Shown here: in pieces, positions 1 through 64,000 of the stretch
How the letters are laid out: every line of letters begins with the position of its first letter
How positions within the stretch are numbered: position 1 is the first letter of the stretch
Assembly (NCBI GenBank): GCA_016214605.1
Contig: JACROD010000005.1
Coordinates: 6,108-70,107 of the forward strand
DNA from: Candidatus Kaiserbacteria bacterium
GTDB lineage: Bacteria > Patescibacteriota > Minisyncoccia > Phycocordibacterales > UBA2100
Reading direction: 5' to 3'
Length of the DNA: 64,000 nucleotides
The notes under the pieces: model-generated
Databases searched by the model: none
Told to the model about the DNA's origin: nothing
Seen by the model: only the letters and a program-made list of their open reading frames with translations
Translations under genes and position numbers: made by a program

Positions 1-2136
1 TTCTACGCGCAGGCGCAAGTAATGGAGGTAGCGCGCGTAATCATCGATACGGGCTTGGACTGCGGGATTGTTGGCCGCCAGATTTTCCGCCTGCTGGATA
101 TCCTGATACGAAGTACCAAGCTCGGCCGAGATCGGGCGATAGCTCGTCGCCCAACGTTCCATCATCCGCTTCATGGGCGCTTTGGCCGGGCCAAACGCGA
201 GCGTGTACCACTCGTCGATGAGTTTCACATCATCGATCGTCGTGTCCCACATGACGTGCGAAGCGACATAGTGGCCGATGCCCATCGCACCGGCACTGTA
301 AGTTGATTCGGCATTAATGCCTTTGATGTTTTCTTGGTGGTACGTGCGCAGCTTGTCCCCTATCGTCAGATAATTGAATGAAGGCTCATCGTGCGTCCAA
401 TCGGGAATGGACCAGTAGTCGTAGAGACCCATCGTGCTCACCTTGGTGCCCCATAGGGCGACCCATTGATCGTTGGTCAGCCCTGCGGTCTTCGGACTAA
501 AGCGGAACGCAAATGCCGGCTGGATGAAGACATTTGATTCGAGTGAGAAAGTCGGAGGATCGGAGTGGTTGGCGTATGCGAGCGATATAGCGGCCGCATC
601 CGGAAACTCCGCACGCAACATGCGAGCGCATTGATTGATGATGAAGAATTCCTGATCGCTTGGCGAGCCGTCGCCCACGCCGGCTGCGACCAATTCGGAT
701 ATATTGTTACCCTCCCCCGTACCATCCGAAGGCTCGACTGACATGGTGGTCGCGGCCACGCCCAGGACCTTGCGTGCAGCGCGATACCCTTTCATGATCC
801 AGTCACAATAATAGTTGACCGCTTCCGGATTTCCGGCATTGATCTTGGCAGTGACATTGAGATTGCCATTTGGGAGATAGAGCGGTGAGTATGTACCGTC
901 GATTTTTGCAAGGTATTCGGGATGTGCCGTAAGCGTGCTCACGTTCTGCGAAATGAAAGATTCGCCCATTGATTTACCAAGATGATATTCGTTGCCATAT
1001 CGTAAATGCCGATTCCAACCGATGACATCCATACTGAATTCCCCTGACCCCAGATATCGTCTACCAAGATCATTACTGAAAAATCCACCCGTGCCGGCGT
1101 AGGTGCGATTGAGAGCAAACGCCGGCGCCACCAGTTTGTCGATCGCGAGGGTGACATTGCCTTTGCGTGGCACGACCGTCCAGTTGTCTCCCGAGAGGAG
1201 CCATCGCACCCCGAGTTGCTCCAGATAGTAGTAGACGCCATAAGAGAGGCCACGCTCGTTGTTGGCGATAATCTTGAGTTGAATAGTGTCGCCGCGAATG
1301 ACAAACGCTTCGAATCCTTTTCCATTCAATTGGGCAACGGCATCTGCGGGAGCATTCGGAGAATTCGCGAGAAACAACTGGATACCGGGCACACGGGTGT
1401 ACTGACCGATATAATAATCAAAGTTGGTCATTTGCTTGAGGTATTTCTGAATATCTGCGACAACCGGACTGAGGATTGTTGAGGTTGCCGCTGCCGGACC
1501 AACCACGACGATCCTGCCGCCGTATCCGCTGTAGTATAGAGACGCATTGATGATGTCATAAGTGAAAGAAGTCACCGGGGACACTGGCTTGGTGCCCTTG
1601 CAGGCGATGGCGCGGATGATGGCGGAAGTGGCGACATTTATTCCACCCGAATATACGTTGCCGGACGCACAGGTAGGAACTACTCCATCGCGACGATAGC
1701 GGATCGTGGTGCTTGCGGAGAGATATACCGTTTGCGGCCTGCCGTATGCGCCGGGAGCAGGTACAGCACTGAGGTACGGCGTATTCATGGCCTTCAGATT
1801 CATGGTCGTCGAAGCGACATTCCCCGCGGTATCGCTTGCGGTGGCATTGATGGCATGCCATCCACTGGTGGAAGAAGCGGAGTTCCATGTTGCGGTATAG
1901 GGAGGGATCGTATCTTTGGGACCGAGGTTCACGCCGTCGAGCTTGAATTGCACACCGGTGATGCTGCTCGTGCTGCTTGCGGTCGCCGCGAGATTGACGA
2001 CGCCAGCCACTGCGGGAGTAGTGCTGATATCAGGCGAGGTAAACGTGATCGAGAGCGGTCCCGCGAAGACAGCGGAAGGGATGGCGATCAAGAAGGACGC
2101 GATGGCGGTCGTGAGAAGGCGATTGCTGCGAAACAT
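1..2136 (-). CDS. Partial (C-terminus beyond the window start) secreted protein. It has a signal peptide (MFRSNRLLTTAIASFLIAIPSAVFA), a chitobiase/Fn3-like Ig domain and a DUF4838/glycoside-hydrolase-like domain.
   Basis: My own translation of the minus strand from the ATG at 2136..2134 gives a continuous 712-codon frame down to position 1 with no stop. The ORF track omits it because no stop lies inside the window. The N-terminus is hydrophobic and signal-like. The segment RYRRDGVVPTCASGNVYSGGINVATSAIIRAIACKG resembles chitobiase C-terminal domains. The C-terminal part (WSIPDWTHDEPSFNYLT...GINAESTYSAGAMGIGHYVASHVMWD) resembles the DUF4838/GH20-like fold. Confidence 0.6.
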   Translation of the reverse strand, partial: MFRSNRLLTTAIASFLIAIPSAVFAGPLSITFTSPDISTTPAVAGVVNLAATASSTSSITGVQFKLDGVNLGPKDTIPPYTATWNSASSTSGWHAINATASDTAGNVASTTMNLKAMNTPYLSAVPAPGAYGRPQTVYLSASTTIRYRRDGVVPTCASGNVYSGGINVATSAIIRAIACKGTKPVSPVTSFTYDIINASLYYSGYGGRIVVVGPAAATSTILSPVVADIQKYLKQMTNFDYYIGQYTRVPGIQLFLANSPNAPADAVAQLNGKGFEAFVIRGDTIQLKIIANNERGLSYGVYYYLEQLGVRWLLSGDNWTVVPRKGNVTLAIDKLVAPAFALNRTYAGTGGFFSNDLGRRYLGSGEFSMDVIGWNRHLRYGNEYHLGKSMGESFISQNVSTLTAHPEYLAKIDGTYSPLYLPNGNLNVTAKINAGNPEAVNYYCDWIMKGYRAARKVLGVAATTMSVEPSDGTGEGNNISELVAAGVGDGSPSDQEFFIINQCARMLRAEFPDAAAISLAYANHSDPPTFSLESNVFIQPAFAFRFSPKTAGLTNDQWVALWGTKVSTMGLYDYWSIPDWTHDEPSFNYLTIGDKLRTYHQENIKGINAESTYSAGAMGIGHYVASHVMWDTTIDDVKLIDEWYTLAFGPAKAPMKRMMERWATSYRPISAELGTSYQDIQQAENLAANNPAVQARIDDYARYLHYLRLRVE

Positions 2137-2321
2137 AGAGCGAATAGGTATTATGATTATCCGATACTGGTATGGGTATCATTGTGACATGGGGGGGTGT
2201 GATGCGAGTTTTGGGGTGGGGATAATCACATCATCTTTGAATACGAAATTTTTCTTACCTCTTGTTGAGTCTTGTTGAGTCAACAATTACATATCACTTT
2301 ATGTGGTACACTTTCTTCCAT

Positions 2322-3431
2322 ATGCAATACGACTTCGTGGCGTTTGGGGACATTGTCATCGACGCTTTTATCAAATTACAAGATGCAGAAGAGCTCGTGA
2401 ATCACGGCGTGCGTGAGCTCTGCGTACGCTTCGGTGAGAAGGTCCCCTTTGAGTCCGTCACCGAGGTGCTCTCGGTAGGCAACGGCCCCAACGCCGCCGT
2501 CGCGGCACACAAGCTCGGCCTCGCCTCGGGGCTCGTCGTCCATGTCGGCGACGATCAAAATGGAGAACGATGTATCGCAGACCTGAGGGCGCGCGGCGTC
2601 GACACCTCGCTCATCTCGGTCGATGCAGGATTCAAGACCAACTATCACTACATCTTGCAGTTTGGTCCCGAACGCACCATCCTCATCAAGCATGAGCTCT
2701 ATCCGTACAAACTCCCCGCTTTTGAGACCGCACCAAAATGGTTTTACCTCACCTCACTCCCCCTTGAGACACTCGATCATCAGCTCGAGATCGCTCGCTA
2801 TGTGAAAGCCAACGGTGTGAAGCTCGCTTTCCAGCCCGGGACATTTCAGATCAAGCTCGGCGCAGAAGCCCTCAAAGAGGTCTACTCAGTGACCGAGATA
2901 TTCTTCTGCAACAAAGAAGAGGCGCAGAAAATCCTCGGCACAGAAGAATCCGACATCAAGAAGCTCATGGAAGGTATCCGTGCGCTCGGTCCCAAGATCG
3001 TGGTCGTAACCGACGGCCCGAGCGGAGCTTATATCTCGTATGTCGAAGAAAGCGCAGGAGGCACGCAACGGGATGCAGTTCAAGGCGCGGGGAGAACGAT
3101 TTCTGGAGACGTACAAAGCGGTACGGCGACAGAAATCGTGGGGCCCCGCAACGCAGAAATGCGCCCGTTGAGTGCCTCCTGCTGGCATATGCCGATGTAT
3201 CCTGACCCCGCTCCGCCGGTATCACGCACCGGCGCGGGCGATGCCACCGCATCGACCTGTGTCGCCTACATCATCAAAGGTCTCGAGCCTAAAGAAGCAC
3301 TCATGCGCGGACTCATCAACGCCGCATCAGTAGTACAAGGCGTCGGCGCGCAGACCAAGCTCCTCACGGATGCCGAGGTCGAAGAGTGGTACGCCAAACG
3401 CCCGGCAGATTTTGTAGCAACAGCTTTGTAA
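2322..3431 (+). CDS. PfkB-family carbohydrate kinase (ribokinase-like). It carries an unusual ~55-aa low-complexity insertion before the GAGD anion-hole motif.
   Basis: The track ORF is 2262..3431. The likely start is the in-frame ATG at 2322 (MQYDFVAFGDIVIDAF, a typical pfkB N-terminus). It has the GG dipeptide region and the TGAGDA motif near the C-terminus. Confidence 0.7.
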   Translation: MQYDFVAFGDIVIDAFIKLQDAEELVNHGVRELCVRFGEKVPFESVTEVLSVGNGPNAAVAAHKLGLASGLVVHVGDDQNGERCIADLRARGVDTSLISVDAGFKTNYHYILQFGPERTILIKHELYPYKLPAFETAPKWFYLTSLPLETLDHQLEIARYVKANGVKLAFQPGTFQIKLGAEALKEVYSVTEIFFCNKEEAQKILGTEESDIKKLMEGIRALGPKIVVVTDGPSGAYISYVEESAGGTQRDAVQGAGRTISGDVQSGTATEIVGPRNAEMRPLSASCWHMPMYPDPAPPVSRTGAGDATASTCVAYIIKGLEPKEALMRGLINAASVVQGVGAQTKLLTDAEVEEWYAKRPADFVATAL

Positions 3432-3454
3432 ATTGGCAAGTGCGGAAAATACAC

Positions 3455-3490
3455 AAGGGCGCCATGCACACGAGTGTGCATGGCGCCCTT
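3455..3490. terminator. Strong GC-rich hairpin (16-bp perfect stem, 4-nt loop): aagggcgccatgcacac/gtgtgcatggcgccctt. It lies between convergent gene ends.
   Basis: A perfect palindrome read directly from the sequence. It lies downstream of both the pfkB ORF (+) and the tktB/small-ORF operon (-). No clear U-tract is present. Confidence 0.4.
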
Positions 3491-3506
3491 CCGCATTGCG
3501 CTCAAA

Positions 3507-3668
3507 CTAATAGTTGATGTCAGTCATAGAGGCCCCTTTCGTCTCTGTGATGGGATTCTCTAGTTGTGCGAGATCCAAGACCTTGATCGTCATAAACAAT
3601 CCGAACGATCCGATGAAAAAGACACTGATCACAAAATTGACCTGTTGTTTGAAGATGCCAGCCGACAT
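3507..3668 (-). CDS. Small 53-aa single-TM membrane protein. It is translationally coupled to tktB (TAA-at-ATG).
   Basis: My own translation gives MSAGIFKQQVNFVISVFFIGSFGLFMTIKVLDLAQLENPITETKGASMTDINY. Its ATG lies 2 nt after the tktB stop. One hydrophobic helix is present. It is followed by the strong hairpin at 3455..3490. It is below the track size cutoff. Confidence 0.35.
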   Translation of the reverse strand: MSAGIFKQQVNFVISVFFIGSFGLFMTIKVLDLAQLENPITETKGASMTDINY

Positions 3669-3670
3669 AT

Positions 3671-4666
3671 TTAGTGTGCCGCTTTCCTAGAGATGACCTT
3701 GCGGATCGCGTCTTTGATATGCGATACCCCCATGTGGTAATGCTCGATCAGCTCTTTGGGCTCTCCTGATTGTCCGAATTGGTCGTGGACACCGATGAAT
3801 TCGATCGGTACCGGATGTTCCTGTGCGAGCACCTCGGCGATCGCACTCCCGAGCCCTCCGGCGATCTGATGTTCTTCGACCGTGACGACCGCTCCGGCGA
3901 GTCGCGCCTGCGCTTGAATCGTCTCTCGATCAAGCGGCTTGATGGTAGCGACATTGACGACATGTACTCCTACCCCCTCATCCCCCATTTGCTTCGCCGC
4001 GAGCATCGCATTGTGCAGAAGCGGGCCCGTGGCAAAGATGACCGCCTGCGGATTGTCTGCGGTGAGAAACACTTGTGCCTTGCCTATCTCAAATGGCGTC
4101 TCGGTGGTGGTCATCAGCGGAGTCTTTTCGCGCCCGAAGCGCAGGTATACTGGGCCGTCCCATTGTGCCGCCGCGATCGTCGCCTTGCGGGCTTCTTCAG
4201 CATCGCATGGAGAGATCACGGTCATATGGGGCTGTACGCGCATGAGCGCCATGTCTTCGAGCGCCTGATGTGTCGCCCCGTCGGGACCGACCGAGATACC
4301 GGCATGCATGCCGCAGACCTTGACTGGTACGCGGTTGAGCGAGATGGTCGTGCGGATCTGCTCATTGTTGCGCCCCGGATTAAAAGCTGCATATGAGGTG
4401 ATGAATGGGATCTTGCCCGCCGCCGCAAATCCCGCGCCGAGTGTAGCGAGATTTTGCTCGGCCACACCCACCTCGATATATCGCTCGGGAAATTGCTTTT
4501 TGAATCCTTCGACGCGGGTCGATTCGGTGAGGTCGGCGCAGAGCGCCACGACCCTACTATCGGCCATAGCCGCTTCGATAAGCCCATGCCCAAAACCATC
4601 GCGCGTCGGCGACTGCTCGGGAGCATCAAACATGTTTTCTTTGAGGTGGAGGTCGGGGTTTAACAT
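3671..4666 (-). CDS. tktB: Transketolase, C-terminal subunit (pyrimidine-binding plus C-terminal domain of a split transketolase).
   Basis: 331-aa ORF. Diagnostic segments include YIEVGVAEQNLATLGAGFAAAGKIPF and PVKVCGMHAGISVGPDGATHQALEDMALMR. Confidence 0.9.
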   Translation of the reverse strand: MLNPDLHLKENMFDAPEQSPTRDGFGHGLIEAAMADSRVVALCADLTESTRVEGFKKQFPERYIEVGVAEQNLATLGAGFAAAGKIPFITSYAAFNPGRNNEQIRTTISLNRVPVKVCGMHAGISVGPDGATHQALEDMALMRVQPHMTVISPCDAEEARKATIAAAQWDGPVYLRFGREKTPLMTTTETPFEIGKAQVFLTADNPQAVIFATGPLLHNAMLAAKQMGDEGVGVHVVNVATIKPLDRETIQAQARLAGAVVTVEEHQIAGGLGSAIAEVLAQEHPVPIEFIGVHDQFGQSGEPKELIEHYHMGVSHIKDAIRKVISRKAAH

Positions 4667-4671
4667 AGAGA

Positions 4672-5075
4672 GAAGTTTACAGTAGATAGTTTACAGATTA
4701 CAGTTTTTTAATGAGTGACTCCAGCATCTTTTGCACCTCTTTGAGTATATCGAGCAATGGTTCGTTATCGAAACCAAACAACTCCTTTGACAGTAATAAT
4801 TGCGTCTCTAGTTCGGCTGCTGATCCCGCTGCTATTCTCAGGAACTGTGTGAAGTCTTTTTTGGTGCCCCGTTTTGATCCCTCTGCTATGTTTGATGGGA
4901 TCGAAACGGCACTTCGACGCATTTGACTAGTGAGTCCAAATTTCTCTTCCGACGGGAATTTACTCGTATGCACATACAAATCACGAGCAAGATCCATTGC
5001 CTTTTGCCATACTATTAATTTTCGAAAATCATTCATGTTTTTCTGTCTACTGTAAACTGTCATCTGTAAACTGCT
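4672..5075. repeat. Inverted repeats flanking the four-helix-bundle gene. The left arm is 4675..4703 (gtttacagtagatagtttacagattacag) and the right arm is 5043..5073 (ctgtctactgtaaactgtcatctgtaaactg). There is a 12-bp perfect complement between gtttacagtaga and tctactgtaaac.
   Basis: Read directly from the sequence. Each arm carries two copies of the agtttacag/ctgtaaact motif. The arms overlap the tktA stop, the 4HB start and the 4HB stop. Confidence 0.8.
4698..5063 (-). CDS. Four-helix-bundle protein of the 23S rRNA intervening-sequence family (TIGR02436-like).
   Basis: 121-aa ORF. Segments WQKAMDLARDLYVHTSKFPSEEKFGLTSQMRRSAVSIPSNIAEGSKRGTKKDFTQFLRIAAGSAAELETQLLLSKEL match the characteristic family motifs. 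It is inserted between tktA and tktB. Confidence 0.8.
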   Translation of the reverse strand: MTVYSRQKNMNDFRKLIVWQKAMDLARDLYVHTSKFPSEEKFGLTSQMRRSAVSIPSNIAEGSKRGTKKDFTQFLRIAAGSAAELETQLLLSKELFGFDNEPLLDILKEVQKMLESLIKKL

Positions 5076-5934
5076 ACTGATGTTCGCTTGTTACTTTACC
5101 CTGCATGGTACGTAGCTCATGGAGAAATGTCTGCGCTTCTTCCTTGGACGGCGGTTTGCCGTGCCAGCGATAATCGCGCTCGATCTCGCGGATGCCTTTG
5201 CCGGGAATGGTGTGTGCGATGATCACGGTCGGCTTCTCGTAGATCGCCTTGGCTTCGTCGCATGCGGCGATAAACTGCGGGATGTTGTGCCCATCTATCT
5301 CGAGCACGTGCCAACCGAATGATTCGTATTTTTCGCGTAGAGGCTCAAGCGGCATGATGCTCTCTGTGTATCCATCTATCTGTATATTGTTGCGATCAAT
5401 GATACCGGTGAGATTGTAGAGCTTGTTGGCGCCCGCCCACATAGCCGCTTCCCAGATGTTGCCCGCATCATGCTCGCCGTCGGACATGGCGCAATAGATG
5501 CGATTCTGTTTGCCATCCATGCGCAGAGCGTATGCCATCCCCGCCGCTTGCGAAAGGCCGGAGCCGAGCGGGCCCGATGTGGTCTCCATACCCGGCAAGC
5601 GCAAGCGCTCGGGGTGCCCCTGCAGACGCGAGCCAAATTTGCGCAAGGTCAGGCATTCTTCTATGGGAAAATATCCCGCATGCGCCATGGCGGCATAGCG
5701 CACCGGCACGATGTGACCATTTGATAGTATGAGACGATCGCGCTCTTCCCAATCGGGATTCTGCGGGTCGTGTTTGAGCACGTTGAAATAGAGTGCTGTG
5801 AATATATCCGCCATACCGAGCGGCCCCGCCGTGTGACCACTGCCTGCCGCGACAAGCATCTCGATGATGGTCTGCCGGATCGCATTGGCGCGCGCAGTCA
5901 GCTCGTATACCTCAGAGTCGGTGAGCGGTTGCAT
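5074..5934 (-). CDS. tktA: Transketolase, N-terminal (thiamine-diphosphate-binding) subunit.
   Basis: 286-aa ORF with the GSGHTAGPLGMADI TPP-binding signature and GHPE/GPLGSGL motifs. Confidence 0.9.
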   Translation of the reverse strand: MQPLTDSEVYELTARANAIRQTIIEMLVAAGSGHTAGPLGMADIFTALYFNVLKHDPQNPDWEERDRLILSNGHIVPVRYAAMAHAGYFPIEECLTLRKFGSRLQGHPERLRLPGMETTSGPLGSGLSQAAGMAYALRMDGKQNRIYCAMSDGEHDAGNIWEAAMWAGANKLYNLTGIIDRNNIQIDGYTESIMPLEPLREKYESFGWHVLEIDGHNIPQFIAACDEAKAIYEKPTVIIAHTIPGKGIREIERDYRWHGKPPSKEEAQTFLHELRTMQGKVTSEHQ

Positions 5935-6011
5935 CTATCTATTGTATCTCACTTTGCTCAGCCTTAATTGCTCACGAGGTGGACAAAACCCATGCTGATT
6001 CCTACCCCCTA

Positions 6012-9000
6012 TTAATTCGAAATAAAGTTCAGCTTTGAGAAGTTGATGCCGTGGTTGTACCCGCCCGCGGTGGACCAGAAGTATAGCTTGATGGTCTTTG
6101 GTTTGCGCCAGTTGGCCGTGCTGTCGAACGTGGGTGTCGTCACGGGAGTGTACGAGCCATAGGTGATAGTCACGTTCCCACCATTTGCCTTGATCGAGAA
6201 CGGCTGCACTTTCCTTATGGCCAACAAGAACGACTTGAATTCCGTCATCTGAAAGATCACCTGGTTGTTAGCGAAGACCCTATAATCGTTCGCTGTCACC
6301 TGTTTTGTATACAGGCGCGAGATTACCTTGCCTGCGTCATCCAATACGTCGAAATACATGCCTTCGTAATCACCCATATTTGGCGATCCTGACAAACCTG
6401 ACGCGAATACCACCGCACCAGTAAGCATCCAGCTGGTTGTTGAAGCGTCCGGGGTACCCAAGTCGCGAGTGACTGTCGCATTTGCAGCAGGTCGGTGCGC
6501 AAAGAGAATGTCGATGTCAGGTGAATCGTACAGGTGTTTGTTCCACGGGTAGTTTTTGAGACTCGTTATGACCTTCCACCAATCAGTTTGCAAATTATTA
6601 GTGGTGTCGGTCGCGGGCGTACGGCGCCAACCAGCAGTATCGTCGGCAACACTGCTGTCGTAGGGCAGGCCTGCGAGGAGATCAGTCGGGTCCTTACGGG
6701 GGACATACTTGGCTGCATCCCAGTTGACCGGGATCTTTTGCTCGCTAATGCTCGAGAGATTATCGATCTTCCAACGATGAATCCCGCCGTGCCAGCCTTC
6801 GTCGTTTTGATACACGTAGATCGCACCATCGGGACCTTTCACGAGCCCCTGCGCCGCCGCATTACCTGCAAGGCCCGCCTGACCTTCGTTCTCTTGGCCA
6901 TTCGGCAGATCCTGCTCTACAGTGCCAAATTCACCGATCATGAGACCGTCGTCACTGACGTGTGTCCACATATTCGACTGATCTCGACCGCACTTCCACC
7001 CCTCGCCCTGGTAATGCCAGAAGATGTTGTTATCGACGGCATGCGCAAAACTGCCAGCAACGTAGACACGTTCGTTATTGTTGAACGTCCCGTCTCCCGG
7101 CCATTCACTACAGTAGTGGATGCCCGTCGATGGTGCAGTCTTCCACCGCCAAGTACCGGTGTTTGTATCGAGTCCGGCAAGATGATAGCCTTTGTGGTCT
7201 ACTGGATCGGTTGCATACGCCCCCGTAAAAACAGGACTGCGTGCATCGAACGAGACAATGATGCCCGAATTGGTCATTTCCCAGGGGACGAAACTCCCTC
7301 CCGAGGGTAGATTGTAGTGATCGTCCGAAGAAGCAAGGATAGGTGACGTACCGACCACTTTCTCGAGACCCCACTGCGGATCACCTGCAGCGGTAAATCC
7401 GGTCAGCGGCTTCTTTCTCCATTCGAAGGACTCTCCGATTTTTGGTCGATTCACCACATGTAACGAGCCGTCTTTATAGAGTGTATAATTGTAGTTCGGA
7501 GTCGAAGCGCTGGTAAAACGCAGGGTTCCAATTTCCGGGAATTCGACCACATCGAATTTGGCTGTTTGGAAGTTGCGCAGAAGCCCGTAGGTACGCCCGT
7601 TGTTGAGGGTTGTCATGCCGAATGGTACTGCGAAGACATTTTTTGACGCCAGCACGTATTGCGGAGGAAGCTTCTCTTTCACTATCCCCCAATTCTTCAC
7701 GAGCTTCCATGAGCCAGTATTGGGCCCCTGCGGCTTTGCATAATCGACGGCGAATTCGAGAAACCCCGCAAAGATCCGCTGGGGATTATTGGGATCGACG
7801 GCGGTATTGTAGAAAAGTGGCACCCATGAGACTGATTCAAGGAGTGTGCGGCTCGCACTGAAGTGCTGCGAGCGATCATTGCCTGAGTCACCCACCCAGA
7901 AGGAACCATCGGGAGCATAGGTGAGAAATGTCCAATCGACACCGCCACGGAAGGTGATGTTATTGAAGTTGTGAAAGGAAAACTTATCCACGGCGACATT
8001 CGGATCACTAAGGTAGCCGCCTGGTTTGCCATAGATCCACGTAGAAGATGCGGTCGTGTTACTGAAGGCCTTGACCTGGTGGCTCGTGCCGCCATCAGCG
8101 ACAAGGAGCGTTGCATTGTCGGGTGAGATGGCAAGTGTCAAGGGTTTAGAAAGACCGGTGATCTTGAGATTGGAGATAGCCGAGAGCGAGCCGTCGGCGG
8201 CAACAGTATACTTTTGTACGACTGCCGCCGTCTCGGATCCGGTAATGACCCAGAGATTGCCGCTCATATCCGTTGCGATCTTGCGCGGTGCGGTCATGGC
8301 GATGGCACGCACGAAGGCGCCGGTCGTCTTGTTGAGAACATCTATTTTGTTCAGATCGCCATGCGCCACAAAGAGGTAATCGCCGCTCTTCTGTACCGCA
8401 AGACCCGTGATGGTCGAGGAAGCAACATCGAGATTGTTGATGGCGCTGTACTTTCTCGGCACACCATCGGGACCAGCGACGCCGATGGTAACATCGGTAC
8501 CACTGAGGAATTTCACCATGGTGTCGTCGCTCACTTTGGTGGCATATACATAGACGTGGTTGTTGACGTTGGGATATCCGCCCCAGTCCATACCATCCCA
8601 GTACACATAATTACCATCGGTTGCGACGTAGAGAGCTATCGGGCCGGTGTAATGGAACGCCGTAGGAAGAATAATCGTTTTGGCCTGAGGATTCGAAACA
8701 CTTGTTTTGAACGTGCCGGAGCGCGCCTCGTTGTAAGCGGTAGTGTAGTAGATGGTCGAACCCGTGATTGCCATGCCGTAGATGACATCCTGCGCATGAA
8801 GTGTGGTGGAGTCCGTAAAACTGGTCGAGGTGTTACCGATCACGTCCCAGCTATAGCGGACGTTATTGGAGAGAATGCGGACCTCATAAATGCCGCCTGG
8901 GGCAACCGCACCGCCGTCTTTGGTACCATCCCACGTCGCAGTGTGCGCTCCGGCAGAATACTGTACATTGCTCCAGAGTGTCTTTATAAGCGTTCCGTTT

Positions 9001-10256
9001 TGATACACACCGGCGCTCGTGGTGGCGGCGGTATTGAGGTTGAAGGTGAAGGTCGTACCCGACTGCACGATGCTGTACGTGAAGGTTGCGACTGGCGAAG
9101 AAACGGCCAAATAACAGGAAATTGCTTTGATCGTCTTGGTGGTAGAGGCAACAATGGGTTTGGTGTAGATCGGACTTGTCGTGCAGGTCGGGTTAGAGCC
9201 GTCGGTCACATAGCGCACGTGCACGATTGATTGGTAGTTAGAAATCGACGAAAGGGTTGATGTTGCGGTCGAGGTGGCGAGCACAATATTCTGCGTGCTC
9301 CCGTACGTGCTCGGTGCGGGCGTGGCGACCGGCGGCGGGATGTAATTCGCGAAGATAACGTTTACGGTACTAGTGGCGCGATTGCCTGCCGCATCGCGTA
9401 CGACCGCAGAGAGTGCGTGCGGACCATTAACAAACGAACCGAAATTCACTCCTATTCCGGGGGACGGCACGCGCTTATCTTCGCCACCGTAATTCTTGCC
9501 GTCGATCTTGAATTGTGTACCAATGGTCGTGGTGCTCACTCGTGTCCCGATCGTGAACCCACCCGAGACGGTCGCACCATCTTTGGGTGCACCGATCGTG
9601 ACCCACAACGCGTTGTTTGTGGTGGAAGTGGAGGTGGTTGAGGTCGTCGAGGTGCCGAGGACAGCGGGAGCGCCTGCGGCGGATGTATCAGCAAATGAGG
9701 ATGCGGATTCTCTCTCCCCTGCATCTGTTGTGATCTGAGAAACTGCGCCACCTGCAGGTGGTGGCAAGAGAGCATTCGTGGCAAGTGCTGTTGACCGTAC
9801 TTGGTTGATGTGTGCACGAGTGAGCTTGCCCACATGCCCGACTTGTTCGAGATTCTGCGCTTGCTGGAAACGGCGCACCGCCGCTCTCGTGAGCGGGCCG
9901 AAGTAGCCGGTGGCGCTGTCGGGAGCGAGGAGATTCTGCGCGATGAGAAAACGCTGGAGGCAAGTGACGTCGTCTCCCTTTGCGCCGAGGGCGAGGGTGC
10001 GGGAGAGGGTGCAGGTCACAGCAGAAGCGGCAGCGCCTCCGGCACTGCCGCCTCCCTGCTGAACGAGTCCAGAGAGATTGGCAGGAATCGCCACAGGGGC
10101 ACCGCCGAGAGCGACGATTTGTTTTTGAAGTTCGAGGACTTGAGTGATGAGCTGAATTAAGAAAGTGTTCTTTTCTTCAGGGGTGAGGGCTTGTGTGAGG
10201 AGAGGAGTTGCTAATAGTACGACGACTACCCAAGTCGTTAGCTGTTTGTTATGCAT
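6012..10256 (-). CDS. Large secreted/cell-surface protein (1414 aa). Architecture: signal peptide, peptidoglycan-binding domain (PG_binding_1-like), Ig/chitobiase-like and FlgD-Ig-like domains, and beta-propeller repeats.
   Basis: N-terminal signal MHNKQLTTWVVVVLLATPLLTQALT. The PG-binding-like segment is DDVTCLQRFLIAQNLLAPDSATGYFGPLTRAAVRRFQQAQNL. Repetitive propeller-like segments follow (YAT.G.Y, beta-strand rich). Confidence 0.6.
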   Translation of the reverse strand: MHNKQLTTWVVVVLLATPLLTQALTPEEKNTFLIQLITQVLELQKQIVALGGAPVAIPANLSGLVQQGGGSAGGAAASAVTCTLSRTLALGAKGDDVTCLQRFLIAQNLLAPDSATGYFGPLTRAAVRRFQQAQNLEQVGHVGKLTRAHINQVRSTALATNALLPPPAGGAVSQITTDAGERESASSFADTSAAGAPAVLGTSTTSTTSTSTTNNALWVTIGAPKDGATVSGGFTIGTRVSTTTIGTQFKIDGKNYGGEDKRVPSPGIGVNFGSFVNGPHALSAVVRDAAGNRATSTVNVIFANYIPPPVATPAPSTYGSTQNIVLATSTATSTLSSISNYQSIVHVRYVTDGSNPTCTTSPIYTKPIVASTTKTIKAISCYLAVSSPVATFTYSIVQSGTTFTFNLNTAATTSAGVYQNGTLIKTLWSNVQYSAGAHTATWDGTKDGGAVAPGGIYEVRILSNNVRYSWDVIGNTSTSFTDSTTLHAQDVIYGMAITGSTIYYTTAYNEARSGTFKTSVSNPQAKTIILPTAFHYTGPIALYVATDGNYVYWDGMDWGGYPNVNNHVYVYATKVSDDTMVKFLSGTDVTIGVAGPDGVPRKYSAINNLDVASSTITGLAVQKSGDYLFVAHGDLNKIDVLNKTTGAFVRAIAMTAPRKIATDMSGNLWVITGSETAAVVQKYTVAADGSLSAISNLKITGLSKPLTLAISPDNATLLVADGGTSHQVKAFSNTTASSTWIYGKPGGYLSDPNVAVDKFSFHNFNNITFRGGVDWTFLTYAPDGSFWVGDSGNDRSQHFSASRTLLESVSWVPLFYNTAVDPNNPQRIFAGFLEFAVDYAKPQGPNTGSWKLVKNWGIVKEKLPPQYVLASKNVFAVPFGMTTLNNGRTYGLLRNFQTAKFDVVEFPEIGTLRFTSASTPNYNYTLYKDGSLHVVNRPKIGESFEWRKKPLTGFTAAGDPQWGLEKVVGTSPILASSDDHYNLPSGGSFVPWEMTNSGIIVSFDARSPVFTGAYATDPVDHKGYHLAGLDTNTGTWRWKTAPSTGIHYCSEWPGDGTFNNNERVYVAGSFAHAVDNNIFWHYQGEGWKCGRDQSNMWTHVSDDGLMIGEFGTVEQDLPNGQENEGQAGLAGNAAAQGLVKGPDGAIYVYQNDEGWHGGIHRWKIDNLSSISEQKIPVNWDAAKYVPRKDPTDLLAGLPYDSSVADDTAGWRRTPATDTTNNLQTDWWKVITSLKNYPWNKHLYDSPDIDILFAHRPAANATVTRDLGTPDASTTSWMLTGAVVFASGLSGSPNMGDYEGMYFDVLDDAGKVISRLYTKQVTANDYRVFANNQVIFQMTEFKSFLLAIRKVQPFSIKANGGNVTITYGSYTPVTTPTFDSTANWRKPKTIKLYFWSTAGGYNHGINFSKLNFISN

Positions 10257-10350
10257 GGGTACACAATACCTTATGGATGTCTCGGCGGGAATACGGTTTG
10301 GGGATAAAGTTGGAGTTTATTGTGTAGGTAGCCGTTCAGCGCAAGAGCTA

Positions 10351-13300
10351 CTACTTAACGCCCACTATATTGATGACTGCTATCGGATACGGGTCATTCG
10401 CATCAAGATGCAAGGAGAATGAATAGTTGCGTGCAAAAATCCAAGGAACCGTGGCAGTACCTGATAGAGTTCCTGCTGCGTACCCCTTCATATTTGCATT
10501 ATTAACCTTAAGAATTGGCTTTGTATTAGCCGGTGCTCCGGTAATCTGCCAATGGATATCTACAGGGGGGCAAAGTCCCGTTGTAGGATTCACCACACAA
10601 GTCTTGGGCGTACCCGCAAATGTCGCCGACATGACCGGACCACTCCCTTTTCGAATCTGGTTTGAATCCACATCGACATATGGGTGCATGTTGTTCGGAA
10701 ATGCGGCTGGATTCGACTCCAGCTGGATTCCGGCCGTCGCCGGCAAATTCAACGTGGGAAAATCAAGGTATGAATCGAAAACCCGATTATTCCGAACAAT
10801 GACATCCCTCTGATTAAGCAGGGTTGTCGTCGCGTTGTGAATCGCAATACCATTACGCGGCATGTCATGCACGTAGTTTCCTTCTAGAAGCACGTTCGAC
10901 AGTGGAGCACGCGCACCGTTATCAATCTCGATGCCAACCGTGGTCTGATGTCCGAGATACTCGGGGGTCATGAAGAGCTCATTGTTAAGTATGCGTACAT
11001 TACGCACTGGCGCATTGGCCACGTCTGCGGCATACAATTGTCCACCAGGGTAAAATCTTTTTGTTCCTCCTACACACTGCGGCGGGGTGCCGCCTCCCTC
11101 ACAATACAAGAACTGCGGATCTATGTGGTTGTCGAAGAACACATTGTCTTCGACTAATACATCATCCACATTATGCAGATTCAGAGCTGCGGTACCTGCA
11201 TGAGAAAAACGATTATTTTTGAATACTGTTTGAAGATGAGGATAGGTAGCGTGGAAGAAAATGCCGTGCACTGTCGCGCCGTCGAAGACCGAGTTCGTAA
11301 CAGTAAGTCCTGTGGTTCGCCGTACTTCAAAGACCGACGCCTTATGAGAGATGATTGTCATTTTATCGACAGTGACATCCTTCGCAAGATCATCTGCTCG
11401 CGCCGAGACACCGCCGACAAAGAGTGCGGGGTAGCAAAACGGCGGATCCCATAGTGTGTACTTTGCTGGATCAGGATTCGCACCCGCTCGACATTTTTGC
11501 TTTAGGATCGCAGTGCTACCCGTAGCATCTACAAGCGTAAGATTCGACACTGTCACGTGATCAGATCCACCCAATACTTCGATCATGTACTTGTCATTGG
11601 CCGCATCAGATTCCATGCGCGCGGTGGTCTCCGAAATGCGAACTGGTTGATCCAGTAGTGGACCGCCCGCCCCGCGTAACGTTACGTTTTGGAGATTCTG
11701 AAACCGAATCACTTGATTGAGGTCGAGGACCATGTCGCCGGTCATAAGGATATGGAACTGTGGCGCATTGGCAGGCCGTGCCGCCGCAAGAGTCAGACAA
11801 GATTGTACCTGTGCATACGTCGGGGCGAAGCATTCGTCTACAATTTTCGGGCAAATCGCCGCGTCGCAAGTCACAGAGACATCGGACGAGCTTGCAGAGT
11901 GTCCCATCGTATCGGTTGCTGTCACTTGGACCTTGTGGGTGCCGTCTTTCAGCGAAGAATGCGGGAGCATAAATTGGTACGGTGGCGCTGTCTGGATCGA
12001 GACAAGGGCATCATCAACATAGAACTTCACATCTTGGATGGCGACACCCACGCGCGGGGCACTTGCGACCGCATACAGCAAAGTACTCGTACCAGTGAGC
12101 GTCGCGCCATCAAGCGGGTTCGTCAGGATTGCATGGACAGACGGAATACTAATGAGCGGCTGGACCGTGATAGAACCAAGCGACGCATTGGCATTGCGGA
12201 TAAAGGCGAGAAAAGAATCGGTATAGCCCGGTTCGATATTTTGATAGCTCCCCGACTGGGAGTATGTGCTCGTACGCGACGCATAGAATTCGAAAGACCA
12301 TGGTGCCGAGTAAGGGATTTTCAACGCAACGGTCTTATCGATGACACTATGGACGAACGGACCAAAGTCGGGCAAGAAATCCTTGAGATACGGATCAAAG
12401 TCCCCATATTCGGCGATGTGTAATTTCTTTCCCATCGTATCAGCAACTGTCTGGTATACATCGAGGAGGTCGGCATTGTTAGCCCCCTCTATACAATCCG
12501 ACCCGGGACAGAAGCGCTCGTTGTCACGCCTTGAACCATCTGCGGTGGGAAAATTGTAGAAATGGAGCTCTAGCAAATCAATACCTTGTGTAATGTATGT
12601 GAGATGAGAGATAAGTTGGGTCTTGGTGTCCAAGGTCCAATCCGGTCCACCCGGAAGCCAGCCTGGCTTGCGTTGCAGGTGATACGCCGATGGTCGAGCC
12701 GCGCTATTGCCGGAAGTAACCGGATGCGTCGGATCAATCATGCGTATGAGGGACGCTCCTCGCGTCTGGAATGCTAACATCTGGTTCGTCGAATAGTTAC
12801 CGAAATTTTGACAGAGCCATCCTGATGCCTGTGCGCAATGGAGCGTGCGGCCATCAAGATCAGTACTGAGATTTGCTTCGTTGCCAATCATATACAGATA
12901 GATGGAAGCCTGCGGATCGTTCTTGTAGCGCGTCACAAACTCACGCACATATCGTGCCCATAGCTGGTATGATGCCGAGTTCGGATTACCGAAGAAGTCG
13001 GATAAAGTGTCCCCCGCAAGGGTCGAGAAACGCGTATAATGCCAGGTGAGATCGACCTCAGCTGAGAGCCCGCGCGCGTACATGTCGTGCATCATAGTAT
13101 CCATGAGCGCCCAATACGCCGTCGGATTATTCTGCCAAAGTGCCAGATCTTGCGGCCAAAAACCTGCAGGGGCGATACGTACATAATTGGCACCAGCAAG
13201 CATCTTTGCGTCGTCGAGCGACTTGCGCGCCATCGCGGTCCCCACCTGCATCTCCGCATCCGTACCCAGAGCACCGGCGCCGTGACGACCTTGGTACTGC

Positions 13301-14076
13301 GTGAAGAGTTCAAGATGCACCGCACCGATGTTCTTTGCCGGGTATACAAGTGCCCCTGACGGGACGCCTGTCACACTGATCGAAGCCAGCCATTCGAGTC
13401 CGGCTGGAGACGACGGATTTGTCGAACAGTTCGGGACCGCATATACACTGAATTCATACACGCTTCCTTTGACGATCCACGGGATGGTCGTCGTCGCATT
13501 CTTACCGGCACAAGCGACGAGCACCGGCGCGGCGCCGTTCTTGCTCGCCCAGAGCACTGTCGTCTTCGCGGGTGTCTCCCAATGAACAAGAGTCGCGCAC
13601 TTCCCTGTCGCATCAACGATGCAAGGATTCGGTGAGATGGTCAGGAACGAGTTTGTGGAAGTAGCAGACGGCGGCGCAGGCGGCGTGATGGTAGACACTA
13701 CTGTAAACGGAAATGGAGCGCTCACCTGTGTGCCGTTGTTCACCGTGAGTGTGTAAGATCCCTCAGGGAGAGTCGACGGAAACACGAATGAAAACAGTGT
13801 ACCGCCTTGTACACTAGGAGCAACAAAATACGCGGTGCTTGTTCCTGTGCCTGTGACAGTTACTATATTGCGTGTCGTATTGAATCCGGTTCCGGCAATC
13901 GTGACTGGGGTATTGGGTACGAATCGCGACGGGTATATCGCCGAGACAGTCGGGGTGCTTCCGGTTGAGCTGGTGAGCGCCTGTATGAGGAGAGGAACTA
14001 CTAGTAGTACGATAACTAACCACGTTGTTACTTGTTTATTATGCATGTATATATAGAGTACCGTGTGATGTCTCAA
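10351..14076 (-). CDS. Large secreted protein (1241 aa). Architecture: signal peptide, IPT/Ig-like domain, glycoside-hydrolase (GH5/clan-A-like) domain, Ig-like domain, and right-handed parallel beta-helix (pectate-lyase-like) repeats.
   Basis: N-terminal signal MHNKQVTTWLVIVLLVVPLLIQALT is near-identical to that of the neighbouring gene. The YLYMIGNEANL segment matches the NE(P) acid/base region of clan GH-A. The C-terminal NN.F/V.D.N repeats are typical of beta-helix proteins. Confidence 0.55.
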   Translation of the reverse strand: MRHHTVLYIYMHNKQVTTWLVIVLLVVPLLIQALTSSTGSTPTVSAIYPSRFVPNTPVTIAGTGFNTTRNIVTVTGTGTSTAYFVAPSVQGGTLFSFVFPSTLPEGSYTLTVNNGTQVSAPFPFTVVSTITPPAPPSATSTNSFLTISPNPCIVDATGKCATLVHWETPAKTTVLWASKNGAAPVLVACAGKNATTTIPWIVKGSVYEFSVYAVPNCSTNPSSPAGLEWLASISVTGVPSGALVYPAKNIGAVHLELFTQYQGRHGAGALGTDAEMQVGTAMARKSLDDAKMLAGANYVRIAPAGFWPQDLALWQNNPTAYWALMDTMMHDMYARGLSAEVDLTWHYTRFSTLAGDTLSDFFGNPNSASYQLWARYVREFVTRYKNDPQASIYLYMIGNEANLSTDLDGRTLHCAQASGWLCQNFGNYSTNQMLAFQTRGASLIRMIDPTHPVTSGNSAARPSAYHLQRKPGWLPGGPDWTLDTKTQLISHLTYITQGIDLLELHFYNFPTADGSRRDNERFCPGSDCIEGANNADLLDVYQTVADTMGKKLHIAEYGDFDPYLKDFLPDFGPFVHSVIDKTVALKIPYSAPWSFEFYASRTSTYSQSGSYQNIEPGYTDSFLAFIRNANASLGSITVQPLISIPSVHAILTNPLDGATLTGTSTLLYAVASAPRVGVAIQDVKFYVDDALVSIQTAPPYQFMLPHSSLKDGTHKVQVTATDTMGHSASSSDVSVTCDAAICPKIVDECFAPTYAQVQSCLTLAAARPANAPQFHILMTGDMVLDLNQVIRFQNLQNVTLRGAGGPLLDQPVRISETTARMESDAANDKYMIEVLGGSDHVTVSNLTLVDATGSTAILKQKCRAGANPDPAKYTLWDPPFCYPALFVGGVSARADDLAKDVTVDKMTIISHKASVFEVRRTTGLTVTNSVFDGATVHGIFFHATYPHLQTVFKNNRFSHAGTAALNLHNVDDVLVEDNVFFDNHIDPQFLYCEGGGTPPQCVGGTKRFYPGGQLYAADVANAPVRNVRILNNELFMTPEYLGHQTTVGIEIDNGARAPLSNVLLEGNYVHDMPRNGIAIHNATTTLLNQRDVIVRNNRVFDSYLDFPTLNLPATAGIQLESNPAAFPNNMHPYVDVDSNQIRKGSGPVMSATFAGTPKTCVVNPTTGLCPPVDIHWQITGAPANTKPILKVNNANMKGYAAGTLSGTATVPWIFARNYSFSLHLDANDPYPIAVINIVGVK

Positions 14077-14119
14077 CAGGAGTACGCGTGAGTTGGGGAT
14101 AATCCTTATGTTCTGATGC

Positions 14120-14791
14120 TCAGGAAGCGGTTGCGGATAACATACTCCTAAAGGCAGCCGCGGGATCAGACGCTTGCATGATCGCGGAGCCTACACAGAA
14201 ACGCGATGCACCTGCCGCGATCAGCTCGCCTATGTTGGATGCAGATACGCCGCCGTCGACGGCGATCTTGACTTTGGGATGTGCTTGATGGAGTTCGCGG
14301 ACACGCTCGATCGCACGCGGATCAAAAGCCGCACCCTGTGCGCCGATCGTCGCGACCGACATCACCTGCACCACATCGCACAGATCGATACACGGCACGA
14401 TGTCCCTGATCGGCGTGTTGATGAGGATCGCGAGCCCGACCTCGCGCGCACCTGCGGCCCGCCACGCAGCAAGCATTGATTCTGCATCCGCGTGATCAGC
14501 ACATGCCTCGATGTGTCCCGCGATCGAGGTCACTCCTGCCTGTATGAGATGCAGGCCCAGTGCACGCGGCTCACTCACCATCATATGCGCCTGGACCGTA
14601 TGACCGCTGGGGATGATGACATCGGCACTGCCGTAGGTATCCGGACCGAGATACGGCCATGATACCTGCGGCACGAAAACCCCATCGTTGATGTCGAGAT
14701 GGATCTTGTCGGAGAACGCGAAAATTTTGTCCATAGCCGCGACCAATTCACCATGGTCGCGCGGCACTGCGGTGGGGACGATGTCGATCAT
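14120..14791 (-). CDS. rpe: Ribulose-phosphate 3-epimerase.
   Basis: 223 aa. The HLDINDGVFVPQ metal-binding motif (H.D.MDG.FVPN family signature) and a TIM-barrel pattern are present. It overlaps rpiB by 4 nt (ATGA). Confidence 0.85.
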   Translation of the reverse strand: MIDIVPTAVPRDHGELVAAMDKIFAFSDKIHLDINDGVFVPQVSWPYLGPDTYGSADVIIPSGHTVQAHMMVSEPRALGLHLIQAGVTSIAGHIEACADHADAESMLAAWRAAGAREVGLAILINTPIRDIVPCIDLCDVVQVMSVATIGAQGAAFDPRAIERVRELHQAHPKVKIAVDGGVSASNIGELIAAGASRFCVGSAIMQASDPAAAFRSMLSATAS

Positions 14792-15255
14792 AGTTGTACG
14801 ATCGTCTCGATCTCCGAGAGTCGGCGCATATGTCGCTCATCTTTTGAAGGATTCGTCGTGAGCCACTCATGGACGGCTTTCTTGGCTTCGTCGACACTGA
14901 GGAAGCGTGCGCCCAGAGAAAGCACATTTGCATCGTTGTGTTCGCGCGAGAGCTTGATGATCTCCGGACGACCTCCGTAGTAGACCGCCGCACGCACTCC
15001 CGTAAAACGATTGGCGACGATCGCCTCTCCCTGCCCCGACCCGCCCAATATGATCGCCTTGGCATCCCTCCCCTCTTTGAGATCCTGCGCAAGTGAACGA
15101 ACGGCAACGGCGATTATCGGCGGATAGTCATCGCCAGCGTCAAATTCACGCGCTCCCACATCTTCGATCTCGTGCCCAAGCTCGTCGCGTACATACACGG
15201 CAAGCGCATTTTTCATCTCAAATCCCGCATGATCGCTCGCAAAATATATTTTCAT
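14788..15255 (-). CDS. rpiB: Ribose-5-phosphate isomerase B (RpiB/LacAB family).
   Basis: 155 aa. MKIYFASDHAGFEMKNAL...ILGGSGQGEAIVANRFTGVRAA...DANVLSLGARF are canonical RpiB segments. Confidence 0.9.
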   Translation of the reverse strand: MKIYFASDHAGFEMKNALAVYVRDELGHEIEDVGAREFDAGDDYPPIIAVAVRSLAQDLKEGRDAKAIILGGSGQGEAIVANRFTGVRAAVYYGGRPEIIKLSREHNDANVLSLGARFLSVDEAKKAVHEWLTTNPSKDERHMRRLSEIETIVQL

Positions 15256-15276
15256 AGTTTAACTGCAAACTTAAAA

Positions 15277-16338
15277 CTAAACGTGTTTGCCCGTCTCCAC
15301 CACATGTCGCACCAGGGTGTGCGTATACCCCATTTCATTGTCGTACCAAGCAAGGACCTTGACGAGATTACCATCGACGACGCGCGTCATGCCGAGATCG
15401 GCGATAGAGCCGTAGGGCTGCCCGATGATGTCTGATGATACGAGCTCTTCTTCAGAGGCGGTAAAAATACCCTTCCACCGATCGGACTGCGCAGCCGCCT
15501 TGAGGACCGCATTTACTTCTTCGACCGTGGTCGGACGCTTGGCGATAAAGGTGATATCTGCGATAGAGCCGGCAGGCACCGGCACACGCAGTGAAATACC
15601 GTCGAATTTCCCGGCGAGCGCCGGATATGCCTTGGTGACAGCGATCGCAGCGCCAGTCGATGTCGGCACGATATTTTGCGCTGCTGCGCGGCCTTCTTTC
15701 TTATCTTTCTTGGACGGTCCGTCGACGATCGACTGCGAAGCGGTGTACGCATGCGTCGTCGATAGGATCGCCTTCTCTATTCCTATGCCCTCGTCGAGGA
15801 TCGCGATGATCGGCGATGCGGCATTGGTCGTACAAGAGGCATTGGAGGTAACGGCGCAGGTCGAGACCTTGTCATTGTTGAGTCCCATGAGGATAGTCGC
15901 GCCCGGCACGCTGCCGTCGCCGTCTTTGGACGGAGCCGAGACCACCACGCGCTTGGCACCGGCAGTGATGTGGACACCTGCCTTGTCGAAATCAGTGAAA
16001 AGCCCGGTCGATTCGACGACCACATCGATATTCATATCGCGCCACGGGAGCGCGGCGGGATCTTTTTCGGCAAGCACTTTGAGTTTCCACTTCCCTGCCG
16101 TGATGACGCCGTCGGCCGCGGATACCTCAAACGGCGCACGCCTGTAGACCGTGTCGTATTTCAGCAAATATGCGAGATTGTCTATGTTGCCGAGGTCGTT
16201 TACCGCGACTATCTCGATGTCCGCCCCCGCCTCCGCGAGGCCAGAGCCCGCTTCGGCGTGGCGGAGGCCCGCATCATGCGCCGCACGGACGAACGCCCGT
16301 CCAATTCGCCCAAAACCATTGATAGCTACTCGTACCAT
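15277..16338 (-). CDS. gap: Glyceraldehyde-3-phosphate dehydrogenase (type I).
   Basis: 353 aa. NGFGRIGR NAD-binding N-terminus and the SNASCTTNA active-site cysteine motif are present. It lies 21 nt upstream of rpiB, giving a gap-rpiB-rpe operon. Confidence 0.95.
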   Translation of the reverse strand: MVRVAINGFGRIGRAFVRAAHDAGLRHAEAGSGLAEAGADIEIVAVNDLGNIDNLAYLLKYDTVYRRAPFEVSAADGVITAGKWKLKVLAEKDPAALPWRDMNIDVVVESTGLFTDFDKAGVHITAGAKRVVVSAPSKDGDGSVPGATILMGLNNDKVSTCAVTSNASCTTNAASPIIAILDEGIGIEKAILSTTHAYTASQSIVDGPSKKDKKEGRAAAQNIVPTSTGAAIAVTKAYPALAGKFDGISLRVPVPAGSIADITFIAKRPTTVEEVNAVLKAAAQSDRWKGIFTASEEELVSSDIIGQPYGSIADLGMTRVVDGNLVKVLAWYDNEMGYTHTLVRHVVETGKHV

Positions 16339-16443
16339 ATCTATATAGATGTATTCAGTTCAATAATATCCAAAAAGTATATCATGCCAAACCACTCCGT
16401 ACTCATGCGGATCAAGACAAAAACGAACTGCGAGAAGCAACTG

Positions 16444-16489
16444 CGAGAATCAGACCTTCGCAAATCCTTTGCGAAGGTCTGATTCTCGC
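16444..16489. repeat. REP-like palindromic element: 22-bp perfect stem gcgagaatcagaccttcgcaaa with a 3-nt loop tcc.
   Basis: Read directly from the sequence. It lies immediately 3' of the RAYT gene stop. A partial extra copy of ctgcgagaag sits at 16426..16435. Confidence 0.85.
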
Positions 16490-16495
16490 AAGCAA

Positions 16496-17197
16496 CTATT
16501 CTAAAGCAGCTGCGTACAGGTTGTTATCGGACTCCACTACACGATTTAGTATCATTTCCTTCGCATGCACTTTAAACGCGTCGAGTGAGTCAAACAATTC
16601 GCCAAAGATATCCTTCTCGATAATCGGCGACATACGACCTATCGCGTAATCTGCCAAGCTGGAAAATGGGTATTCTTCGACAGCCCACTTCCAAGCATTA
16701 TCGAATTCCGAGACAGCGAGGTCGTAGCCGCCCGGATAGAGTTCAAAAACATTTTTTACCATGACATAGGGTGCGACGTGTTTGAGGTAAAAATCATCAT
16801 CAAGTGTGCGCGATTTGAATGCCCCCTGGAAGATACTCCCCTTTTCTTCGTACTTTAGATTGAAGTGGGCAGTCATACTGTTGCCAATCTTTTGCATATA
16901 TTTTGAGACACCTCCTTCATTGATCTCTTTCAGTACCAAATGAAAATGATTCGGCATCAAAACCCACGCAAGCACCTTGACCAGAGGGCGTCGTTCAGGC
17001 CAAGAACTCGGCCGCTCAAAAATCCCCATACCGAAAGTGTCACGCTCCCACGTGTCAGATTTATACTCATCATTCATGTGATACAGGAGCCGTGCAAAGC
17101 GCCAACAGTCGGCAAGATCACTTGTAACAGGAAGACCTCGTGCGCCACGCTTCATAACGTGAACAAATGAGTCGACCCCATATGGCTCCTTGCGCAT
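16496..17197 (-). CDS. IS200/IS605-family Y1 (HUH) transposase of the REP-associated tyrosine transposase (RAYT) type.
   Basis: 233 aa. HUH motif PNHFHLVL and a downstream catalytic-Tyr region. The size and the flanking by REP-like hairpins are typical of RAYTs. Confidence 0.75.
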   Translation of the reverse strand: MRKEPYGVDSFVHVMKRGARGLPVTSDLADCWRFARLLYHMNDEYKSDTWERDTFGMGIFERPSSWPERRPLVKVLAWVLMPNHFHLVLKEINEGGVSKYMQKIGNSMTAHFNLKYEEKGSIFQGAFKSRTLDDDFYLKHVAPYVMVKNVFELYPGGYDLAVSEFDNAWKWAVEEYPFSSLADYAIGRMSPIIEKDIFGELFDSLDAFKVHAKEMILNRVVESDNNLYAAALE

Positions 17198-17227
17198 ATG
17201 ACGCGATTATAGCACCAAACTACTTTT

Positions 17228-17274
17228 GCGAGAATCAGACCTTCGCAAAGGCTTTGCGAAGGTCTGATTCTCGC
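17228..17274. repeat. REP-like palindromic element: the same 22-bp stem gcgagaatcagaccttcgcaaa with loop ggc.
   Basis: Read directly from the sequence. It lies 30 nt 5' of the RAYT start and 35 nt downstream of the giant-gene stop. Confidence 0.85.
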
Positions 17275-17308
17275 AGTTACGGCTCTGAGGCTAATCTCAT
17301 ATCCTTAT

Positions 17309-20300
17309 TCATTGGCTCGTGCTCGTCGTTGTTGAATCCACAGGAGCGGTCGATGACGAGGTGGAAGTGTCAATGGTCGACGGCGTTGAGGTCGACGTAT
17401 CCGTGGATGATGTGGTCGTATTGATGGTCGTCGTTCCTGAGGCCGTCTCTTCGGCTGGCGACGTGGTCGTCGTCGGATCATAGACGACGACCGTGCGCGT
17501 CGCCGAACCCTGCACACCGCTTGCGTCCGTGGCAAAGTAACGGATCGTATGCGTACCCGTCACACTCGTATCGATATGGATCTGATCGATTGTCGTCGTC
17601 GCTCCCCCATCCACGATCGCACTGATCCCGAGATTGAGCGCGCTCGTCGGACCCGTGATCGTCGCCCCGAGATCACTATATACCGAGCCGACCTGGATCG
17701 AAGCGGGATTGTTGCCGTTGACGGAGATGATCGGCGCCACCGATCCGGTCGCGGTGGTCGCAGTCGGGGTCGTGGCACCCGAGGAGACACCTCCGGTGCT
17801 ACCACCGGTCGCCCCGGCGGCGCCCGAGCCGCCTCCGCCAGAGGCTACGGCGGCCGAAGCGAGAAGCGCTTGGAGCTGCGCCTCGGTCACGCAGGTCGTG
17901 CCGACACACATCTGCTGCACGGCAGTCACTTTCTGCGCGGTGATGTTGTCGGCATAGATCTCCTTGGCAAAGACCTTGTCAAAGGCAGCGAGACTCCCAT
18001 GTACCGCTCCTCCGAGTTCACGCACGCCTGTGCCCGCGATACCAGACACCGAGGCAAGGGCCAAAGAAAGTGTGTCATGGAGCATCTGACTCACTCCAGC
18101 AAACGGACCATCGATGATTGCTGTCTGCGAACTCGTTGCAAAAGTGCTTGAAGCGATCGCCTGTATCGCCGAGACGTTAATATCCTGCAGGTTAACAAAT
18201 GCGAGGATCGCTGTTGAAGTCGCACCAGTCTGATATGCCTGCAACGCAATTGCCACACTCGGATCCATCGGGTCCGCCTTCATACCGACACCCGGTGTCG
18301 AAGTAGAGAGAGCAATGCGATCTCCGATTGCAATCGGACCGTTGTCGAGATTGACTAAGACCGGTACGCGTCCCACGAGCGCCACAGGATAGTGATTGTC
18401 TGTGGTATCGAAGGTACCATCCGGATTGAAGCCAAGTGTGAGACCTGGCGCGGTCGAGACAATGCCTATTATATGATGTTTGGTATCTGTCACTGCTGCT
18501 TTGATCGCCACATTACCTGCTGTCGCAACAATATTGCCCGGAACGAGAGTATCGTGCGATGCGTACATTTCCGCGACGTCAGAGCCACCCGTCGTAGACG
18601 TCACTGAACTAACACGACCAGTCGTCGAGGCGAAACACCACCCATCGCTGTCCACACAAAGACCGCCATTGACGATTGAGACACTCGCGGCGGTGCTACC
18701 ATTTCCGATGATCATATAGTTACTCGCTTGCGCAGCCGTAGCGGCGACACCAGAAGTCGTGAGGAACGTCGTGGTTGAGGTGAAGAATGTGACCGTAGTC
18801 GTACCAGAGTTACTTTGGATTTTCATAGCGGCATTTGCTGCGGTGGCAGATGACGTGGCAATCGTAAGGAGTCCCATCGGTGTCGTCGTGCCGATACCGA
18901 GATTCGTGCCGGTAAACGTGAGCGCCGTCCCGCTCGTGATCCGCGTGCCGTCGAAGAAATTCACGCCGTTGGTGACTTGGGTGCCCGTGGCCGTACCGCC
19001 ATTAGCGATGCCGAGAATACCGGTCAAATAGTTGACACCGATCGACGTGGTGGCGACGACCGCACCGCTTGCATTGGTGCTGAGGATCGCGTTGGCAGGA
19101 CCGATGAGGTAGTTGGTGCCGATCGTAGTGGTGGCGATTGGATTGCCGCTCGCGTCAAAGGCAAAGATGGATGATGCCGGGCCTTTGAGGAGATTCCAGC
19201 CGATTGTGGTAGAAGCAACCACCGAGCCATTCGCATTCGTACTGAGAATACTGTTGGTGATGGAGGTGATCGCAAAGGTGGTGGTGGTAGCTTGCTGGAG
19301 GCTGGCGGTGCCGTTTACGGTGAGATTATTGCCAAATGTTGCGGCGCCGTTGGAATTAATCGCAAGTGCGGCGACGGTCGAGGTGGCGGTCGCGGTCGAG
19401 GTGGCAATATAGAACGAGTTGCTGATACTGCGGAAGGTCCAAGCATTTGAACTTGCAGTGCCGTCAGTGAGTGCGATCTGTGGACCGGTGGACGATGCGA
19501 CGGTCAATTTCCAAAATGGCGTCGTCGTACCGATGCCGACGAGACCGGTGTTGGTGATGCGCATTTGTTCGGTGAGTGATGTCGTTTGCGCTGTTTTGAA
19601 TATCATGGCACCGCCTACGCCCGCGACATCAGTACCCGTGCCGCCGATACCGGCATTGAGCGTGAGCGCACCTCCCGCTCCGCCCGTCCTCGTGCCCGGG
19701 GTCGCGTTGGCATTGGTCGCGGCCCCGCCGGTGCCTGCAGAAAGCGCGACAGCTCCGCCGGCGCCGGCTGTATTTACTCCGGTCGTGTTGCCACTCGCCG
19801 CGCCGCCGGTGCCTGCTGTCCAGGTGAAGGCACTACCCGCACCGCCGGTGTTGTTGCCGGTACCCGCGACGGATGCGGCGCCGCCCACACCGCCGGTCAT
19901 CGTGAAGGTGCCGCCGGCGCCGCCGGTAGAGAGCACATCGGCTGCGGTGGCGGTGCCGCCGGCCCCCATTGAAAAGGTGTGCCCGCCACCCGCGCCGCCG
20001 GTGGCGGTGCCCGTGTTGGTATTGGTACCGCCGGCGCCGGTCGTCAGCGTGAGGAGACCGCCCGCGAGAGTACTCGACGCACTCGCGGCGCCCGTGGTGA
20101 GTGTGATCGCGCCACCGGCGTTTTGTCCTTTTGACGCGCCTGCAGTAACTGTGACGGCACCACCGGCACGGGCTACACTGTTGTCACCAGCTGCCGCACC
20201 GGCAGTAAGGGTCAGCGCGCCGCCGGCGCCGCCACTTCCTATGGACGTACCCACATCACCAAGGATGGATACTCCACCGCCGGCAGAGCTGGTGGCCGCA

Positions 20301-23300
20301 GCGGCGGTTCCTCCACTGATAGTGAGGAGACCACCACTGCCACCCGTGTCAGTACCTGCACCACCGGCGCCAGCGTTGATAGTGACCGCACCGCCTGCAC
20401 CGCCGGTACGTGTGCCTGGTGTCCCGTTGGCGTTGGTAGCGGCACCGCCGGTGCCGGCTGTCCAGGTAAATGCTCCTCCGATGCCGCCGGTGTTGTTGCC
20501 GGTCGTGTTGCCGTTGGCAGCACCGCCGGTGCCTCCTGTCCAGGTGAAGGGGCTGCCCGCGCCACCGGTGTTGTTGCCGGTACCGGCGACGGAGGCCGCG
20601 CCGCCGACGCCGCCGGTCATGGTGAAGGTGCCGCCGGTGCCGCCGGTGGAGAGGACGTCGGCTGCGGTGGCGGTGCCGCCGGTACCCAGCGTGAATGCAA
20701 ATCCACTGCCGGTGCCGCCCAGGGCTGTACCGGTATTCGTATTGGTGCCGCCCAATCCACCCGTGAGAGAGATTGCACCGCCGGCAAGCGTACTTGATGC
20801 ACTCGAAGCACCGGCAGTGAGTGTGATGGCACCACCTGCATTATTTCCCTTCGATGCTCCGGCAGTGATCGCGATGGCGCCGCCAGCACGAGCCACGCTG
20901 TTATCTCCGCCTGCCAATCCGCCCGTGAGGGTGATCGCGCCGCCGGCGCCGCCCGAGCCGGTCGTGCCGCCGGCCGCACCGGTGATAGTAACGGCGCCGC
21001 CGGCAGAGCTCGTGGCCGCGGCAGCAAGACCGCTGGAGAGCGAGAGGCCGCCGCCGTTGCCGCCTGTGTCAGTACCAACGCCGCCGGCGCCGGCACGTAG
21101 TGTGATCGCACCGCCGACGCCGCCGGTGCGTGTGCCCGGTGTCCCATTGGCGTTGGTAGCAGCACCGCCGGTGCCGGCTACCCAGGTGAAAGCACCGCCG
21201 GTGCCGCCGGTGTTGTTGCCGGTCGTATCCCCATTGGCCGCGCCGCCGATACCGCCTGTCCAGGTGAAGGCACTGCCCGCGCCGCCGGTATTGTTGCCGG
21301 TACCGGCGACGGAGGCCGCGCCGCCGACGCCGCCGGTCATGGTGAAGGTGCCGCCGGTGCCGCCGGTGGAGAGGACGTCGGCTGCGGTGGCGGTGCCGCC
21401 GGTGCCGAGGGTGAGCGTGAGCGCACTGCCGGCGCCGCCGGTGCGCGTGCCTGTGTCGGTAGTCACACCACCCGTGATGCCTGCGATGTTCAAGATCGAA
21501 GTCGCTGCCGTACCGTTGCCCGATGACGCCGATGTCGGCTGTGTACCCGAGACATGGAGCATTGAGGTGGGTGCCGTGATGCCGATACCGACGAGATTGG
21601 TCGGCAAGATGCGCATCGCTTCGCCGAGACTACCTGCATTGAGGGTGAGGAATGCGAGCGCACCCGATGAAGCACCTGCGGTATGCGCGGTGTTGATGCC
21701 GACGATTTGTGCAGAAGAAGTGGCTCCGCCATTGGTCAGATCCTGTGTGCGGAATGCGAGTGTCGAGAAATTGTTGGCGGTCGTATTGCGGTTGCTGATC
21801 GAAAGCGTCGTGCCAGACGTGAAGGTGTTGAGTGTCGTACCCGCATCAGAGCCGGAGATTTCGATCGCGGAGTTGGGGCTTGTGGTGCCGATACCAAATC
21901 TGTTGTTCGTGTCATCCCAGAAGAAGTTGCTGTTATCCTGCGTAAGCGAAGTGCCATTGGAGAATATCACCGAGCCGGCGGTGTATGCAGAGGAGTTGTT
22001 GGTACCGCCATTGGCAATGGCGAGTACACCGGTCAGATAATTGGTGCCGATGGATGTCGTCGCAACAACTTGGCCGCTACTATTCGTAGAGAGTATCGCG
22101 TTGGTGATACTGGGAATATTAAGGATGCCGAGCGAAGCTGTCTGCGCGAAGAGATTGGTCGATGATGCCGTCGTAGAGAAGAGATTCGTGGTGGTGGCAT
22201 TGCCCAAGATCGTGAGGCCGGTGGCAGTAAAATTGGTCGTGCTCGCTCCCCCGTTCATACTGAAGAGTCCTGAGGTGATCGTGCTAGATGCGGTGGAAAG
22301 GAAGCCGCCGGAGAGAGTCGCGAGGCCGGTGTCTCCCGCGATCGAGAAAAGCGAGGTGCCGGTCGAGCTTGCGATGACGAAAAGCGGATTGGTCTGGCCT
22401 GCCGTGCCCGCGAGCGAGAGACTGCCCCATGGCGTGGTGGTGCCGACGCCGACGTTGCCACCCATGAAGAGACCGGCGATCGGTGTGGTGGCGCTCGATG
22501 ATGCGACATACGAGAAGATGCCGCCGGTGGAGTAGATGCCTCCCGCACCGGCGTTGAAAGTATCGGCAAAGATATGACCCTGCGAGGTGAGATCGTTGCG
22601 CAGTTGCAAAGAGCCCGCGTCGAGCGTACCCACAGCCAGCGATTGCAGATCGGCACCGGTGATGTCGTGTACGACAAGGTCATTGCCCGAGATGCTCGAC
22701 AGCCCGACGAATGCGCTATGACCGGAGACAACGAGACCTTGGACGTTGGCATTTTCGTCAACACCGCCGACGGCAATCGGATTGTATGGATCGGATATGT
22801 CGTACACGCGGAAGTCGCAGCCGGTGATCGTTGTTGAGTTGCACGAACCAGCGAGCGAGCTTACACCGAGATACATATATCGTCCCGAGACTTGGACAGT
22901 CTGCGCAGCAGCGGCACTGATGACCGAGGTGGTGGCGATCGCGGTCGGGTTGGAAACATCGTAGATGATGAGGTTGCCCGTGACGCCGCCCGTGTCTTTG
23001 CCTACGTAGGCATAATTGCCCGAGACGGCGATGGCGCGGCCGTTGGTGCCGAGGTCCATACCGCCGACAGTGACGGGGGCAGCGGGATTGGAGATGTCCA
23101 CGATGATAAAGTCGTTGCCGGTAACACTTCCTTGGGCGATATACGCATAATTACCCTGTACGCGCAGACCAATACCGGCAGTACCCAAATCGAGCCCGCC
23201 CACCGTTACCGGATTGGTCGGATCCGAGATGTCGATGATACGGAAGTCGTTGCCGGAAACAGAGTTCAAAGTCACGTACGCATAATGCCCCGAAACGACC

Positions 23301-26300
23301 ACGTTAATACCGGAAATAGCAAAGTTGAGACCGCCTTTGAACAGGGGTGCGGATGGATTGGAGATATCGTAAATGCGGAATTCGCAACCGGTGGCGGTGG
23401 TCGAGTTGCAGGTGCCGGCTACCGTGCTGACCGTTACGTATGCATATTGCCCCGCTACCGCGATACCGTTGCCATGCGCGGTCGCCGTCGGTCCGAAGTC
23501 GGCACCGCCGAGGAAACGCGGCGTGCCCGTAGCTATATCAAAGATGCGGAGTTCGCAATCTGACATATCGCTCGTGGAGCAGCCGGTATTGGCGGTCGTG
23601 GAGGCGGTGACCAGGTAGAGGGTGTTGCCGACGACCGTCATATCCTGCCCGCCAAAGAGTGACTCCCCCACCCCGATCCCGAGATCGACGCCGCCGAGGA
23701 GCGCGGGATTGTACAGCTGCCCTGAATTACCGCTGCCGCCCGTCTGGAAGATATTGCCACCCATCACGGTGAGCCGCTCCTGCGGAGAGGTCGTACCGAC
23801 GCCAAGGTTTGTGCCGTCGAAAGTGAGCGCTGTACCGCTCGTAATGCGTGTCCCATCAAAGAAGTTCACACCATTCGTCACCTGCGTACCGGTCGCTGTT
23901 CCCCCGTTGGCGATCGGGAGGATACCACTGAGATAGTTCACGCCGATCGAGGTAGTGGCGATCACCATGCCGTTTGCATCGGTGGCAAGAAGTTTGCTGG
24001 TGGTGGCTTTGAGGTTAAGTGTGCCCAGTGATGCAAGCTGCGAGAAGAGATTCGTGGAGCTGGCGGTGGTGCTGAAGAGATTGGTCGTGGTGGCATTGCC
24101 CAAGATCACAAGACCGGTGGCAGTGAAGTTGGTGGTGCTCGCTCCCCCGTTGGCTGAGAAGAGACCGCTTGTGATGGTCGAGGATGCGGTACTGATGAAG
24201 CCACCGAGGGTCGAGAGACCGGTGACGCCAAGCGTGCCGCCCGTGGAGATGTTTGAGGCAGCAAAGGTCGTGCCGTTCCAGGTGATGGCGGTGCCGGAGG
24301 TGATGCGCGTACCGTCGAAGAAGTTCACACCGTTGGTGACCTGTGTGCCGGTCGCGGTGCCGCCGTTGGCGATCGGGAGGATGCCGGAGAGATAATTCAC
24401 ACCCACGGAAGTGGTGCCCACGACATTACCGGAGGAATCGGTGGAAAGCAGGAGATTGTTACCTCCCTTGAGGTAGTTGAGACCGATGGTGGAGGTGGCC
24501 GTCGGGTTGCCCGAAGAGTCGAAGGCGAAGATGGATGATGCCGGGCCTTTGAGGAGATTCCAGCCGATGGTGGTGGTGGAGACGATCTTCTTGTTGGCAT
24601 CAAGCGCAAGAAGCGTTGACGCGGTGAGATTGGTGAGCCAGGTCGATCCGGAGAAGGTGGCGAGAGTCGTGCTGGATTGAGCGATGTTGAGCGGTGCCGA
24701 GAAGGTGGACGATGCATTGGCGACGATGTTGCCGTCAAAGGTGGAAAGACCCTGCGAAGTAAAGCCACTCGCAAACGTGGCCAGGTCATTGACGAAAAAT
24801 GAGGAGCTCGGGGTATACGTAAGGCCTCCATCACTGGTGAATTTGGTACCATCGAAGTACATGACGCCATTGGTCGTGCCGCCGGTGGAGTTGTTGGTGC
24901 CTCCATTGGCGATCGGGAGAATGCCAGTGAGGTAGTTGACACCAATCGACGTGGTAGCAATCACCATGCCGTTTGCATCGGTGGCAAGGAGCTTGCTTGT
25001 GGTCGCGCGGAGATTGAGTATGCCGAGGCTTGCGGTCTGCGAGAAGAGATTGGTGGAGGATGCGGTCGTACTGAAGAGATTGGTCGATGTCGCACCATTC
25101 TGGCCGATGAGGAATACCGTACTCGATGAGTTGTTGACTGCCTCAAAGAGATTGGCAGTACCCCAGGTGGTGAGCTTGCTGTATGGAGTGGTAGTGCCGA
25201 TGCCGATGTTGCCACTTGATACAGTTGAGCCGGTACCGGTAATACCGGTGCCGTAGATGATATTGCCAATGTTGAGTTGGCCGCTGGCTGTCGCACTCGG
25301 AAACGAGATATTATTGCCGATGAGGATGTTTTGCGATCCCGTGGTGAGGTTGGCTATTGCGGCCGAGGAGGTGGCGGTACCGATCCAGATGTTGTTGCTC
25401 CCGGTCGTGATGCCGCGACCGGATTGATAGCCGAAGAGCGTGTTGAAATCGGAGTTGGTCTGGGCACCATACCCGGCAAGATAACCGACGTACGTGCCTC
25501 CTTGGTTATTGAAGTTGGCAGCCGCATTGCCAGCACTCGATCCTATCGCGACAGAACTGGTCGCGGAGATATTGAGTCTCGATGCATTCGCGCCGATCGC
25601 GACGTTGTCAGAACCGGTAGTATTCAGGCGCAAAGATTCATTTCCCATCGCCGTATTTGAACTGCCGGTCGTGAGTGCATTCATCGCGGCACGTCCCATA
25701 GCGTTATTAAAATCGCCTGTCGTGATTGCACTCAGTGCGAACGTCCCGAGTCCGTAGTTTTGCAAACCAGTCGTACTCGTGTTACCTGCAGATTGGCCGA
25801 TGAAAAAAGAATTGAGTGTCGAGGATGCTTGCAAGATCAGATTACCGTCGATCTTGTACCCGCCCGTCGTGCCGGAGGTGTTGTAAAATCCGGAAGCGTA
25901 TACATCGCCTGCAACGGATAACAAGGAGCCGGGTGTGCTGGTCCCGATCCCCACATTGCCACTTCCCTGTTGCAAGACGAATTGGCTGGTACCGATGGTG
26001 AAGCCTTGGCCGGCGGCGATGGTGGATGTGCCACTCGTCTGCGTGCTGTTGAAGAGTGGCGCGCCAAAGGTCGTGCCGTTGAAAGTAAGCGCAGTACCGC
26101 TCGTGATCCGCGTACCGTCGAAGAAGTTCACACCATTCGTCACCTGCGTACCGGTCGCTGTTCCCCCATTGGCGATCGGCAAGATACCACTCAAGTAGTT
26201 GACGCCGATACTTGAGGTCGCGACGACGCTGCCATTTGCATTGGTCGAGAGGATCGCCGACGCGAGATTGGTGATGGCAAAGTTGGTGGTGGTCGCACCA

Positions 26301-29300
26301 TTCTGTCCGATCGAGAAGACGGTCGATGAGCTGTTGGTGACGGCTTCGAATAAGGAGCCGGTGCCCCAGGTGGTGAGCTTGCTGTATGGCGTGCTGGTGC
26401 CGATGGCGATATTGCCGGTCGATATCGTCGCCCCCGTACCAGAGAGGCCGGTGCCATAGATCAAGTTGCCGATGACGAGCTGATTGGACGCGGTCGCGCT
26501 CGGGACGGCCACGTCATTGCCGATCGCGATATTGTTGCTTCCGGTGGTGACCTGATCGCGTGAAGCGGTGATGGTGGACTGGCCGAGGAGGACGTTGCGG
26601 GCGCCGGTAGTAATGGCGTAGCCGGATTGATAGCCGAGGAGGGTGTTGTAGTCGGAGCCGGTGGTGAATCCTCGCCCTGCAGAAAAGCCAATGACCGTAC
26701 CCCCTTGATTACTATAGTTGGCGGTGCCGATCGCGGCTGAAGACCCGATAGCGACGGTACTGGTGGCTGACTGATTGAAATTGGAAGCCGAAGAACCGAC
26801 AGCGACGTTGCTGCTACCTGTAGTATTGGAAAGAAGAGCATTATAGCCACTGGCAGTATTGGAACTGCCGGTAGTGTTGAAGATGAGGGATCGCGCACCC
26901 AGAGCGGTGTTGGAACCGCCAGTGGTGTTGGACTGGAGCGTACTGTTGCCGCTCGCGGTGTTATTGGTACCTGTCGTATTAGAAAAGAGAGCGAGATAAC
27001 CGGTCGCAGTATTGATCTGACCTGTGGTATTGGAACTGAGCGCGTTGTATCCGACCGCGGTATTTGCTATCGCTGTGCCCGAAGTCGGCGTCGTGCCGAG
27101 CGCACCTTGACCGATGGCGACAGAAAGCCAGCTTGTCGAGGATGCACTCATCCAAGCGGCTGCAGCAGATGCACCGACAGCAAGAGATGTATTCGTCGTA
27201 CTCGCATACAGTACTGTGTTTCCGGCCTGCTTGTATCCTCCCGTTGTACCATCTGTGTTGATGAAGCCATTGACGTCGAGCGAGTAGCTCGGGGTGGTGT
27301 CATTGATACCGAGATTGGTCCCATCAAACGTAAGCGCTGTGCCGGATGTGATCCGCGTACCATCGAAGAAGTTCACGCCGTTGGTGACTTGGGTGCCGGT
27401 CGCGGTGCCGCCATTGGCGATTGGGAGAATGCCGGAGAGGTAATTGACCCCGATCGAGGTGGTCGCGATCACCATACCGTTTGCATCAGTGGCAAGGAGC
27501 TTGCTTGTGGTCGCCTTGAGCGCGAGCGTGTTCCAGATATTGGCCGAGGCAAGCTGTGATGTGGAGGATGCATAGAAGCCCATCTGATACCAGGTCGGTG
27601 TGGTAGTGGCGTTGGTCGATGTACCAAAGGTGGTGGCTATGGTCCAAGGCCAAGAGGTTCCGCTTGATGGCCAGGTGGTGCGGCACGTATCGCCGGTGAA
27701 GCAGATGGTGGTCGCTGCAAAGTTGGTCGAGGTAGCACCATTCTGACCGATGAGGAATACTGTACTCGATGAGTTGTTGACCGCCTCGAAGAGATTGGCA
27801 GTGCCCCAAGTGGTGAGCTTGCTGTATGGCGTGCTGGTGCCGATGGCGATATTGCCGGTCGATATCGTCGCCCCCGTACCAGAGAGGCCGGTGCCATAGA
27901 TCAAGTTGCCGATGACGAGCTGGTTGGAGAGTGTGGAGGATGCAATGGCCACGTCATTGCCGATGGCGATGTTATTGGAGCCTGTGGTGACTTGGTTTTG
28001 TGAGGCGGCGATGGTGGACTGGCCGAGGAGGACGTTGCGGGCACCGGTGGTGATGCCGTAGCCGGATTGGTAACCGAGGAGGGTGTTGTAATCGCTTCCG
28101 GTGGCGAAGTTGAAGCCGGCTTGCATGCCGACGACGGTGCCGCCCTGATTGGAGTAGTTGCCGTTGCCCTGGCCGGCATACGCACCGAAGGCAGTGGTGC
28201 TGGTGGCAGACCCGTTGTAGAACAGAGCATAGTAGCCATTGGCGGAGTTATTGGAGCCGGTGGTGTTATTGAAGAGCGCGTTGCTGCCGTTGGCGGTGTT
28301 GTACGAGCCGATATTTTTGTTCAGAGCATTCGTGCCGATGGCGGTATTCACGACACCGGTGGTATTAGAGGTGAGCGCATAGTAACCGATTGCAGTGTTG
28401 CCATAACCGATTGTATTGGCGGATAGACTTTGGATACCGATTGAGGTGTTTAATTGGCCGTTAGAACCGAGATGATCCGTGGGGATCGTTGCGAGCGCAC
28501 CGGAGCCGATGGCAATGTCATTCCAACTTGTCGACGACGCACTCATCCATGCGGCGGCTGCTGATGCACCAACAGCGAGAGATGTGTTGGTCGTGCTCGC
28601 ATACAGCACCGTATTCCCCGCCTGTTTGTATCCGCCCGTCGTGCCGTCGGTGTTGACGAAACCATTCACATCGAGAGTGTACGTAGGTGCCGTGAGCGAA
28701 CCGACGCCGAGCTTGCCCGCAAAGATCGAGTTGGCGGTCGAGGAAGTCGCGAGATACGCCGCGGCGGTCGGTGTCGATGTGGAAACGATGCGCGTACCGT
28801 CGAAAGCAGTAAGCATATGACTGCCGATCGAGCTTGCATTAGTGCCGCCATTCGCAATGCCGAGAATGCCCGAGAGGTAATTGACCCCGATACTCGTGGT
28901 CGCCGTCGGATTGCCCGAAGAGTCGAACGCAAAAATGGATGATGCCGGGCCCTTGAGGAGGTTCCAGCCGATTGAGGTGGTGGCGACGAGCTTTTGATTG
29001 GCGTCGAGCGCGAGAAGACTGCTTGCGGCGATACCAGTAAACCAGGTGTTGTTGGTGAATGTGGCGAGGCTCGTGGTGCTCTGGGAGAGATTGAGAAGCG
29101 CCGAGAAGGTCGAGGAAGCTTGCGCGATGAGACCGCCGGTAAAGGTGGAGGCGGTCGATGAAGTGGCGTTGAAGTACTGAGCTGATACGGCACCTTGGAC
29201 GTTGAGCTTGTCGGTCGGAGCACTGTTGCCGAGGCCGAGCTTGCCGTCTGCAGTGAGGACGGTCGAGAGCACACCATTGGCATCATAGATATCGATCAGG

Positions 29301-32300
29301 TTGGCTGATTGGCTTGCGGCAGCGGAGAGGACGAGGGTCGTGGTGGCGGCGGAGCCTGAGAGGATGGAAAATTTGGCATACGGAGTCGTGCTCGCACCGA
29401 CCACCGCCAGATCCGTGGTGGTAGCGAGGGTGACACGACCGATACTGTTGGTGGTCCAGCCGCCGCCGGTGCTCGCGCCACCGACCGAGATCGTACCGCA
29501 AGAGATATTGCCCGAACCATCGGTCTGCAGCGCCTGACCTCCCGTACAAGTAGTGACCGATCCGAGCGCGAGGGTACTGGTGAAGCGGCCGGTGCCAGAG
29601 ACGTCGAGTGTGTATGAGGGAGCATTGGTGCCGATGCCCACACGGCCGCTTCCCTGTTGTACTACTAATTGTGTACCGCCGATAGTGAAGCCTTGGCCGC
29701 TGGCGATGGTGGATGTACCAGAGGTCTGCGTGCTGTTGAAGAGTGGCGCGCCAAAGGTCGTACCGTTGAAGGTAAGTGCGGTGCCGGAGGTGATCCGCGT
29801 ACCGTCAAAGAAATTCACACCGTTGGTGACCTGTGTGCCGGTCGCGGTGCCGCCATTGGCGATCGGCAAGATACCACTCAAATAGTTGACTCCGATGGTG
29901 GTAGTGGCGATGACCATACCATTCACATCCGTGGCGAGGAGCTTGCTGGTGGTGGCATTGAGATTGAGTGTGCCCAGTGATGCAAGCTGCGAAAAGAGAT
30001 TTGTGGAGCTTGCAGTGGTGGCAAAGGTGTTGGTGGTTGTGGCGTTGCCCCAGATGAATACATTGCCCGATACGGCGAAGGTGGCGGAGGGAGCGGTGGT
30101 GGCAATGCCGAAGCTCCCTGCTGACGTAAGTCGTGCACCTTCGGTGAGGGTGCCGGAGCGAAGTGTGGCGAAGGCGAGATCGCCGTTCCCGGTTTGTGGT
30201 ACGCCGCCGGTGCCTCCCTGGAAGATGCTGAAGATGGATGCGGTCGTGGTGCCGGTGTTGTGGACGATGTCGTCGGTCTTGAATGCGAGCGAGACCTTGG
30301 TGGAAGAGGTGGCCGAGCCGAAGTTGGAGAGGGAGAAGGGTGTGGTGCTGGCTGAGGTGTTGTCGGAGACTTCGAGCTTGGTCTGTGGAGTGGTGGTGCC
30401 GATGCCGACGTTGCCGGAGTTGTTGGAATAGATGGCGTTGGAAGCTCCCAGTGTCCACGGCGTGTTGATCGTGAGTGCCGAGCCGCCGACCAGGAAGCCT
30501 GCAGTACCGGTGAAGGTCACGCCGGTGCCGGCGGAGACACTGGAAGTGGCGACGGAGGTGAGGCCGTTGGTGCCGTTGCCATACAGAAGCTGACTGCTCG
30601 TGAAGGTGGATTGACCGGTGCCGCCGTTGGCGATACCGAGGATGCCGGTGAGGTAGTTGGTGCCGATTGATGTGGTCGCGACGACCGCGCCGCTTGCATT
30701 GGTGCTGAGGATGGCGTTGGCAGGGCCGATGAGGTAATTGGTACCGATCGTGGTGGTCGCCGTCGGATTACCCGAAGAGTCGAACGCGAAAATGGATGAC
30801 GCCGGACCCTTGAGGAGGTTCCAGCCGATGGTGGTAGATGCAACGACCGAGCCGTTGGCGTTCGTGCTGAGGATACTGTTGGTGAGCGAAGTAATCGCAA
30901 AGGCGGTGGTAGTAGCGCGGGTCAAGGTGGCGTTGCCGGAGAAGACGTTGGTGCCGCTCCAGGTATTGGCGTCAGACAGCAATGTCGTCGAAGCGCCCGT
31001 GAAGGTCTGCTGGGTCTTCCAGTAGTCAGTCGAGGTGGTGGAGAATGCGAGACCTTGGTTTTGTGAGAGGAAGTACGAGGCGGAGGTGGTGGCCCAGCGG
31101 GTCTGCGTGGTCTCCCAGTATGCTGTGGAGGTCGTGGAGAAGAAGTTGTTGGCGGTTTTCCAGTAGTCGCTCGATGTCGTCGAGAAGAAATATCCCTTAT
31201 TGAGGGTATTGAGATAGGTATTCACCAGCGTGTCACTGTAGTACTTGTTGGTGCTACCCTGCGCGAGACCGTCGGTCGTGGTAGCGTACCACGACAAGAG
31301 TGAAAGTTTGGCATCGAGCGCACTCTGCAGGTCGGTTTGGTTGCTCAAAGTGCCTGTAATAGAGCCCCAGATTGCGCTGTTGATGCCGAGGGAGGTGGTG
31401 GAGACGTAGTCGAAGGTGCCGCCGCTGTTGCCCATGAGGAGCTTGCCGTATGTGGGGGCGCTGGATGTGCCGGTACCGCCGTTTGCAATCGAAAGTACAT
31501 TGGTAACATCACTCGCCAGGTTTACAAACCCCGTTGATATCACGCCGGCGGTTGCTTTTAGCAAACCATTCAGAGAGCCGATGGAGAGGCTATTCACCGA
31601 GAGCCCGCCGATGTTTGCCGCTGTGGCATAAAGATTCGTACTTGAGGCAGTCGTTGCAAAGAAATTCGTTGCGGTTGCACTCGTGGTTGTAAGGTTCGTT
31701 ATCGTACCGGTCGCCGCATTAAAAAGCGACGCAAAGAGCGATGTCGTAGTTGCCGATGTGATCGTCGCAGTCCCCAAAATGGCGTCCGTTGAGAAAAGAT
31801 GCGTCGAAGAGGAAATCGTTGAGAAAAACGACGTCGTTGTCGCCGACTGACCGGTCGCGCTTACAAAAGTGATTCCCCCGATATTGCTAACCGAGAACAC
31901 CGTCGCACCTGTCGAAGACGCGAGCGAAAACAGTGTAGAGGTGGTATCAGTCGACGACGCAACGATAGCAAGCCGCGCCGTCGGCGTGGTCGTACCGATA
32001 CCAAGGTTACCCGAGGACGCATTGTATGAAAAATTACTCACGCCATCAAACACTCCTCCGTTGTTGAATTGGATTTGTCCGCTTGATCCGCCAGGCGTAC
32101 CGCCTCCACCGCCAGTCGTTATACAGTTACCATTCACCGAGAAACATCCTCCTGAGAGAGCGATACCATTGGCAAATGTCGAGGTTGCCGTCGTCGACGA
32201 TATGGACAAAACCCCTGCCCCGAGACCGCCTGAAAACGTCGATGTGCCGCTATATGTGCTTTTCAAAAGTCCTGTGAGTGTACCACCGGAGACCGCAAGA

Positions 32301-33577
32301 TACTGACCGCTTAAGTCAGGCAGGTCGGCGGATGTGAGGCCTGTGACGCCATTGACATGTACGTTCGTTAGGAGTGTTCCATTCAGCGAATCGATATGCT
32401 GCGTCAATGCGATCTGATTTGCGACACCACCGCTTGCAGGCGGCGCCACGGGGGTAAATTGCGAGACCTGTAGCGACTGAGCAAATTGCTGGAGGCGCCT
32501 ATCAAGGTCATTCGTCGTTATACCGCTTGTCGCCGGCAGCGAATATGCAGTGTTGTTGTAGACATTATGGGTCTCATTGTTCGTCGTGTTATAGGTGTTG
32601 TTATAGGTGTTGTTTACAACGCTCGACGGCGCCATAACACCACCACCGAATGATGCGAATCCTCCCGATGCAACAGTGGCAGGAGGCGACGAAAGAGCAG
32701 ATTTGGCTGTTGGCGTAATGTGCACATACACAGATCCTTGCTGTCCGACATCCCAGCCAAATACTCGCAAAATATTAGCAAAGAAGCCACCGATACTACT
32801 CACCACATGAGAAGGAATACTTTCTTCGATCGCCGCAACATTCTGAACGCGACTCGGCGATGTATTGTTGGTGAGGGATGCATGTCGCGTTATCGCGTTT
32901 TGCGATGATCCGATAAAAGCCATGAAAACGAAGACAATAGCCACCGTCGCAAAGACTCCTTTCAGAGACACAAGAGAGCGCATCGAGGACATAGAATACG
33001 CAGCCGGGTCCGACACTGATCTGGGGGCACGACTCGCCAGAGTTTTTGTTTCCTCCCCAGCGACCAAGGGAGATTCTTTCACGAGCTTTTCTTGTACAGG
33101 CGACAGAATCCTTTCGGTAATACCAAGGGCTTGGGGATTAAACTGGAGAATCTCATATACAGAAACCGGACGCGGTGAGACACCCTTTGCAGCAAAGAAG
33201 TCCGAGACGGATTCTTTATCGACAAGCCAGAGACCGTCTTGTACGACACCCCGGATTTTCTTCTGGCGACAAAGACGTGAAATGTGATCATTCGTCACTC
33301 CAAAAAGAGCTGCCGCATCCTTGGACGAGATGTATTTTGCTACGCGATGTATGACCTCCCGCACAGAAACCGGACGCGGTGAGACACCCTTTGCAGCAAA
33401 GAAGTCCGAGACGGATTCTTTATCGACAAGCCAAAGACCGTCTTGTACGACACCCCGGATTTTCTTCTGGCGACAAAGACGTGAAATGTGATCATTCGTC
33501 ACTCCAAAAAGAGCTGCCGCATCCTTGGACGAGATGTATTTTATTTGGTAGTCGTTTCTTTGGATTGTGTCGCCCAT
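17309..33577 (-). CDS. Giant 5422-aa membrane-anchored surface protein. N- to C-terminal architecture: two identical wHTH-like (excisionase/MerR-like) repeats, a TM helix, S/T-rich segments, multiple families of tail-fibre-like repeats (ANGGT motif), a triplicated Gly-rich module, an LVIVD beta-propeller, a DUF5011-like Ig domain, and a Ser/Thr-rich C-terminal tail.
   Basis: A single uninterrupted 16,269-nt ORF with a TGA stop. N-terminus KYISSKDAAALFGVTNDHISRLCRQKKIRGVVQDGLWLVDKESVSDFF appears twice. Hydrophobic segment VFATVAIVFVFMAFIG. Repeats NYLSGILPIANGGTATGTQVTNGVNFFDGTRITSGTALTF occur at least 6 times. The LVIVD-like repeats include FRIIDISDPTNPV, FIIVDISNPAAPV and LIIYDVSNP. The C-terminal segment APIISVNGNNPASIQVGSVYSDLGATITG...THTIRYFATDASGVQGSATRTVVV is DUF5011-like. 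Confidence 0.85.
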   Translation of the reverse strand: MGDTIQRNDYQIKYISSKDAAALFGVTNDHISRLCRQKKIRGVVQDGLWLVDKESVSDFFAAKGVSPRPVSVREVIHRVAKYISSKDAAALFGVTNDHISRLCRQKKIRGVVQDGLWLVDKESVSDFFAAKGVSPRPVSVYEILQFNPQALGITERILSPVQEKLVKESPLVAGEETKTLASRAPRSVSDPAAYSMSSMRSLVSLKGVFATVAIVFVFMAFIGSSQNAITRHASLTNNTSPSRVQNVAAIEESIPSHVVSSIGGFFANILRVFGWDVGQQGSVYVHITPTAKSALSSPPATVASGGFASFGGGVMAPSSVVNNTYNNTYNTTNNETHNVYNNTAYSLPATSGITTNDLDRRLQQFAQSLQVSQFTPVAPPASGGVANQIALTQHIDSLNGTLLTNVHVNGVTGLTSADLPDLSGQYLAVSGGTLTGLLKSTYSGTSTFSGGLGAGVLSISSTTATSTFANGIALSGGCFSVNGNCITTGGGGGTPGGSSGQIQFNNGGVFDGVSNFSYNASSGNLGIGTTTPTARLAIVASSTDTTSTLFSLASSTGATVFSVSNIGGITFVSATGQSATTTSFFSTISSSTHLFSTDAILGTATITSATTTSLFASLFNAATGTITNLTTTSATATNFFATTASSTNLYATAANIGGLSVNSLSIGSLNGLLKATAGVISTGFVNLASDVTNVLSIANGGTGTSSAPTYGKLLMGNSGGTFDYVSTTSLGINSAIWGSITGTLSNQTDLQSALDAKLSLLSWYATTTDGLAQGSTNKYYSDTLVNTYLNTLNKGYFFSTTSSDYWKTANNFFSTTSTAYWETTQTRWATTSASYFLSQNQGLAFSTTSTDYWKTQQTFTGASTTLLSDANTWSGTNVFSGNATLTRATTTAFAITSLTNSILSTNANGSVVASTTIGWNLLKGPASSIFAFDSSGNPTATTTIGTNYLIGPANAILSTNASGAVVATTSIGTNYLTGILGIANGGTGQSTFTSSQLLYGNGTNGLTSVATSSVSAGTGVTFTGTAGFLVGGSALTINTPWTLGASNAIYSNNSGNVGIGTTTPQTKLEVSDNTSASTTPFSLSNFGSATSSTKVSLAFKTDDIVHNTGTTTASIFSIFQGGTGGVPQTGNGDLAFATLRSGTLTEGARLTSAGSFGIATTAPSATFAVSGNVFIWGNATTTNTFATTASSTNLFSQLASLGTLNLNATTSKLLATDVNGMVIATTTIGVNYLSGILPIANGGTATGTQVTNGVNFFDGTRITSGTALTFNGTTFGAPLFNSTQTSGTSTIASGQGFTIGGTQLVVQQGSGRVGIGTNAPSYTLDVSGTGRFTSTLALGSVTTCTGGQALQTDGSGNISCGTISVGGASTGGGWTTNSIGRVTLATTTDLAVVGASTTPYAKFSILSGSAATTTLVLSAAASQSANLIDIYDANGVLSTVLTADGKLGLGNSAPTDKLNVQGAVSAQYFNATSSTASTFTGGLIAQASSTFSALLNLSQSTTSLATFTNNTWFTGIAASSLLALDANQKLVATTSIGWNLLKGPASSIFAFDSSGNPTATTSIGVNYLSGILGIANGGTNASSIGSHMLTAFDGTRIVSTSTPTAAAYLATSSTANSIFAGKLGVGSLTAPTYTLDVNGFVNTDGTTGGYKQAGNTVLYASTTNTSLAVGASAAAAWMSASSTSWNDIAIGSGALATIPTDHLGSNGQLNTSIGIQSLSANTIGYGNTAIGYYALTSNTTGVVNTAIGTNALNKNIGSYNTANGSNALFNNTTGSNNSANGYYALFYNGSATSTTAFGAYAGQGNGNYSNQGGTVVGMQAGFNFATGSDYNTLLGYQSGYGITTGARNVLLGQSTIAASQNQVTTGSNNIAIGNDVAIASSTLSNQLVIGNLIYGTGLSGTGATISTGNIAIGTSTPYSKLTTWGTANLFEAVNNSSSTVFLIGQNGATSTNFAATTICFTGDTCRTTWPSSGTSWPWTIATTFGTSTNATTTPTWYQMGFYASSTSQLASANIWNTLALKATTSKLLATDANGMVIATTSIGVNYLSGILPIANGGTATGTQVTNGVNFFDGTRITSGTALTFDGTNLGINDTTPSYSLDVNGFINTDGTTGGYKQAGNTVLYASTTNTSLAVGASAAAAWMSASSTSWLSVAIGQGALGTTPTSGTAIANTAVGYNALSSNTTGQINTATGYLALFSNTTGTNNTASGNSTLQSNTTGGSNTALGARSLIFNTTGSSNTASGYNALLSNTTGSSNVAVGSSASNFNQSATSTVAIGSSAAIGTANYSNQGGTVIGFSAGRGFTTGSDYNTLLGYQSGYAITTGARNVLLGQSTITASRDQVTTGSNNIAIGNDVAVPSATASNQLVIGNLIYGTGLSGTGATISTGNIAIGTSTPYSKLTTWGTGSLFEAVTNSSSTVFSIGQNGATTTNFAITNLASAILSTNANGSVVATSSIGVNYLSGILPIANGGTATGTQVTNGVNFFDGTRITSGTALTFNGTTFGAPLFNSTQTSGTSTIAAGQGFTIGTSQFVLQQGSGNVGIGTSTPGSLLSVAGDVYASGFYNTSGTTGGYKIDGNLILQASSTLNSFFIGQSAGNTSTTGLQNYGLGTFALSAITTGDFNNAMGRAAMNALTTGSSNTAMGNESLRLNTTGSDNVAIGANASRLNISATSSVAIGSSAGNAAANFNNQGGTYVGYLAGYGAQTNSDFNTLFGYQSGRGITTGSNNIWIGTATSSAAIANLTTGSQNILIGNNISFPSATASGQLNIGNIIYGTGITGTGSTVSSGNIGIGTTTPYSKLTTWGTANLFEAVNNSSSTVFLIGQNGATSTNLFSTTASSTNLFSQTASLGILNLRATTSKLLATDANGMVIATTSIGVNYLTGILPIANGGTNNSTGGTTNGVMYFDGTKFTSDGGLTYTPSSSFFVNDLATFASGFTSQGLSTFDGNIVANASSTFSAPLNIAQSSTTLATFSGSTWLTNLTASTLLALDANKKIVSTTTIGWNLLKGPASSIFAFDSSGNPTATSTIGLNYLKGGNNLLLSTDSSGNVVGTTSVGVNYLSGILPIANGGTATGTQVTNGVNFFDGTRITSGTAITWNGTTFAASNISTGGTLGVTGLSTLGGFISTASSTITSGLFSANGGASTTNFTATGLVILGNATTTNLFSTTASSTNLFSQLASLGTLNLKATTSKLLATDANGMVIATTSIGVNYLSGILPIANGGTATGTQVTNGVNFFDGTRITSGTALTFDGTNLGVGTTSPQERLTVMGGNIFQTGGSGNSGQLYNPALLGGVDLGIGVGESLFGGQDMTVVGNTLYLVTASTTANTGCSTSDMSDCELRIFDIATGTPRFLGGADFGPTATAHGNGIAVAGQYAYVTVSTVAGTCNSTTATGCEFRIYDISNPSAPLFKGGLNFAISGINVVVSGHYAYVTLNSVSGNDFRIIDISDPTNPVTVGGLDLGTAGIGLRVQGNYAYIAQGSVTGNDFIIVDISNPAAPVTVGGMDLGTNGRAIAVSGNYAYVGKDTGGVTGNLIIYDVSNPTAIATTSVISAAAAQTVQVSGRYMYLGVSSLAGSCNSTTITGCDFRVYDISDPYNPIAVGGVDENANVQGLVVSGHSAFVGLSSISGNDLVVHDITGADLQSLAVGTLDAGSLQLRNDLTSQGHIFADTFNAGAGGIYSTGGIFSYVASSSATTPIAGLFMGGNVGVGTTTPWGSLSLAGTAGQTNPLFVIASSTGTSLFSIAGDTGLATLSGGFLSTASSTITSGLFSMNGGASTTNFTATGLTILGNATTTNLFSTTASSTNLFAQTASLGILNIPSITNAILSTNSSGQVVATTSIGTNYLTGVLAIANGGTNNSSAYTAGSVIFSNGTSLTQDNSNFFWDDTNNRFGIGTTSPNSAIEISGSDAGTTLNTFTSGTTLSISNRNTTANNFSTLAFRTQDLTNGGATSSAQIVGINTAHTAGASSGALAFLTLNAGSLGEAMRILPTNLVGIGITAPTSMLHVSGTQPTSASSGNGTAATSILNIAGITGGVTTDTGTRTGGAGSALTLTLGTGGTATAADVLSTGGTGGTFTMTGGVGGAASVAGTGNNTGGAGSAFTWTGGIGGAANGDTTGNNTGGTGGAFTWVAGTGGAATNANGTPGTRTGGVGGAITLRAGAGGVGTDTGGNGGGLSLSSGLAAAATSSAGGAVTITGAAGGTTGSGGAGGAITLTGGLAGGDNSVARAGGAIAITAGASKGNNAGGAITLTAGASSASSTLAGGAISLTGGLGGTNTNTGTALGGTGSGFAFTLGTGGTATAADVLSTGGTGGTFTMTGGVGGAASVAGTGNNTGGAGSPFTWTGGTGGAANGNTTGNNTGGIGGAFTWTAGTGGAATNANGTPGTRTGGAGGAVTINAGAGGAGTDTGGSGGLLTISGGTAAAATSSAGGGVSILGDVGTSIGSGGAGGALTLTAGAAAGDNSVARAGGAVTVTAGASKGQNAGGAITLTTGAASASSTLAGGLLTLTTGAGGTNTNTGTATGGAGGGHTFSMGAGGTATAADVLSTGGAGGTFTMTGGVGGAASVAGTGNNTGGAGSAFTWTAGTGGAASGNTTGVNTAGAGGAVALSAGTGGAATNANATPGTRTGGAGGALTLNAGIGGTGTDVAGVGGAMIFKTAQTTSLTEQMRITNTGLVGIGTTTPFWKLTVASSTGPQIALTDGTASSNAWTFRSISNSFYIATSTATATSTVAALAINSNGAATFGNNLTVNGTASLQQATTTTFAITSITNSILSTNANGSVVASTTIGWNLLKGPASSIFAFDASGNPIATTTIGTNYLIGPANAILSTNASGAVVATTSIGVNYLTGILGIANGGTATGTQVTNGVNFFDGTRITSGTALTFTGTNLGIGTTTPMGLLTIATSSATAANAAMKIQSNSGTTTVTFFTSTTTFLTTSGVAATAAQASNYMIIGNGSTAASVSIVNGGLCVDSDGWCFASTTGRVSSVTSTTGGSDVAEMYASHDTLVPGNIVATAGNVAIKAAVTDTKHHIIGIVSTAPGLTLGFNPDGTFDTTDNHYPVALVGRVPVLVNLDNGPIAIGDRIALSTSTPGVGMKADPMDPSVAIALQAYQTGATSTAILAFVNLQDINVSAIQAIASSTFATSSQTAIIDGPFAGVSQMLHDTLSLALASVSGIAGTGVRELGGAVHGSLAAFDKVFAKEIYADNITAQKVTAVQQMCVGTTCVTEAQLQALLASAAVASGGGGSGAAGATGGSTGGVSSGATTPTATTATGSVAPIISVNGNNPASIQVGSVYSDLGATITGPTSALNLGISAIVDGGATTTIDQIHIDTSVTGTHTIRYFATDASGVQGSATRTVVVYDPTTTTSPAEETASGTTTINTTTSSTDTSTSTPSTIDTSTSSSTAPVDSTTTSTSQ
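19560..21700 (-). repeat. Triplicated ~720-bp module encoding a Gly/Ala/Thr-rich (PGRS-like) ~240-aa repeat inside the giant gene.
   Basis: The protein repeat TGNNTGGAGSAFTWTGGxGGAANGxTTGNNTGGxGGAFTWxAGTGGAATNANGTPGTRTGG occurs 3 times. DNA landmarks recur at ~19690, ~20420 and ~21135. Confidence 0.75.
23790..31500 (-). repeat. Array of diverged to near-identical intragenic repeats (units ~130 bp to ~1.4 kb) encoding ANGGT-type tail-fibre-like repeats.
   Basis: The ~130-bp unit ...gtgatccgcgtaccgtcgaagaagttcacaccgttggtgacctg.gtgccggtcgc.gtgccgcc.ttggcgatcgg.a.gat.cc... recurs at ~18900, 23810, 24290, 24830, 26080, 27320 and 29760. The 26361..26480 segment is 100% identical to 27805..27924, with ~90% identity over the adjoining ~200 bp. 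19020..19290 is ~85% identical to 30640..30900. Confidence 0.8.
33159..33542 (-). repeat. Tandem direct duplication (two copies of ~180 bp with a 204-bp period and one mismatch) at the 5' end of the giant gene. It encodes the two wHTH-like repeats.
   Basis: Copy 1 is 33159..33338 and copy 2 is 33363..33542. The only difference is g/a (ccagagacc vs ccaaagacc). Confidence 0.9.
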
Positions 33578-34119
33578 ATTTTTTTATTTCAAGCCACATG
33601 TCGCCGAGACGACATAACGATTCAATGTTCAAATTGTACGACGTGTTCGCTTGAATGAAGTCGCATTTTTTATTTCGTGTGGATAAGTCCCGTAAAAGAT
33701 TTTTCCGTGCCATTCACTCTTCTGATACCAAAAGTCACACCGGATATTTTTGTTTTCGTTCGTCAAACACAAGGAGATTTTTCACATACAAAGTCGCGGG
33801 GCAAGATCGTATATTGAGGAGCAAGAATACAAGGCTCTAATGGCTTAATTCCTCACTACCTATTAATCGACAGCACCTTTTAGCAAAGAGAAAGATTTAT
33901 CTTACCCAAACACAAAGAAAGATCGTATCCGCCACAAAAAATCAATCTGACTAGAAACATTTTCACATTACCCTGATCTTTGGCGATCTAAATCCAAAAA
34001 TTATAAAACCCCTGGTATGGATAAAAAATCAAAAAACTATCGATTATGTGGTATTTATATACTCGTTATGCCGAGATTTACTGTATTTACGTATATCGGA
34101 TACCCGATATTTATTAAAA

Positions 34120-35031
34120 TCATCTATGACCAGCAGGGTTTTCGTAGTTTTCCGGCTCAGGCGGACGAACGGGACCCGCGTATGGCTTGATACTAATGTA
34201 AACAGAACCACGCACCCCTGCGGTGTGCGCCCAAGCAAGGCCCGAGGCAGATTCGACTGCCGCGACAAGACGCCCCGGATCGGCGTCTTGAATCTGTACA
34301 AAGGTTTCTTTGAGCGCCTCTTTGCCACCAAGTGCATATCGGGGGTCAATCACAGAGTACAAGCTAGACGCGATCATAACGGCGATACTGAGCGCAAAAG
34401 CTTTCTGGGTGAAAACCGCAAAAGAGGAGGATAAATATGTGGGTTTATAGCTATTTCCGATCTGCCTTATGTGGCCAGTACGCTTTCCCTCATCTTGTTT
34501 GCGCACCACCAACTCAAGCTGATCTCGAATACTTCTTACTGACGAAAGATCGTCCCAAGATTTTGATAAAAACTGCGTAGTATCAGGTGTACTAATCGCC
34601 CTTTTCGAAGAATTCTGACGCACGAAAGACGGATGTTCCGGTGGATTAGTCTGAATAGCAGGATTTTGCGGCCAATAAGAATATCGGAAAATATCCTTTT
34701 CATTCAATGTGTTTTGACTTTTTGAAATCATCGGCTCAACCATTGTAAGAGAGGTGCGCCGCTCATCCTGGAAGCTGGCAAGCGCCCGGTGATATTCGTT
34801 CCGGCGTTGCTCAGAAAGTGTTTGACGACTCTTGCTTTTCGAATACTCTTGCGTGGTCAGGAACGCCTGAAATGAGTTTTTGTCGACATACCACAGTTTG
34901 CCGATGCGTTTCCCACACACTTTTCCGTCACGGCAAAGACGCCCGACATAGTCGCGAGTGAATCCGGATGATTCTGCCGCCTCACGCGCAGAAACATAAT
35001 GCATTCCGTCAAAAAATATTTCGTCACTCAT
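34120..35031 (-). CDS. Membrane protein (303 aa). It has one N-terminal wHTH-like module paralogous to the giant-protein N-terminus, a long linker, a TM helix and a short extracytoplasmic C-terminus.
   Basis: YVSAREAAESSGFTRDYVGRLCRDGKVCGKRIGKLWYVDKNSFQAFL shares the pattern Y[IV]S..A.....G...DY[IV]..L.R.G.[IV]......G.LW.VD..S...F with the giant protein. The hydrophobic segment is FALSIAVMIASSLYSVI. Confidence 0.6.
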   Translation of the reverse strand: MSDEIFFDGMHYVSAREAAESSGFTRDYVGRLCRDGKVCGKRIGKLWYVDKNSFQAFLTTQEYSKSKSRQTLSEQRRNEYHRALASFQDERRTSLTMVEPMISKSQNTLNEKDIFRYSYWPQNPAIQTNPPEHPSFVRQNSSKRAISTPDTTQFLSKSWDDLSSVRSIRDQLELVVRKQDEGKRTGHIRQIGNSYKPTYLSSSFAVFTQKAFALSIAVMIASSLYSVIDPRYALGGKEALKETFVQIQDADPGRLVAAVESASGLAWAHTAGVRGSVYISIKPYAGPVRPPEPENYENPAGHR

Positions 35032-35352
35032 GAATTGTTTTGTTTGTCTTCCATATTTTTATGACACGACTTAACTACTATTTTACTAGCTAAATCGGAT
35101 ATACGAACAAACAAAAAGACATGTTCTGTGGATAAGAAAATTCGGTATTTTTAAAGAGAACAGTGTGAGAAAGTTTACCGTGTGCAAAGGATTCAAATCA
35201 AAATAACGATCTCCGTCCGGCACAAAAACTACCCATGTCACAACCCAAACACATACCTCCAAAGAAAAGATGATCTATGGGGGCACGTTCAAGATGACAA
35301 CTGAGGGACGGTGGAGTCTTCTCGATCGCGGGTACGCTCGTACCCACCAAAT

Positions 35353-36339
35353 TCACTCCCCGCGATTGTAGTCCAATTCCCGTGTCAAAACCTTCTCAAT
35401 CCTTGAAATAAAGCCATCAAAGGCTGTTGACGCTTCTGCTACAAGCGTCGATTTTTCCGTATTTGAGACTACTGAGTTCGCCTCTGTTCCTCCGATGTCA
35501 AAACCAGCCACAGGCACAGGAGTTCTTTTTTGAAATGAGAAAAATCCAACAGAAATTACCAGAACTACCACTAAAGCAAACGCCGGAATTATGGCTTTAT
35601 GTATAGTCTTTTCGTGTGTATTTTGCTCTTCTGATCGCTCCGGTCCATAGGTCCTCCTCGTAGGTGCGGTCTGCAGACGGATTTCCTTCCGTGGGTACCG
35701 CTCAACCACTCGGATCGGAACTGCATGTTCCTCATCGGTCCCGACACCCTCATTTTCTTCTTCCAATTCCTCCTCGCTGATGGATGGTATGAGATCCCCT
35801 TCATCCGTCGTATACGTAAGTAGTTCATCCTGAAAATACGGATTCTTCGGTGCTACCTCCGTGGGAGTGTGCCTCTGTGCTATGCCGACCGACTGGACCT
35901 GAACGGCGGCCAAGAGAGAGTCTTTCTCTTGCTTATGTGCCAACAATGCGCTCTTATCGACGTACCAACGATTACCAACCTGACGCGACATTACCTTGCC
36001 TCCACGGGCCAACTGGCCCACATAATCCTGATTATATCCTGTTATCTTTGAAGCTCGGCTTGCCGAGATATATTCCTTTCCGTCCAAGTGTACGAATGAA
36101 TCTGCATCTGGAAAAGTGTTTACATGATCTGTCGAGACCTTTTGCTTAACCTCTTCCGATTTGTTCTTGTATGCCAAAAGAGAGTCCATCGAGACGTACC
36201 AAAGACCCCCAATCCTGCGTGCATCAATGAGTGATCCGCGAGACAATTGACCGATATAATCCTGAGCATAGCCTGTCATCTCTGAAGCTCGTTTCGACGA
36301 GATATACTTGCCTTCATCGAGAATAATATCCGTGGACAT
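35353..36339 (-). CDS. Membrane protein (~329 aa from M24 of the track ORF). It has two tandem wHTH-like modules, an acidic linker, a TM helix and a short extracytoplasmic C-terminus.
   Basis: The track ORF is 35353..36408. The likely start is MSTDIILDEGKYISSKRASEMTGYAQDYIGQLSRG... at 36339. The second module is YISASRASKITGYNQDYVGQLARGGKVMSRQVGNRWYVDKSALLAH. The acidic run is EEELEEENEG. The TM segment is IIPAFALVVVLVISVGFFSF. Confidence 0.6.
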   Translation of the reverse strand: MSTDIILDEGKYISSKRASEMTGYAQDYIGQLSRGSLIDARRIGGLWYVSMDSLLAYKNKSEEVKQKVSTDHVNTFPDADSFVHLDGKEYISASRASKITGYNQDYVGQLARGGKVMSRQVGNRWYVDKSALLAHKQEKDSLLAAVQVQSVGIAQRHTPTEVAPKNPYFQDELLTYTTDEGDLIPSISEEELEEENEGVGTDEEHAVPIRVVERYPRKEIRLQTAPTRRTYGPERSEEQNTHEKTIHKAIIPAFALVVVLVISVGFFSFQKRTPVPVAGFDIGGTEANSVVSNTEKSTLVAEASTAFDGFISRIEKVLTRELDYNRGE

Positions 36340-36509
36340 GCACTGCAGTATATACGAGAAAGGTCCGCACGTCATACAGGCGAGATAACCCTGTGGATAG
36401 CACATCAAGATATCGGGACCTAGGCGAGATCCGAGGCACTCACATGTCTCGTTATGTCAGCCGCTACGATTCTAAGACCATTAAAAAATCGTCCTTCCGA
36501 GATATTATT

Positions 36510-37955
36510 TTACGCGCCGAGAGCAACCTTTATCATTGTCCGCAGCACCTCCGGATCACCGGCACCACGGAGACTCTTCATGCATTGCCCGACGAGATAT
36601 TCCAGCGTAGAGAGCTTGCCCGAGCGGTACTCGGCGACGACAGCGGGATTATTCGATATGACCTCCTGGACGATCGCCTTGATCTGGTCTTCCGAGATAT
36701 CAGTCTTGAGTAGGTTCTTCTCCTTGGCGATCACTTCCGGATCTTTCTTCTCGTCTATGGCCATCTGGATGAGGTCTTTTGCCGATCGAGACGATATCTT
36801 CTTGTCCGCCAGCATATCTACTATCGTCTTGAAATTGCGTGCCGATATCGGAATCTCGTGATTTGAATCTGTATCTTGTGTACCGGTGTCTCGGATTATT
36901 TTTACGAGGTCGTTGGCGATATAATTGGACGCAAGCACGATCTTTGGATCACCTGCCGGATACGTCGATATAGCCTCCTCGAGGAAGCTACCGAGACGTC
37001 CGTCGCGGACGTACGCGTCTGCATCTTCTAGCTTGATACCGAGTGTCACATAACGCTGCCTGCGCACCCAAGGCAGCTCCGGGAGACTGGCCCGGAGCTT
37101 CTCTGTAGCAAACTCCGGCATCTCGGAGATCTTGAGCGAAGGCAGGTCGGGATCAGGAAAATAACGGTAATCAGCGCTTCCCTCCTTAACCCTTTGTGCA
37201 AAGGTAGATTGCTTACCCTCGTCCCATCCGCGTGTTTCCTGCAAGACCTGACCCCCTCCCTCTAGGACTCCAATCTGGCGATCTATCTCATATGCCACGG
37301 CACGCTCCATGGCCCTAAAAGAATTGAGATTCTTGACCTCGACCTTGGTACCAAAGGTACTCGTCTTGGATACCGAGATATTTGCCTCCACACGCATCTC
37401 GCCCTTTTCCATATTGGCATTACTAGCACCGAGATAGCGCAGGAGAAGCTGTAATTCTCGGGCAAACGCACCTGCCTGTGCCGCACTCGAGATGACCGGA
37501 TCGGTCACCAGCTCCATCAGTGGGACTCCGGCGCGATTGTAGTCGATGAGTGTGACACCGGTAGCCTCGTCGTGTATGGAGCTCGCCGTGTCTTCTTCCA
37601 GGTGCACGCGCGTGATAGCCACACCGTGGAGCTCGCCACCCGACACGAGAGGGAACTCGTACTGGCTGATCTGATACCCCTTGGGGAGGTCCGGGTAGAA
37701 GTAATTCTTGCGGTCAAACTCGCTGTAGTCGGCAAGCTTGGATCCTAGAGCTAGGCCCACGCGCAATACATGCTTCACCGCCTCGCGATTGATCACCGGG
37801 AGCGTCCCTGGGTGTGCGAGGCAGACCGGGCAGATATTTACATTGGCGCGTGTCTCGTCGGGGTCGTTCTTGGACGTGCAAAACATTTTGGTCTGGGTGC
37901 GGAGCTCCGCATGGACCTCCATTCCGATCGTTACTTTGTATTCTTCTGCAACCAT
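36510..37955 (-). CDS. gatB: Asp-tRNA(Asn)/Glu-tRNA(Gln) amidotransferase subunit B.
   Basis: 481 aa. The GatB N-terminus IGMEVHAELRTQTKMFCTS and C-terminal GatB/YqeY-like helical domain are present. Confidence 0.9.
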   Translation of the reverse strand: MVAEEYKVTIGMEVHAELRTQTKMFCTSKNDPDETRANVNICPVCLAHPGTLPVINREAVKHVLRVGLALGSKLADYSEFDRKNYFYPDLPKGYQISQYEFPLVSGGELHGVAITRVHLEEDTASSIHDEATGVTLIDYNRAGVPLMELVTDPVISSAAQAGAFARELQLLLRYLGASNANMEKGEMRVEANISVSKTSTFGTKVEVKNLNSFRAMERAVAYEIDRQIGVLEGGGQVLQETRGWDEGKQSTFAQRVKEGSADYRYFPDPDLPSLKISEMPEFATEKLRASLPELPWVRRQRYVTLGIKLEDADAYVRDGRLGSFLEEAISTYPAGDPKIVLASNYIANDLVKIIRDTGTQDTDSNHEIPISARNFKTIVDMLADKKISSRSAKDLIQMAIDEKKDPEVIAKEKNLLKTDISEDQIKAIVQEVISNNPAVVAEYRSGKLSTLEYLVGQCMKSLRGAGDPEVLRTMIKVALGA

Positions 37956-38262
37956 ATTAGGCCTACTGTATCAGGCCTGCATGCCACGCACAAACTCAAT
38001 CCTTCCTGCGCCGATCTCCTTCTTGTATATCCACAGGCAAAAAACCTTGCACAAAATTCCTGCCGACCAAAACCCCTGCGAGTCTGGGTCGGCACAGTGG
38101 GTGCAGCGCCGGGTCGGGGAGGTGTAGGGGATTCTCCAAGCAAAACCCAGGCCCCATCGGTAGGTCCGATAGAGGAACCTGGTAGCATCGATCCATCTCT
38201 CGTTTTGCCGAGATATGACTTAGATCATACCAATCTCGGAAGCCGAGATTTTCATCTCGTCT

Positions 38263-38288
38263 TAAGATAAAAACCCCGGTCAGGGGCT
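38263..38288. terminator. Weak A-run/4-bp GC stem/T-run hairpin (aaaaccccggtcaggggctttta) just downstream of secA.
   Basis: Read from the sequence. The stem is short, so confidence is low. Confidence 0.3.
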
Positions 38289-38289
38289 T

Positions 38290-40830
38290 TTATTCTTTGA
38301 TCTTCCATTCACCGGATGCGAGAAGTGGTTCTGCTTTTTTATATTTCATCTCACGATCTTCGTCTCCGTTGGTGATCGTGACATGATCATTACGTCCGTA
38401 TTCTTTGCGTATGCCTTCCCTGCCTGTCCCGATTATCGACATGACTGCCTTGTGGATAACCTCCGACTCTTTGACCGCTGACGCCTGTACCGAGATCGGC
38501 GCGACCCCCACCATGACTCCTATCGGAGCCTCGGCCCCGAGCTGGGTCATCACCTGATCGGCATAGGTCGCCTCCATGGTCTGGAACATCTGGAGACCCT
38601 CTCTCTTGTACTCGACAAGAGGATCACGCTGTCCGTAGGCACGGAGATTGACGCTGCTGCGCAAGTACTCCATGGCTTCCAAATGCTCGACCCAGAGGTA
38701 GTCGACGACGCGCAGGAGTATGCGGCGAGTGTGCGTATAAAAGGCCTCCCCGAGTTCTTGCTTCTTCTTGTTGATCGTCTCGGTGAATGTCTCGTCCATC
38801 TCGGCAAGCCTCGAGAGCTCCGCATCGAGTATGGCATTGTCGCCGGTGAGAACCATGCGCCGACGCGCATAGATACTTTGGCGCTGGATGTTGAGCACAT
38901 CATCGTATGAAAGCACGTGCTTACGTGAATCAAAGTTGATCTCTTCGATACGTGTCTGCGCTTTTTCGAGTGAACGCGTGATCATGGAATTGTAGATCGG
39001 CTCGTCTTCGGGGATCTTGAAGGTCCCCATCACGCGCTTGATCATGTCGGAAGCAAAAATGCGCATGAGCGAATCCTCAAGTGATACGTAGAATTGTGTC
39101 TCGCCCGGATCACCCTGGCGGCCGGAGCGCCCACGGAGCTGGTTGTCGATGCGTCGAGCTTCGTGCCGCTCGGTACCCAGGACAAAGAGCCCTCCCGCAT
39201 CCTTCACTTGACTCGCCTCTTCTTCGGTGGCGGGATTACCGCCGAGCTTGATGTCGACACCGCGGCCGGCTACATTGGTCGCGATCGTGACCGCCCCCGA
39301 TTTCCCCGCCTGGGCGATGATCTCCCCTTCGCGCTCGTGGTTCTTGGCATTGAGTACCTCGTGCGGGATCCCCTCCTGCTTGAAGTGAGCGCTGAGGATC
39401 TCGTTCTTCTCGACCGAGACCGTGCCTACAAGGACCGGCTGACCCTTCTCATGGAGCTCTTTGATGCGCTTGGCGATGGCCATGTATTTGCCGTGTTCGG
39501 TCTGGAAGATGAGATCTTCGCTGTCGATACGCCTGGGGACTTTGTTGGTCGGGACGATGACCGTATTAAGGCCATAAACCTTGTAGAATTCCTCGGATGA
39601 TGTCGCTGCGGTGCCGGTCATGCCCGCGAGCTTGGCATAGAGACGGAAATAATTTTGAAAGGTGATCGAAGCAAACGTGCGCGATTCTTGCTGGATCGTG
39701 ACGCCTTCCTTGGCTTCGATAGCCTGGTGCAGACCTTCGGACCATCGGCGGCCCGGCTGCATGCGGCCCGTGAATTCATCCACGATCACGATCTCGCCTC
39801 CGCGAACTACGTAGTCTTTGTCGCGATGAAAGAGCGCCTTGGCGCGCACAGCGGTCTCCAAATGATGCACGTATTTGATCCCGGCATCGGTGTAGATATT
39901 GTCGATCTCGAGTATTTTCTCGGCCTTCTCGATACCCGCGTCGGAGAGGGCGATCTGACGGTGTTTCTCGTCGACCGAGAAATCCGTCTCGGATTCCAGA
40001 GTGTCCGCGATCTGGGCAAAACGTGTATAGAAATCATCCGCATTGGCGGTCGGTGCCGAGATAATGAGCGGGGTGCGTGCCTCGTCGATAAGGATCGAGT
40101 CGATCTCGTCGACGATCGCAAAATTGTATTCTCGCTGGCGTAGGAGTGCCGGATCGTACTCGAGATTATCGCGCAAGTAGTCGAAGCCGAATTCGTTGTT
40201 GGTGCCGTAGGTGATGTCGGCCGCATAGGCCTCACGACGACTACAGGGGCGCAGAAAGTCGTTGGCGACCTTGAAGCTCCCTGTCTCATCGCGATCCTTG
40301 TCTTCTTCTACCGCGACCTCGGCGGGGACATGTGCAGGATCGTAGATAAAGGAAGATTCGTGATTGATGACCGCGGTCGAGAGGCCGAGTGCATAATAGA
40401 TCTGACCCATCCAGGCCGCATCGCGGCGCGAGAGATAGTCATTGACCGTGACAATATGGACGCCCTTGCCGGTAAGCGCATTGAGATATGCAGGCAAGGT
40501 GGCGACGAGGGTCTTGCCTTCGCCGGTGCGCATCTCGGCAATATCGCCATGGTGCAGGATCATACCGCCGAGGATCTGGACATCGAAATGCCGCTGACCG
40601 AGGGTCCGTCGAGAAGCCTCCCGAACTGCCGCAAAGGCCTCTGGAGCCAGATCGTCGAGGGTTTCTCCTGCGGCGAGACGCTCTTTGAATAGGACGGTCT
40701 TTTGCTTGAGGGCTTCGTCGGAAAGCACCTGAAAATCAGGCTCTAGAGCGTTGACCTGCGCGATAATAGGCTCCGCACGCTTGAGAGCTGCGGCATTGTC
40801 GTCCCCCATCCAACGATTCCAAAACGCCAT
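38290..40830 (-). CDS. secA: Preprotein translocase ATPase SecA (short form, no C-terminal zinc finger).
   Basis: 846 aa. DEAD-like motor motifs (MRTGEGKTLVATLP, DEIDSILIDEARTPLIIS) and the HKAVMSIIGTGR.. C-terminal region are present. Confidence 0.95.
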   Translation of the reverse strand: MAFWNRWMGDDNAAALKRAEPIIAQVNALEPDFQVLSDEALKQKTVLFKERLAAGETLDDLAPEAFAAVREASRRTLGQRHFDVQILGGMILHHGDIAEMRTGEGKTLVATLPAYLNALTGKGVHIVTVNDYLSRRDAAWMGQIYYALGLSTAVINHESSFIYDPAHVPAEVAVEEDKDRDETGSFKVANDFLRPCSRREAYAADITYGTNNEFGFDYLRDNLEYDPALLRQREYNFAIVDEIDSILIDEARTPLIISAPTANADDFYTRFAQIADTLESETDFSVDEKHRQIALSDAGIEKAEKILEIDNIYTDAGIKYVHHLETAVRAKALFHRDKDYVVRGGEIVIVDEFTGRMQPGRRWSEGLHQAIEAKEGVTIQQESRTFASITFQNYFRLYAKLAGMTGTAATSSEEFYKVYGLNTVIVPTNKVPRRIDSEDLIFQTEHGKYMAIAKRIKELHEKGQPVLVGTVSVEKNEILSAHFKQEGIPHEVLNAKNHEREGEIIAQAGKSGAVTIATNVAGRGVDIKLGGNPATEEEASQVKDAGGLFVLGTERHEARRIDNQLRGRSGRQGDPGETQFYVSLEDSLMRIFASDMIKRVMGTFKIPEDEPIYNSMITRSLEKAQTRIEEINFDSRKHVLSYDDVLNIQRQSIYARRRMVLTGDNAILDAELSRLAEMDETFTETINKKKQELGEAFYTHTRRILLRVVDYLWVEHLEAMEYLRSSVNLRAYGQRDPLVEYKREGLQMFQTMEATYADQVMTQLGAEAPIGVMVGVAPISVQASAVKESEVIHKAVMSIIGTGREGIRKEYGRNDHVTITNGDEDREMKYKKAEPLLASGEWKIKE

Positions 40831-40933
40831 TGAGCTATCCTATCATCGAGACGGCTTAGAATCTACCGTCCGGGACATCCGAGAGACCGACGAGGATACT
40901 GGCTTTTCTCGCCGGCACATTATAAAATGAACC

Positions 40934-42421
40934 ATGTCGCTATCTCTCCAGGCACTCCTGCAAAAACGCGCTGACGATGGGTTTGCGCTTGCCTACTCTG
41001 ATCTCTTGTTGGAACCCGCACATTCGGCGGTCATGCCGCGCGATGCCGACCCGAGCGGTCGATTCTCGCGCACTATTCCTCTCTCGGTCCCATTCGTCTC
41101 GGCGGCAATGTCGACCGTCACCACAGCATCAATGGCAATCGCTATGGCGACCCATGGCGGCATCGGCGTGATCCATCCGGCGATGGATCCGGAAGAACAA
41201 CGCAAAATGGTACGCAAGGTCAAACTGCGCTTGAATGGTCTCATTGACACGCCGGTCACTATACGCGCCCAAATATCGCTCGAAGAAGTGCGGCAATTGC
41301 GTGAAGACAAGGGCTATGGGTTTGAGACATTTCCTGTCGTGGATGATCGCGATCGGCTCGTCGGCATTATCACTTCCAACGACTTCAAATTCTGGCCCGA
41401 TCCCTCTACGCTCGTATCCGATGCTATGACACCCTACGAAAAGATTGTACATGGCAAACGATCGACGACACCCGAAGAAGCTCGCACGCTCATGCGCACA
41501 CATCGTGTGCGCGTACTTCCCCTGGTAGACGACGACCGCAAGCTTGTCGGGCTCTATGTCTCCTCCGATGTCGAACGTGTACTCGGATCACGCAAGAATT
41601 ACACGCTCGACGCACAAGGACATTTGCGCGTAGCGGCATCGATCGGCACGCTCGAAGATGCTTACAAGCGCGCAGAGCTTCTCGCTTCCGTCGGATGCGA
41701 TGCATTCGTCGTAGGCACCGCACATGCCGACACCCAAGGAGTACTCGAAACGGTGCACACGCTCAAGCACACATATCCGCACATCGACATCGTCGCCGGC
41801 AACACTTCATACGACGAAGGTGCAAAACGGCTCGCACAGGCCGGCGCTGACGGCATACTGGTCGGCCAAGGACCCGGATCGATCTGTACGACCCGTATTG
41901 TCGCAGGCATCGGCATACCGCAGGCATCGGCGGTATTCGAATGCGTGCAAGCGCTCAAAGGAAGTGGCGTCCCGATTATCGCCGATGGAGGGATCACGAC
42001 TTCAGGAGATATCGTCAAGGCGCTCGCGATTGGAGCCAGCGCAGTGATGCTCGGCGGCCTCTTGGCCGGCACCGACGAAGCGCCGGGAGAAAAGGTCTAC
42101 GTGAACGGACAGCCCATGAAAGAATATTTCGGCATGGGGTCGGGGCGTGCCATGCGCGAGCACGCCGCTTCACGCAAGCGATACGGCCAGCAAGGGATCC
42201 CGAGCGGTAAGCATACCCCTGAAGGAGTCGAAGGGCGCGTCCCTTATCGCGGCCCGATCGAGAGTGTCATTAATGAGCTCCTCGGCGGCGTACGAAGCGG
42301 CATGGGATATCTCGGCGCAAAGACGATCGAAGACATGCGTGCGGCGCATGCCGTACAGATCACACAGGCAGGATACGTAGAATCGCGCCCGCACAATATC
42401 TACCTTGATCATTCGGAATGA
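40934..42421 (+). CDS. guaB: Inosine-5'-monophosphate dehydrogenase with a CBS pair.
   Basis: 495 aa. The catalytic loop [44 protein letters not shown] and internal CBS domains are present. Confidence 0.95.
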
Positions 42422-42515
42422 CCATAAATAGGGACAAATGCGCCGCAAGCACTATGCTTGCGGCGCATTTCTTTTTTGCCATAACTCCTCGCCTATTCGG
42501 ACATGCCACCAACGC

Positions 42516-42543
42516 AAAAACAGCCCCTTCCGGGGCTGTTTTT
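42516..42543. terminator. Bidirectional intrinsic terminator: A5-cagcccc-ttcc-ggggctg-T5.
   Basis: A 7-bp GC-rich stem flanked by an A-run and a T-run. It lies 95 nt after the guaB stop (+) and 9 nt after the stop of the minus-strand micro-ORF. Confidence 0.75.
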
Positions 42544-42551
42544 GAGGAGCG

Positions 42552-42626
42552 TTAGCGGCGCTTTTTCGTCGCCTTCTTCTTCGCAACCTTCTTTGTGGCC
42601 TTCTTGGCCTTCTTCTTTGCAGCCAT
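42552..42626 (-). CDS. Candidate 24-aa lysine-rich micro-protein, MAAKKKAKKATKKVAKKKATKKRR.
   Basis: My own translation. ATG at 42626..42624, TAA at 42554..42552, and an in-frame stop 7 codons upstream. It is immediately followed by the bidirectional terminator. There is no recognisable SD. It is below the track size cutoff. Confidence 0.3.
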   Translation of the reverse strand: MAAKKKAKKATKKVAKKKATKKRR

Positions 42627-43260
42627 ACGAGTATGAATATTTTTGTTTTATTAATTCGACCCGCACGCGTACACCTGCGACAAAGATGTATCAATGCGTC
42701 TTACCTATTATTATTGCATTCACTTCGCGTATCACACGCATACTGCGCACAAATGTGTGGATAACTTTGTATAGCTAAAAAATAATACGTATGATTGTAT
42801 ATTCATACGTTTTTGGTGTATTTGTGCCGATCTTTCGGTCCCCTTCATACCCTGGAGGAGGCGCCGGCCTTCTAGTTTGCATAGCAAACTAAAAGGCACA
42901 ATGCGGCAGCTCGCTTCGCGACTGCATTTGGATTTACTAAAGTGGGGTACCACTAAGTAAATCTCGGCAGAGACGGGTGCGAGCACTTAGGAACTCGCAC
43001 CTGCCTGTTAGGTTACTGCGTAACATAAAAGGCACAATGCGGAGGACGGGTGCGAGCTCCAAAGTGAAAGTCATTGTGAGTGCCGCCGCCCTCCGCGCTG
43101 TGCCCTTCGTAGCCTTGCCGCGCCCTACCGAAGCCTTATGCGGAGGAGGGGCGAAGCAGGGCTGTGCCCTTTGCGCTTCTTTATTATCCTATCATCCTCA
43201 TCATGCCGCGCAAGACCAAGGAGGAGATCCGAGGATTTTTTGTGGAAAAAGGGAAAAACT

Positions 43261-43286
43261 AAAAAACCACCTTGCGGTGGTTTTTT
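43261..43286. terminator. Bidirectional intrinsic terminator: A6-ccacc-ttgc-ggtgg-T6.
   Basis: A perfect short GC stem with flanking A6 and T6 runs, located inside the long non-coding region 42627..43679. Confidence 0.6.
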
Positions 43287-43651
43287 AGGACTTTCTTGAA
43301 GCTAAACACGTTTACACGTTGTGTAGCACTCACTTCATGAGTATATCATGTGGACTCTTGCCTGCAAGTTTTAGTATCCTCCCCTGTATTAGAAAGTCTG
43401 TGTAGAAAGTCTGTCCCCATTCCCATTCCTCATTCCTCGGCAAAGACGTCCTGTACCTGACCGTCGAGGAGATGGAGGGTGACAGCCACCTCCGTAAACA
43501 TTTTGGCATACACTAAGCTGTTGCTATAGCTTAGCTTAGGTGTATGTGGGTAACGGGTGCAGTAGAGTGAAGGTTGGACGGGATGGGATGCTGATCGCAA
43601 GATCGACCGTCCTCAAACTCCAAAGGAACAGTTGGTTTGGGAAATCAAATT

Positions 43652-43669
43652 GGAAGGCCAGGCCCTTCC
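43652..43669. terminator. Hairpin ggaagg-ccaggc-ccttcc 10 nt downstream of the stop of the 43680..44102 gene (minus strand).
   Basis: Read from the sequence. A U-rich-ish tract follows on the minus-strand RNA. Confidence 0.3.
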
Positions 43670-43679
43670 AAACCCGGCC

Positions 43680-44102
43680 CTATTTTCCTCGTCGAGTGGC
43701 AAAGTATTTGCGGATGATGATTATGAGGGAGATGATGGAGAAGAGAGAGGCAAACACAAAGGCGACGGTCTCTTGATCGATCACATTAGGGATGCCAAAC
43801 CCGCCGGACCCCCCGGGAGTGATGAGTGTGAGCACGATTGAAAGCGGTACCCACCAGTATGCAAAGCGGAGCCATGCGCGAAAAACTTCTTCGCGCATTT
43901 TGTAGGTGAGGAGGGAAAAGATAAAAACAAGTGGCCACGAAAATATAATGGGGGCAATAATATCGAGAGAGTCCCAGAAACGCCAACAACGTCCCTGCTC
44001 AATACAAAAGTCGTATAACGTATCATGAAAATACACTAGAAATGCATACCCCGCTGCTGGAACCAAAGATATCCAAAATACTTTTGTCTTCGTTACCCAC
44101 AT
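43680..44102 (-). CDS. Small integral membrane protein (140 aa, ~4 TM). Function unknown.
   Basis: Hydrophobic segments are FWISLVPAAGYAFLVYF, IIAPIIFSWPLVFIFSLL, WWVPLSIVLTLITP and FVFASLFSIISLIIII. Confidence 0.5.
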   Translation of the reverse strand: MWVTKTKVFWISLVPAAGYAFLVYFHDTLYDFCIEQGRCWRFWDSLDIIAPIIFSWPLVFIFSLLTYKMREEVFRAWLRFAYWWVPLSIVLTLITPGGSGGFGIPNVIDQETVAFVFASLFSIISLIIIIRKYFATRRGK

Positions 44103-44125
44103 AAGTTTGTACCGGACGTTTATTA

Positions 44126-47062
44126 TTAATACTCTACCACCAACTCCCCCTCCCTCGTCGCTATCAGAATCGACACAAGTCCTTGTCGTGTTTCCTTCAA
44201 CTTCTCTTTGTTTTCTTTATCTACAAAGTAGATCTTCGTCTCATCCTTCTTCGCGTCATACTTCGCACGAAGCGTAACATCCTTCTTCACCTTGACCTCT
44301 TGCATCATTTCTTTGAGAGAACCGTCCTTGGCATACTCCCACTCATACTGTATCTCATTCTTCGAGAAGACGCTCTCAGTCGTTGTGGAGAGCGTGCCGT
44401 AACGGATCGCAAGGAGCTGAGCTTTTATGTGCCCGTGTCGTTCATTCTTACTCTCTTTTTCCTTGATGCGTTTGAATGACAGGGTTGTCGTATTGCCGGA
44501 ATCGTCGGTAATCGTGTATTGGAGAGTAGAGGTAGCAAGCACGGGAGAGGGGCTCACTGACACTGATCCTTCGTCACTCCCGAACACAAGGATATCATCG
44601 GTCGTCGTGGAGAATGTAAATACCGCTTCAGGTGGTGTGATGTCGGGGAGAGATACTCCACCCTCCTCCGACGCGAGGATTAGGTCAACATTTCCATCAC
44701 CATTCTCGTCCACTGTAAGCGGTGAGGAGCTGGCGATGCCGCCACCTTGCGGGATCGTGAGTGTAGCGATGGTTGTGGTGCTGGACGGAATACCTGCAAA
44801 AGTGGTGCTCGCAACCGTCACACCACCATTGGTCTCTTCCACATCGAGGGTAAATGATCCTTCGGCCGTGCCGTGCATGATCACATGGATCGTCGTCGAG
44901 GCCGGGGCTGTGGCGTAGGTGATGCCGCCAAATCGCTCGTACCGACTGCCCGGAATATTTTCCTCAAGGAACCCGGTCGACGTGGAAATACCAGTGTGAT
45001 TGCCAAGGTCGTCGTACAAGTGGAGGGAGAGGGGTGAGTGGAGGGTGAAGTGGAGGCGATCATCGCTCGGATCGGCGACAGGTTGGATAGCTGAGATAAA
45101 ATCAGGCAAGGCACTCGTGCTACCATTGGCCATCATCGTTTCGAGAAGAGTGCGGAGCTCGGGAATTTCGAGAAGACCCGCATGCTCACGATCAATACGC
45201 ACTCCAAACAGACCGTCATTGTATTTTTTCAGATTCACCCAATACCTCTCGCTCCCCGTAGTCCACAAAGCACTCGGCACAACTACCGTACCATCACCAT
45301 CTATGACTCGTTCTACTTGGTAATCGAGCACTGGCGTCTGCATGATAGCGGCACAGGTGGAATCCGCTCGACGCTCAGTGCAAGTGCCAGCGGTGCCTTG
45401 ATAGTAGTGAATCGTCTTGAGCGTATCCTCTCCCCATCCGGCGATCTCGATAATTTTAATGCCGCTCGGCGGGATCCACGTATCGAGCTCGGTGTTGTGA
45501 AGCATTTCCGCGTTTGTAAAAAGTATCGGATTTGCGACGACCGGATTCTTGATCGCTTCGGCTACCGGCAGTACCGGACGCGACGAATCGGTCATAAATG
45601 TTCGCAGACGATCACTCGAATGGATGTTGTTTCCATACTTCGCGCGCCAGGGTGCCAAAAGCACAGAATCGTCGAACGTGATCACATTATCGTCCGCATA
45701 GGTGAAGTATTGGAATGACGGGATGAGATTATATGCGCCGGGCATGTTTTGCGCCATGGTACGAGCAGTATCGGCAGAGAGTGCGAGCGGGAACCAGCTC
45801 ACCGGCAACGACTGCTCAAAACCATGCAAGATCGCGCCGATCGCCTTTGGCGTGCCCGTCTGAGGGACCCCAACAAAGATAACCTTGTCGATAAGTTGTT
45901 CAGCCGTTGTGGTCCCCAGTTTGGTAATGAGCGCTTTGGCAACCAACCCGCCATTAGAGTGTGCAATGATCGTTACCTTGTGCGTCCTCGACGATGAAGC
46001 CAGGCGACGTAGTTCTTTTTCAATATATGGGGTGCTTGATCTGCCAAGATACGAGACGATATCTCCTGTCTGCATACCGTGAGTGATTATGTCTTCAAGC
46101 GAAAGCCGCCAATCGTATGGAGCGGCCTGCCAATCTTCAATCTTGTTTTCGTTTTTGAGCGCATTCATGTCTCCGATGAACGACTTGTATACGTCTCCCT
46201 TGAACGGCACATAGGCATTATCGAGGATGTCACGCGTGTAGATATCGTCGCGTACACTCGTCCCATCCGGATTCATCGCAAGCTCCAGCGCATCCGCATC
46301 TCCATACGGCTCCCACAAGCGCTTCTCCGGATCCCCCACCACCTGCGGCCGGTAAAGTCGACTCGCCTCGATCCCCGGCAAAAAGAGGACATTTGAATTG
46401 CAGTTTTCGGTGCAGACGGGCGTGGTCGTGGCGGACTCGACCGTGAAAGAGTACGTGAGATTGTGGCCGCATGATCCGGCACCGGTCGTCCAGTAGGTGT
46501 CACACGCGGTGTCGTTGCGCACGACAGCTGAGACGAAATATGGACCGTTGGGCAATATTGTACTCGAAGAAAGCGGAAAGAATTCCATACCGCCAGCGTT
46601 TCCTGTATAACGCGGACCATCAACAAGAGTCGCACCACCTGCCGTCGGGGTGCCGCGGTACATGTTTGTCTGGATGTGCCCTAGATTGGGATACGATACC
46701 CATTCGCCGCCAAACTGGCCCCACTGAACGCAAAGAGTAGCTCCATCGGGTGCTCCCGGGGCGTACACGTCGTAATACCAACCACAGGTGGGGTATGCTC
46801 CGCCGGTCACATGTATAAAGGAGAAAACCGCACCATCCGAAAGAGGGGCCGACCCAAGGGACGTATTGGGAAGGGTGGTGGTGACATTGGTGATTGAGCC
46901 GTCGCCGCCGGCGGATGCGGTGATGGGGAGGATGAGGAAAGATAGAATCGACAGCAGCGCGGCGATTGCGATCGCCGCGCTGTTTCGGATTTCTTTTATT
47001 GATGACGTGGACCCCTCCCTTTTCATGGGCAGGAGTATGCCACAAGCACATCCGCACATCAA
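44126..47062 (-). CDS. Secreted/anchored alpha/beta-hydrolase (lipase class-2/PGAP1-like, AHSxG nucleophile motif) with long C-terminal beta-rich domains.
   Basis: 978 aa. The N-terminal hydrophobic anchor is AAIAIAALLSILSFLILPITASA. The nucleophile elbow is HKVTIIAHSNGGLVAKALI (AHSNGG, as in Bacillus-type lipases). The start is ambiguous (M1 at 47062 or M13 at 47026). Confidence 0.55.
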   Translation of the reverse strand: MMCGCACGILLPMKREGSTSSIKEIRNSAAIAIAALLSILSFLILPITASAGGDGSITNVTTTLPNTSLGSAPLSDGAVFSFIHVTGGAYPTCGWYYDVYAPGAPDGATLCVQWGQFGGEWVSYPNLGHIQTNMYRGTPTAGGATLVDGPRYTGNAGGMEFFPLSSSTILPNGPYFVSAVVRNDTACDTYWTTGAGSCGHNLTYSFTVESATTTPVCTENCNSNVLFLPGIEASRLYRPQVVGDPEKRLWEPYGDADALELAMNPDGTSVRDDIYTRDILDNAYVPFKGDVYKSFIGDMNALKNENKIEDWQAAPYDWRLSLEDIITHGMQTGDIVSYLGRSSTPYIEKELRRLASSSRTHKVTIIAHSNGGLVAKALITKLGTTTAEQLIDKVIFVGVPQTGTPKAIGAILHGFEQSLPVSWFPLALSADTARTMAQNMPGAYNLIPSFQYFTYADDNVITFDDSVLLAPWRAKYGNNIHSSDRLRTFMTDSSRPVLPVAEAIKNPVVANPILFTNAEMLHNTELDTWIPPSGIKIIEIAGWGEDTLKTIHYYQGTAGTCTERRADSTCAAIMQTPVLDYQVERVIDGDGTVVVPSALWTTGSERYWVNLKKYNDGLFGVRIDREHAGLLEIPELRTLLETMMANGSTSALPDFISAIQPVADPSDDRLHFTLHSPLSLHLYDDLGNHTGISTSTGFLEENIPGSRYERFGGITYATAPASTTIHVIMHGTAEGSFTLDVEETNGGVTVASTTFAGIPSSTTTIATLTIPQGGGIASSSPLTVDENGDGNVDLILASEEGGVSLPDITPPEAVFTFSTTTDDILVFGSDEGSVSVSPSPVLATSTLQYTITDDSGNTTTLSFKRIKEKESKNERHGHIKAQLLAIRYGTLSTTTESVFSKNEIQYEWEYAKDGSLKEMMQEVKVKKDVTLRAKYDAKKDETKIYFVDKENKEKLKETRQGLVSILIATREGELVVEY

Positions 47063-47107
47063 CGAGAATATGTGTCGTGGTGTTTGGGAAGGTCTGACCT
47101 TCCCAAA

Positions 47108-49342
47108 CTACTGCACCTTGGCCGTACCATCCTTGATCTGCTTGATGTAGGTATCTACCTGGTCGGCGGCACTCGGAGCCTGTTTCTTGGCAGCTTCGAG
47201 CACAGCTATCGCTTGGACGCGATCTCCGGTCGCGTAGGTAGCGGCGGCAAGTGTGAAGTATGCTTGAGTATCGCTAGGATTGGCCTTGACGCGGGCCTGC
47301 CAGATCGGCAAGATCTTCGCATACTGACCGCGTGCGGCGTAGGCGGCGGCGATGCGTGTATCTGCGGCGCGTCCGGACTCTACGATCGGCACCAGGATCT
47401 GATCTGCCATCGTGTCGTTGTTGGTGCGGATGAGGATCGCAGCATAGAGGATGCGCGCTTGATCGAAGCTCGGATCGAGCTCGTACGCTTGCTTGAATGC
47501 CGCGAGAGCCCCCGGAGCATCCTCACGCGTGATCGCATTGACTCCCATCTCAAAAAGGATCGATTGCTTGGCCGGTGAAAGATCGTGAGCCTGCTTGAGC
47601 GATTCGGCAGCACCTGTGTAATCCCCATAGGCACCCTGGGTGACGCCGAGGAAAAGCGGGAAACGAGCATCCATCGGCGATGCTTTTTCTTGGAGCGTCA
47701 TCTGTTCGATCGCGGCGTTGTAGAACTGCTGTTTGGCATCCGTAGAGATGTTGGCCTGTGCAAGCTGTGATGTGATCTGGGTCAACTGTTCGCGTGCTTC
47801 CTGTGTGCCAAACGCACCATAGTCGATTGTTTCTTTGAAAGCGGCGAGGTTGTCGAGCACCCCGCTTGCCGATTGCATGCTTATGGCCCTGATGAGTGCC
47901 TGATTCGCGGCAAGCGCCTTGGCGTTGACCGCGTAGACGGTGCCACATACGCCGATCGCCAAGACGACAGCGATGGCCGGGAGCGCCGAACGCGGTAGCA
48001 GCGTCCCTTCATAGATCGAATCGGACTTGCTTACCTCACTCGTGCGCCACACGACATACGCGAGGATCGTACCGAAGAGTATGTAGCTTGTGACATTGTC
48101 GAAGACGAAGAAATTGTGGATGAAGTATCCGGCTAGAAGTCCCGTGAGGAGGCTGCGCTCCGCGATCGTGAATACATGATGCCCATGCACGCGCCGCCAT
48201 ACGGTCCACAAGATCGCCACAAAGATCGAGAGGTACGCGAAGAGACCGAGGAATCCGCCAGCGACGAGCCAGTCGAAAATGATGTTGTGTACGCGATCAA
48301 ACCACTGTTCCTGCGCATACATGCGCGGATCGTAGTACTTGTCGAATACGATCGCGTAGTTCTCCTGACCCCACCCGAGGACCGGGCGTTCTTTCACTCC
48401 TTGCCATGCCATACCCCAGTTGAAGAAGCGCGCCTTCACGGTAGCATCTTGCACCGAGATCGTCGCGAGACGCTGGAGGAAGCCGATCTTCTGGATCCAG
48501 ACAGCGTCGCGGACAGCCCAGAAACTGCCGGCCACGATGAAGATCCCTACAAGTGCGGCCACCGACATGCGCCAGACATTGCGTGAACGGCGAGCCAAAA
48601 TGAGCACCAAGAAGACCGAAATGACCGTGCCGACGATGAGGCCGATCATGGTACCGCGCGTACCGGTAAGGAAGAGCGCGAGCGTATCAAGAAGGATCGC
48701 CACCCCGTAAAAGACCGATGAGAGCATACGCTTGCCCTTGGCCTTCTCGACCCACATTTGCGCCCATAGCATCGCCGCGATGAAAATATGGAAGAGCATA
48801 TACACGGCCATGTAGATCGGATTGCCAAAGGTCGCATCGATACGACCTTGCAAGCCCGAAGTACCACCTTCACCCAAAGCGAAAAACCCTGCCACCTGCA
48901 AAAGGCCGTAGAGGCTCAAGAGCACCGAGATGCCGATAGAGAACTGGAAGAGCCAGCGCCAGAGCTTCTCACTGTTGATCACGACCGAAGCGACGACCGT
49001 ATACGCGAGCAGATGCGCGATCGTGATCCAGCCATCCATGCGCTCATAGTTGCTCCAGAAGCTCTTGAACGGATACACGCCCTGCGCATCGGCGATCGCA
49101 ATCACCAGCACAAATATCGCAAGTGCTGCCAAGATCCAATCGCGGCGCGGGCGGTATTTGGGCGAGATGAGTGCCAGCGCGAGCCATGCTCCCGCCATGA
49201 TCTCGACAATGATACGGAAGGCAAAGTTCTTGCCGGTGATGTACGGGAAGAAAAGTGAATTGGCGACGTAAAGCGGAATAATAGGGAGCGCAAAAATGCC
49301 GATAAGGACGATCCATCGAAGGACCTTTTCTAGTGATGTCAT
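47108..49342 (-). CDS. O-antigen ligase/polymerase-like (Wzy_C-type) polytopic membrane protein with a C-terminal TPR-repeat domain.
   Basis: The track ORF is 47108..49387. The likely start is MTSLEKVLRWIVLIGIFALP at 49342. There are more than 10 predicted TM helices, followed by TPR-like repeats (AYFTLAAATYATGD, ARILYAAILIRTNN etc.). Confidence 0.5.
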   Translation of the reverse strand: MTSLEKVLRWIVLIGIFALPIIPLYVANSLFFPYITGKNFAFRIIVEIMAGAWLALALISPKYRPRRDWILAALAIFVLVIAIADAQGVYPFKSFWSNYERMDGWITIAHLLAYTVVASVVINSEKLWRWLFQFSIGISVLLSLYGLLQVAGFFALGEGGTSGLQGRIDATFGNPIYMAVYMLFHIFIAAMLWAQMWVEKAKGKRMLSSVFYGVAILLDTLALFLTGTRGTMIGLIVGTVISVFLVLILARRSRNVWRMSVAALVGIFIVAGSFWAVRDAVWIQKIGFLQRLATISVQDATVKARFFNWGMAWQGVKERPVLGWGQENYAIVFDKYYDPRMYAQEQWFDRVHNIIFDWLVAGGFLGLFAYLSIFVAILWTVWRRVHGHHVFTIAERSLLTGLLAGYFIHNFFVFDNVTSYILFGTILAYVVWRTSEVSKSDSIYEGTLLPRSALPAIAVVLAIGVCGTVYAVNAKALAANQALIRAISMQSASGVLDNLAAFKETIDYGAFGTQEAREQLTQITSQLAQANISTDAKQQFYNAAIEQMTLQEKASPMDARFPLFLGVTQGAYGDYTGAAESLKQAHDLSPAKQSILFEMGVNAITREDAPGALAAFKQAYELDPSFDQARILYAAILIRTNNDTMADQILVPIVESGRAADTRIAAAYAARGQYAKILPIWQARVKANPSDTQAYFTLAAATYATGDRVQAIAVLEAAKKQAPSAADQVDTYIKQIKDGTAKVQ

Positions 49343-49425
49343 GGGAGATATGCTAACAGACTCACGAGGACTGCGCCAGCAGCACAACCGAATTGTTAAA
49401 GCAAAGCGAATATTTTATGAAAAGT

Positions 49426-51282
49426 CTAGACCGAGGTCTTTTGGAGGGTGGCGATGCGCGCGAGATATGAATCAGGGTTTTCGAGCATCTGGGCCGGGGC
49501 GCCTTCTTCGGCGAGATGACCGCTGTCGATCACCACTATCTTGTCGGCGTCGAGAATAGTAGAGATGCGGTGAGCGATGACGACGAGCGTGATCCCGCCG
49601 CGGAGATTGGCGATCATCTGCTGGATGTCGCGCTCGAGCTCCGAATCGAGCGAGCTCGTGACCTCGTCGAGCACGAGCACTTGCGGCTTGCGCGCCAAGG
49701 CGCGCGCGAGCGAGATGCGCTGACGCTGACCTCCCGAGATCGTCACACCACGATCGCCGAGTACCGTGTCGAATCCTTGCGGCAAGCGCATGATGTCGTC
49801 GTGGATGTGCGCGAGCTGCGCTGCAAGCTCGATATCCTCACGAGAAATGGACTCGTCGAAGAATCGGATATTGTCGAGCACGGATGCATTCATAATGAAA
49901 GCATCCTGCGATACATACGCGATCGCCGCGCGCCACTCCTTGATACTCACCTCGCTCGTCGAGACCCCATCGACTCGTATCTCGCCATGAGTAGGCGCAA
50001 AAAGGCGCAAGATGAGATCCGCGACCGTCGTCTTGCCCGAGCCCGACGGCCCGATGATACCTACAAAAGAGCCCTTTTTGATATCAAATGACACATCCTC
50101 AAGCTGATTCGACTTGCCCTCGTATCCAAATGTCACATGATCAAAAGAGAGCCCATCCTCAAACACAAAAGGATTGGTGCCCTTGGATGCCGCTTCATGG
50201 TTGCGCGCGACCTCTTTCTTGAAAGCGGCAATATTATCGGCAAAAGGAATGAACTGGAGGATCGATTGGAATGAGGCTTGTGTCGAGCTGATGTAATTAA
50301 ATATCTTTTGGATCAAATAGACCGTAGCCGCAAAGCTCGCGACCTGAAAAGTACCTGAGAAGTACGAAAAAGCGAAAATACCGATAACAAATATAAGCGC
50401 AAGCGGTTGGATATATACAGATCCAATCCCCTGGTTAAAATAGGTCTTCGCGAGAGCATGCTCAAGTCGCCCAATATATTCACTCCCCTTGTTTGCAATG
50501 GAATCTCCTGCCCCCGATGCCTTCACCTGCTTGAATCCCTGGATACTCTCACTGATGTGGTGCGACAAAAGTTTCTCTGTCGTAGCGACCACCTGCGAAT
50601 GAGCATGTGTCCGCCTGAGAAGCGGCCGAAAAAAGACGATCACGATAGTACCGACCGCGACAGTCGCCCATGTGATCAGTGGAGAGATATTGATAGCCAC
50701 AAGCAGATACATAAAGGCACCTGTCGTTGATTGCAAGAATTGAACAATACCGTCGAGGAGCTGGGTCTCACGTCGAGCGTCCCAAAAGATCGTATTCTGC
50801 AGATCGCCGCTTTTTTGACGCAATATGTACGGCCAGCTCGCGTGCATGGTACTGCGAAAAAGCGAGTCGATCTCGCGTGCCATGAAGCGCGCACTGATCC
50901 ATGAGCGCACATAGGTAAATGCCGTGAGTACGACCGATCGCGCCAAAAAGATGAGCATAATGAAGACAAGGAGGTAGCGGAAGGTAAACGGAACTCCCAC
51001 GAGTCCAAAGAGTCGCGCCATTAGCTGAGTGATCGTATCGAGCGGCCCCGACTGCCCTCCCATTACGAAAGATACGAGAGGAATAACCGCGTTGATACCA
51101 ATACCATCGAGTGCGGCACTCAACACAGCCAGCCCTGCAAGCAAGACCATATATCGACGATAGCCATGAAATGTTTTTCCTAAGACTTTAAGAATCCGCA
51201 ACGCGCCACGCGGCGAATAAGGCTTGGGGAGATCCCTATCGTCGCCCTCAGGGCGCACCTTAGACGACATTATGCCTGCCAT
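49426..51282 (-). CDS. ABC exporter with fused permease and ATPase (MsbA/lipid-A-flippase-like).
   Basis: 618 aa. A six-TM N-terminal domain is present. Walker A is GPSGSGKTT, the ABC signature is LSGGQRQRISLARAL, and Walker B is VLVLDEVTSSLD. Confidence 0.9.
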   Translation of the reverse strand: MAGIMSSKVRPEGDDRDLPKPYSPRGALRILKVLGKTFHGYRRYMVLLAGLAVLSAALDGIGINAVIPLVSFVMGGQSGPLDTITQLMARLFGLVGVPFTFRYLLVFIMLIFLARSVVLTAFTYVRSWISARFMAREIDSLFRSTMHASWPYILRQKSGDLQNTIFWDARRETQLLDGIVQFLQSTTGAFMYLLVAINISPLITWATVAVGTIVIVFFRPLLRRTHAHSQVVATTEKLLSHHISESIQGFKQVKASGAGDSIANKGSEYIGRLEHALAKTYFNQGIGSVYIQPLALIFVIGIFAFSYFSGTFQVASFAATVYLIQKIFNYISSTQASFQSILQFIPFADNIAAFKKEVARNHEAASKGTNPFVFEDGLSFDHVTFGYEGKSNQLEDVSFDIKKGSFVGIIGPSGSGKTTVADLILRLFAPTHGEIRVDGVSTSEVSIKEWRAAIAYVSQDAFIMNASVLDNIRFFDESISREDIELAAQLAHIHDDIMRLPQGFDTVLGDRGVTISGGQRQRISLARALARKPQVLVLDEVTSSLDSELERDIQQMIANLRGGITLVVIAHRISTILDADKIVVIDSGHLAEEGAPAQMLENPDSYLARIATLQKTSV

Positions 51283-51324
51283 AATTGGGCATTATACATC
51301 ACCACAAACCTAAAGATACAAAAA

Positions 51325-51351
51325 ATCTCACGGAGTAGCGGTCCGTGAGAT
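51325..51351. promoter_or_regulatory. Perfect 10-bp-stem hairpin atctcacgga-gtagcgg-tccgtgagat. On the minus strand it is followed by U6, i.e. terminator-like in the 5' leader of the ABC exporter gene.
   Basis: Read from the sequence. It sits between divergent genes (ABC start 51282, plus-strand gene start 51373). Confidence 0.4.
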
Positions 51352-51372
51352 TAGGTATTAATATACACACGT

Positions 51373-52434
51373 ATGTTCAATAATGTCTCGAAATGGCGTA
51401 CCAGTACCAGGAGATTCATCGCCTCCATGCAACATCGCATCAGATACCTACTCAATAAGATGCGGCATGAGCTTTTTTTGCGCGCACTTGCGTTCGCAGA
51501 GAGAAAGAGTGGCAGGTTTATTACATTCCACACCCGCCCGATTTACTCAAAAGACATCGTGCACGTCGCAGATACACTCGTCCACACACCCTCATGCGCG
51601 ATCGTCTTGCAAGGACCGATACTCAAGAAATACGACTTTACACTGGAGACGATCCGTACCTATAAAAAAGTCTATCCGATGCTCACGATCATCCTTTCGA
51701 CGTGGGAGGACGAAGACCCTGTGTATCTCGAAAAGATCCGCGACGAAGGTATTGAGATCGTCCTCAACAAAAAACCCGCATATAATGGCCCGCGCAACGT
51801 GAACATGCAGATCGTCTCTGCTCGCAACGGCATCAAACGAGCCAAAGACCTCGGAGTACCGTATGTCATCAAAAGCCGCACCGATCAGCGCATGTACAAC
51901 AAAAACATCATTGAGACCCTCTACAATCTCATACAATATTTTCCTCCGGGTGAGCGTTCCAAACAAAATAAAAGAATCATATTCGGTCACAACACGCCGA
52001 AGTATCAGCCATATGTTTTTTCCGATATTTTCATATTTGGCGATATAGATGACATGGTGGAATATTGGGATACCGATCTAGTAGAAAAAGATGCGCAATA
52101 TCCTGTCTTCATTGCGGAAATGTATCTCGCCTACTCATACCTCAAACGCAAGGGTTGGCCGATGACTTGGTCAATACAGGCGATGTGGGAGATCTATCGC
52201 GAGTGCATCATCACGATCGACTGGACAGAAATAGATCTCTTTTGGCTCAAGTATGATTATTTTTGGGAACGGCATTTCTGGGAGCACAAACATCGATACA
52301 ATCAAAAAAACACACCTTCAACAGATCACTTACATTTCCATGATTGGTTCAACATATACAGCGATATGGAAAATAAGGTCATAACTTCGCAACATGAAGG
52401 ATTCATACGTATGCAAGTCCCCGAAAAACGATAA
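51373..52434 (+). CDS. Hypothetical protein, possibly a WavE-like polysaccharide/LPS biosynthesis protein. Low confidence.
   Basis: 353-aa ORF. Segments IVLQGPILKKYDFTLETIRTYKKVYPMLTIILSTWEDE are reminiscent of the WavE family. No firm motif is present, and the real start may be an internal Met. Confidence 0.3.
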   Translation: MFNNVSKWRTSTRRFIASMQHRIRYLLNKMRHELFLRALAFAERKSGRFITFHTRPIYSKDIVHVADTLVHTPSCAIVLQGPILKKYDFTLETIRTYKKVYPMLTIILSTWEDEDPVYLEKIRDEGIEIVLNKKPAYNGPRNVNMQIVSARNGIKRAKDLGVPYVIKSRTDQRMYNKNIIETLYNLIQYFPPGERSKQNKRIIFGHNTPKYQPYVFSDIFIFGDIDDMVEYWDTDLVEKDAQYPVFIAEMYLAYSYLKRKGWPMTWSIQAMWEIYRECIITIDWTEIDLFWLKYDYFWERHFWEHKHRYNQKNTPSTDHLHFHDWFNIYSDMENKVITSQHEGFIRMQVPEKR

Positions 52435-52475
52435 ACAAAAGACAGCGCCAAGCGGCGCTGTCTTGATTGAAGCAT

Positions 52476-53120
52476 TCATGCCCCAAAATGTTTGAGCCCT
52501 TCACGAGCCCACTCGACGAGATCAAGCGGGAGGTCTGGCTGCGAATCGCAGTAGCCCTTGGTCGACCAATCGGCAAGTTTCACCAACTCTTCAAGAACTT
52601 CCTTCACATGTGATGGGTTATCGGGATCGAAGGGATCGGGCATGCAGATCAACTGCTCTCGGGCGGCAAACCCCTTTTCATCTCGAGCGATCTTCTCATG
52701 CGTCGCCCACACCCGACGAGCCTTGCGAGGATGCAGTACCAAGATAAGATCGGAATCTAAACCCTCGCTTCTGATCATATCGATCCCGAAACGAGAATTT
52801 TCAGCGCCATTGCGTGCCTCTGCCTCGACATGGATGCGACTTGCGTCGATCCCGTGATGCTTGGTAAGCAGGTGTGCCTGGTACCGCGCCTCAGCACCAA
52901 ACCGTCGAGATTGTTCGCCCGAGTCCACACCGATACCGCCAGTGAGAAGGATCCAGTCGATCAACCCTCGCTCATAGAGCCTCGCCGCCGCTTGGGCCAT
53001 CCGTGAATCTTCGCGGCAGAATACGAACGCGCCCTTAGACCTCGTTAAGTTGGGATCGCCCGCACCACCGAGTCCCATAGCAAGGTATTCGGCCACTTTG
53101 AGAAGTTTCTCTTGTTCCAC
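52476..53120 (-). CDS. DUF218/YdcF (ElyC/SanA)-family protein.
   Basis: 214 aa. Segments ILLTGGIG...LILVLHPRKARRVWAT match the YdcF-like pattern (LVTSAYHMRRA equivalent). Confidence 0.55.
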   Translation of the reverse strand: MEQEKLLKVAEYLAMGLGGAGDPNLTRSKGAFVFCREDSRMAQAAARLYERGLIDWILLTGGIGVDSGEQSRRFGAEARYQAHLLTKHHGIDASRIHVEAEARNGAENSRFGIDMIRSEGLDSDLILVLHPRKARRVWATHEKIARDEKGFAAREQLICMPDPFDPDNPSHVKEVLEELVKLADWSTKGYCDSQPDLPLDLVEWAREGLKHFGA

Positions 53121-53237
53121 GTCCTATCCCCTTTCAAGTTTCAAGAAGTATTCTGGTGCTATGTAAGCACAGGAAAGTGTCTGTGTCAATTCCAAGATTT
53201 TTTGCGCCGATACTCCCTTCTTGCATGAACTGCCCTA

Positions 53238-54965
53238 TTGTTTATAGTGGACAAGATAACAACCCTACCCATGCCACGAACCATTACAGCCATCATACCG
53301 GCCGCGGGCAAACCGACCAACCGGATCCTGCAGAATTCAAATCTTCCCGACACGATGATACCCATCAACGGCAAACCGGTGATCGGCTATATTTTGGAAG
53401 ACCTGCTTTCCCGCAAGATCACTGATGCGGTGATCGTACTGAGCAAGGCCGACACTCATACTGAAAAATACGTAAACCATAAGTTTGCGAACAAGATCAG
53501 CTTGCGCTTCATATACACCGCACACAAAAGAGGTGTCGGCTATTCCATCTATCTGGCCGCAAAACACTTGGATCCGAAGCATGGCATCCTTATTTATTTG
53601 GGCGATACGATCTACAAAGGTCCGCTCAAACTCCAGGAAAATACATTGGTCGTGTCTGACCAATACGAAGAATCGCGAAAATGGTGTTTTGTAGAGAAAA
53701 ATGGCACGACAATGCGTTTCCTCAACAAACCCGACACTTACGAAGGCACCGGGAAGATCCTGTGCGGTATATACTACCTTGCCTCGGGCAAAAAATTTGC
53801 AAAGAGTCTGCAGATGGCAGAAAAATCGCACCCACACATAGAGCTCTCGCACATATTGGAAGCGTATCAGAAACAGCGCGAGACCTTTCGTCTGGTCAAT
53901 GCCGTCAAATGGTACGACTGCGGCAACATCGAGAATTATTACGCCGCACGAGTCGATTTCTTACGATTGCGTAATTTCAACAAGCTCGACTACAATGCCA
54001 CGACAGGCGTCATCACCAAGTCGAGCGCAAACACCGAGAAGATCTGCCAAGAGATCAACTGGTTCCTCAATACTCCGGACAACCTTAAGGCACTGACCCC
54101 CCGCCTACTCGATCATGGCATCAACAAGGATCATGCTTACTACTCTATGGAGTACTACGGCTATCAGTCTTTGGCCGATATCTATTTGCACGCCCATCAA
54201 GATCTCGCGGTGTGGAGATCGATCTTGCGCCATATATTCTCGGTGATCGAACTTTTCAAAGAACATCCGGGACGGGTGCCATTGAGTGCATCTACCGATA
54301 TGTACGTAGACAAGACGCATGCGCGCATAAAAAGCCTGTGCGAGACTAAGGGATGGAAAGACCTCCTCTCGCTCCCGGAAATACAGATCAACGGACAAGT
54401 CTATAAAAATGTCGACCATTACCTGCCGCTATTGTCCGAGCGCATAAAAGATCTACACAAACAGCAGGACATGACCTTTATCCACGGCGACCTTTGTCTC
54501 AGCAATATTCTCTACGACACATCGAGCCGACTGATCAAACTGGTCGACCCGCGAGGATCTTTCGGTAAGCTCGGCGTATACGGCGATATCAAATACGACC
54601 TTGCAAAATTACGACACAGCTTCGACGGAAATTACGAATTCATAATTTCAGACCTCTTCAAGCTAGAAGAGCCCGCTTTTGGAGAATTCAGCTACCAGGT
54701 CTACACCGACGAACACCATGACCGCCTCTCTGCCCTCTTTGATGACATTCTCGCAAAGGCGGGTTATAGTCTCGATGACATCAAGCTCATTGAAGCGCTC
54801 CTGTTCGTCTCGATGATCCCCCTGCATCAGGGCGAACCACAGCGCCAAAAGGCCATGTATGTCACCGGTGTCAAGTTACTCGATCAAGCTTTTCCAACCC
54901 ATGCGAATCCTCATCGACCTCGACGGGACCATCTGCGAACTCCGCAAAAAGGGCCAAGATTATAG
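53238..54965 (+). CDS. Bifunctional protein: an N-terminal sugar-phosphate nucleotidyltransferase fused to a C-terminal APH/choline-kinase-fold sugar kinase (AmgK/MurU-like or LicA/LicC-like fusion).
   Basis: 575 aa. The nucleotidyltransferase N-terminus is AIIPAAGKPTNRI...MIPINGKPVIGYILEDL. The kinase Brenner motif is IHGDLCLSNILY with the downstream D.K/D region. The 3' tail (HANPHRPRRDHLRTPQKGPRL) overlaps the next gene. Confidence 0.6.
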   Translation: MFIVDKITTLPMPRTITAIIPAAGKPTNRILQNSNLPDTMIPINGKPVIGYILEDLLSRKITDAVIVLSKADTHTEKYVNHKFANKISLRFIYTAHKRGVGYSIYLAAKHLDPKHGILIYLGDTIYKGPLKLQENTLVVSDQYEESRKWCFVEKNGTTMRFLNKPDTYEGTGKILCGIYYLASGKKFAKSLQMAEKSHPHIELSHILEAYQKQRETFRLVNAVKWYDCGNIENYYAARVDFLRLRNFNKLDYNATTGVITKSSANTEKICQEINWFLNTPDNLKALTPRLLDHGINKDHAYYSMEYYGYQSLADIYLHAHQDLAVWRSILRHIFSVIELFKEHPGRVPLSASTDMYVDKTHARIKSLCETKGWKDLLSLPEIQINGQVYKNVDHYLPLLSERIKDLHKQQDMTFIHGDLCLSNILYDTSSRLIKLVDPRGSFGKLGVYGDIKYDLAKLRHSFDGNYEFIISDLFKLEEPAFGEFSYQVYTDEHHDRLSALFDDILAKAGYSLDDIKLIEALLFVSMIPLHQGEPQRQKAMYVTGVKLLDQAFPTHANPHRPRRDHLRTPQKGPRL

Positions 54966-55974
54966 CGACGTGCGGATCAATCCGCAGGCCGTGGAACGAT
55001 TACGCACACTCAAAGCTGCCGGACACTACATCATCCTTCAGACGGCCCGCCATATGAAGACCTGCAGTGGCGATCAAGGACAGGTCGTCGCCAAGATCGG
55101 CAAAAAGACTCTGGACTGGCTCGCTCGGCATGAGATCCCCTACGACGAGATCTACTTCGGCAAACCGTATGCTGATGTGTATCTCGACGACAACGCACGC
55201 ACTTTTATATCATGGGAAGATATCAGTGCGCCTGAGTGGGATACAGAGCGCGTCAATATCCTGATCCCAATGGCCGGGCGGGGTTCACGATTCGCACAAG
55301 CAGGATTCACCGATCCCAAGCCTTTGATACCGACCCATGGCGCCACCATGGTGGAGTGGGCCATGAGGTCATTTGATTTTCTCAAACAGATCAAACGATA
55401 CAAGCTAATCTTCATCATTCTCAAGGAGCACGACGAGAAATACAAATTATCTACAGAGCTCAAAAGAAAGTTCGGTCAAGATACTGTGGTCATTGCGATC
55501 GATGAAGTAACGCGCGGCCAGGCCGAGACCTGCCTCGCTGCCACATCCCACATAGACAACTACAACCAACTCTTCATCTACAACTGCGATACCTATTCGA
55601 CCAGCAAGATCTGGGATCTGATCCAAGAAGAAAAGCCTGATGGCGTCATCCCTGTGTTTACTGCGACCGACCCGCGCTACAGCTATGCCAAAGTGGACGA
55701 GTACGGCTACGTACAACAAACAGCAGAGAAGAGGGCCATCTCGGACCAAGCCTCCACCGGCATGTACTATTTCAAACGCGGATCCGATTTTGTGAGAGCC
55801 GCAGAAAAGATGATCGCCACAGGCGAAATGCACAACGGCGAATTCTACGTGATCCCCTGCTACAATGAGCTTCTAAAGTCCGGCAAAAATATCCGCACCA
55901 TCCCCGTCGATGATTACTGGGTACTCGGGACCCCTGAAGAATTGGAAACATTTAACAAAAATTTTAAGGGCTGA
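54901..55974 (+). CDS. Bifunctional HAD-superfamily phosphatase (N-terminal, DxDGT motif) fused to a sugar-1-phosphate nucleotidyltransferase.
   Basis: The track ORF starts at 54859. The probable start is MRILIDLDGTICE at 54901, where HAD motif I sits at the N-terminus. The nucleotidyltransferase motif is ILIPMAGRGSRFAQAGFTDPKPLIP. Confidence 0.6.
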   Translation: MRILIDLDGTICELRKKGQDYSDVRINPQAVERLRTLKAAGHYIILQTARHMKTCSGDQGQVVAKIGKKTLDWLARHEIPYDEIYFGKPYADVYLDDNARTFISWEDISAPEWDTERVNILIPMAGRGSRFAQAGFTDPKPLIPTHGATMVEWAMRSFDFLKQIKRYKLIFIILKEHDEKYKLSTELKRKFGQDTVVIAIDEVTRGQAETCLAATSHIDNYNQLFIYNCDTYSTSKIWDLIQEEKPDGVIPVFTATDPRYSYAKVDEYGYVQQTAEKRAISDQASTGMYYFKRGSDFVRAAEKMIATGEMHNGEFYVIPCYNELLKSGKNIRTIPVDDYWVLGTPEELETFNKNFKG

Positions 55975-56074
55975 AATTCTCCCTGCATCTGATACAGCGC
56001 ACTGGTCGTGCCTTGAAGATACGGTGTCGCCTCAAACGTACAACTCATTTTCACTGGAGTTTTTGTTTGTAAGA

Positions 56075-56103
56075 AATCCCTGCCGAGAGACCCGGCAGGG
56101 ATT
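56075..56103. terminator. Hairpin atccctgccg-agagacc-cggcagggat (10-bp stem) between convergent gene ends.
   Basis: Read from the sequence. Flanking U/A tracts are imperfect. Confidence 0.35.
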
Positions 56104-56123
56104 GGATGGAATAGATCGATCAT

Positions 56124-57137
56124 TCACTTCAACCATTGATCGAGCCTATTCAGAAGCACCGCCTGTGTCGGGTCGAGCGAGATGAAGATCGCACCCACTA
56201 CGATGACCATCGATAGCAGGATGCGCCGCTTGCCAGATTTTTCACCAAGCAACCACACCGCACCCACCGCGACAAACACCAACGACAAACGCTTCAAACT
56301 TCCAATGGAAGCAATCGGTGCAAGTCGATATGACACCCCTAGAAGAATAGATGGTAATCCGAATACGATTCCCATTATTATCATGCGATACAAGTGTGAC
56401 TGTAATCGCTCCATGAAAGGACCTGTGGATCTCTCATCATGCGCTTGATTAGGCACGCAAATCAGAAAGACTCCGCCGAGTACTCCATATTGGATCGTGA
56501 CCGCCAAGATCATGTCGCCGTGACGCGCAATGAGCCCGTCTCCCAACAGCCCCATCGTACTACAACAGGCAGCTAAATACGCCCATCGCAACGCGCGAAT
56601 ATCATTCCGCTCGGCTTCTGGAAATCTCTCTAGTGACGAAAATATTCTCCAAAAGAATAACGGCATGAAATACGCTTGCCATGAAGCCCCTTCACGCACA
56701 TGCACAAAGGTACCGATCGCGACAATGATAATACCAACGATCCCCCACGCGCCCGGACGCTCTCCGATAAGTATCGTAGTGATCATGATCAACCCGGGAG
56801 TCATTGCACCAATGGGAGCAATGAATGAGGTTTCAGCAAGCCTTGCCGAGCGCATATTGGCGAACTGAATGATCACATTGAATACCGTCGTCAATATGAG
56901 TCCGAACACCCACACTGGTAGATTTGCCTCCTCGATGGCCAGAGTATTCCACCACGGACCTATGACGATAAGGGATAGGAAACATAAGACCGCAGCGATC
57001 ACACATTGCCCCACGAGCAACTCTTTCTCAGTAAATATCCCCAACATTAGAAGATACTTACGGTAAAGGAACGTCGCCGCTATGGGAAATATCGCGACGA
57101 TCGTCAGAACAAGCGCTAGATTATTCACGATGCACAC
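56124..57137 (-). CDS. DMT-superfamily (EamA-like) transporter with 10 TM helices.
   Basis: 337 aa. The hydrophobic profile is that of duplicated EamA-like halves. It is adjacent to the nonulosonic-acid genes. Confidence 0.6.
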   Translation of the reverse strand: MCIVNNLALVLTIVAIFPIAATFLYRKYLLMLGIFTEKELLVGQCVIAAVLCFLSLIVIGPWWNTLAIEEANLPVWVFGLILTTVFNVIIQFANMRSARLAETSFIAPIGAMTPGLIMITTILIGERPGAWGIVGIIIVAIGTFVHVREGASWQAYFMPLFFWRIFSSLERFPEAERNDIRALRWAYLAACCSTMGLLGDGLIARHGDMILAVTIQYGVLGGVFLICVPNQAHDERSTGPFMERLQSHLYRMIIMGIVFGLPSILLGVSYRLAPIASIGSLKRLSLVFVAVGAVWLLGEKSGKRRILLSMVIVVGAIFISLDPTQAVLLNRLDQWLK

Positions 57138-57176
57138 CTCCCGTCACTTATTCACTGATGGACAGTATATACGAAA

Positions 57177-57917
57177 TTAGCCATTCGTCAAGTTTTGTTG
57201 TCCTATTTGTAGCATCTTCATCTTCACCTCAGCTACAAGCCAATCTTCCTGCGTGTCGATGTCCATGGCGTATTTGTTGTCCATCTCATACCCATAGGTG
57301 CTGTTCCCCCACAGACTATTATTACCATCAAATAAATTACTGTACCTAAACGCGTATATTGCGGAATTAATGAAATACGATTCCGGCACATCTTGGTTGC
57401 GATGTATGAGATTGCGCAAGATCGCGCCGTCACCTACCCGTGTGACCACTCCCTGTTCATCTCGTGCCAATTGCTTGAGATGGCTAAAGTGACCCGGCAC
57501 TTTTGAGATGCCGACCAGTGAATCAAAATTGTTTCTCTCCTTGAGGAGTTGCGCCACCTCTTTGATGTGAAATGATTGACGCCCCGGAGACGACGGCTCG
57601 AGGAGGATAATCCAATCGGGCACATATCCGTCGATTTCTTTGAGTTTTTGGACGGCATACACAATGACGTCAAAGATACGAGCGGTGTCGCTCGCCAATT
57701 CCGCAGGCTCCATAAACGGAACTTCTATTCCGGCTTGTTCTGCCATCTTCGCAATTGCCGGACTATCGGTCGAGAGCACGAAGCGATCGAAGACACCACC
57801 GGCTATGCCGGTCTGTATGGACCATGTAATAAGCGGCTTCCCCAAAAAATCTTTTATATTTTTCCCAGGCAAGCGTTTACTGCCGCCACGCGCCACGACT
57901 AAACCTAGAATTTTCAT
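57177..57917 (-). CDS. neuA: Acylneuraminate (nonulosonate) cytidylyltransferase, a CMP-NulO synthetase.
   Basis: 246 aa. The N-terminus LVVARGGSKRLPGKNIKDFLGKPLI is typical of the CMP-NeuAc/CMP-Kdo synthetase family. Confidence 0.8.
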   Translation of the reverse strand: MKILGLVVARGGSKRLPGKNIKDFLGKPLITWSIQTGIAGGVFDRFVLSTDSPAIAKMAEQAGIEVPFMEPAELASDTARIFDVIVYAVQKLKEIDGYVPDWIILLEPSSPGRQSFHIKEVAQLLKERNNFDSLVGISKVPGHFSHLKQLARDEQGVVTRVGDGAILRNLIHRNQDVPESYFINSAIYAFRYSNLFDGNNSLWGNSTYGYEMDNKYAMDIDTQEDWLVAEVKMKMLQIGQQNLTNG

Positions 57918-58276
57918 GCTTTCGAAGTATTACGTATCATGATATCGACAAGTGTATTATCCGCCGCAACCACAGGAACGAGGTTGAAGCCTACATGATC
58001 GCCAAATATCTTTTCTGCCTCCGCTTCTTTGTTGATCGTATCCGGAAGTACGACACTATTCGTATTCACTAATTTCATGATGGGTGTAAGCATGGTTGCT
58101 CCCTTGAGCATGGCACGACGCACATCACCATCAGCAACAATGCCGTAAACTATATTTCGATCATCCACAACAATTACGGCACCGTGCTTGTTCTCGGTGA
58201 TACAGGTCAGAGCATCAGCGATCGTGCCATCTGAACTCATGAAAAAATTTGGGTATGCGGAGAGTTTGTTTTTCAT
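57914..58276 (-). CDS. CBS-pair domain protein (120 aa). It overlaps the neuA-like gene by 4 nt.
   Basis: Two CBS-like motifs are present. CBS modules accompany nucleotidyltransferases in legionaminic-acid-type clusters (PtmE-like). Confidence 0.65.
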   Translation of the reverse strand: MKNKLSAYPNFFMSSDGTIADALTCITENKHGAVIVVDDRNIVYGIVADGDVRRAMLKGATMLTPIMKLVNTNSVVLPDTINKEAEAEKIFGDHVGFNLVPVVAADNTLVDIMIRNTSKA

Positions 58277-58285
58277 ACCTTTATA

Positions 58286-59452
58286 TTAGTACATAATTTT
58301 CTTAACCAATAATGTTTCACTGACGGGAGTCTTCGCGATGATATCTACAATACGCTTAGCAGATTTACCATCGCCGTAGGGATTCACACAATTCTTAAGC
58401 GAACGCTTGAATTCTTTTGAGAGAGCTTTCGCTATAGCATTCTGTATTTCCTTCCTCACATATCCTGCATTAATCACGTTCTTACCTTGAAGACGGCCAC
58501 GTTCCCGATTACCGATATTGACCGCTGGCAGTTTGAAAGACGGGGCCTCGAGGATGCCGGAGGAGGAATTACCCACCAACACATCGGCACTCGCCATGAG
58601 ACCTGCATAATCTTCGCGTGCGAGGTTAGGAAAGATTCTCATTGAAGGAGTGCGGTGTTCGTGTATCGCCTTTGTCACGAGATTACTGCCAGCATCAGAG
58701 TTATTGAGCACAATGACAACGTTTGCATCAAATTGCTTTACTGCCTCGAGCGTCTCTTTCATTTGCTCACCTGCGCGCTCAAACTCTTCCGTCACGGGAT
58801 GTTGTGCAACCACAATGAGTGGTTTGCCATTGTCAGGAATTCCCAACTTCTTAAAAAGCTCTTTCTTGGGGGTCACCTTCCCACCCAAAAGATCATCGAG
58901 CTGCGGCGCACCAACATTATGTATACGGAAGGGTTCTTCTCCCATTTTTTTTACGCGACGAGCGGCATCTTCGTTGGCCGCAAAATGTAGGTGAGCGAAT
59001 TTTGTGATGGCATGACGAGTGACACCATCGATATTTCCGGAAACCTCGCCTGATTGAATGTGGCCCACGGGCAAATAGAGATGTGCGCCGACAATAGCCG
59101 CAATTAACTGTTCACCACGATCCCCGCCAACAAGGACAAAGTCGGCCTGCATGCCATGAAGAATCTCCGGTAATTGGAGCATAAATATAGAAAGAGACTT
59201 CGCCATCGTAAGTCGACTGTATCCGTCTAGGGTATTGTGTACGACCGCATCAATTTTAAAGCCCTCGCGACGTATTTCATCGATGGAGGAACCGAATCGA
59301 TCCAGGAGATGCATATTGCTCACAATGATGCCATAGTCGAGATCCGGGTGTTTTTCAATCTCACGGATTATAGGCTGATAGTAGCCCCACTCCCCGCGCG
59401 ACCCGGCTACGATTGCAATCTTTAGCTTCTTTTTTGCCTGTTTTTTAGCCAT
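58286..59452 (-). CDS. neuC: UDP-N-acetylglucosamine 2-epimerase, hydrolysing type (NeuC/LegG-like).
   Basis: 388 aa. Segments VGGDRGEQLIAAIVGAHLYLPVGHIQSGEVSGNIDGVTRHAITKFAHLHFAAN match the NeuC family. Confidence 0.85.
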   Translation of the reverse strand: MAKKQAKKKLKIAIVAGSRGEWGYYQPIIREIEKHPDLDYGIIVSNMHLLDRFGSSIDEIRREGFKIDAVVHNTLDGYSRLTMAKSLSIFMLQLPEILHGMQADFVLVGGDRGEQLIAAIVGAHLYLPVGHIQSGEVSGNIDGVTRHAITKFAHLHFAANEDAARRVKKMGEEPFRIHNVGAPQLDDLLGGKVTPKKELFKKLGIPDNGKPLIVVAQHPVTEEFERAGEQMKETLEAVKQFDANVVIVLNNSDAGSNLVTKAIHEHRTPSMRIFPNLAREDYAGLMASADVLVGNSSSGILEAPSFKLPAVNIGNRERGRLQGKNVINAGYVRKEIQNAIAKALSKEFKRSLKNCVNPYGDGKSAKRIVDIIAKTPVSETLLVKKIMY

Positions 59453-59545
59453 GTTTCAGTACTGTACAATAATATTTAGAAATACGCAAGACATTCGATT
59501 TGGACTCTCTTACACGATCTCACGATGTTCTTTTCGCTACGAATC

Positions 59546-60598
59546 TTAGCTCAGATCGTCCCACTGTACGATATCATTGACCACCAAATCATGCCTTGCT
59601 TTCTTGCCAAGCAATGCTTTTGAATACATCGGGTCAAGATACTTCGCGGGAATACCGGAACCAGGCCTTTTGGGCATCAGATTTTCAAGGGATAGTTCTT
59701 CTCCTGCTTTAATATCGCGCGATGCGATCACGCTATGAAATGCCCAATCGCGAACGACTTGTTCTTCTTTTGAAATAGTCTTTTCAGACCCAAGCCCAAC
59801 TTCTATTTTGCGTATCCCATCAACAAGCTCCTTGAGCATATGTGGCTCCAGCGAAATGAAATGATCAGGACCCTTTTGGTTTCGATCAAGTGTAAAATGC
59901 TTTTCGACTACTTTTGCGCCGAGCGCCACTGAAGCGTACGCAGTGTAATTATCCATCGTATGATCGCTTTGACCCACCATCACTCCGAATCTATCCTGGA
60001 GTACTTTAATGAGACCTAGATTGGCATGTGAATAATCATTCGGCGGATACTCAGACGTACAGTTGGTAAGCACAAGATTGTCCTTAGCACCTTCTTCTTC
60101 ATAGACCTTGACGGTATCGACTATTTCTTCGATCAAACACATGCCGGTGGACACAATGACAGGCTTCCCGGTCGCCTTTGATATCTTGGCAAGTTTGCGA
60201 TGATGCGGGAGATTCATGATCTCTCCAGAGCCAGTCTTAAAGGCCTTGACTCCCAGATCATTAAGGACGTCGACCGCGGTCGGGCAAAAAGGCGTACAAA
60301 GGTATTCAATACCGACCTGTTCGCAGTATGCCATCATCTCTTTGTGCATTTCTGGTGTAAAGAGATTACGTTTGAGTATCTCGTAGAGATCGCCGTCCCA
60401 CATATGCACCTTCCCAGGAACCATCTCAATATCAGGTAGATGGATCTGAAACTTAGCAACATCTGCCCCCATCTCCTTTGCCGCATCAACGAGTTTCTTG
60501 GCCGTCTCGATGCTACCGTTATGAGAATCTGCCAGCTCGGCGATAATAACAGTCTTCGGTCCGCCGATAATTAATTTACCAAAATTGAGTTGTTTCAT
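59546..60598 (-). CDS. neuB: N-acetylneuraminate (nonulosonate) synthase, NeuB/LegI/PseI family, with a C-terminal SAF domain.
   Basis: 350 aa. Segments IIAELADSHNGSIETAKKLVDAAKEMGADVAKFQ...KTGSGE...QSDHT match the NeuB TIM-barrel. The C-terminal antifreeze-like domain is present. Confidence 0.85.
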   Translation of the reverse strand: MKQLNFGKLIIGGPKTVIIAELADSHNGSIETAKKLVDAAKEMGADVAKFQIHLPDIEMVPGKVHMWDGDLYEILKRNLFTPEMHKEMMAYCEQVGIEYLCTPFCPTAVDVLNDLGVKAFKTGSGEIMNLPHHRKLAKISKATGKPVIVSTGMCLIEEIVDTVKVYEEEGAKDNLVLTNCTSEYPPNDYSHANLGLIKVLQDRFGVMVGQSDHTMDNYTAYASVALGAKVVEKHFTLDRNQKGPDHFISLEPHMLKELVDGIRKIEVGLGSEKTISKEEQVVRDWAFHSVIASRDIKAGEELSLENLMPKRPGSGIPAKYLDPMYSKALLGKKARHDLVVNDIVQWDDLS

Positions 60599-60672
60599 AT
60601 ACAGATAGTATATACATGGCTCATCAGGATAACAATAGAAAGAGGCGCATGTATGAAGTGCGCCTCTGGTAG

Positions 60673-61401
60673 TCAGCGATTAAAATTGCCACCATCTACG
60701 ATAATGTCCGTCGCATTGATCGCGGGATTGGTTGCGATCAACATAACCACTGATGCAACTTCTTCGGTCGTTATCGAGCGACCAAGCAGTGACTCGCTAC
60801 ATGCCTCCTTATATCCATTCGGGTTGGTCGTCAGCATAGGCGTGTCGATCGCACCAAGAGTCAACGCAACCGAACGAATCGGCCGAACATCCGGATGAAA
60901 TGCCCAGGAACGGGAAAGTGCCATTAACCCTCCCTTACTAGCCGTATACGCCTGTGCATAAGGCAACTTACCATATGCCCATATAGACGAGCTTGTGATG
61001 ATGCAACTTACTTCAGATCGCACCATATGAGGAACGGCATGTTTGACGAAGAGCACTGCACCCTCAAGATTCACGGACATCACGCGCCGGAAATCATCCA
61101 GATTCACATCGAGCGGACCTTGACAGACCACCGAGCGTCCTTCGATGAAGTCGGCACTTGCGCCAATACCGTGATTAATGAAGAGTACATCAATCGGACC
61201 AAAGCGATCAGTCGCCGCTTTCACAATCCTCTGTACATCTTCCTCACTACTCGCATCACCCTTTACGAGGTGGTGATCTTGCTCGATTGGCGTACGAACA
61301 TCAGTGATGGTCACTGAAAATTCGCTCCTTTCGAACAAATCCGCGGTCGCGAGACCAATGCCGCCAGCACCGCCAGTAACAAGGATATGTTTCTTTTTCA
61401 T
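60673..61401 (-). CDS. Short-chain dehydrogenase/reductase (SDR).
   Basis: 242 aa. The TGGAGGIG Rossmann motif and the YTASKGG (YxxxK) catalytic motif are present. Confidence 0.8.
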   Translation of the reverse strand: MKKKHILVTGGAGGIGLATADLFERSEFSVTITDVRTPIEQDHHLVKGDASSEEDVQRIVKAATDRFGPIDVLFINHGIGASADFIEGRSVVCQGPLDVNLDDFRRVMSVNLEGAVLFVKHAVPHMVRSEVSCIITSSSIWAYGKLPYAQAYTASKGGLMALSRSWAFHPDVRPIRSVALTLGAIDTPMLTTNPNGYKEACSESLLGRSITTEEVASVVMLIATNPAINATDIIVDGGNFNR

Positions 61402-61476
61402 GGGATAGCCTTTCTCAGTTTTTCTAAATAATATTGTATATTATATATCGAAATAAGTCAATAGGCATCAAAAATC

Positions 61477-62442
61477 CTATATCGGTCTTTGGAGGAAAAA
61501 ACAAGCTTGATCCCCTCTCTGATTTGCGTTCAATTCTCTTGCTCGCGCCTCAAATGCGGCAATTTTCTCAGTCGAGAATATTGAATGAGTGGGATCAATC
61601 TTGTACGAGCGCGGGTCCACAAGCGGGATATCCCGCTTATATTGTTCACTTCCCCAAAATTGAAATCCCCTGGAATCAAAAACGACATCGGTCGTTTCAA
61701 ATCCGACCTCGTCCGCAAGGATCTTCATACTCTTCTGTGTATGCACTATGAGGTGACGCGGTGGGTCCAGGTCTACCCAATTCTCGCGGTACTTCTCCCA
61801 AGCCTCTGATGAAGCAACGGGAATACGGATCAGCACATAATGCCCCGGCTTGATCAGACGATATAGATTCTTAAGGACCGCGCGAGAATCAGCCATATGC
61901 TCAAATGCATGATGAAGCATGATGAAGTCGAATGATTCAGTGAGGTCTGCGAGATCTTGTTTTTTGATCCTGACCCCGCTCGGATATGCGATGTCCGCCT
62001 CTATAAAAGGATCGATTCCTCGGAGGTTTGTAAATCCGTCTTTTGCCAATGCCTGAAGAAATGCGCCCGTACCGCAACCAACATCCAAGATCGAAGAATT
62101 GAGGCCGACATTACGCTTGCCGAGCCATGCATACCACTGCGGCAGACCGTACCACTTGATAAAAAGGAATCCGATCGGATTTTTCTTGTAGAGCGCATAC
62201 CGCGCACGCTGTCGTTTGAGGAAGAGTTTTAGGCCACTGTCTTTCTGGGGAGTAGTTGTATCAAATGAATAGTATTCGGGCGGATAGTATCGACCCAGGT
62301 CCGCTGGAACTTCACTTATTTGGACACATCCGCATGAGGCACACTCGATATACTTAAACTCATCGCGTGTACCAAACATCATTTCGCGTACCTGATATTC
62401 TCTATTTCCGTCACTGTTGTGACATACGCGACAAGCCATCAT
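61477..62442 (-). CDS. Class I SAM-dependent methyltransferase with an N-terminal CxxC...CxxC zinc ribbon.
   Basis: 321 aa. CRVCHN...CASCGC precedes the ILDVGCGTGAFL SAM-binding motif I. Confidence 0.75.
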   Translation of the reverse strand: MMACRVCHNSDGNREYQVREMMFGTRDEFKYIECASCGCVQISEVPADLGRYYPPEYYSFDTTTPQKDSGLKLFLKRQRARYALYKKNPIGFLFIKWYGLPQWYAWLGKRNVGLNSSILDVGCGTGAFLQALAKDGFTNLRGIDPFIEADIAYPSGVRIKKQDLADLTESFDFIMLHHAFEHMADSRAVLKNLYRLIKPGHYVLIRIPVASSEAWEKYRENWVDLDPPRHLIVHTQKSMKILADEVGFETTDVVFDSRGFQFWGSEQYKRDIPLVDPRSYKIDPTHSIFSTEKIAAFEARARELNANQRGDQACFFLQRPI

Positions 62443-62482
62443 TCGTGCTATTTTAGCAATTACACGACTCTTGGCAACAAGA

Positions 62483-64000
62483 CTATTTTAATTGGGCATG
62501 TTTCTCAGCCAACGTACGCACAACATCCGCAAGACGCTCAGACGACTTGCCATCAAAAGAATAATTATGACTCATGAATGTCTTCGCCCCCTCGACGAGA
62601 GATCGACGTTTCTCCGGAGATGTTGCAAGCGTGAGTAGCTCATGGGTCAGTTGCTCTACGTTGTACGCAATAGCAAGAGCCCCTTCCTGCGCATATCGAT
62701 CGAGGTCACTGCCTATGTCTTTACCAAGTACTGCATGCATTGGAAGTATTGCATCATAGACGGTCGGCCTGCCAGATATAAGTGCTTCAAGAACCGATGT
62801 GGAGTGACATGACACAATCGCATCCGATTGGACAAAGATATCTACTAGGGATTCATTGTGAGCAACTCGATAATTCACATTAACAAAAGCGCGCTGTATC
62901 GCTTCTCGGAAAAATGCCTCATTATCTGCACCCCCACGCATTGAAAGTATGATTTTTGCATTAGGTACTCCCAATACTGCCGTAGCGATATCTTGAAGAA
63001 AGTCAAAGGCCTCATAGTGATCGGTCCAGAAAGCACGAGCTATCCCCGGCATAATACATGCGATCACGAACTCACTATCTTGAACATCAATCTTTTCAGA
63101 ATCTGGGATTCTTGCAAACTTGTCAAAACGAGGTGAGCCCACATCAAAAAGCTGATCATCCCTGTAGCCTATCCGCTTGAAGCTCTCTCGAAGGACCGGT
63201 CCATATTCTGCTATGTATTCAACGCTACGTCGGTTGCTATAAGAACCTTTTCCGAAATAAAAAATACCGTGTTGCACTTCAAGAGACGGAATACTAAGCA
63301 AACGCGCAACCTCGCACAATATGCCGAAGTGCGGCTGACCAGATGCGCTCGCACGCACAAGGACAACATCAGGTCGTAAATAGCGCATTATTGCATGCGC
63401 CCCTTCGATCATTTCCACTGATTTGATGCCTCCTGTAGAAATAATGCGCTCAAAAGCCTCCTGTAGGACAGGAGTGAGCGAGTATCCCCGGAATGAAGTC
63501 TTATTAATCAGGTGATTTTTAAATCTGATGCGCTCCCATTCGTCCCTAAATTCACGATCACGCGATACAGCCAAACGGTGCATACCACGCGATACAAATT
63601 GATCAATGTGCATAAACTGCATACGATGTTTCCAGATCAAACGCAGTCCGACCGAAAAAGACTCCAGTCTATCCATGAGCACCAGTTCACCTTCTGGAAG
63701 TTTGTCCATGAGAGGCGCTATATTTCTCCAAATGTCACTTCCCAGAATACGTATCTTTTTACGCGGTCGCAGTGTAGTTACACATATATTAAGTAAAGAA
63801 AGTGCTACACCAAACATGCGACGCTTCCACCAAAACATTTTCCACCTGAATGAATCCAGGACCACCCGTACGCGAAACTTCTTTTCACTAAGCGCGCCTT
63901 TTTCCACAAAAAATTCAATATTCCGCTGCTTACAAACAAGCCCTGCCGCGATTTCAACCACGCGCGCTTCAAGGCCCGCCAAGAGCCGCCCTGTTTCTGG
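62483..64000 (-). CDS. Glycerophosphotransferase/capsule-polysaccharide-type transferase (TagB/TagF or KpsC/KpsS-like). The N-terminus is probably beyond the window end.
   Basis: The track ORF starts at a TTG at 63982, but the frame stays open to 64000. The C-terminal segment LSMRGGADNEAFFREAIQRAFVNVNYRVAHNESLVDIFVQSDAIVSCHSTSVLEALISGRPTVY resembles Glyphos_transf/capsule-synthesis families. Confidence 0.4.
   Translation of the reverse strand, partial: PETGRLLAGLEARVVEIAAGLVCKQRNIEFFVEKGALSEKKFRVRVVLDSFRWKMFWWKRRMFGVALSLLNICVTTLRPRKKIRILGSDIWRNIAPLMDKLPEGELVLMDRLESFSVGLRLIWKHRMQFMHIDQFVSRGMHRLAVSRDREFRDEWERIRFKNHLINKTSFRGYSLTPVLQEAFERIISTGGIKSVEMIEGAHAIMRYLRPDVVLVRASASGQPHFGILCEVARLLSIPSLEVQHGIFYFGKGSYSNRRSVEYIAEYGPVLRESFKRIGYRDDQLFDVGSPRFDKFARIPDSEKIDVQDSEFVIACIMPGIARAFWTDHYEAFDFLQDIATAVLGVPNAKIILSMRGGADNEAFFREAIQRAFVNVNYRVAHNESLVDIFVQSDAIVSCHSTSVLEALISGRPTVYDAILPMHAVLGKDIGSDLDRYAQEGALAIAYNVEQLTHELLTLATSPEKRRSLVEGAKTFMSHNYSFDGKSSERLADVVRTLAEKHAQLK

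Follow-up and report, generated by a model that had tools for sequence, protein, structure and literature searches.

Introduction

The closest described system to the locus analysed here is the intervening sequence (IVS) in helix 45 of the Coxiella burnetii 23S rRNA, an element of 428 nt that carries S23p, an ORF of the four-helix-bundle (4HB) family (Warrier 2016, PMC4990558; also Afseth 1995). RNase III cuts the 28-bp stem into which the termini of this IVS pair. Before the S23p ATG, the 5' arm carries three GACAGAT heptamers in tandem plus GACAGAA, with a copy number that varies among strains (PMC4990558). The Leptospira IVS (Ralph & McClelland 1993) is taken here as it is cited in the Coxiella paper (PMC4990558), and the literature also mentions occasional PF05635 copies within rRNA insertions of CPR bacteria. 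In protein-coding surroundings, Zhang & Ye (2013, PMC3936711) describe PF05635 genes, there called 23S_rRNA_IVP, that are embedded in cas operons, with a Pleurocapsa gene between cmr3 and cmr2 as one example, and give RxxxSxxxNxxE as a motif of the family. A further set of short repeats, made of the heptamer TAACTGA in direct orientation, precedes start codons by a few nucleotides in Beggiatoaceae, Cyanobacteria, and Bacteroidetes, and was proposed to be bound by an unidentified post-transcriptional regulator (MacGregor 2015, PMC4679880).

Here, we describe a 4HB gene situated between the two genes of a split transketolase in the window, i.e. the whole 64-kb stretch of Candidatus Kaiserbacteria DNA that was analysed. 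An earlier sequence-only reading of this DNA had interpreted the locus as an inserted and mobile element of the IVS type, with arms that can pair, and this view of the nature of the element proved largely right.

An insert at the tktN/tktC junction

The three genes concerned, tktN, the 4HB ORF, and tktC, all lie on the minus strand in one orientation (Table 1). In mRNA sense, the upstream arm begins immediately 3' of the tktN stop codon, and the downstream arm overlaps the last leucine codon and the TAA stop codon of the 4HB ORF. Both arms end shortly before a start codon, the upstream arm 6 nt before that of the 4HB ORF and the downstream arm 7 nt before that of tktC. The short sequences that fill these gaps recur elsewhere, as a similar purine-rich spacer is found in three related loci (L173, L175, and L176) and a similar T/C-rich tail in four (L161, L163, L173, and L176).

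Table 1. Position of the cassette, its component parts, and the adjoining host genes in the window (arm sequences in mRNA sense)
Feature	Position	Strand	Description
Whole cassette	4667..5073	-	407 nt; in place of the 1-nt spacer of empty-site relatives
tktN, transketolase N-terminal subunit (host gene upstream)	5074..5934	-	PF00456 Transketolase_N, E 2.6e-56
Native stop codon of tktN	5074-5076	-	TAG; C-terminus ...SEHQ* kept in relatives
Upstream arm	5043..5073	-	31 nt; CAGTTTA CAGATGA CAGTTTA CAGTAGA CAG; TRF period 7
Purine-rich spacer, upstream arm to 4HB ATG	5037..5042	-	AAAAAC; read from the sequence
4HB ORF	4698..5036	-	112 aa; PF05635/TIGR02436 family
Downstream arm	4674..4703	-	CTGTAAT CTGTAAA CTATCTA CTGTAAA CT; five cores
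Pyrimidine-rich tail, downstream arm to tktC ATG	4667..4673	-	TCTCTCT; read from the sequence
tktC, transketolase C-terminal subunit (host gene downstream)	3671..4666	-	PF02779 Transket_pyr, E 7e-40; PF02780 Transketolase_C, E 4e-25

Comparison with relatives defines the empty site. The C-terminus of TktN is conserved in relatives, so that the stop codon bordering the cassette is the host's own and the 407 nt replace a spacer of one base. Among the 80 closest tktN relatives, which were recovered from metagenomes and share 72-96% amino-acid identity, at least 14 have a junction made of the tktN stop codon, a single T, and the tktC ATG (for example L082, L087, L088, L089, L091, and L093). In 10 more, the two genes are separated by 2-4 nt, which brings the empty sites to at least 24 in total, and in 13 others they overlap. 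None of the 80 encodes a 4HB gene at the tktN/tktC junction. In addition, the GC content of the cassette (0.40) lies 17 points below that of the flanking tkt genes (0.58 and 0.57). The cassette is thus a DNA-level insert located exactly between the tktN stop and the tktC start and co-oriented with the operon. The empty stop-T-ATG sites and the GC deficit bear out the proposal that it was inserted into a split transketolase. Two details of that proposal needed correction: the native junction, put on a scale of ~43 nt between tktA and tktB, is 1 nt long in relatives, and the element, although present as described, does not extend over 4672-5075 but over the interval given in Table 1.

Comparison of the filled site with the empty ones reveals no target-site duplication, and a profile search detected no transposase or recombinase domain in the cassette. 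In spite of its inverted arms, the cassette does not qualify as a classical IS or MITE. The promoter scan of the cassette yielded just weak 9/12 matches, which are made by the TTTACA of the arms themselves and of which none is convincing, and no terminator was found inside the cassette in the same analysis. Since a convincing promoter is lacking within it, transcription of the cassette by read-through from the host promoter seems most likely. Rfam families, rRNA included, are absent from the 64-kb window, so that the cassette does not have the rRNA-gene location by which IVSs are defined.

The four-helix-bundle protein

The assignment of the ORF between the transketolase halves to the TIGR02436 four-helix-bundle proteins, made in the sequence-only reading, is confirmed by profile searches. 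The ORF scores 122.8 bits against TIGR02436 (cutoff 24), 127.1 bits against PF05635 (cutoff 33.8, E 4e-37, profile positions 1-105 of 106), and 141.1 bits against NF008911 (cutoff 137), and the neighbouring genes carry the transketolase domains expected of the two halves. The RxxxSxxxNxxE motif is present as RSAVSIPSNIAEG, and the length of 112 aa falls within the ~110-125 aa of the family. The protein is 100% identical to P0001, which is annotated as 'four helix bundle protein [Candidatus Kaiserbacteria bacterium]'. A longer reading of 121 aa would start at an ATG at 5063, within an arm repeat unit, and homologues do not use that ATG. No second 4HB gene was found in the 64-kb window by tblastn.

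Among solved structures, the nearest is XCC0516 (PDB 2GSC, E 4e-21), and the crystals of the solved family members 2GSC and 2RLD each contain five chains. By homology to XCC0516, which is described as a pentamer in PMC4990558, the 4HB protein of the window is predicted to form a homopentameric toroid. Between orthologous cassettes, pN of the 4HB gene is 0.17-0.26 and pS is saturated (0.74-0.97), which indicates that the protein is under purifying selection and hence maintained. Profile searches of the 112-aa protein revealed no catalytic motif and no nuclease or recombinase domain.

Heptamer arms and their pairing

The arms are built from short phased repeats. Four copies of the motif AGTTTACAG are present in the 64-kb window, all of them in the arms, at 4674 and 4688 on the plus strand and at 5050 and 5064 on the minus strand, in agreement with the earlier observation of two agtttacag motifs per arm. 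With an expected count of 0.17 and a count of four reached in none of 100 shuffles, a chance origin of the arms was rejected. Each arm forms a tandem array of five cores at an exact spacing of 7 nt, with AG cores at 4674, 4681, 4688, 4695, and 4702 in one arm and CTG cores at 5043, 5050, 5057, 5064, and 5071 in the other. The complementary 12-bp perfect core that had been noted between the arms, GTTTACAGTAGA/TCTACTGTAAAC, was recovered as part of inverted repeat I4 (16 nt, 94%). In register, the inverted repeat spans 42 nt at 74%, and the best sub-matches (I3 and I4; 19 nt 95%, 16 nt 94%) are shifted by 14 nt, corresponding to two units. Given this offset, the arms are permuted copies of two-unit blocks. 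Of the ~30-nt inverted arms described before, the complementarity thus stands, but a simple or strict palindrome they are not.

The prediction that the arms could pair and loop out the cassette holds in silico. The arm duplex has a calculated energy of -34 kcal/mol compared to -14.1±2.4 kcal/mol for shuffled sequences, and the minus-strand segment 4655-5090 folds at -114.8 kcal/mol (z = -3.45), with the arms paired and the ORF looped out in both the MFE and the centroid structures. The stem consists of two perfect 9-bp helices, separated by internal loops, plus short ones, and it covers the stop codon of tktN and the start codon of tktC as well. The pairing potential is retained in orthologous cassettes, with z values from -1.7 to -9; the weakest values belong to L161 and L163, in both of which the main array lies farther upstream.

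If a helix in the sense RNA were under selection, G·U pairs should be favoured among the mismatches between arms. Across 60 arm pairs, we counted 57 G·U, 64 A·C, and 208 other mismatches, so that transversion mismatches dominate and an excess of G·U is not seen. The mismatch spectrum shows no strand-specific sign that a helix in the sense RNA is selected for, and it lends the RNA-stem model no support. The arm sequence itself is conserved among orthologues whose synonymous sites are saturated. This conservation exceeds the needs of base pairing and points to sequence-specific recognition. The possibility that the heptamers exist to provide stop codons in all three frames was also considered; 40% of upstream arms contain such stops compared to 26% of shuffles, a modest enrichment that we did not find convincing.

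Family-wide anatomy

The 80 closest homologue loci in GTDB species genomes (44-62% identity; 83 analysable genes) come from CPR, Bacteroidota, Gamma-proteobacteria, Clostridia, Planctomycetota, Acidobacteriota, and one archaeon. A flanking inverted-repeat score of at least 24 was reached by 58% of the 83 genes and by none of 337 control position pairs (Mann-Whitney p 3e-22); a significant inverted repeat is absent in the remaining 42%. Strongly tandem-periodic arms were found in 31-36% of cases vs. 0.9% of control windows, and the period is 7 in 57 of the 73 detected arrays. Array length has a sharp mode at 4-5 units, with a median of 4.43 units, equal to 31 nt or five cores. The unit sequences vary widely among loci (GACACAA, TAGTGGG, GAGTACT, AGTCGAT, and others), yet AG is contained in 50 of 57 unit consensuses vs. 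34 expected, and AGT in 30 of 57. Upstream arms are G-rich and downstream arms C-rich. Loci with more similar proteins tend to have more similar heptamer units, a weak but significant trend (Mantel r = -0.18, p < 0.001) that would be expected from joint movement or joint evolution of gene and arms.

The GC content of the ORF is below that of its flanks in 81 of 83 genes. Based on crude ORF calls, ~70% of the genes are wedged co-directionally between protein genes, with both neighbours in the same orientation as the 4HB gene in 57 cases (+,+) and opposite to it in 6 (-,-), and the median gap between the upstream stop codon and the ATG is 51 nt by the same crude calls, or roughly one arm. An Rfam search found rRNA in none of the 80 homologue loci, so that the comparison with IVSs rests on the published Coxiella element (PMC4990558). 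Having inverted arrays of about five heptamers on either side of the ORF, as in an IVS, is a trait of the PF05635 family wherever its members are located, and for this family rRNA is the exceptional location and intercistronic operon junctions are the usual one. This reverses the earlier premise that 4HB genes classically reside in rRNA genes and that a place in an operon is the exception. In the searchable literature, heptamers beside a PF05635-family ORF appear in the Coxiella case only (PMC4990558), and a link of heptamers to non-rRNA copies, ORF-less palindromes, or orphan heptamer arrays was not found there, nor was a family-wide generalisation of the IVS anatomy.

Distribution and mobility

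The insertion is not unique to the window. Its five closest 4HB homologues (P0002, 74%; P0005, 69%; P0026, 68%; P0036, 67%; P0016, 66%) stem from other Kaiserbacteria-like genomes and are all encoded directly after tktN, before either tktC or a PCC-domain gene preceding tktC. They have the same type of arm, for example TAA-ACAGTTTACAGTAGACAG...ATG, or TAG-ACTGTAAACTGT...ATG in L169. It had been argued that the same gene found in relatives without repeats would mark it as ancestral; the same gene does occur at this junction in other genomes, but there it has arms, and the 80 closest tktN relatives lack the gene at the junction. In a neighbour-joining tree of tktN, the six 4HB-bearing tkt loci are scattered among loci with empty sites, which implies either repeated insertion or repeated precise loss, and in both cases a mobile unit. 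Pairwise identities of the tkt and 4HB proteins correlate weakly (r = 0.36), as illustrated by L169 and L175, in which TktN is 59% and the 4HB protein 73% identical.

A further cassette with CAG-type arms (P0009, 69%) is located in another organism (L176) between genes for a DegT aminotransferase and an acetyltransferase, and here the upstream host gene terminates within the arm. All 16 loci of close homologues have the 11-mer ACAGTTTACAG at their arms, and none of 160 other loci contains it; the arm sequence thus travels with the 4HB subfamily. In every 4HB cassette examined, GC content is 6-17 points below that of the host.

Arrays are also found without the gene. Solo G-type arrays of five cores occur exactly at the tktN|PCC or tktN|tktC junction in L090, L095, L103, L105, L113, and L126 (in L090 as TGA TAGGGAC TAGGGAC TAGGTAA TAGGGAC TAGT ATG), and in the first four of these they stop 1 nt before the PCC start codon. 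In L159, four ORF-less palindromes of 60 nt, composed of AGTATGT units, fill successive intergenic spacers. These solo arrays and palindromes are probably derivatives of the cassette. In ~420 kb of related loci, 11 arrays have a period of 7, compared to 0-2 for each of the periods 5, 6, and 8-11. An association with phages was not apparent, as a search of viral contigs with an arm 17-mer returned nine chance matches within coding sequence and no 4HB gene. The patchy occurrence of the cassettes, the second operon, the ORF-less palindromes, and the solo arrays argue for mobility, and in this respect the comparative data, from the scattered tktN tree and the weak identity correlation to the locus in L176, favour what the sequence-only reading had suggested.

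Interpretation

We consider it probable that the locus represents an IVS-type four-helix-bundle cassette, i.e. a small horizontally moving element in which a PF05635 gene lies between inverted arrays of five 7-nt repeats. In the polycistronic transcript, pairing of the arms would give an interrupted stem of ~40 nt that surrounds the 4HB ORF and borders directly on the stop codon of tktN and the start codon of tktC. Judging from the 23S IVSs of Coxiella and Leptospira, this stem would be a likely substrate of RNase III, and its cleavage may free the 4HB message and detach the tkt messages from each other while leaving both tkt coding sequences intact. The 4HB protein, if pentameric, probably acts on its own five-core arms. 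Several observations run counter to this explanation, among them the missing excess of G·U over A·C (57 vs. 64), the 42% of the family without a significant inverted repeat, and the block-permuted arms with just two perfect 9-bp helices in register. The same applies to an arm sequence conserved beyond saturated synonymous sites, suggestive of recognition and not of pairing alone, and to the lack of a visible target-site duplication, transposase, or recombinase. The position of the five closest homologues at one and the same junction would be compatible with an old resident gene and repeated loss.

It is possible, though clearly less probable, that the arms act at the DNA level, as two-ended recognition sites comparable to the subterminal repeats of transposons. 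They would then be bound in inverted orientation by the pentameric 4HB protein or by a host factor in trans, with a role in insertion, excision, or maintenance, and RNA pairing would be incidental. Recognition of the arms by a protein would be compatible with the unbiased mismatches, the 42% of the family without a significant inverted repeat, the conserved arm sequence, and the mode of five cores, and as the solved family members are pentameric rings, the 4HB protein is itself a candidate for this role. The modal five cores per arm match the five chains in 2GSC and 2RLD, the block-permuted arms are not strictly palindromic, and ACAGTTTACAG is conserved despite saturated synonymous sites and exclusive to the 4HB subfamily of the window. 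The preference for AG in the unit consensuses (50 of 57, 34 expected) and the Mantel correlation between unit and protein similarity are likewise in line with recognition on DNA. However, the 112-aa protein has no catalytic motif or nuclease/recombinase domain, a target-site duplication is not visible, and a period of 7 nt is out of step with duplex DNA and its 10.5-bp repeat. Moreover, the proven elements of Coxiella and Leptospira are processed as RNA, and the co-orientation with host transcription (57 vs. 6) is predicted by an RNA-level lifestyle.

An unlikely explanation is domestication of the cassette as a vertically inherited part of the rpe-tktN-tktC operon of Kaiserbacteria, with the arrays controlling translation or mRNA stability upstream of start codons, the 4HB protein acting as the regulator, and the patchy distribution resulting from repeated loss. 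Such a role would fit the strong purifying selection on the protein, the position of all five closest homologues (66-74%) directly after tktN, and the arms that end 6-7 nt before the start codons of the 4HB gene and tktC. The solo arrays of L090, L095, L103, and L105, with 1 nt left between array and PCC start codon, could be read in the same way, as could the TAACTGA arrays near start codons in Beggiatoaceae, which were proposed as regulator binding sites (PMC4679880). Yet the cassette is absent from the junction in all 80 nearest tktN relatives, and because the filled loci are scattered among stop-T-ATG empty sites, many independent and precise deletions would be needed. The weak correlation of tkt and 4HB identities (r = 0.36), an equally similar homologue in an unrelated operon, and the GC content 6-17 points below that of the host in every examined case also speak for the mobile cassette and not for an operon member.

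Finally, a reading of the 4HB protein as Avd, the accessory protein of a diversity-generating retroelement (DGR), with the repeats as its template/variable-repeat system, is highly improbable, since PF05635 proteins are homologous to bAvd but the matches to PF22296 bAvd (23.1 bits, cutoff 40) and NF033474 (24.8 bits, cutoff 80) are far below threshold, the neighbours are transketolase halves with no adjoining reverse transcriptase or TR/VR pair, and the same anatomy is found at operon junctions in 80 loci without need of such a partner.

Implications

PF05635 has been an orphan family for ~30 years (since 1993) and is named after its rRNA location; the cassette anatomy makes its function testable. 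A cassette of this kind comes and goes at exact stop/start junctions and leaves its hosts unharmed. For genome annotation, this means that such insertions split CPR operons and could pass for native operon genes. The locus also raises the questions of whether RNase III cuts stems of this type in mRNA, whether the pentamer binds the five-core arms, and how a 400-nt element lacking a transposase is moved.

Comparison with known systems

REP/BIME elements with their RAYT transposases and MITEs are short palindromes in the intergenic spacers of operons that exist in gene-bearing autonomous and in ORF-less forms. A comparable pair of forms is seen here, with the four 60-nt heptamer palindromes in L159 as the ORF-less analogue, but the cassette differs in that it has no tyrosine-transposase or other catalytic gene, that its arms are tandem 7-mers, and that a target duplication is not visible. 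Avd reportedly forms a pentamer that binds nucleic acid and partners the reverse transcriptase of the DGR. Its bAvd form shares a homologous four-helix-bundle fold with the protein of the window, which is nevertheless encoded in a stand-alone cassette, falls below the Avd models, and lacks both a reverse transcriptase and TR/VR repeats.

TRAP is a ring-shaped homo-oligomer that binds 11 (G/U)AG repeats, and offers a mechanistic analogy in which phased cores on a single strand equal the number of subunits, in our case five cores per pentamer, although its fold is unrelated and the binding considered here is hypothetical. In a tentative extension of this analogy, which we regard as rather doubtful, PF05635 pentamers would recognise heptamer arrays of five cores by their sequence. 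Each subunit of the ring would contact one 7-nt unit, much as in TRAP, and the bound strand would be single-stranded RNA or DNA. Pentamers and arrays together would then define a widespread and unrecognised class of mobile or regulatory modules, comprising junction cassettes, rRNA IVSs, ORF-less palindromes, and solo arrays such as TAACTGA in Beggiatoaceae and possibly the heptamers of Cyanobacteria.

The TAACTGA arrays themselves (PMC4679880) resemble the arms in being tandem heptamers, with 2-6 copies, that lie a few nucleotides upstream of start codons in SD-poor contexts and are horizontally patchy. Written in the CTG register, TAACTGA becomes CTGATAA and resembles the CTGTAAA and CTGTAAT units of the downstream arm. 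In contrast to the cassette, these arrays are solo direct repeats (with one inverted case), have a different unit, and are described with no 4HB link; the similarities suggest that they may nevertheless be linked to 4HB proteins. The 23S_rRNA_IVP genes of cas operons share with the window gene a PF05635 ORF wedged between operon genes and the RxxxSxxxNxxE motif. In the accessible parts of that study they are treated as candidates for a Cas-associated function, and flanking inverted or heptamer repeats or mobility are not described there (PMC3936711).

The Coxiella 23S IVS provides the best match and supports the view of the cassette as an IVS-like element in a protein-coding operon. The two share a size class of ~430 nt, a 4HB-family ORF that is read in the same direction as the host transcript, and terminal inverted repeats around this ORF. 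In both, the 5' arm consists of heptamers with a CAG core (here CAGTTTA, CAGATGA, and CAGTAGA), followed by a purine-rich stretch and the ATG. Cleavage by RNase III has been demonstrated for the Coxiella element, whereas the present cassette is known from its sequence and in silico folds. The host site is an intercistronic mRNA junction here and helix 45 of the 23S rRNA there, the stem is interrupted (two 9-bp helices) in place of 28 nearly perfect base pairs, and the ORF, which is decaying in Coxiella, is under purifying selection in the cassette described here.

Heptamer arrays and four-helix-bundle cassettes at other loci

Loci L099 and L112, two of the tktN relatives, contain a second cassette for a four-helix-bundle (4HB) protein, ~63% identical, whose site in both is probably the gap-rpiB junction, judging from visual inspection of terminal peptide motifs. 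The arms of the L099 copy consist of TAGG-type heptamers similar to the solo arrays that L095 and L103 carry at their tkt junction; for L112, no TAGG-type heptamer array was evident in the flanking sequence displayed. The upstream arm of the orthologous cassette in L163 is enlarged to 175 nt, with GACAGTTTACAG motifs every 30–45 nt and ACC/GAATCC-rich spacers between them.

Heptamer arrays of five cores are also found without any 4HB gene, placed exactly between one stop codon and the following start codon (see table). In L126, the entire tktN gene is flanked by two such arrays that are complementary to each other. A further ORF-less form, a ~60-nt palindrome, is present in four copies in L159, occupying consecutive intergenic spacers of a single operon that includes the tkt genes, and in each copy AGTATGT heptamers stand directly against their own reverse complement.

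Positions of repeat elements, cassettes and other features
Feature	Sequence	Position	Setting
Second 4HB cassette	L099	609–992	
Second 4HB cassette	L112	107–565	
Enlarged upstream arm	L163	1326–1500	
Solo heptamer array	L090	3361–3392	
Solo heptamer arrays	L095, L103, L105, L113		Junction after tktN
Solo heptamer arrays	L126	2530–2559; 1637–1671	
ORF-less palindrome	L159	1062–1121; 1617–1676; 2432–2491; 5596–5655	
78-nt repeat arrays	Window	20442–20648; 21182–21368	
204-nt tandem repeat	Window	33159–33542	
1414-aa ORF	Window	6012–10256 (-)	Directly upstream of tktN

Other inserts at the transketolase junction

Across the relatives' loci (L081–L160), the stop/start junction between tktN and tktC is an insertion hot spot, occupied by small, unrelated elements that include a 141-aa PCC/DUF296 gene, a MazG-like gene, small membrane protein genes, type IV pilin-like genes, and toxin-antitoxin pairs. 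Further inserts, on the opposite strand in L127, L129, and L140, are ORFs of 214–224 aa with flanking hairpins, which we tentatively regard as putative transposase-like genes.

Further features of the window

An Rfam search of window positions 1–64000 returned no family at the gathering score, tRNA included. Two arrays of a GC-rich 78-nt repeat (~75% matches) contain a nested 9-nt periodicity and look like a repetitive coding region, and a 204-nt unit occurs elsewhere in 1.9 tandem copies with 99% identity. Among the relatives, L161, L169, L173, and L175 have rpe in place of the 1414-aa ORF.

Follow-up and report, generated by a model that had tools for sequence, protein, structure and literature searches.

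The stretch of DNA analysed here, a 64-kb window from a Candidatus Kaiserbacteria MAG, carries between a giant surface-protein gene and gap a compact unit that is best explained as REPtron-like, i.e., as a resident RAYT-like gene of the Y1/HUH type together with its cognate hairpins, which belongs to a Patescibacteria-wide clade outside the existing classifications. We put the probability of this reading at about 70%.

Read along the minus strand of the window, the giant 5422-aa ORF is followed by a hairpin, the Y1 gene, a second hairpin and gap. The Y1/HUH RAYT-like gene (16496–17197, minus strand) is an ORF of 233 aa with an ATG start, whose protein begins with MRKEPYG; the giant surface-protein gene (17309–33577) and gap (15277–16338) are ORFs on the same strand, and their coordinates agree with the earlier placement of the unit between gap and the 3′ end of the giant gene. 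The upstream palindrome (17227–17275) is located 34 nt past the giant-gene stop and 30 nt before the Y1 start codon, and the downstream palindrome (16442–16490) begins 6 nt past the Y1 stop codon. Both are perfect: in the upstream one, a 24-bp stem encloses a 1-nt loop (loop region GGC), and in the downstream one a 23-bp stem encloses the loop TCC (TGCGAGAATCAGACCTTCGCAAA-TCC-TTTGCGAAGGTCTGATTCTCGCA). The first-pass annotation had described two flanking palindromes of 47 bp with a 22-bp stem, distinct only in the loop. Their presence and perfect pairing hold and the differences are indeed confined to two loop positions, the arms being identical, but the length had to be corrected to 49 nt and the stem to 23–24 bp. 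A direct repeat of 13 nt from the outer end of the arm (16426–16438; AACTGCGAGAAGC adjoining AACTGCGAGAATC), located immediately beyond the downstream palindrome, is probably left over from an additional hairpin unit or from an earlier cleavage/joining event. The GC content of the Y1 unit is about 45%, as compared to 55–65% in its flanks.

The hairpins of the window are not chance repeats, and they differ from canonical REPs. With up to three mismatches allowed, the 22-mer stem has four matches in the 64 kb, which are the four arms, and zero were expected from 100 shuffles. Folding as single-stranded DNA was predicted at −28.7 kcal/mol (z = −11.4) for the upstream and −28.9 kcal/mol (z = −10.3) for the downstream palindrome. 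A degenerate copy of the apex motif of the family is present in each arm (GAATCAGACC / GGTCTGATTC), and the window arm CGAGAATCAGA is similar to the hairpin unit CCGAGAATCAGATGCTCGG of locus L006, a member of the same orthologous group, namely that located upstream of gap. Judged from these sequences, the 49-nt palindrome is an inverted doublet of the family hairpin unit. Its interpretation as two independent REP hairpins was rejected: the half-units reach −1.7 and −1.5 kcal/mol, which is no better than shuffles. Since the half-units of the window no longer fold alone, the long hairpin is what is maintained. In relatives such as L006, the doublet-of-hairpins reading does hold. At the foot of the window palindromes neither GTAG nor GTGG, the GT[AG]G foot of canonical REPs, was found, and a search of the palindromes against Rfam returned sub-threshold noise only.

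Throughout the family, the gene is as a rule enclosed by cognate palindromes. Eighty homolog-encoding loci were collected from GTDB representative genomes, all of them Patescibacteria, and 76 full genes were scanned for palindromes without any imposed sequence, apex included. A hairpin was present within 130 nt upstream in 69/76 homologs, within the same distance downstream in 62/76, on both sides in 57/76 and on neither side in 2/76. Moreover, palindrome density was approximately 50-fold higher within 150 nt of the genes (127 in 79 kb) than elsewhere (18 in 573 kb). The consensus unit reads T-GTGG-AAGTC-W-GACTT-CCAC-A, in which the apex AAGTC-W-GACTT is conserved, as is the outermost T/A, and the stem between them varies from locus to locus; the stem pair-type counts are circular, as the units were selected for pairing, and are used here solely as evidence of this variation in the stem. 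GTGG is paired in the family hairpins, where it occupies stem positions −9 to −6 and is the plurality state only. Inverted doublets of the unit occur at many Y1-gene flanks. The central loop base (A/T) was considered as an orientation marker and discarded: upstream and downstream copies agree at some loci and are inverted at others. In the comparison of the window with locus L001, the gene shows 78% DNA identity and the hairpin sequences differ; the fact that the arms are nonetheless identical within each genome indicates concerted evolution. Furthermore, the hairpin type tracks the Y1 paralog, not the neighbouring genes.

Dispersed copies are scarce. Beyond the two flanks, no further cognate copy was detected within the 64-kb window at up to three mismatches, and the palindrome copies that the first-pass annotation envisaged inside the giant surface-protein gene were not found. 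The 22-mer stem gave no match in GTDB representative genomes; a 19-mer stem gave eight matches in JGI metagenomes, all single, non-palindromic and in coding-looking contexts, none of them beside a Y1 gene, and we read these as chance. The window additionally contains an intergenic orphan hairpin that belongs to the same family but has another stem type (47082–47108; GTTTGGGAAGGTC-T-GACCTTCCCAAAC, 13-bp stem), 30 kb from the Y1 gene and with a predicted single-stranded fold of −13.1 kcal/mol (z = −5.9), and hairpins of the same type flank the Y1 gene of L015. Flanks of the type TGGGAAGGTCWGACCTTCCCA would match this orphan. Relatives do contain genuine cognate orphans, but in small numbers. Seven cognate units occur in 8.7 kb of L006, among them an orphan doublet at 3.9 kb and an orphan singlet at 1 kb from the gene. 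L006 also contains a doublet that agrees at 47/47 positions with the sequence flanking the L054 gene, which belongs to another MAG. In MAG VGJQ01, an orphan of the L057 type is present on the L001 contig, and one of the L066 type was found on L089, a contig from the same metagenome. Hairpin units were also found inside the 3′ part of two Y1 paralogs (L049 and L059).

The encoded protein is intact and its affinities are with RAYTs. As had been proposed, the 233-aa ORF contains a HUH motif, with NHFHLV at residues 83–88. Pfam Y1_Tnp (PF01797) was matched with 27.3 bits at residues 73–145 (cut-off 23), and the sole NCBIfam family match was REP_Tyr_transpos with 36.9 bits, which is under the equivalog cut-off of 80. 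When 26 homologs were aligned, the NCBIfam RAYT model matched all 26, below its cut-off, and the IS200 model matched 6/26 weakly, with a best E-value of 0.0012. The predicted structure (AF2, pLDDT 92.4) has Tyr144 on helix 135–151 and a helical C-terminal tail, and its best PDB match by Foldseek was the E. coli RAYT in complex with a REP hairpin (4er8_A; E = 4.5e-6, 198 columns), followed by the ISDra2, IS608 and IS200 transposases at approximately 3e-4 and weaker; the top matches were all Y1 transposases. At the sequence level 4ER8 was not matched, only ISDra2 TnpA being reached (E ~0.06), and Pfam recognized no HTH/DnaA_C domain in the tail. Both the profile and the structure comparisons, therefore, place the ORF nearer to RAYT than to IS200. 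N83, H86, Q124, Y144, K148 and N149 are invariant over 108 sequences and H84 is nearly so (≥90%); S179 and S180 do not vary among the 26 aligned homologs and hardly vary among the 108 sequences. These residues fall into the HUH motif (H84/H86 in NHFHL), FQG at 123–125, YVMVKN with Tyr144 and the tail motif YPFSS (S179, S180). The family consensus of the Y motif is Y-[IV]-M-V-K-N-V, in which the Asn sits one position off and the Pro is missing. Based on its position in this motif, Tyr144, not Y137, is likely the catalytic tyrosine, which answers the earlier question of whether one is present on alignment. The invariance of the HUH residues and the Tyr across 108 members suggests that catalysis has been retained. 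The window protein is full-length and keeps every family-invariant residue and, with the strong purifying selection described below, this rules out the decayed IS200 remnant that had been named as an alternative. An identical database protein is labelled 'transposase [Candidatus Kaiserbacteria bacterium]'; 707 homologs were found, the named ones nearly all from Patescibacteria, and a profile search of 1.84 billion representatives recovered 178 clusters at E ≤ 1e-30.

The Y1 genes behave as residents, not as insertion sequences. Paralogs within a MAG are 35–68% identical and each has its own stem type, as exemplified by the five paralogs of MAG VGJQ01; in these MAG data no near-identical gene copies were seen within a genome, no pair exceeding 68% identity, with the proviso that MAG assemblies collapse identical repeats and may hide multi-copy states. 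Closely related locus pairs are collinear through their flanks. In seven lineages (the window, L006, L011, L012, L013, L020 and L027), gap-rpiB follows immediately downstream of the Y1 gene, and another paralog group lies between the ribosomal/rpoA cluster and mreB at nine loci. A recurrent partner gene, tnpB included, was not found among the Y1 neighbours. The dN/dS ratio is 0.06–0.09 where dS is unsaturated. Between genomes, Y1 identity is approximately 5 points under that of GAPDH; the two are not significantly correlated (Spearman 0.19), and only the similar absolute levels are used here. At every locus the gene lies approximately 7 GC points below its flanks, and its GC content follows that of the host (r = 0.76). 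Low GC was therefore rejected as a sign of recent horizontal transfer: the offset is family-wide and follows the host. Genes near contig ends numbered 22 as compared to 15.5 ± 2.8 expected, and five contigs end inside the gene. Low copy number, divergent paralogs and vertical inheritance are the features that set RAYTs apart from IS200 (Bertels et al. 2017, PMC5581495; Quentin et al. 2018, PMC6006769).

The giant gene–gap junction is a hotspot of structural variation in close relatives, as seen from the comparison with relatives whose GAPDH is 90–96% identical. In L091 (GAPDH 92% identical), gap comes directly after the giant-gene 3′ end; missing there is the segment corresponding to 16387–17289 of the window, which comprises the gene with its two palindromes and a tail of 55 nt. 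In L092 and L093, gap is separated from the giant gene by two unrelated ORFs, and L093 has a degenerate solo hairpin (TGAAGGTCAGACTTCCTTCA) ahead of the gap promoter. In the L001 MAG (Y1 85% identical), the giant gene is followed by Y1 and then by a 464-aa ORF, which by eye we take to be MurA-like, and the gap operon is found after secA-gatB-349aa on the contig L089 of the same metagenome; the breakpoint is therefore at the downstream hairpin. As regards the earlier notion of REP-driven rearrangement near the surface-protein gene, its junction with gap varies in structure, and no hairpin copies were found in the interior of the gene.

The sequence upstream of the Y1 gene contains an extended −10 promoter box, TGCTATAAT (17206–17214, minus strand), which was read directly from the sequence. 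It ends 8 nt before the Y1 ATG, and the upstream palindrome occupies the place of the −35 element; with a −10 box this close to the start codon, the mRNA is probably leaderless or nearly so. A promoter tool that requires a −35 hexamer did not list the box. A −10-like box within 30 nt before the start was found in 54/76 homologs as compared to 7 of the control windows, most often 6–8 nt from the start. The downstream palindrome was listed as terminator-like; the regional count of terminator-like structures, however, is not above that of shuffles, and the palindromes are devoid of the T-tracts of the evident terminators of this genome, e.g., 42513–42546 and 43259–43288.

Following the model of TnpA-REP and of IS200/IS605 TnpA, we propose that the protein would bind hairpins extruded from single-stranded DNA, for instance the lagging-strand template. 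H84 and H86 would hold the metal, and Tyr144 would cut beside the hairpin, giving rise to a covalent 5′-phosphotyrosine intermediate, after which the strands would be rejoined by the protein. In vitro, TnpA-REP is able to cut its cognate REPs in single-stranded form and to join them (PMC8266576; PMC6006769). Such an activity could keep the four arms identical and now and then seed orphans elsewhere, and it might leave the flanks prone to deletion and rearrangement. Moreover, protein bound to the upstream hairpin could auto-regulate its own gene, as would be favoured by the −10 box right behind the hairpin and the leaderless start. Binding, cleavage, strand transfer and autoregulation by the window protein are thus what we infer from its better-known relatives.

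Several observations weigh against the REPtron-like reading: the indel of the whole unit and the GC offset also fit a mobile cassette, further cognate copies are missing from the 64 kb, the GT[AG]G foot is absent from the hairpins, the half-units of the window palindromes do not fold by themselves, the Y motif is Y-x-x-x-K-N, 4ER8 is not reached by sequence and the NCBIfam score is sub-cut-off. If the unit were an autonomous IS200-like insertion sequence, a 0.9-kb cassette would excise and reinsert as single-stranded DNA with the hairpins as its left and right ends. This would account for the compact unit with hairpins at both ends, the Pfam Y1_Tnp score above cut-off, the presence or absence of the entire unit between close relatives, the GC below that of the host, the mild excess of genes near contig ends with five contigs ending inside the gene, and the 47-nt doublet that is 100% identical in two different MAGs. 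It is nevertheless an unlikely explanation, as near-identical copies were seen within no genome and paralogs are only 35–68% identical, the housekeeping-gene neighbourhoods are conserved across lineages with a divergence like that of GAPDH, and both ends are the same symmetric palindrome instead of distinct left and right ends. The protein itself points away from it: Y---Q and tnpB are missing, 233 aa with a C-terminal tail contrast with a core of ~150 aa (PMC6006769 Table 1), and the IS200 NCBIfam model was matched by only 6/26 homologs, weakly.

We consider it very unlikely that the gene encodes a domesticated HUH protein in a role other than mobility, with the hairpins mainly as its operators and as transcript-end or insulator elements for the neighbouring giant gene, Y1 and gap, and the orphans as relics. 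The invariance of the catalytic HUH and Tyr in 108 members would be left unexplained, the hairpin type goes with the Y1 paralog and not with the neighbours, cognate orphans exist, and the terminator-like label of the downstream hairpin, which would suit such a role, is offset by a count not above shuffles and by the missing T-tracts. What such a role would explain is that both hairpins lie between co-directional genes, that the −35 position of a leaderless promoter coincides with the upstream one, that orphans are few and that selection is strong with positions fixed for very long times. The notion that ordinary intergenic palindromes coincide with a degenerate transposase remnant would fit the two copies in the window and the weak profile scores; its probability is negligible in view of zero expected chance matches, the same layout on both sides in 57/76 homologs and an intact, conserved ORF with dN/dS below 0.1. 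The REPtron-like reading can be sharpened into a joint one, which we offer tentatively: an ancient, unclassified RAYT-like subclass of the Patescibacteria, whose paralog lineages are site-fixed and each locked to a hairpin with an RTC-W-GAY apex that overlaps its own leaderless promoter. If this were true, retention in small, repeat-poor genomes would mean that the enzyme is of use to the host or keeps watch over its own site, not that it multiplies REPs, and the enzyme would possibly drive local deletion and rearrangement beside giant surface-protein genes.

To our knowledge, the role that RAYTs play in the host cell has yet to be established, and this holds even for E. coli. The clade described here would represent a stripped-down RAYT system, with very small genomes, few hairpins and several paralogs that have distinct cognate hairpins. 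The conserved apex motif should be the recognition element, and whether specificity resides in the apex or in the stem, and whether the function is mobility or regulation, can be tested directly in vitro. Additionally, a recurrent hotspot of gene-order change is flagged beside giant surface-protein genes of Patescibacteria, and the automated 'transposase' labels in the genomes of this group conceal a conserved resident gene family.

The known system that is closest in structure is E. coli TnpA-REP (RAYT, YafM; 4ER8; subclass 2.2), which shares the Y1/HUH fold. There, too, the gene is bracketed by cognate palindromes, here present as inverted doublets like REPINs, and low copy number, divergent paralogs with their own hairpin families, vertical inheritance and purifying selection are common to both. 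Differences are nevertheless evident: identity is 17%, the protein is 233 aa long as compared to 165 aa, the Y motif is YxxxKN and not Y---NP, the unpaired GT[AG]G foot is missing and a conserved RTC-W-GAY apex is present instead, dispersed copies in relatives and the 64-kb window are few rather than hundreds, and the hosts are Patescibacteria. Y---NP is the Y-motif signature of class 2 (RAYT), and that of IS200 subclass 1.1 is Y---Q (Quentin et al. 2018, PMC6006769).

In protein features, subclass 2.1 is similar (PMC6006769 Table 1): it has NH[YF]H, 'FQ' for 'WQ', an 'SS' tail, a median of ~238 aa and ~2 divergent copies per genome. However, its Y motif is YIELNP as compared to YVMVKN here, and subclass 2.1 (TIRYT/TIRtron) is reported to be without REP-like hairpins and to have long terminal inverted repeats with GGGGWSAS (PMC3733652; PMC6006769), whereas the flanks described here are self-complementary hairpins without GGGGWSAS and Pfam detected no HTH/DnaA_C tail. 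Subclass 2.4 is known for 'double-foot' REPs and for REPs inserted in the tnpA gene (PMC6006769). This is reminiscent of the subset of family hairpins with GTGG and its complement at both feet and of the units inside the 3′ part of the gene in L049 and L059, and the HuH motif, NH[IFV]H, is likewise shared; by contrast, GTGG/CCAC is paired in the family, occurs in a plurality only and is absent from the window hairpin, the protein is longer, its W and Y motifs are others and so is the taxon. With IS200/IS605 TnpA (IS608, ISDra2), the unit has in common the predicted fold, presumably the catalytic chemistry, the Pfam Y1_Tnp match and hairpins that end a unit of ~0.9 kb. It differs by the missing Y---Q and tnpB, by 233 aa as compared to a core-only protein of ~150 aa, by conserved chromosomal positions, by symmetric, identical palindromes and, as far as MAG data show, by the lack of multi-copy identical genes.

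In a full-text literature search, no description was found of RAYT-like genes with such hairpins in Patescibacteria/CPR; a 2026 preprint merely mentions the KEGG label, in an archaeon. Taken all together, these comparisons make it probable that the window unit is REPtron-like and represents a RAYT-like subclass new to the classification, which is without the GTAG foot and the Y---NP signature and stays below the equivalog cut-off, but otherwise displays the biology of RAYTs.

Comparison of the window (35353-40830) with positions 1-4955 of L089, a relative, detected a difference in gene order: in L089 secA, gatB and a gene for a 349-aa protein are followed directly by gap, whereas in the window the stretch between secA-gatB-349aa and gap holds the giant gene together with a 303-aa ORF and the Y1 unit. 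The Y1 unit seems to have moved along with the giant gene as one whole block. The left palindrome of the Y1 unit is directly adjoined by a 13-nt partial repeat of its own outer arm, AACTGCGAGAAGC (window 16426-16438), and the 55-nt tail that includes this repeat (16387-16441) is missing from the relative L091 along with the Y1 unit. In the close relative L093, two unrelated ORFs occupy the place of the Y1 unit, and a degenerate solo hairpin with the family apex, TGAAGGTCAGACTTCCTTCA (about 4215-4240), lies upstream of the gap promoter.

The 5422-aa protein encoded by the giant gene (17309-33577, minus strand) starts with two tandem copies of a segment of about 60 aa, KYISSKDAAALFGVTNDHISRLCRQKKIRG..., which looks like a helix-turn-helix; a DNA-binding-like N-terminus is odd for a giant surface-type protein. 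Just upstream, the 303-aa ORF (34120-35031, minus strand) showed a Pfam HTH_17 match below the cut-off.

Hairpins were also found away from any Y1 gene. An orphan hairpin with a 13-bp stem, GTTTGGGAAGGTC-T-GACCTTCCCAAAC, is located between two minus-strand genes of the window (47082-47108), and the fact that its stem type is the one flanking the Y1 gene of L015 suggests that the genome of the window has another Y1 paralog, either extant or surviving as a relic. In Parcubacteria GW2011_GWC2_48_17, a 47-nt orphan hairpin doublet (L006, 2843-2889) is 100% identical to both doublets flanking the Y1 gene of L054 (3918-3964 and 4732-4778), which derives from a different MAG, a Taylorbacteria RIFCSP bin. 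The proteins neighbouring these doublets, by contrast, are only about 45% identical, a pattern that would fit extremely strong conservation of the doublet or else its transfer from one of the two organisms to the other.

With regard to expression, -10 boxes (TGnTAtAaT) were located 6-8 nt ahead of the start codons of the Y1 gene in the window (17206-17214), of its homologs and of the gap genes in L011, L012, L013 and L020, which leaves no space for a Shine-Dalgarno sequence between box and start codon; from these sequences, leaderless mRNAs appear to be common in these genomes.

Lastly, two of the Y1 paralogs in MAG VGJQ01, L049 and L059, each contain a cognate hairpin unit within the 3' part of their coding sequence (L049, 1051-1067; L059, 4561-4579), which is reminiscent of TnpA-Y1 subclass 2.4, for which REPs inside the gene have been described.

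Follow-up and report, generated by a model that had tools for sequence, protein, structure and literature searches.

What does a Kaiserbacteria-like bacterium (Paceibacteria, CPR) make from one gene of more than 16 kb, and how could a protein of this length be anchored, folded and used at the cell surface? The window, i.e., the whole stretch of 64,000 nucleotides that was analyzed, holds a single ORF of 5,422 codons on the minus strand (17309-33577), just as the original prediction had described it. None of these codons is a stop, and the chance of such a stop-free run is ~1e-84 (a composition-based estimate at ~58% GC). By looking at the other frames of the same region we found that the longest ORF has 873 amino acids and lies opposite the Gly-rich repeats; it is a shadow ORF. 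The giant is a single intact chromosomal gene, and its features are collected in Table 1. Promoter and terminator scans around the gene gave counts near the shuffled expectation and are therefore uninformative.

Table 1. Features of the giant gene and of its two upstream paralogues (positions in the window; aa, residues of the giant)
Feature	Position	Strand	Residues	Remarks
Whole ORF	17309..33577	-	5,422 aa + stop codon	ATG start
HTH_17 (excisionase-type), copy 1	33383..33547	-	aa 11-65	local profile; predicted cytoplasmic
HTH_17, copy 2	33179..33340	-	aa 80-133	local profile
Tandem duplication, 204 bp, in-frame	33159..33542	.		1.9 copies, 99% identical; TRF, repeat search, blastn
Single TM helix (signal anchor)	32900..32977	-	aa 201-226	
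Juxtamembrane stalk	32318..32899	-	aa 227-420	N/T-rich linker, 'GITTNDLDRRLQ' element
Mosaic fibre body 1	23711..32317	-	aa 421-3289	shuffled ANGGT / IGxNYLxG / GIGTTxP modules and three solenoid modules; self-comparison map, motif counts
'NTAxGxxAL' solenoid, copy 1	27698..28660	-	aa ~1640-1960	
'NTAxGxxAL' solenoid, copy 2	26258..27256	-	aa ~2108-2440	50-86% aa identity to copy 1; PHROG matches
'NTAxGxxAL' solenoid, copy 3	25055..25900	-	aa ~2560-2841	50-73% aa identity to copies 1 and 2
LVIVD-repeat beta-propeller region	22478..23710	-	aa ~3290-3700	internal repeats; three close Cys pairs
Fibre body 2, ANGGT-type modules	21521..22477	-	aa 3701-4019	
Gly/Ala/Thr-rich unit, 240 aa, three copies	19508..21520	-	aa ~4020-4690	720-bp period, 78-nt sub-repeat
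Fibre body 3, ANGGT-type modules	18671..19507	-	aa 4691-4969	Cys pair 4974/4981 just past the end
Intramolecular chaperone/autocleavage domain, phi29 gp12 (Peptidase_G2) type	18143..18670	-	aa 4970-5145	
Predicted autocleavage site	18578..18583	-	Ser4999|Asp5000	D-x-A-E motif; alignment, cleavage inferred
Helical segment, Cys5224/Cys5229 loop, Gly-rich linker	17729..18142	-	aa 5146-5283	alignment, AF2 secondary structure
Ig-like domain PF16403 (DUF5011)	17483..17728	-	aa 5284-5365	
Ser/Thr-rich C-terminal tail	17312..17482	-	aa 5366-5422	
p303, upstream paralogue, HTH_17 + TM	34120..35031	-	303 aa	matches the N-terminal head of syntenic giants
p351, upstream paralogue, 2 x HTH_17 + TM	35353..36408	-	351 aa	conserved in related genomes, directly after gatB

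Analysis of the N-terminal supports the predicted two helix-turn-helix (HTH) domains followed by one transmembrane (TM) helix. PF12728 (HTH_17) matches two stretches of the giant with E 1.7e-13 (51 bits, cut-off 27), the excisionase family TIGR01764 gives 33.8 bits (cut-off 28.8), and the OmpR-type winged helix (Trans_reg_C) has no match in the giant, whose DNA-binding-type domain is HTH_17. The second HTH was created by the tandem duplication, which by blastn is 99.4% identical over 180 nt; P0007, the closest relative, has a single HTH. Both HTHs are N-terminal of the TM helix, which is the sole Kyte-Doolittle (KD) peak above 1.9 in the 5,422 amino acids, and by inspection a protein that starts in this way has no N-terminal signal peptide. 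The stalk that follows is collinear with the N-terminal ~500 amino acids of syntenic giants (26-28% identity, E 1e-27).

A cytoplasmic DNA-binding-type module had been thought unusual for a protein of this kind, and this part of the original prediction has to be given up. Of the 150 best relatives, 17 (2,004-7,634 aa) begin with the same head of HTH and one TM helix, and in all 17 the best hydrophobic segment lies at aa 85-230; that of P0007 is weak (KD 1.52). Some of the HTH-headed relatives also share the C-terminal modules of the giant. By position, an HTH ORF of the family type lies downstream of gatB at 43 of 80 gatB loci, and in 26 related genomes gatB is followed by a small HTH-TM gene and then by a second HTH-headed ORF, which has at least 1,000 amino acids in at least 14 of them, most of these ORFs running into the end of the locus. 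Upstream of the giant itself are p351 and p303, so that three adjacent genes carry five HTH domains. p303 matches the first 80-250 amino acids of syntenic giants (E 1e-31 to 1e-17) and has the TM motif of the clade. Because the head is found in 17 of the 150 relatives, in at least 14 syntenic genes and in both p303 and p351, it is the hallmark of a large, undescribed protein family. The same head-to-tail plan occurs in many independent giants and, in related genomes, also at this locus. We found no paper on this architecture, which, with incomplete coverage of the literature, is absence of evidence only.

The option that the giant is p303 continued after a frameshift was rejected, as the giant has its own complete HTH-TM-stalk region, collinear with its relatives, and 540 bp of non-coding DNA between the two genes also count against it. 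The flanks hold the housekeeping genes secA, gatB, gapdh, rpiB and rpe, and no phage gene was detected among the scanned flanking ORFs. The neighbourhood also encodes two more large surface proteins and a glycan cluster. The closest available relative (L001) has no p303, no giant and no adjacent transposase-like gene, whilst p351 is kept beside gatB and secA despite the missing giant; the giant is thus dispensable or strain-specific.

The ectodomain, of ~5,200 amino acids, is rich in Thr, Gly, Ala, Ser and Asn and is nearly free of charge. Its 16 cysteines form eight close pairs, which fit the disulfide loops expected in an extracellular protein. Most of the body consists of ANGGT modules, for which the AF2 models are of low confidence (pLDDT ~45), and the giant contains 11 [IL]ANGGT, 13 IGxNYLxG and 11 GIGTTxP motifs. 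The ANGGT repeats had been described as phage-tail-fibre-like; the motifs are indeed there, but the module has no match among 50,697 phage records and was dropped as a tail-fibre marker. NCBIfam and PHROGs gave no families for the ANGGT and Gly-rich pieces (aa 661-1460, 2641-3440 and 3961-4760), and phmmer against PDB sequences (body pieces, Gly-rich unit and N-terminus) returned antibody and designed-repeat noise only.

The phage likeness of the giant comes instead from three solenoid modules of ~320 amino acids each and from the C-terminal chaperone. Solenoid copy 1 matches virion-structural and tailspike families of PHROG with E 1e-23 to 1e-25, and in tblastn 45 phage records were matched, mainly tail fibre, tailspike or appendage. 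There are 2,194 homologues at E <= 1e-10; some are named 'tail fiber domain-containing protein', many have PF13884, and some bear the JGI label 'trimeric autotransporter adhesin'. All three modules are relatives of phage tail-fibre and tailspike proteins. The AF2 model of aa 1725-1884 (pLDDT 86-97) is a solenoid with one short strand per ~17 residues.

Other predicted parts of the body can be placed as well. The LVIVD propeller is clear (PF08309, E 1.7e-33, 114 bits against 20.2), with four stretches and one more in an overlapping piece. The Gly-rich module is present in three copies of 240 amino acids, which share 77-78% identity in DNA and 66-84% in protein and are composed of 30% Gly, 17-18% Ala and 18% Thr. 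Its proposed likeness to PGRS is compositional; membership in PE_PGRS was rejected, as the PE domain and any match to the family are absent over aa 3961-4760, and the unit has no Pfam, PHROG or PDB sequence match.

The C-terminal region indicates how such a chain may fold. Residues 4970-5145 form a domain of the phi29 gp12 autochaperone type, with the fold of the gp12 C-terminal fragment and the D-x-A-E motif. The giant alone scores below the cut-off of 25 with PF11962 (17.7 bits, E 0.0025); this Pfam profile matches 12 of the 22 members of the chaperone family (best E 4.5e-10), and the profile of the family in turn matches gp12 (E 1.4e-5) and the chaperone domain of Dpo31 (2.2e-5). D5000, A5002 and E5003 are invariant in 22 of 22 family sequences. 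D5000 pairs with gp12 D692, the first residue of the C-terminal fragment 3gqh_A, and E5003 with E695, so that the alignment falls on the start of the fragment that gp12 releases (PDB 3GQH). In both proteins a fibre or spike carries the domain near its C-terminus; in gp12 the cleaved domain is the very C-terminus, whereas in the giant a helical segment, the Ig domain and the Ser/Thr tail come after it. In other relatives an S74 chaperone takes the position of the G2-type domain, and the segment aa 5146-5283 is common to these.

The last two parts had been foreseen as DUF5011 and a Ser/Thr-rich tail. PF16403 matches aa 5284-5365 with E 1.3e-7 (32 bits against 27), the domain is modeled with pLDDT 89-97 and also has PKD, Big_3 and Rib matches, and 61% of the last 60 residues are Ser or Thr (tail pLDDT <45). 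The chaperone domain, which is the most telling on the build of the giant, had been overlooked. As the Ig domain and the tail lie past it, cleavage would discard both; S4999|D5000 may be left uncut, or the fragment may remain attached after cleavage.

A mechanism that fits these data, and in which we have moderate confidence, is that the giant is a fibre, probably trimeric and anchored in N-in/C-out orientation, whose folding starts at its C-terminal chaperone and which serves in host-cell contact. The chain would be exported from N to C via Sec, and with this order of export the chaperone domain would emerge last. It would then join three chains, as in phage tailspikes, the fibre would fold from the tip back toward the membrane, and the chaperone would finally cut itself off. 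The mature trimer would be held by its TM helices, with its solenoid, propeller and Gly-rich modules facing the host-cell surface. Trimerization and cleavage are suggested by homology, and the host-binding role by analogy.

Among the closest known systems are the MAT (mosaic adhesive trimer) fibres of Bdellovibrio bacteriovorus (PMC10769870), which, like the proposed structure, are cellular fibres of phage tail-fibre-like modules (beta-helical in MAT, with swappable tips) with a suggested role in recognizing the surface of another bacterium. The MAT family splits into S74 and non-S74 members, and the family of the giant is likewise divided between S74-bearing relatives and those with a substitute domain, such as the G2-type giant. 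MAT proteins have ~1,000 amino acids and the giant is five times longer. MAT proteins are also described with a signal peptide, a conserved ~130-aa beta-rich N-terminal domain and a location on a diderm surface (PMC10769870), a description that sets the giant apart; it has its own TM anchor, a cytoplasmic HTH head and a gp12-type chaperone in place of the S74-type.

The giant may resemble trimeric autotransporter adhesins in its repeated 'NTAxGxxAL' solenoid, which is modeled with a single strand in each turn. In Foldseek the best matches of the solenoid model among solved structures are the YadA-like heads CbpF, BoaA and EibD, at a weak, not significant level (E 0.016-3; 9gh5_A E 0.016, 3s6l E 0.27, TM ~0.3 or below). 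Membership in this class was rejected: a YadA-type C-terminal beta-barrel anchor has no Pfam match anywhere in the giant, which ends in the Ig-like domain and Ser/Thr tail, and, in contrast to these adhesins, the giant has an N-terminal, helical anchor and no outer membrane.

Very large, mostly extracellular membrane-associated proteins with a proposed role in attachment were described in Vampirococcus (PMC8080830) and Omnitrophota (bioRxiv 10.1101/2023.11.21.568195), which are ultra-small or predatory bacteria. The view that giants of ultra-small bacteria are attachment proteins, which the original prediction had put forward, is a published one, and it may extend to the giant studied here. 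Unlike it, those proteins contain WD40, TPR and PKD domains, many TM helices, and SecA-like, dockerin and peptidase C39 domains, and the text of the two papers does not mention a helix-turn-helix or a tail fiber.

As for the head, the eukaryotic membrane-bound transcription factor MyRF (cited in PMC10769870 as ref 15) joins in one chain, as the giant is proposed to do, a DNA-binding domain, a TM helix and a phage-derived, trimerizing, self-cleaving chaperone (in MyRF an S74-like ICA domain). The MyRF chaperone is on the cytoplasmic side together with the DNA-binding domain, which cleavage releases, whereas that of the giant is predicted to be extracellular and 4,800 residues away from the HTH, so that cleavage cannot free the HTH. 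ToxR/CadC and RodZ are also laid out like the giant, with an HTH at the cytoplasmic N-terminus, a single TM helix and the C-terminal part outside the cytoplasm; their HTHs are OmpR-type or XRE-type against HTH_17/excisionase in the giant, whose fibre-like ectodomain is 20-50 times larger.

Another question that is raised by this topology is what the head binds. In 114 HTH domains the conserved positions are A10 (97%), D19 (95%), Y20 (97%), L24 (94%), R26 (91%) and W39 (97%), and the putative recognition helix (DY..L.R) is nearly invariant among paralogues and lineages; the heads should thus bind one common ligand. We favour DNA, by which the HTH_17 head would tie the base of the fibre to the nucleoid, and this is the least certain step of the model. 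One alternative, which we take seriously although we think it unlikely, is that the head docks the fibre base to a protein, e.g., the cytoskeleton, the secretion machinery or the neighbouring HTH-TM proteins. RodZ is a precedent, as its membrane-tethered HTH can bind a protein (MreB). The single surface so strongly conserved in paralogues and lineages would suit such docking, as would the presence of the conserved partner gene p351 beside gatB and secA even in L001, where there is no giant. However, the sequence matches are to DNA-binding excisionase families, and the only solved relative found, weakly (E 0.024), is AM32, which we take to be a TraN-like dsDNA binder.

Another hypothesis, rather improbable in our judgment, is a membrane-tethered one-component regulator similar to ToxR/CadC, in which the ectodomain senses host contact or tension and HTH_17 alters transcription. 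The arrangement of a cytoplasmic DNA-binding-type domain, one TM helix and a large ectodomain is kept family-wide, HTHs in tandem are found in the giant and again in p351 and the large ORF of another locus (L010), and in cells this small the membrane reaches the whole nucleoid. Yet the same near-invariant signature in the five HTHs of three genes fits a generic ligand better than gene-specific operators, and the excisionase/MerR-like HTH is unlike the OmpR-type of ToxR. A search upstream of the three HTH genes found no shared operator-like motif, the hits being coding-derived repeats and short matches at chance level. A wider and doubtful suggestion, with DNA as the ligand, is that in many Paceibacteria the HTH_17 and TM head links a fibre for host contact directly to DNA, either as a contact sensor that switches genes or as a nucleoid tether at the attachment site, with p351 and p303 as partners in the same membrane-DNA complex.

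With regard to the fibre itself, it may be asked whether it recognizes a host at all. The giant could be a structural part of the envelope (an S-layer-like coat, or a matrix between cells or in biofilms), a reading that we judge to be improbable. It draws on the extreme abundance of the family (aa 1141-2340 are matched by 39,206 cluster representatives), on the nearly charge-free composition and on the further surface proteins and glycan cluster close by. Against it, absence from the closest relative and fast turnover of the locus are typical of host-range determinants, and the modules are of the kind used by phage receptor-binding proteins and by the prey-recognition fibres of Bdellovibrio.

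It is very unlikely that the ORF is an assembly artefact, whether from repeat units that were collapsed or expanded or from the joining of several genes into a chimera. The gene is strongly repetitive, with longest exact repeats of 113, 113 and 108 nt, and a miscount of copies in the assembly is conceivable for the 204-bp duplication, at 99% identity, and for the 720-bp unit. However, the HTH duplication is the only internal repeat with at least 90% DNA identity and all others are just 62-82% identical, and since both risky repeats are multiples of 3 bp, an error in copy number would alter the length and keep the frame. The order of head and C-terminal chaperone, Ig domain and Ser/Thr tail is also the same in independent assemblies, e.g., P0023 (5,494 aa), P0031 (3,439 aa) and P0058 (5,287 aa). 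That the giant is a prophage or phage tail-fibre gene is hardly credible: its solenoid modules and chaperone do match phage families, but it has a TM anchor and a cytoplasmic head, its flanks are housekeeping and not phage genes in the ORFs scanned, and genes of this class occupy a conserved site on the chromosome in many genomes.

Little is known about how ultra-small CPR bacteria locate a host and stay attached to it, and almost none of them has been cultured. With the present model an anonymous giant ORF gains a concrete assembly route, in which Sec export would be followed by the action of a gp12-type or S74-type chaperone, trimerization and self-cleavage, and in which S4999|D5000 is a pair that can be mutated. 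The fixed locus of the family in Kaiserbacteria-like genomes, secA-gatB-p351-giant, is a searchable signature for candidate host-range genes. This locus turns over fast, with the giant missing from the closest relative and a head-only copy left behind, as is expected of a determinant of host specificity. The question that arises is whether a surface fibre talks to DNA; a nucleoid tether, if true, may matter, for example, for polarity or for the exchange of DNA and nutrients.

The 5,422-codon frame of the giant begins at an ATG and contains no stop, a run whose chance probability we estimate at ~1e-84 (local GC ~58%), and the single giant ORF claimed in the original prediction is borne out. The next-largest ORF in the other frames of the region lies antisense to the Gly-rich repeats; it was rejected as a gene and is a shadow ORF, held open by runs of GGN/GCN codons on the opposite strand. 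The protein is rich in Thr (16.5%), Gly (14.8%), Ala (11.8%), Ser (11.7%) and Asn (7.5%), with only ~6% charged residues. Its two HTH domains stem from a 204-bp in-frame tandem duplication (99% identical); all remaining internal repeats show 62-82% DNA identity, and among exact repeats the three longest measure 113, 113 and 108 nt. Short-read mis-assembly could concern only how many copies of the HTH unit and of a 720-bp unit are present; the lengths of both are multiples of three, so that such an error would alter the length and not the frame. The layout is also supported by independent assemblies, in which relatives of 2,004-7,634 aa share the N-terminal head (HTH_17 plus TM), some of them with the same C-terminal modules in unchanged order.

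Positions of the giant, its modules and neighboring features (nucleotides of the window unless marked aa, residues of the giant)
Feature	Position	Strand	Description
Transketolase half	3671-4666		split gene
23S rRNA-intervening-sequence protein	4698-5063		PF05635, E 4e-37; between the transketolase halves
Transketolase half	5074-5934		split gene
Large surface protein	6012-10256		1,414 aa; PG_binding_1, Fn3_assoc, CHB_HEX_C_1, FlgD_ig
Large surface protein	10351-14076		1,241 aa; TIG, Big_7, Big_13, right-handed beta-helix
Block without counterpart in L001	16339-35352		~19 kb
Transposase-like gene plus hairpin	16443-17197		gene of 233 aa, weakly similar to IS200-like Y1 transposases (E 4e-6)
Hairpin	16443-16489		perfect, 20-bp stem; just after the transposase-like gene
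Giant	17309-33577	-	5,422 aa
Shadow ORF	19419-22040	+	873 aa
p303	34120-35031	-	303 aa; HTH_17 start, one TM helix; directly upstream of the giant
p351	35353-36408	-	351 aa; two HTHs, one TM helix; upstream of the giant
Glycan-synthesis cluster	47108-62442
TM helix	aa 201-226		sole hydrophobic helix of the giant
Solenoid module, copy 1	aa ~1640-1960		'NTAxGxxAL..NTTG' repeat
Solenoid module, copy 2	aa 2108-2440		'NTAxGxxAL..NTTG' repeat
Solenoid module, copy 3	aa 2560-2841		'NTAxGxxAL..NTTG' repeat
DUF5011 (PF16403)	aa 5284-5365		Pfam, E 1.3e-7

Pfam and NCBIfam were run on eight overlapping 800-aa pieces. Most of the architecture read from the sequence by eye is confirmed: two N-terminal HTH_17 domains (E 1.7e-13; 51 bits, cut-off 27), to which NCBIfam adds the 'excise' model TIGR01764 (33.8 bits, cut-off 28.8), the single TM helix, LVIVD repeats (Pfam, E 1.7e-33), DUF5011, 11 ANGGT motifs, three copies of a Gly-rich unit of 240 aa (720-bp period) and a C-terminal tail of 61% Ser+Thr. 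The 16 ectodomain cysteines all fall into eight pairs spaced 5-16 residues apart, which fits the pattern expected of extracellular disulfide loops. Two labels did not hold. 'PGRS-like' reflects composition only, as the Gly-rich unit matched nothing in Pfam, PHROG or PDB sequences, and the phage likeness belongs not to the ANGGT modules, which had no match among phage records and modeled poorly as monomers (pLDDT ~45), but to the solenoid modules and the C-terminal chaperone domain.

Self-comparison shows the body of the giant to be a shuffled mosaic. Its three solenoid modules (~320 aa each) match tailspike and virion-structural families in PHROG (E 1e-23 to 1e-25) and 45 phage records at 32-38% identity, annotated mostly as tail fibre, tailspike or appendage. 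At E <= 1e-10 they have 2,194 homologues, many with the phage-type S74 'chaperone of endosialidase' domain and some named 'tail fiber domain-containing protein' or 'trimeric autotransporter adhesin'. An AlphaFold2 model of aa 1725-1884 (pLDDT 86-97) is a solenoid with one short strand per ~17 residues, and the closest solved folds, weakly similar, are YadA-like adhesin heads and left-handed beta-helices. In three giant relatives of the fibre body (P0017, P0035 and P0039) a pilin-like hydrophobic N-terminus, 'GFAIAPILY(M/I/L)LGL(I/V)GVG', replaces the HTH head, so one fibre body appears to be mounted on differing N-terminal anchors.

The most informative domain, a C-terminal chaperone, was missed in the original prediction. 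With aa 4960-5422 as query, 44 relatives were returned, and in their alignment one position is occupied by two alternative domains: an S74 chaperone (motif SDxRxK) or, as in the giant, a 'SDVAEMY...VALxGRVPVxV...GDxI..S..PGVGMKA' domain. Either is followed alike by a helical segment, a Cys loop, a linker, DUF5011 and the Ser/Thr tail. The AlphaFold2 model of the giant's domain (pLDDT 88-97) becomes confident exactly at aa 5000, and its Foldseek matches pointed to decoration and cement proteins of phage capsids. A profile built from 22 sequences of the family, with invariant D32, A34 and E35 (D5000, A5002 and E5003 of the giant), matches full-length gp12, the phi29 appendage protein with an autochaperone (E 1.4e-5), a tailspike 'chaperon domain D4' (2.2e-5) and 3gqh_A, the released C-terminal fragment of gp12 (6e-4). 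In the alignment, the invariant Asp stands opposite D692, the first residue of that fragment, and the Glu opposite E695. Twelve of the 22 sequences match PF11962 (Peptidase_G2, IMC autoproteolytic cleavage domain), the best at E 4.5e-10; the giant by itself scores 17.7 bits, below the cut-off of 25. Of the collected proteins, 33 have the domain, which in the full-length giants lies near the C-terminus. It is present in 7 of 18 HTH-headed giants (this one counted), three others carrying the S74 motif instead.

These results establish the domain order of the giant, with a single TM helix and phage-type modules, a head and tail conserved family-wide, and a chaperone domain with the fold and motif of the gp12 type. 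Its assembly might proceed as follows: the chain would insert N-in/C-out with export via Sec, the chaperone domain, last to emerge, would nucleate a trimer, and folding would run from the tip toward the membrane. The chaperone may then cleave itself at the predicted site between S4999 and D5000, leaving an anchored trimer that would display its modules to the host surface. Since the Ig domain and Ser/Thr tail lie past this site, the fragment would have its own role or stay bound, or there is no cleavage. The closest described analogue, not necessarily the giant's own family, is that of the mosaic adhesive trimer (MAT) fibres of Bdellovibrio, which were shown to bind prey glycans (PMC10769870). 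Both are cellular and mosaic, with S74 and non-S74 members (PMC10769870); unlike MAT fibres, the giant has no signal peptide.

The putative N-terminal DNA-binding module had been considered unusual, but it is a signature of the family. A HMMER scan of cluster representatives with aa 1141-2340 gave 39,206 matches (E <= 1e-3), of which 3,392 reach E <= 1e-30, giants being common among the best. According to a local HTH profile, 17 of the 150 best matches (2,004-7,634 aa) have an HTH at their very N-terminus, and in all 17 the best hydrophobic segment lies at aa 85-230 (weak in one, P0007). Downstream of gatB, a family-type HTH ORF was found in 43 of 80 fetched loci; in 26 a small HTH-TM gene (the p351 orthologue) precedes a second HTH-headed ORF, which reaches at least 1,000 aa in 14 loci and up to >2,900 aa, mostly lower bounds as these ORFs run past the end of the fetched DNA. 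Public names of the HTH-headed relatives are 'hypothetical', 'DUF5011 domain-containing' or 'immunoglobulin-like domain-containing', and our literature search found no description of an HTH-headed giant fibre architecture. In a Kaiserbacteria-like clade (L005, L006, L011, L014 and L018) the TM helix bears a conserved motif, HK(I/L)VALxLALxLTFGTYAx(V/I)DPxYA, present in p303 and P0007 and absent from the giant; the motif may serve in processing or interaction.

What the head does can still be read in three ways: as a tether to DNA or the nucleoid, as a membrane-bound regulator resembling ToxR, or as a protein adaptor resembling RodZ. In the 114 HTH domains compared, hardly any variation is seen in the putative recognition helix (D19 95%, Y20 97%, L24 94%, R26 91%) or at A10 and W39 (97% each). 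The near-invariant helix is common to five HTH domains in three adjacent genes (the giant, p303 and p351), and no shared operator-like motif was found in their upstream regions, which together argue for one common ligand and not gene-specific operators. We lean, with low confidence, toward DNA as this ligand because all family matches are DNA-binding excisionase-type domains. The sole solved relative found with the HTH family profile, a weak match (E 0.024), is AM32, a TraN-like dsDNA-binding protein with two internal HTH-type halves; it might be a lead on DNA binding by the tandem HTHs of p351 and the giant.

The giant is flanked by secA and gatB upstream and by gapdh, rpiB and rpe downstream. 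GatB shares 76% identity with its counterpart in a Candidatus Kaiserbacteria MAG, and its other top matches are all Paceibacteria/CPR. In the closest available relative, L001 (SecA 82% and GapDH 90% identical), the order is secA-gatB-p351-gapdh-rpiB-rpe; DNA similarity breaks off within p351 and picks up again at gapdh. L001 therefore lacks a counterpart of the block between the end of p351 and the start of gapdh, which holds p303, the giant and the transposase-like gene. This gene and the hairpin mark the 3' border of the block. Related genomes mostly keep p351 beside gatB, also where no giant is present. More distant relatives have the order secA-gatB-p351-giant, and their giants open with a p303-like head (p303 against their first 80-250 residues, E 1e-31 to 1e-17). 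The present giant is collinear with these over HTH, TM and stalk (26-28% identity, E 1e-27), and the nearest head to its own is that of P0007 (56% identity). From these comparisons p303 is probably what is left of an ancestral resident giant, a copy of its head alone, and the present giant would be a replacement or a paralogue with its own head.

The two other large surface proteins are also missing from L001, which indicates a second variable surface-protein site; beside them lies the transketolase split around a PF05635 gene. The glycan-synthesis cluster encodes a 759-aa Wzy_C (O-antigen-ligase-like) plus TPR protein, an ABC exporter, WavE, two nucleotidyltransferases, an EamA transporter, a CMP-sugar cytidylyltransferase, a UDP-GlcNAc 2-epimerase, NeuB+SAF (nonulosonic-acid synthase) and a methyltransferase. 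The Wzy_C family has members that act as protein O-oligosaccharyltransferases, and the cluster lends circumstantial support to glycosylation of the Ser/Thr tails.

The giant surface protein is real and was well observed. It is one member of a very large family, already sequenced but undescribed, and belongs to a known kind, the cellular phage-tail-fibre-like adhesive fibres. A connection between host contact and DNA through its head, if borne out, would make the protein far more interesting.

Follow-up and report, generated by a model that had tools for sequence, protein, structure and literature searches.

The window analysed here, a 64,000-nucleotide stretch from the uncultured ultrasmall bacterium Candidatus Kaiserbacteria, carries on its minus strand three genes whose products join an N-terminal helix-turn-helix (HTH) module to a transmembrane (TM) helix. 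These HTH-TM genes comprise a giant gene and its short paralogue p303 (both G-type), and p351 (D-type):

17309..33577, minus strand: giant gene, 5,422 aa; two HTH_17 copies, linker, one TM helix and an ectodomain of ~5,190 aa
33386..33550, minus strand: giant HTH_17 copy 1 (aa 10-64; Pfam, alignment and module HMM)
33182..33340, minus strand: giant HTH_17 copy 2 (aa 80-132; module HMM), a tandem duplication
32888..32983, minus strand: giant TM helix (aa 199-230; Kyte-Doolittle scan), the only strongly hydrophobic segment, taken as a signal-anchor
34120..35031, minus strand: p303; one HTH_17, long helix, disordered linker, TM helix and 74-aa tail
34843-35016, minus strand: p303 HTH_17 (aa 6-63; module HMM, Pfam sub-threshold)
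34345-34425, minus strand: p303 TM helix (aa 203-229; hydrophobicity scan, AF2 helix 203-228)
35353..36339, minus strand: p351, 328 aa from ATG 36339; two HTH_17, TM helix and 56-aa tail
36154-36324, minus strand: p351 HTH_17 #1 (aa 29-85 in TTG-start numbering; module HMM and Pfam)
35920-36090, minus strand: p351 HTH_17 #2 (aa 107-163 in TTG-start numbering; module HMM and Pfam)
35524-35610, minus strand: p351 TM helix (aa 267-295; hydrophobicity scan)

An earlier note on this DNA had described the three reading frames, their shared module and one membrane helix in each, all of which were confirmed, while its interpretation was supported in part. The open reading frame that it gave for p351 (35353..36408) exists, but the true start is probably ATG 36339 (MSTDIILDEG) and not TTG 36408, because the homologues all begin MSDEI... 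and a TATACT −10 element sits 7 nt upstream of the ATG; the mRNA is probably leaderless. Likewise, the parts beyond the TM helix, put earlier at ~70, ~80 and ~5200 aa, measure 74 aa in p303, 56 aa in p351 and ~5,190 aa in the giant protein. The p303 tail bears the family's juxtamembrane motif GSVY.I.P, and that of p351 ends in a conserved E..L...L.Y.R motif; between HTH_17 #2 and the TM helix, p351 has an acidic linker followed by a K/R-rich stretch. A protein identical to p303 is annotated at NCBI as 'helix-turn-helix domain-containing protein [Candidatus Kaiserbacteria bacterium]'.

A profile HMM built from the ~55-aa module matched only 3 of the 38 genes in the window, with five copies in all (two in the giant protein, one in p303 and two in p351). 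Aligned together, these copies share nine invariant columns (Y, S, A, G, D, L, R, W and V) that match the ~50-aa motif noted earlier, and BLASTP links the p303 and giant modules at E=2e-10. Pfam HTH_17 (PF12728) was found in two stretches each of the giant protein (E=3.5e-14, 53.2 bits) and p351 (E=7.3e-7, 29.8 bits), with p303 (E=6.3e-5, 23.6 bits) slightly below the gathering cut-off of 27 bits, and TIGR01764 matches support the same identity. AlphaFold2 (AF2) models the modules as winged HTH (wHTH) folds with a pLDDT of ~90, giving two such domains in p351 and >90 for aa 11-60 of p303. In Foldseek searches every close structural neighbour is a DNA binder: TraN (4pm3) is the best match of p351 (E=1.3e-3, prob 1.0), Pukovnik Xis (4j2n) and BldC (6ama/6amk) superpose with an rmsd of ~1.8 A and TM-scores of 0.67-0.71 (normalised to target), and RacA and GlnR are also among the neighbours. 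By profile and predicted fold, the module is thus a winged HTH of the excisionase/MerR superfamily (HTH_17), which bears out the earlier assignment.

Each protein has one hydrophobic segment by Kyte-Doolittle analysis (aa 199-230, 203-229 and 267-295 in the giant protein, p303 and p351), and AF2 modelled two of the three as helices. Among double-HTH (D-family) proteins, K/R residues average 3.99 on the N-terminal side of the TM helix versus 1.16 beyond it, the N-side being richer in 71 of 78 proteins, and this strong positive-inside bias places the HTH of the D family in the cytoplasm. The N-in topology proposed earlier therefore holds for the D family, whereas in G-type proteins the K/R balance is even or slightly inverted (1.11 versus 1.47 K/R), which makes the positive-inside rule uninformative, and an N-in orientation is suggested by the extracellular-type domains of the ectodomain. 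At the outer end of the TM helix, G-type proteins have conserved residues that break helices (FGTYA.VDP).

The two module copies of the giant protein, also recorded earlier, arise from a 204-bp in-frame tandem duplication (33159-33338 and 33363-33542) with 99-100% DNA identity, so they reflect either a very recent event or an assembly effect; double-HTH versions with diverged copies are present in other genomes. The giant ectodomain has LVIVD repeats (E=1.7e-28), Bact_surface_Ig-like domains and a match to a PHROG tail-spike family (E=1.4e-22), and is fibre-like or spike-like.

Kaiserbacteria/Paceibacteria (Patescibacteria) share a conserved locus, of which these three genes are the local copy. 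Its gene order, compared across 80 species-level genomes, is secA–gatB–[2×HTH_17+TM, ~320 aa]–[HTH_17+TM+ectodomain up to >3,383 aa], with gatB at most two genes upstream of the D gene in all 77 loci scored and an HTH-TM gene directly downstream of it in 68 of 75. The D-type gene is single-copy and lies among housekeeping genes, with at least one G-type gene after it (here p303 and the giant gene). In G-type proteins one or two HTHs are joined by a long helix and a disordered linker to the TM helix, beyond which the ectodomain may be no more than a stub or a tail-spike-like fibre of several thousand residues. Ectodomains of 242 to >3,383 aa were found on the shared N-module in related genomes, and the double-HTH family comprises 419 clusters at 50% identity (E<=1e-30). 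The recognition helix and wing are at least 80% conserved across 78 genomes (for example, QDYIGQLAR / RDYIARLCR and G.(L/R)WYV). Another HTH_17-TM family occurs in an AT-rich lineage.

The upstream regions in which the earlier note had proposed to look for conserved DNA motifs do contain one, a DnaA-box-like TTATCCMCA located 39–41 nt upstream of the −10 of HTH-TM genes. The core box with a correctly spaced −10 precedes 35 of 76 D genes (46%) and 57 of 85 G genes (67%), versus 2 of 399 other genes of the loci (0.5%), and it was never found in reverse orientation. The strong box is often followed by weaker direct copies, and additional copies accumulate only at +12, +23 and +34 (in 13, 19 and 22 sequences, where the background is ~1 for each offset). 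CCCCA takes the place of CCACA in about one third of the strong boxes, with no covariation between HTH residues and this A/C variant. Only six genes of the window have the box upstream, namely the three HTH-TM genes and three that encode other large surface proteins:

36392..36399, minus strand: TATCCACA before p351, 39 nt before the −10 TATACT (36347-36352), with a weaker copy, TTATCTCG, one helical turn downstream
35127..35134, minus strand: (T)TATCCACA before p303, 41 nt before the −10 TAAAAT (35080-35085)
33678..33685, minus strand: (T)TATCCACA before the giant gene, 39 nt before the −10-like TACAAT (33633-33638)
14094..14101, minus strand: TATCCCCA before the gene for a 1,241-aa TIG/Big/beta-helix surface protein (10351..14076)
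10299..10306, minus strand: TATCCCCA before the gene for a 1,414-aa PG_binding/Fn3_assoc surface protein (6012..10256)
2217..2224, minus strand: TATCCCCA before a Big_7/DUF4838 surface-protein gene (1..2136, cut by the window end)

The −10 of p303 lies inside a conserved element, CTAGTAAAATAGTAGTTAAGTCG, and a second box copy, TATCCGAT, is found at +34. The gene at 10351..14076 may belong to the same regulon as the HTH-TM genes. In the family of the AT-rich lineage, too, promoters are laid out as TATCCACA-N37-39-(-10), and the ATG is leaderless. A pattern scan also found the box before two different dnaQ-like genes.

Our preferred reading, to which we give a probability of roughly 0.45, is that the HTH-TM proteins retain specific DNA on the cytoplasmic side of the membrane, where they serve as tethered transcription regulators for a surface-protein regulon. 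As single-pass, N-in proteins with a cytoplasmic wHTH of the excisionase/BldC/TraN type, they would most likely bind the phased direct repeats of TTATCCMCA, one helical turn apart at about −62 to −21, in their own promoters and those of other genes for large surface proteins. They would bind head-to-tail, as in BldC/Xis, or via tandem domains, as in TraN, and D- and G-type proteins might interact. There are precedents for both modes: four BldC protomers occupy direct repeats one helical turn apart (PMC5859096), and TraN, which represses transcription and autoregulates, inserts its tandem pair of wHTH domains into neighbouring major grooves (PMC6158623). The state of the surface fibre would then feed back on fibre synthesis, although the outside part of the D protein, at just ~55 aa, is unusual for a sensor.

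DnaA is a serious competitor for the boxes, since yTTATCCMCA equals the near-universal DnaA-box consensus (TTATCCACA) and the array layout resembles that of oriC, where DnaA oligomers assemble on a strong box followed by weaker copies in the same orientation about 11 bp apart. If the repeats are true DnaA boxes, DnaA(-ATP) would oligomerise from the strong box towards the −35/−10, tying expression to the cell cycle, and the HTH-TM proteins would not regulate these promoters; they would serve as tethers or architectural proteins akin to RacA or Noc and keep part of the chromosome, possibly one rich in DnaA boxes or close to the origin, at the envelope or beneath the surface fibre. We consider this doubtful but the strongest alternative: the single-orientation 0/+12/+23/+34 arrays, the identity of the box in GC-rich Kaiserbacteria and the AT-rich lineage (as a universally conserved binder would predict), the single-copy D gene among housekeeping genes with nearly no ectodomain, the structural likeness to RacA and the boxes before dnaQ-like genes all fit it. 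However, the CCACA/CCCCA position is read strictly by DnaA in model organisms, and the box is associated with genes for HTH-TM and surface proteins, being missing from 397 of the 399 other locus genes.

It is improbable that the modules bind protein and not DNA, anchoring fibres or the D protein to a cytoskeletal, division or secretion partner, even though HTH plus one TM plus an outside part is exactly the architecture of RodZ, whose HTH binds MreB (counted under HTH_25 in the survey PMC10269533), and excisionase-like TorI binds TorR. Both the low net charge of the modules (merely +1 to +2.5) and their very high surface conservation, which equally fits a conserved protein partner, would agree with such a role. 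Against this, domain searches gave no HTH_25/XRE or DUF4115 match in the three proteins, the close structural neighbours all bind DNA, no conserved cytoskeletal gene was found in the neighbourhoods examined, and all module classes have R or Q at the position that a by-eye alignment equates with the Arg through which BldC contacts bases. Equally improbable is that the proteins are latent transcription factors, freed when a site-2 protease, possibly after an outside or signal-peptidase-like cut, cleaves the TM helix to yield one regulator molecule per exported or damaged fibre: the helix-breaking FGTYA.VDP would suit this, and in three independent contigs the second HTH_17-TM family lies directly downstream of a gene for a 207-aa Peptidase_M50 (site-2 protease) with HExxH and LDG motifs, but this adjacency may be mere synteny given the L28-M50-HTH gene order of that lineage, neither the window nor any of the 80 Kaiserbacteria loci contains an M50 gene, and no cleavage site is demonstrable from sequence.

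The HTH-TM proteins are best read as N-in, membrane-tethered DNA-binding proteins and as an unstudied variant of the transmembrane transcription regulators, and the gene set may connect cell surface and chromosome. The roles suggested earlier, coupling of surface attachment to transcription or tethering of DNA to the envelope, are candidate functions. The ToxR/CadC comparison drawn earlier stands for the layout but is an analogy only, as the OmpR-type Trans_reg_C domain is absent from the three proteins. The suggestion that this is not a described system also stands in part: no account of this family of Patescibacteria, of its locus or of the giant-fibre fusion was found in the literature, but HTH-plus-TM regulators are a recognised, catalogued class (PMC10269533), with 151 HTH_17-containing members in the supplement of that survey.

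The series of five minus-strand genes considered here is, in transcription order:

38290..40830, minus strand: secA, the first of the five
36510..37955, minus strand: gatB, between secA and p351
35353..36408, minus strand: p351, after gatB and before p303
34120..35031, minus strand: p303, after p351 and before the giant ORF
17309..33577, minus strand: giant, the 5,422-aa ORF, last of the series

The last three genes share an N-terminal module of ~55 aa, as the earlier note had claimed from a common motif: an HMM of that motif, run over the 38 genes of the window, found five modules confined to giant, p303 and p351, and the five-way alignment contains nine invariant columns. The likening of the motif to excisionase/HTH_17 domains was borne out by profile matches and a winged helix-turn-helix (wHTH) fold, and by both the three proteins are members of HTH_17. 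Against the Pfam profile (PF12728; gathering score, 27 bits), giant (E = 3.5e-14, 53.2 bits) and p351 (E = 7.3e-7, 29.8 bits) each match above the gathering score over two stretches and p303 (E = 6.3e-5, 23.6 bits) falls just under it; the p303 module is homologous to that of giant (BLASTP E = 2e-10), and the identical NCBI protein is named 'helix-turn-helix domain-containing protein [Candidatus Kaiserbacteria bacterium]', which assigns the window to a Patescibacteria (CPR) genome. With NCBIfam TIGR01764 (excisionase family DNA-binding domain; threshold, 28.8 bits), giant scores 36.1 bits, above threshold, p303 scores 14.8 bits and p351 has no match. The two module copies of giant are a 204-bp in-frame tandem duplication with 99–100% DNA identity. 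The previous gene description stood for the modules and for the TM helix (one hydrophobic segment per protein), and the start of p351 was moved: it is most likely, judging from all homologues, the ATG at 36339 (MSTDI...), and the ORF with a TTG start adds 23 residues that are present in no homologue.

We refer to proteins with a double HTH_17 and a TM helix, such as p351, as D-type and to those with HTH_17, a TM helix and an ectodomain, such as p303 and giant, as G-type. AF2, using the alignment of p351 homologues, predicts two separate winged-HTH domains (pLDDT ~90) and, beyond these, an acidic linker predicted to be disordered, the TM helix and a mostly helical tail modelled at low confidence. 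The p303 model comprises a wHTH (pLDDT >90), a long helix (aa 51–94), ~100 disordered residues and the TM helix, and the predicted order within the D domains and p303 is strand-strand-helix-helix-strand-strand-helix. Foldseek matches in the PDB that were confident are all DNA-binding relatives: the best for the D protein is TraN of pIP501 (E = 1.3e-3, probability 1.0), and the others are mycobacteriophage Pukovnik Xis, BldC, RacA, GlnR and CarH, with Xis (4j2n) and BldC (6ama) superposing at an rmsd of 1.7–1.9 Å. A sequence-profile search against PDB sequences gave no significant match, and the fold comparison alone was informative.

G-type N-termini also share a helix after the HTH (Q.EY...R..L...R..EY), a conserved FGTYA.VDP in the TM helix and a juxtamembrane motif (G.V.V...P); p303 carries all of these and can therefore be classed with giant, as a stub paralogue. 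The ectodomain of giant contains LVIVD repeats, a surface Ig-like domain and tail-spike-like regions, and a Peptidase_S74 tail-fibre chaperone domain is present in one of its homologues, so that this part appears to be an extracellular fibre. Across the 80 loci from which ectodomain diversity was drawn, Pfam recognised almost nothing in G-type ectodomains, apart from one Peptidase_S74 and surface Ig-like domains. D-family proteins contain a mean of 3.99 K/R in the 15 residues preceding the TM helix, compared with 1.16 after it, and the N-terminal side is the richer in 71 of 78 proteins; this bias argues strongly for an N-in orientation. In G-type proteins it is absent or slightly reversed (1.11 versus 1.47), and N-in is deduced because they have only one TM helix, their C-terminal part is of extracellular type and their N-terminal region is folded, highly charged and free of a signal peptide. 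Positive GC skew (+0.18 to +0.24) extends over 24000..32000, the repeat-rich half of the giant gene, and gives rise to the cumulative-skew maximum near 32 kb, which reflects the composition of this gene (T/S/G/A-rich repeats) and not a replication terminus.

A profile of the p351 family retrieved 129 relatives from species-representative genomes, and 80 loci, all from Kaiserbacteria, Paceibacterota or Parcubacteria, were kept for a survey in which ORFs were called afresh and scanned with the module HMM. The D-type gene has gatB at most two genes upstream in 77/77 loci, and the gene directly downstream of it encodes another HTH_17 and TM protein, of G-type, in 68/75. Complete G-type proteins range from 242 to 2,673 aa and truncated ones exceed 3,383 aa; some loci, like that of the window, hold two G-type genes. 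An exhaustive HMMER search (E ≤ 1e-30) placed the D family in 419 clusters at 50% identity, and the best 150 matches are nearly all full-length (295–353 aa), with three shorter or partial. More distant HTH_17 and TM proteins from an AT-rich lineage (P0011–P0018) form a sister family, whose gene (354–374 aa) always lies directly downstream of a 207-aa Peptidase_M50 gene, in the order rpmB-M50-HTH_TM (L081 5255-5878, L084 1270-1893 and L085 625-1248, L-numbers denoting loci in related genomes); in L084 a 1,383-aa gene follows. An IS200-like Y1 transposase-like gene of ~230–250 aa (Y1_Tnp, 27 bits; 16496..17197 in the window) recurs across many genomes beside or within the gatB-D-G locus (for example, L028, L047, L058, L062 and L063), and its place and orientation differ between them.

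Conserved DNA motifs, which the earlier note had proposed to look for in the upstream regions, are present before all three window genes. Each is preceded by (T)TATCCACA, in sense orientation and 39–41 nt upstream of a −10-like hexamer, reading cTTATCCACA for giant and p303 and gCTATCCACA for p351. The family consensus of this box is yTTATCCMCA, and it matches the 9-mer DnaA-box consensus TTATNCACA. The 8-mer TATCCMCA occurs 11 times in the window, compared with 3.0 expected, and six of these copies lie in sense upstream of genes, namely the three HTH-TM genes and three genes for large secreted/surface proteins; none precedes a housekeeping gene. Over the 80 loci, the core box with a correctly spaced −10 was found before 35/76 D genes and 57/85 G genes but only 2/399 other genes; the product of one of these two is a signal-peptide protein of 1,887 aa. 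No reverse-orientation box was found upstream of HTH genes in these loci. When sequences are anchored on the strong box, extra copies (at least 6/8 matches) occur only at +12, +23 and +34 (13, 19 and 22 of 64 sequences, respectively; elsewhere ~1 per offset), and by this alignment the array is one of helically phased direct repeats spanning about −62 to −21. Further promoter-associated features of the window are:

1..2136: box-preceded gene for a large secreted/surface protein
6012..10256: box-preceded gene for a large secreted/surface protein
10351..14076: box-preceded gene for a large secreted/surface protein
36347-36352: TATACT, −10 of p351 (ATG 36339), with an apparently leaderless D-type mRNA
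35066..35089: CTAGTAAAATAyTAGATAArTCG, upstream of p303 and also before G-type genes in L003–L065
42756-42763, minus strand: box GTTATCCACA, sense, with TAATAA ~42 nt later

D promoters follow the pattern [T/A]ATCCMCA-N38-40-GTATAMT-N6-7-ATG, which implies leaderless mRNAs, as is apparent in most of the 78 homologous D loci; the sister family has the same layout (TATCCACA-N37-39-(-10)-ATG). G promoters add the conserved 35066..35089-type element around the −10, in which a palindrome (CTAGTA-N3-TACTAG) overlaps the −10 and is followed, at the start of the 5′ UTR, by a short hairpin of variable sequence (for example, TCGGGCATCCGA); this element may act as a further operator or in mRNA stability. 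CCGAGAT / ATCTCGG motifs flank the box in D promoters (L002–L060; ~36400-36460 in the window), and many are paired in inverted orientation, with the potential to fold into hairpins or to be bound by a different factor. Two adjacent surface-protein genes have paralogous promoters (boxes 10299..10306 and 14094..14101) of the form TATCCCCA-N30-33-GGTAyTnT with GAGACATC in common, and their proteins begin MHNKQ/MHNKQV, which suggests a duplicated, co-regulated pair. The box at 42756-42763 lies in ~1.26 kb (42422..43680) with no convincing ORF and no Rfam match, and could be the promoter of an unannotated small gene or RNA; Rfam identified no RNA family in 33400-36600 or elsewhere in the window.

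For the protein that binds the box, we slightly favour the HTH_17 modules themselves over DnaA. BldC and lambda/Pukovnik Xis (rmsd ~1.8 Å; target-normalised TM-score, 0.67–0.71) line up head-to-tail along direct repeats spaced by one helical turn (PMC5859096), a geometry matched by the 0/+12/+23/+34 arrays, although they are soluble proteins of ~55–70 aa, whereas the module here is fused to a helix, linker and TM helix and its repeat binding is putative; the BldC site (AATT-N4-C) is also unrelated to TTATCCMCA. TraN (4pm3/4p0y), the best structural match of the D protein and its best, non-significant, sequence match (E = 0.055–0.12), likewise combines two excisionase-like wHTH domains in a single polypeptide; they read adjacent major grooves, and the protein is a repressor that autoregulates (PMC6158623). 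TraN is, however, a cytosolic plasmid protein of 122–149 aa with its domains packed as an internal dimer, whereas those of the D protein are joined by a helix and flexible linker and anchored to the membrane. Module binding also fits the occurrence of the box with genes of three HTH-TM subfamilies whose recognition helices have the pattern DY[IV]..L.R in common, but a chance match of the box to the DnaA consensus is improbable. The box is indeed the near-universal DnaA-box consensus (TTATCCACA), and its one strong copy followed by weaker same-orientation copies at 11–12-bp spacing resembles DnaA-box clusters outside oriC and the low-affinity oligomer arrays of oriC, in which a strong DnaA box is followed by weaker boxes in the same orientation ~11 bp apart. 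DnaA binding fits less well with the C at position 7 of about a third of the strong boxes (CCCCA) and with the restriction to HTH-TM and surface-protein genes. These arrays also differ from those of oriC in lying at a fixed distance from the −10 of specific surface-protein and HTH-TM genes, and not at an origin.

When the A/C box variant was compared with HTH residues for covariation, mutual information peaked below the 95% permutation level, and the disagreement of D- and G-promoter variants within genomes makes the comparison uninformative. A metagenome scan with TATCCACA-N38-40-TATACT-N6-8-ATG yielded at least 121 matches; of the 121 listed, 96 have no ORF of useful length downstream (<100 aa, or <40 aa when cut by a contig end), as for chance matches, and one is a D-type gene. 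The long ORFs among those listed comprise eight copies of one XRE/antitoxin-like family, a pair of dnaQ-like genes and various small regulators. Because ~17 specified bases are expected to match by chance in a large collection, the scan is silent on box specificity. The box was rejected as the −35 of an alternative sigma factor, since 39–41 nt is too far from the −10, and the locus was rejected as oriC, with no dnaA, no switch in gene orientation and a compositional GC-skew peak.

Transmembrane transcription regulators (TTRs) are formally defined by the combination of a DNA-binding domain with one or more TM regions (PMC10269533); the three proteins, each with a recognised DNA-binding domain and a TM segment, are TTRs in this sense, and 151 HTH_17-containing TTRs were included in that survey. 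ToxR, TcpP and CadC are built in the same way: the DNA-binding domain is N-terminal and cytoplasmic, a single TM helix follows and the remaining domain is outside. ToxR and CadC, however, use the OmpR-type Trans_reg_C, of which Pfam gave no match in giant, p303 or p351 even at E ≤ 10, and the ToxR/CadC-style comparison of the earlier note thus does not extend to family membership. The outside part also differs, being a stub of ~55–74 aa or a fibre of several thousand residues in place of a small sensor, and the D and G gene pair and its distribution in Patescibacteria are not described for TTRs. As for the MerR family, a long helix does come after the HTH (p303 aa 51–94), but an effector domain is absent and no MerR profile matched the three proteins (Pfam, E ≤ 10). 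With the defining domains absent, the proteins lie outside the ToxR/CadC, MerR and RodZ families.

We propose that each chain of these N-in proteins would display one or two wHTH modules on the inner face of the membrane, with more in each complex should the fibres form trimers as tail spikes do, and that the modules would bind the phased direct repeats in the promoters of a surface-protein regulon. Giant, p303 and p351 would then regulate transcription while tethered to the membrane, as TTRs (PMC10269533) of an HTH_17 variety; support for promoter binding and transcription control from the membrane is indirect, coming from the gene-specific phased repeats upstream. A bolder form, in which giant host-attachment fibres of ultrasmall episymbiotic bacteria carry a cytoplasmic DNA-binding domain and dock with the universal double-HTH partner on DnaA-box-like arrays, linking the attachment organelle physically or regulatorily to the chromosome, seems to us unlikely, at about 15%. 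Conceivable modes of action are release of the HTH, either Notch-like or coupled to export, given that the sister-family gene has a site-2 protease gene beside it; cis feedback by the nascent chain, in which the HTH, translated first from the 16-kb gene, sits on its own promoter; and competition with DnaA, coupling surface attachment to replication and the cell cycle.

As an alternative to regulation, the proteins may act, under the control of DnaA, as tethers between DNA and membrane, much like RacA and Noc of Bacillus subtilis, which share the concept of holding DNA at the envelope. RacA (5i44), with a MerR-like wHTH and a coiled coil, is a structural neighbour of the module, but neither RacA nor Noc has an ectodomain. 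They are also not integral membrane proteins: RacA reaches the pole via DivIVA and Noc via an amphipathic helix. The HTHs might instead bind protein, as in RodZ, which likewise combines an N-terminal HTH, a single TM helix and an outside domain in N-in orientation; its XRE-type HTH (HTH_25), which binds MreB, and its outside DUF4115 were both absent from giant, p303 and p351 by Pfam. Release of the HTH factors by a site-2 protease would fit the Peptidase_M50 gene directly upstream in the sister family, but no such gene is near the Kaiserbacteria loci. A mobile-element excisionase was rejected, the locus being syntenic with secA and gatB in 77/77 genomes.

Patescibacteria have small genomes with few regulators, and the control of their surface, host attachment and cell cycle is described as completely unknown (PMC11665869). 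Full-text literature searches on HTH_17/excisionase membrane proteins, Patescibacteria regulators and giant CPR proteins brought up no account of the family, locus or promoter element, and no DNA-binding domain fused to a giant surface adhesin. In this family a DNA-binding module is tied to the membrane and, in one class of paralogues, also to fibres of several thousand residues; because the family is also widespread (419 clusters, fixed synteny) and accompanied by a specific cis element, it is of above-average interest and offers testable candidates for regulation in Patescibacteria. Elsewhere in the window, 4698..5063 encodes a 23S rRNA-intervening-sequence protein (PF05635, E = 4e-37) and separates the two transketolase halves.
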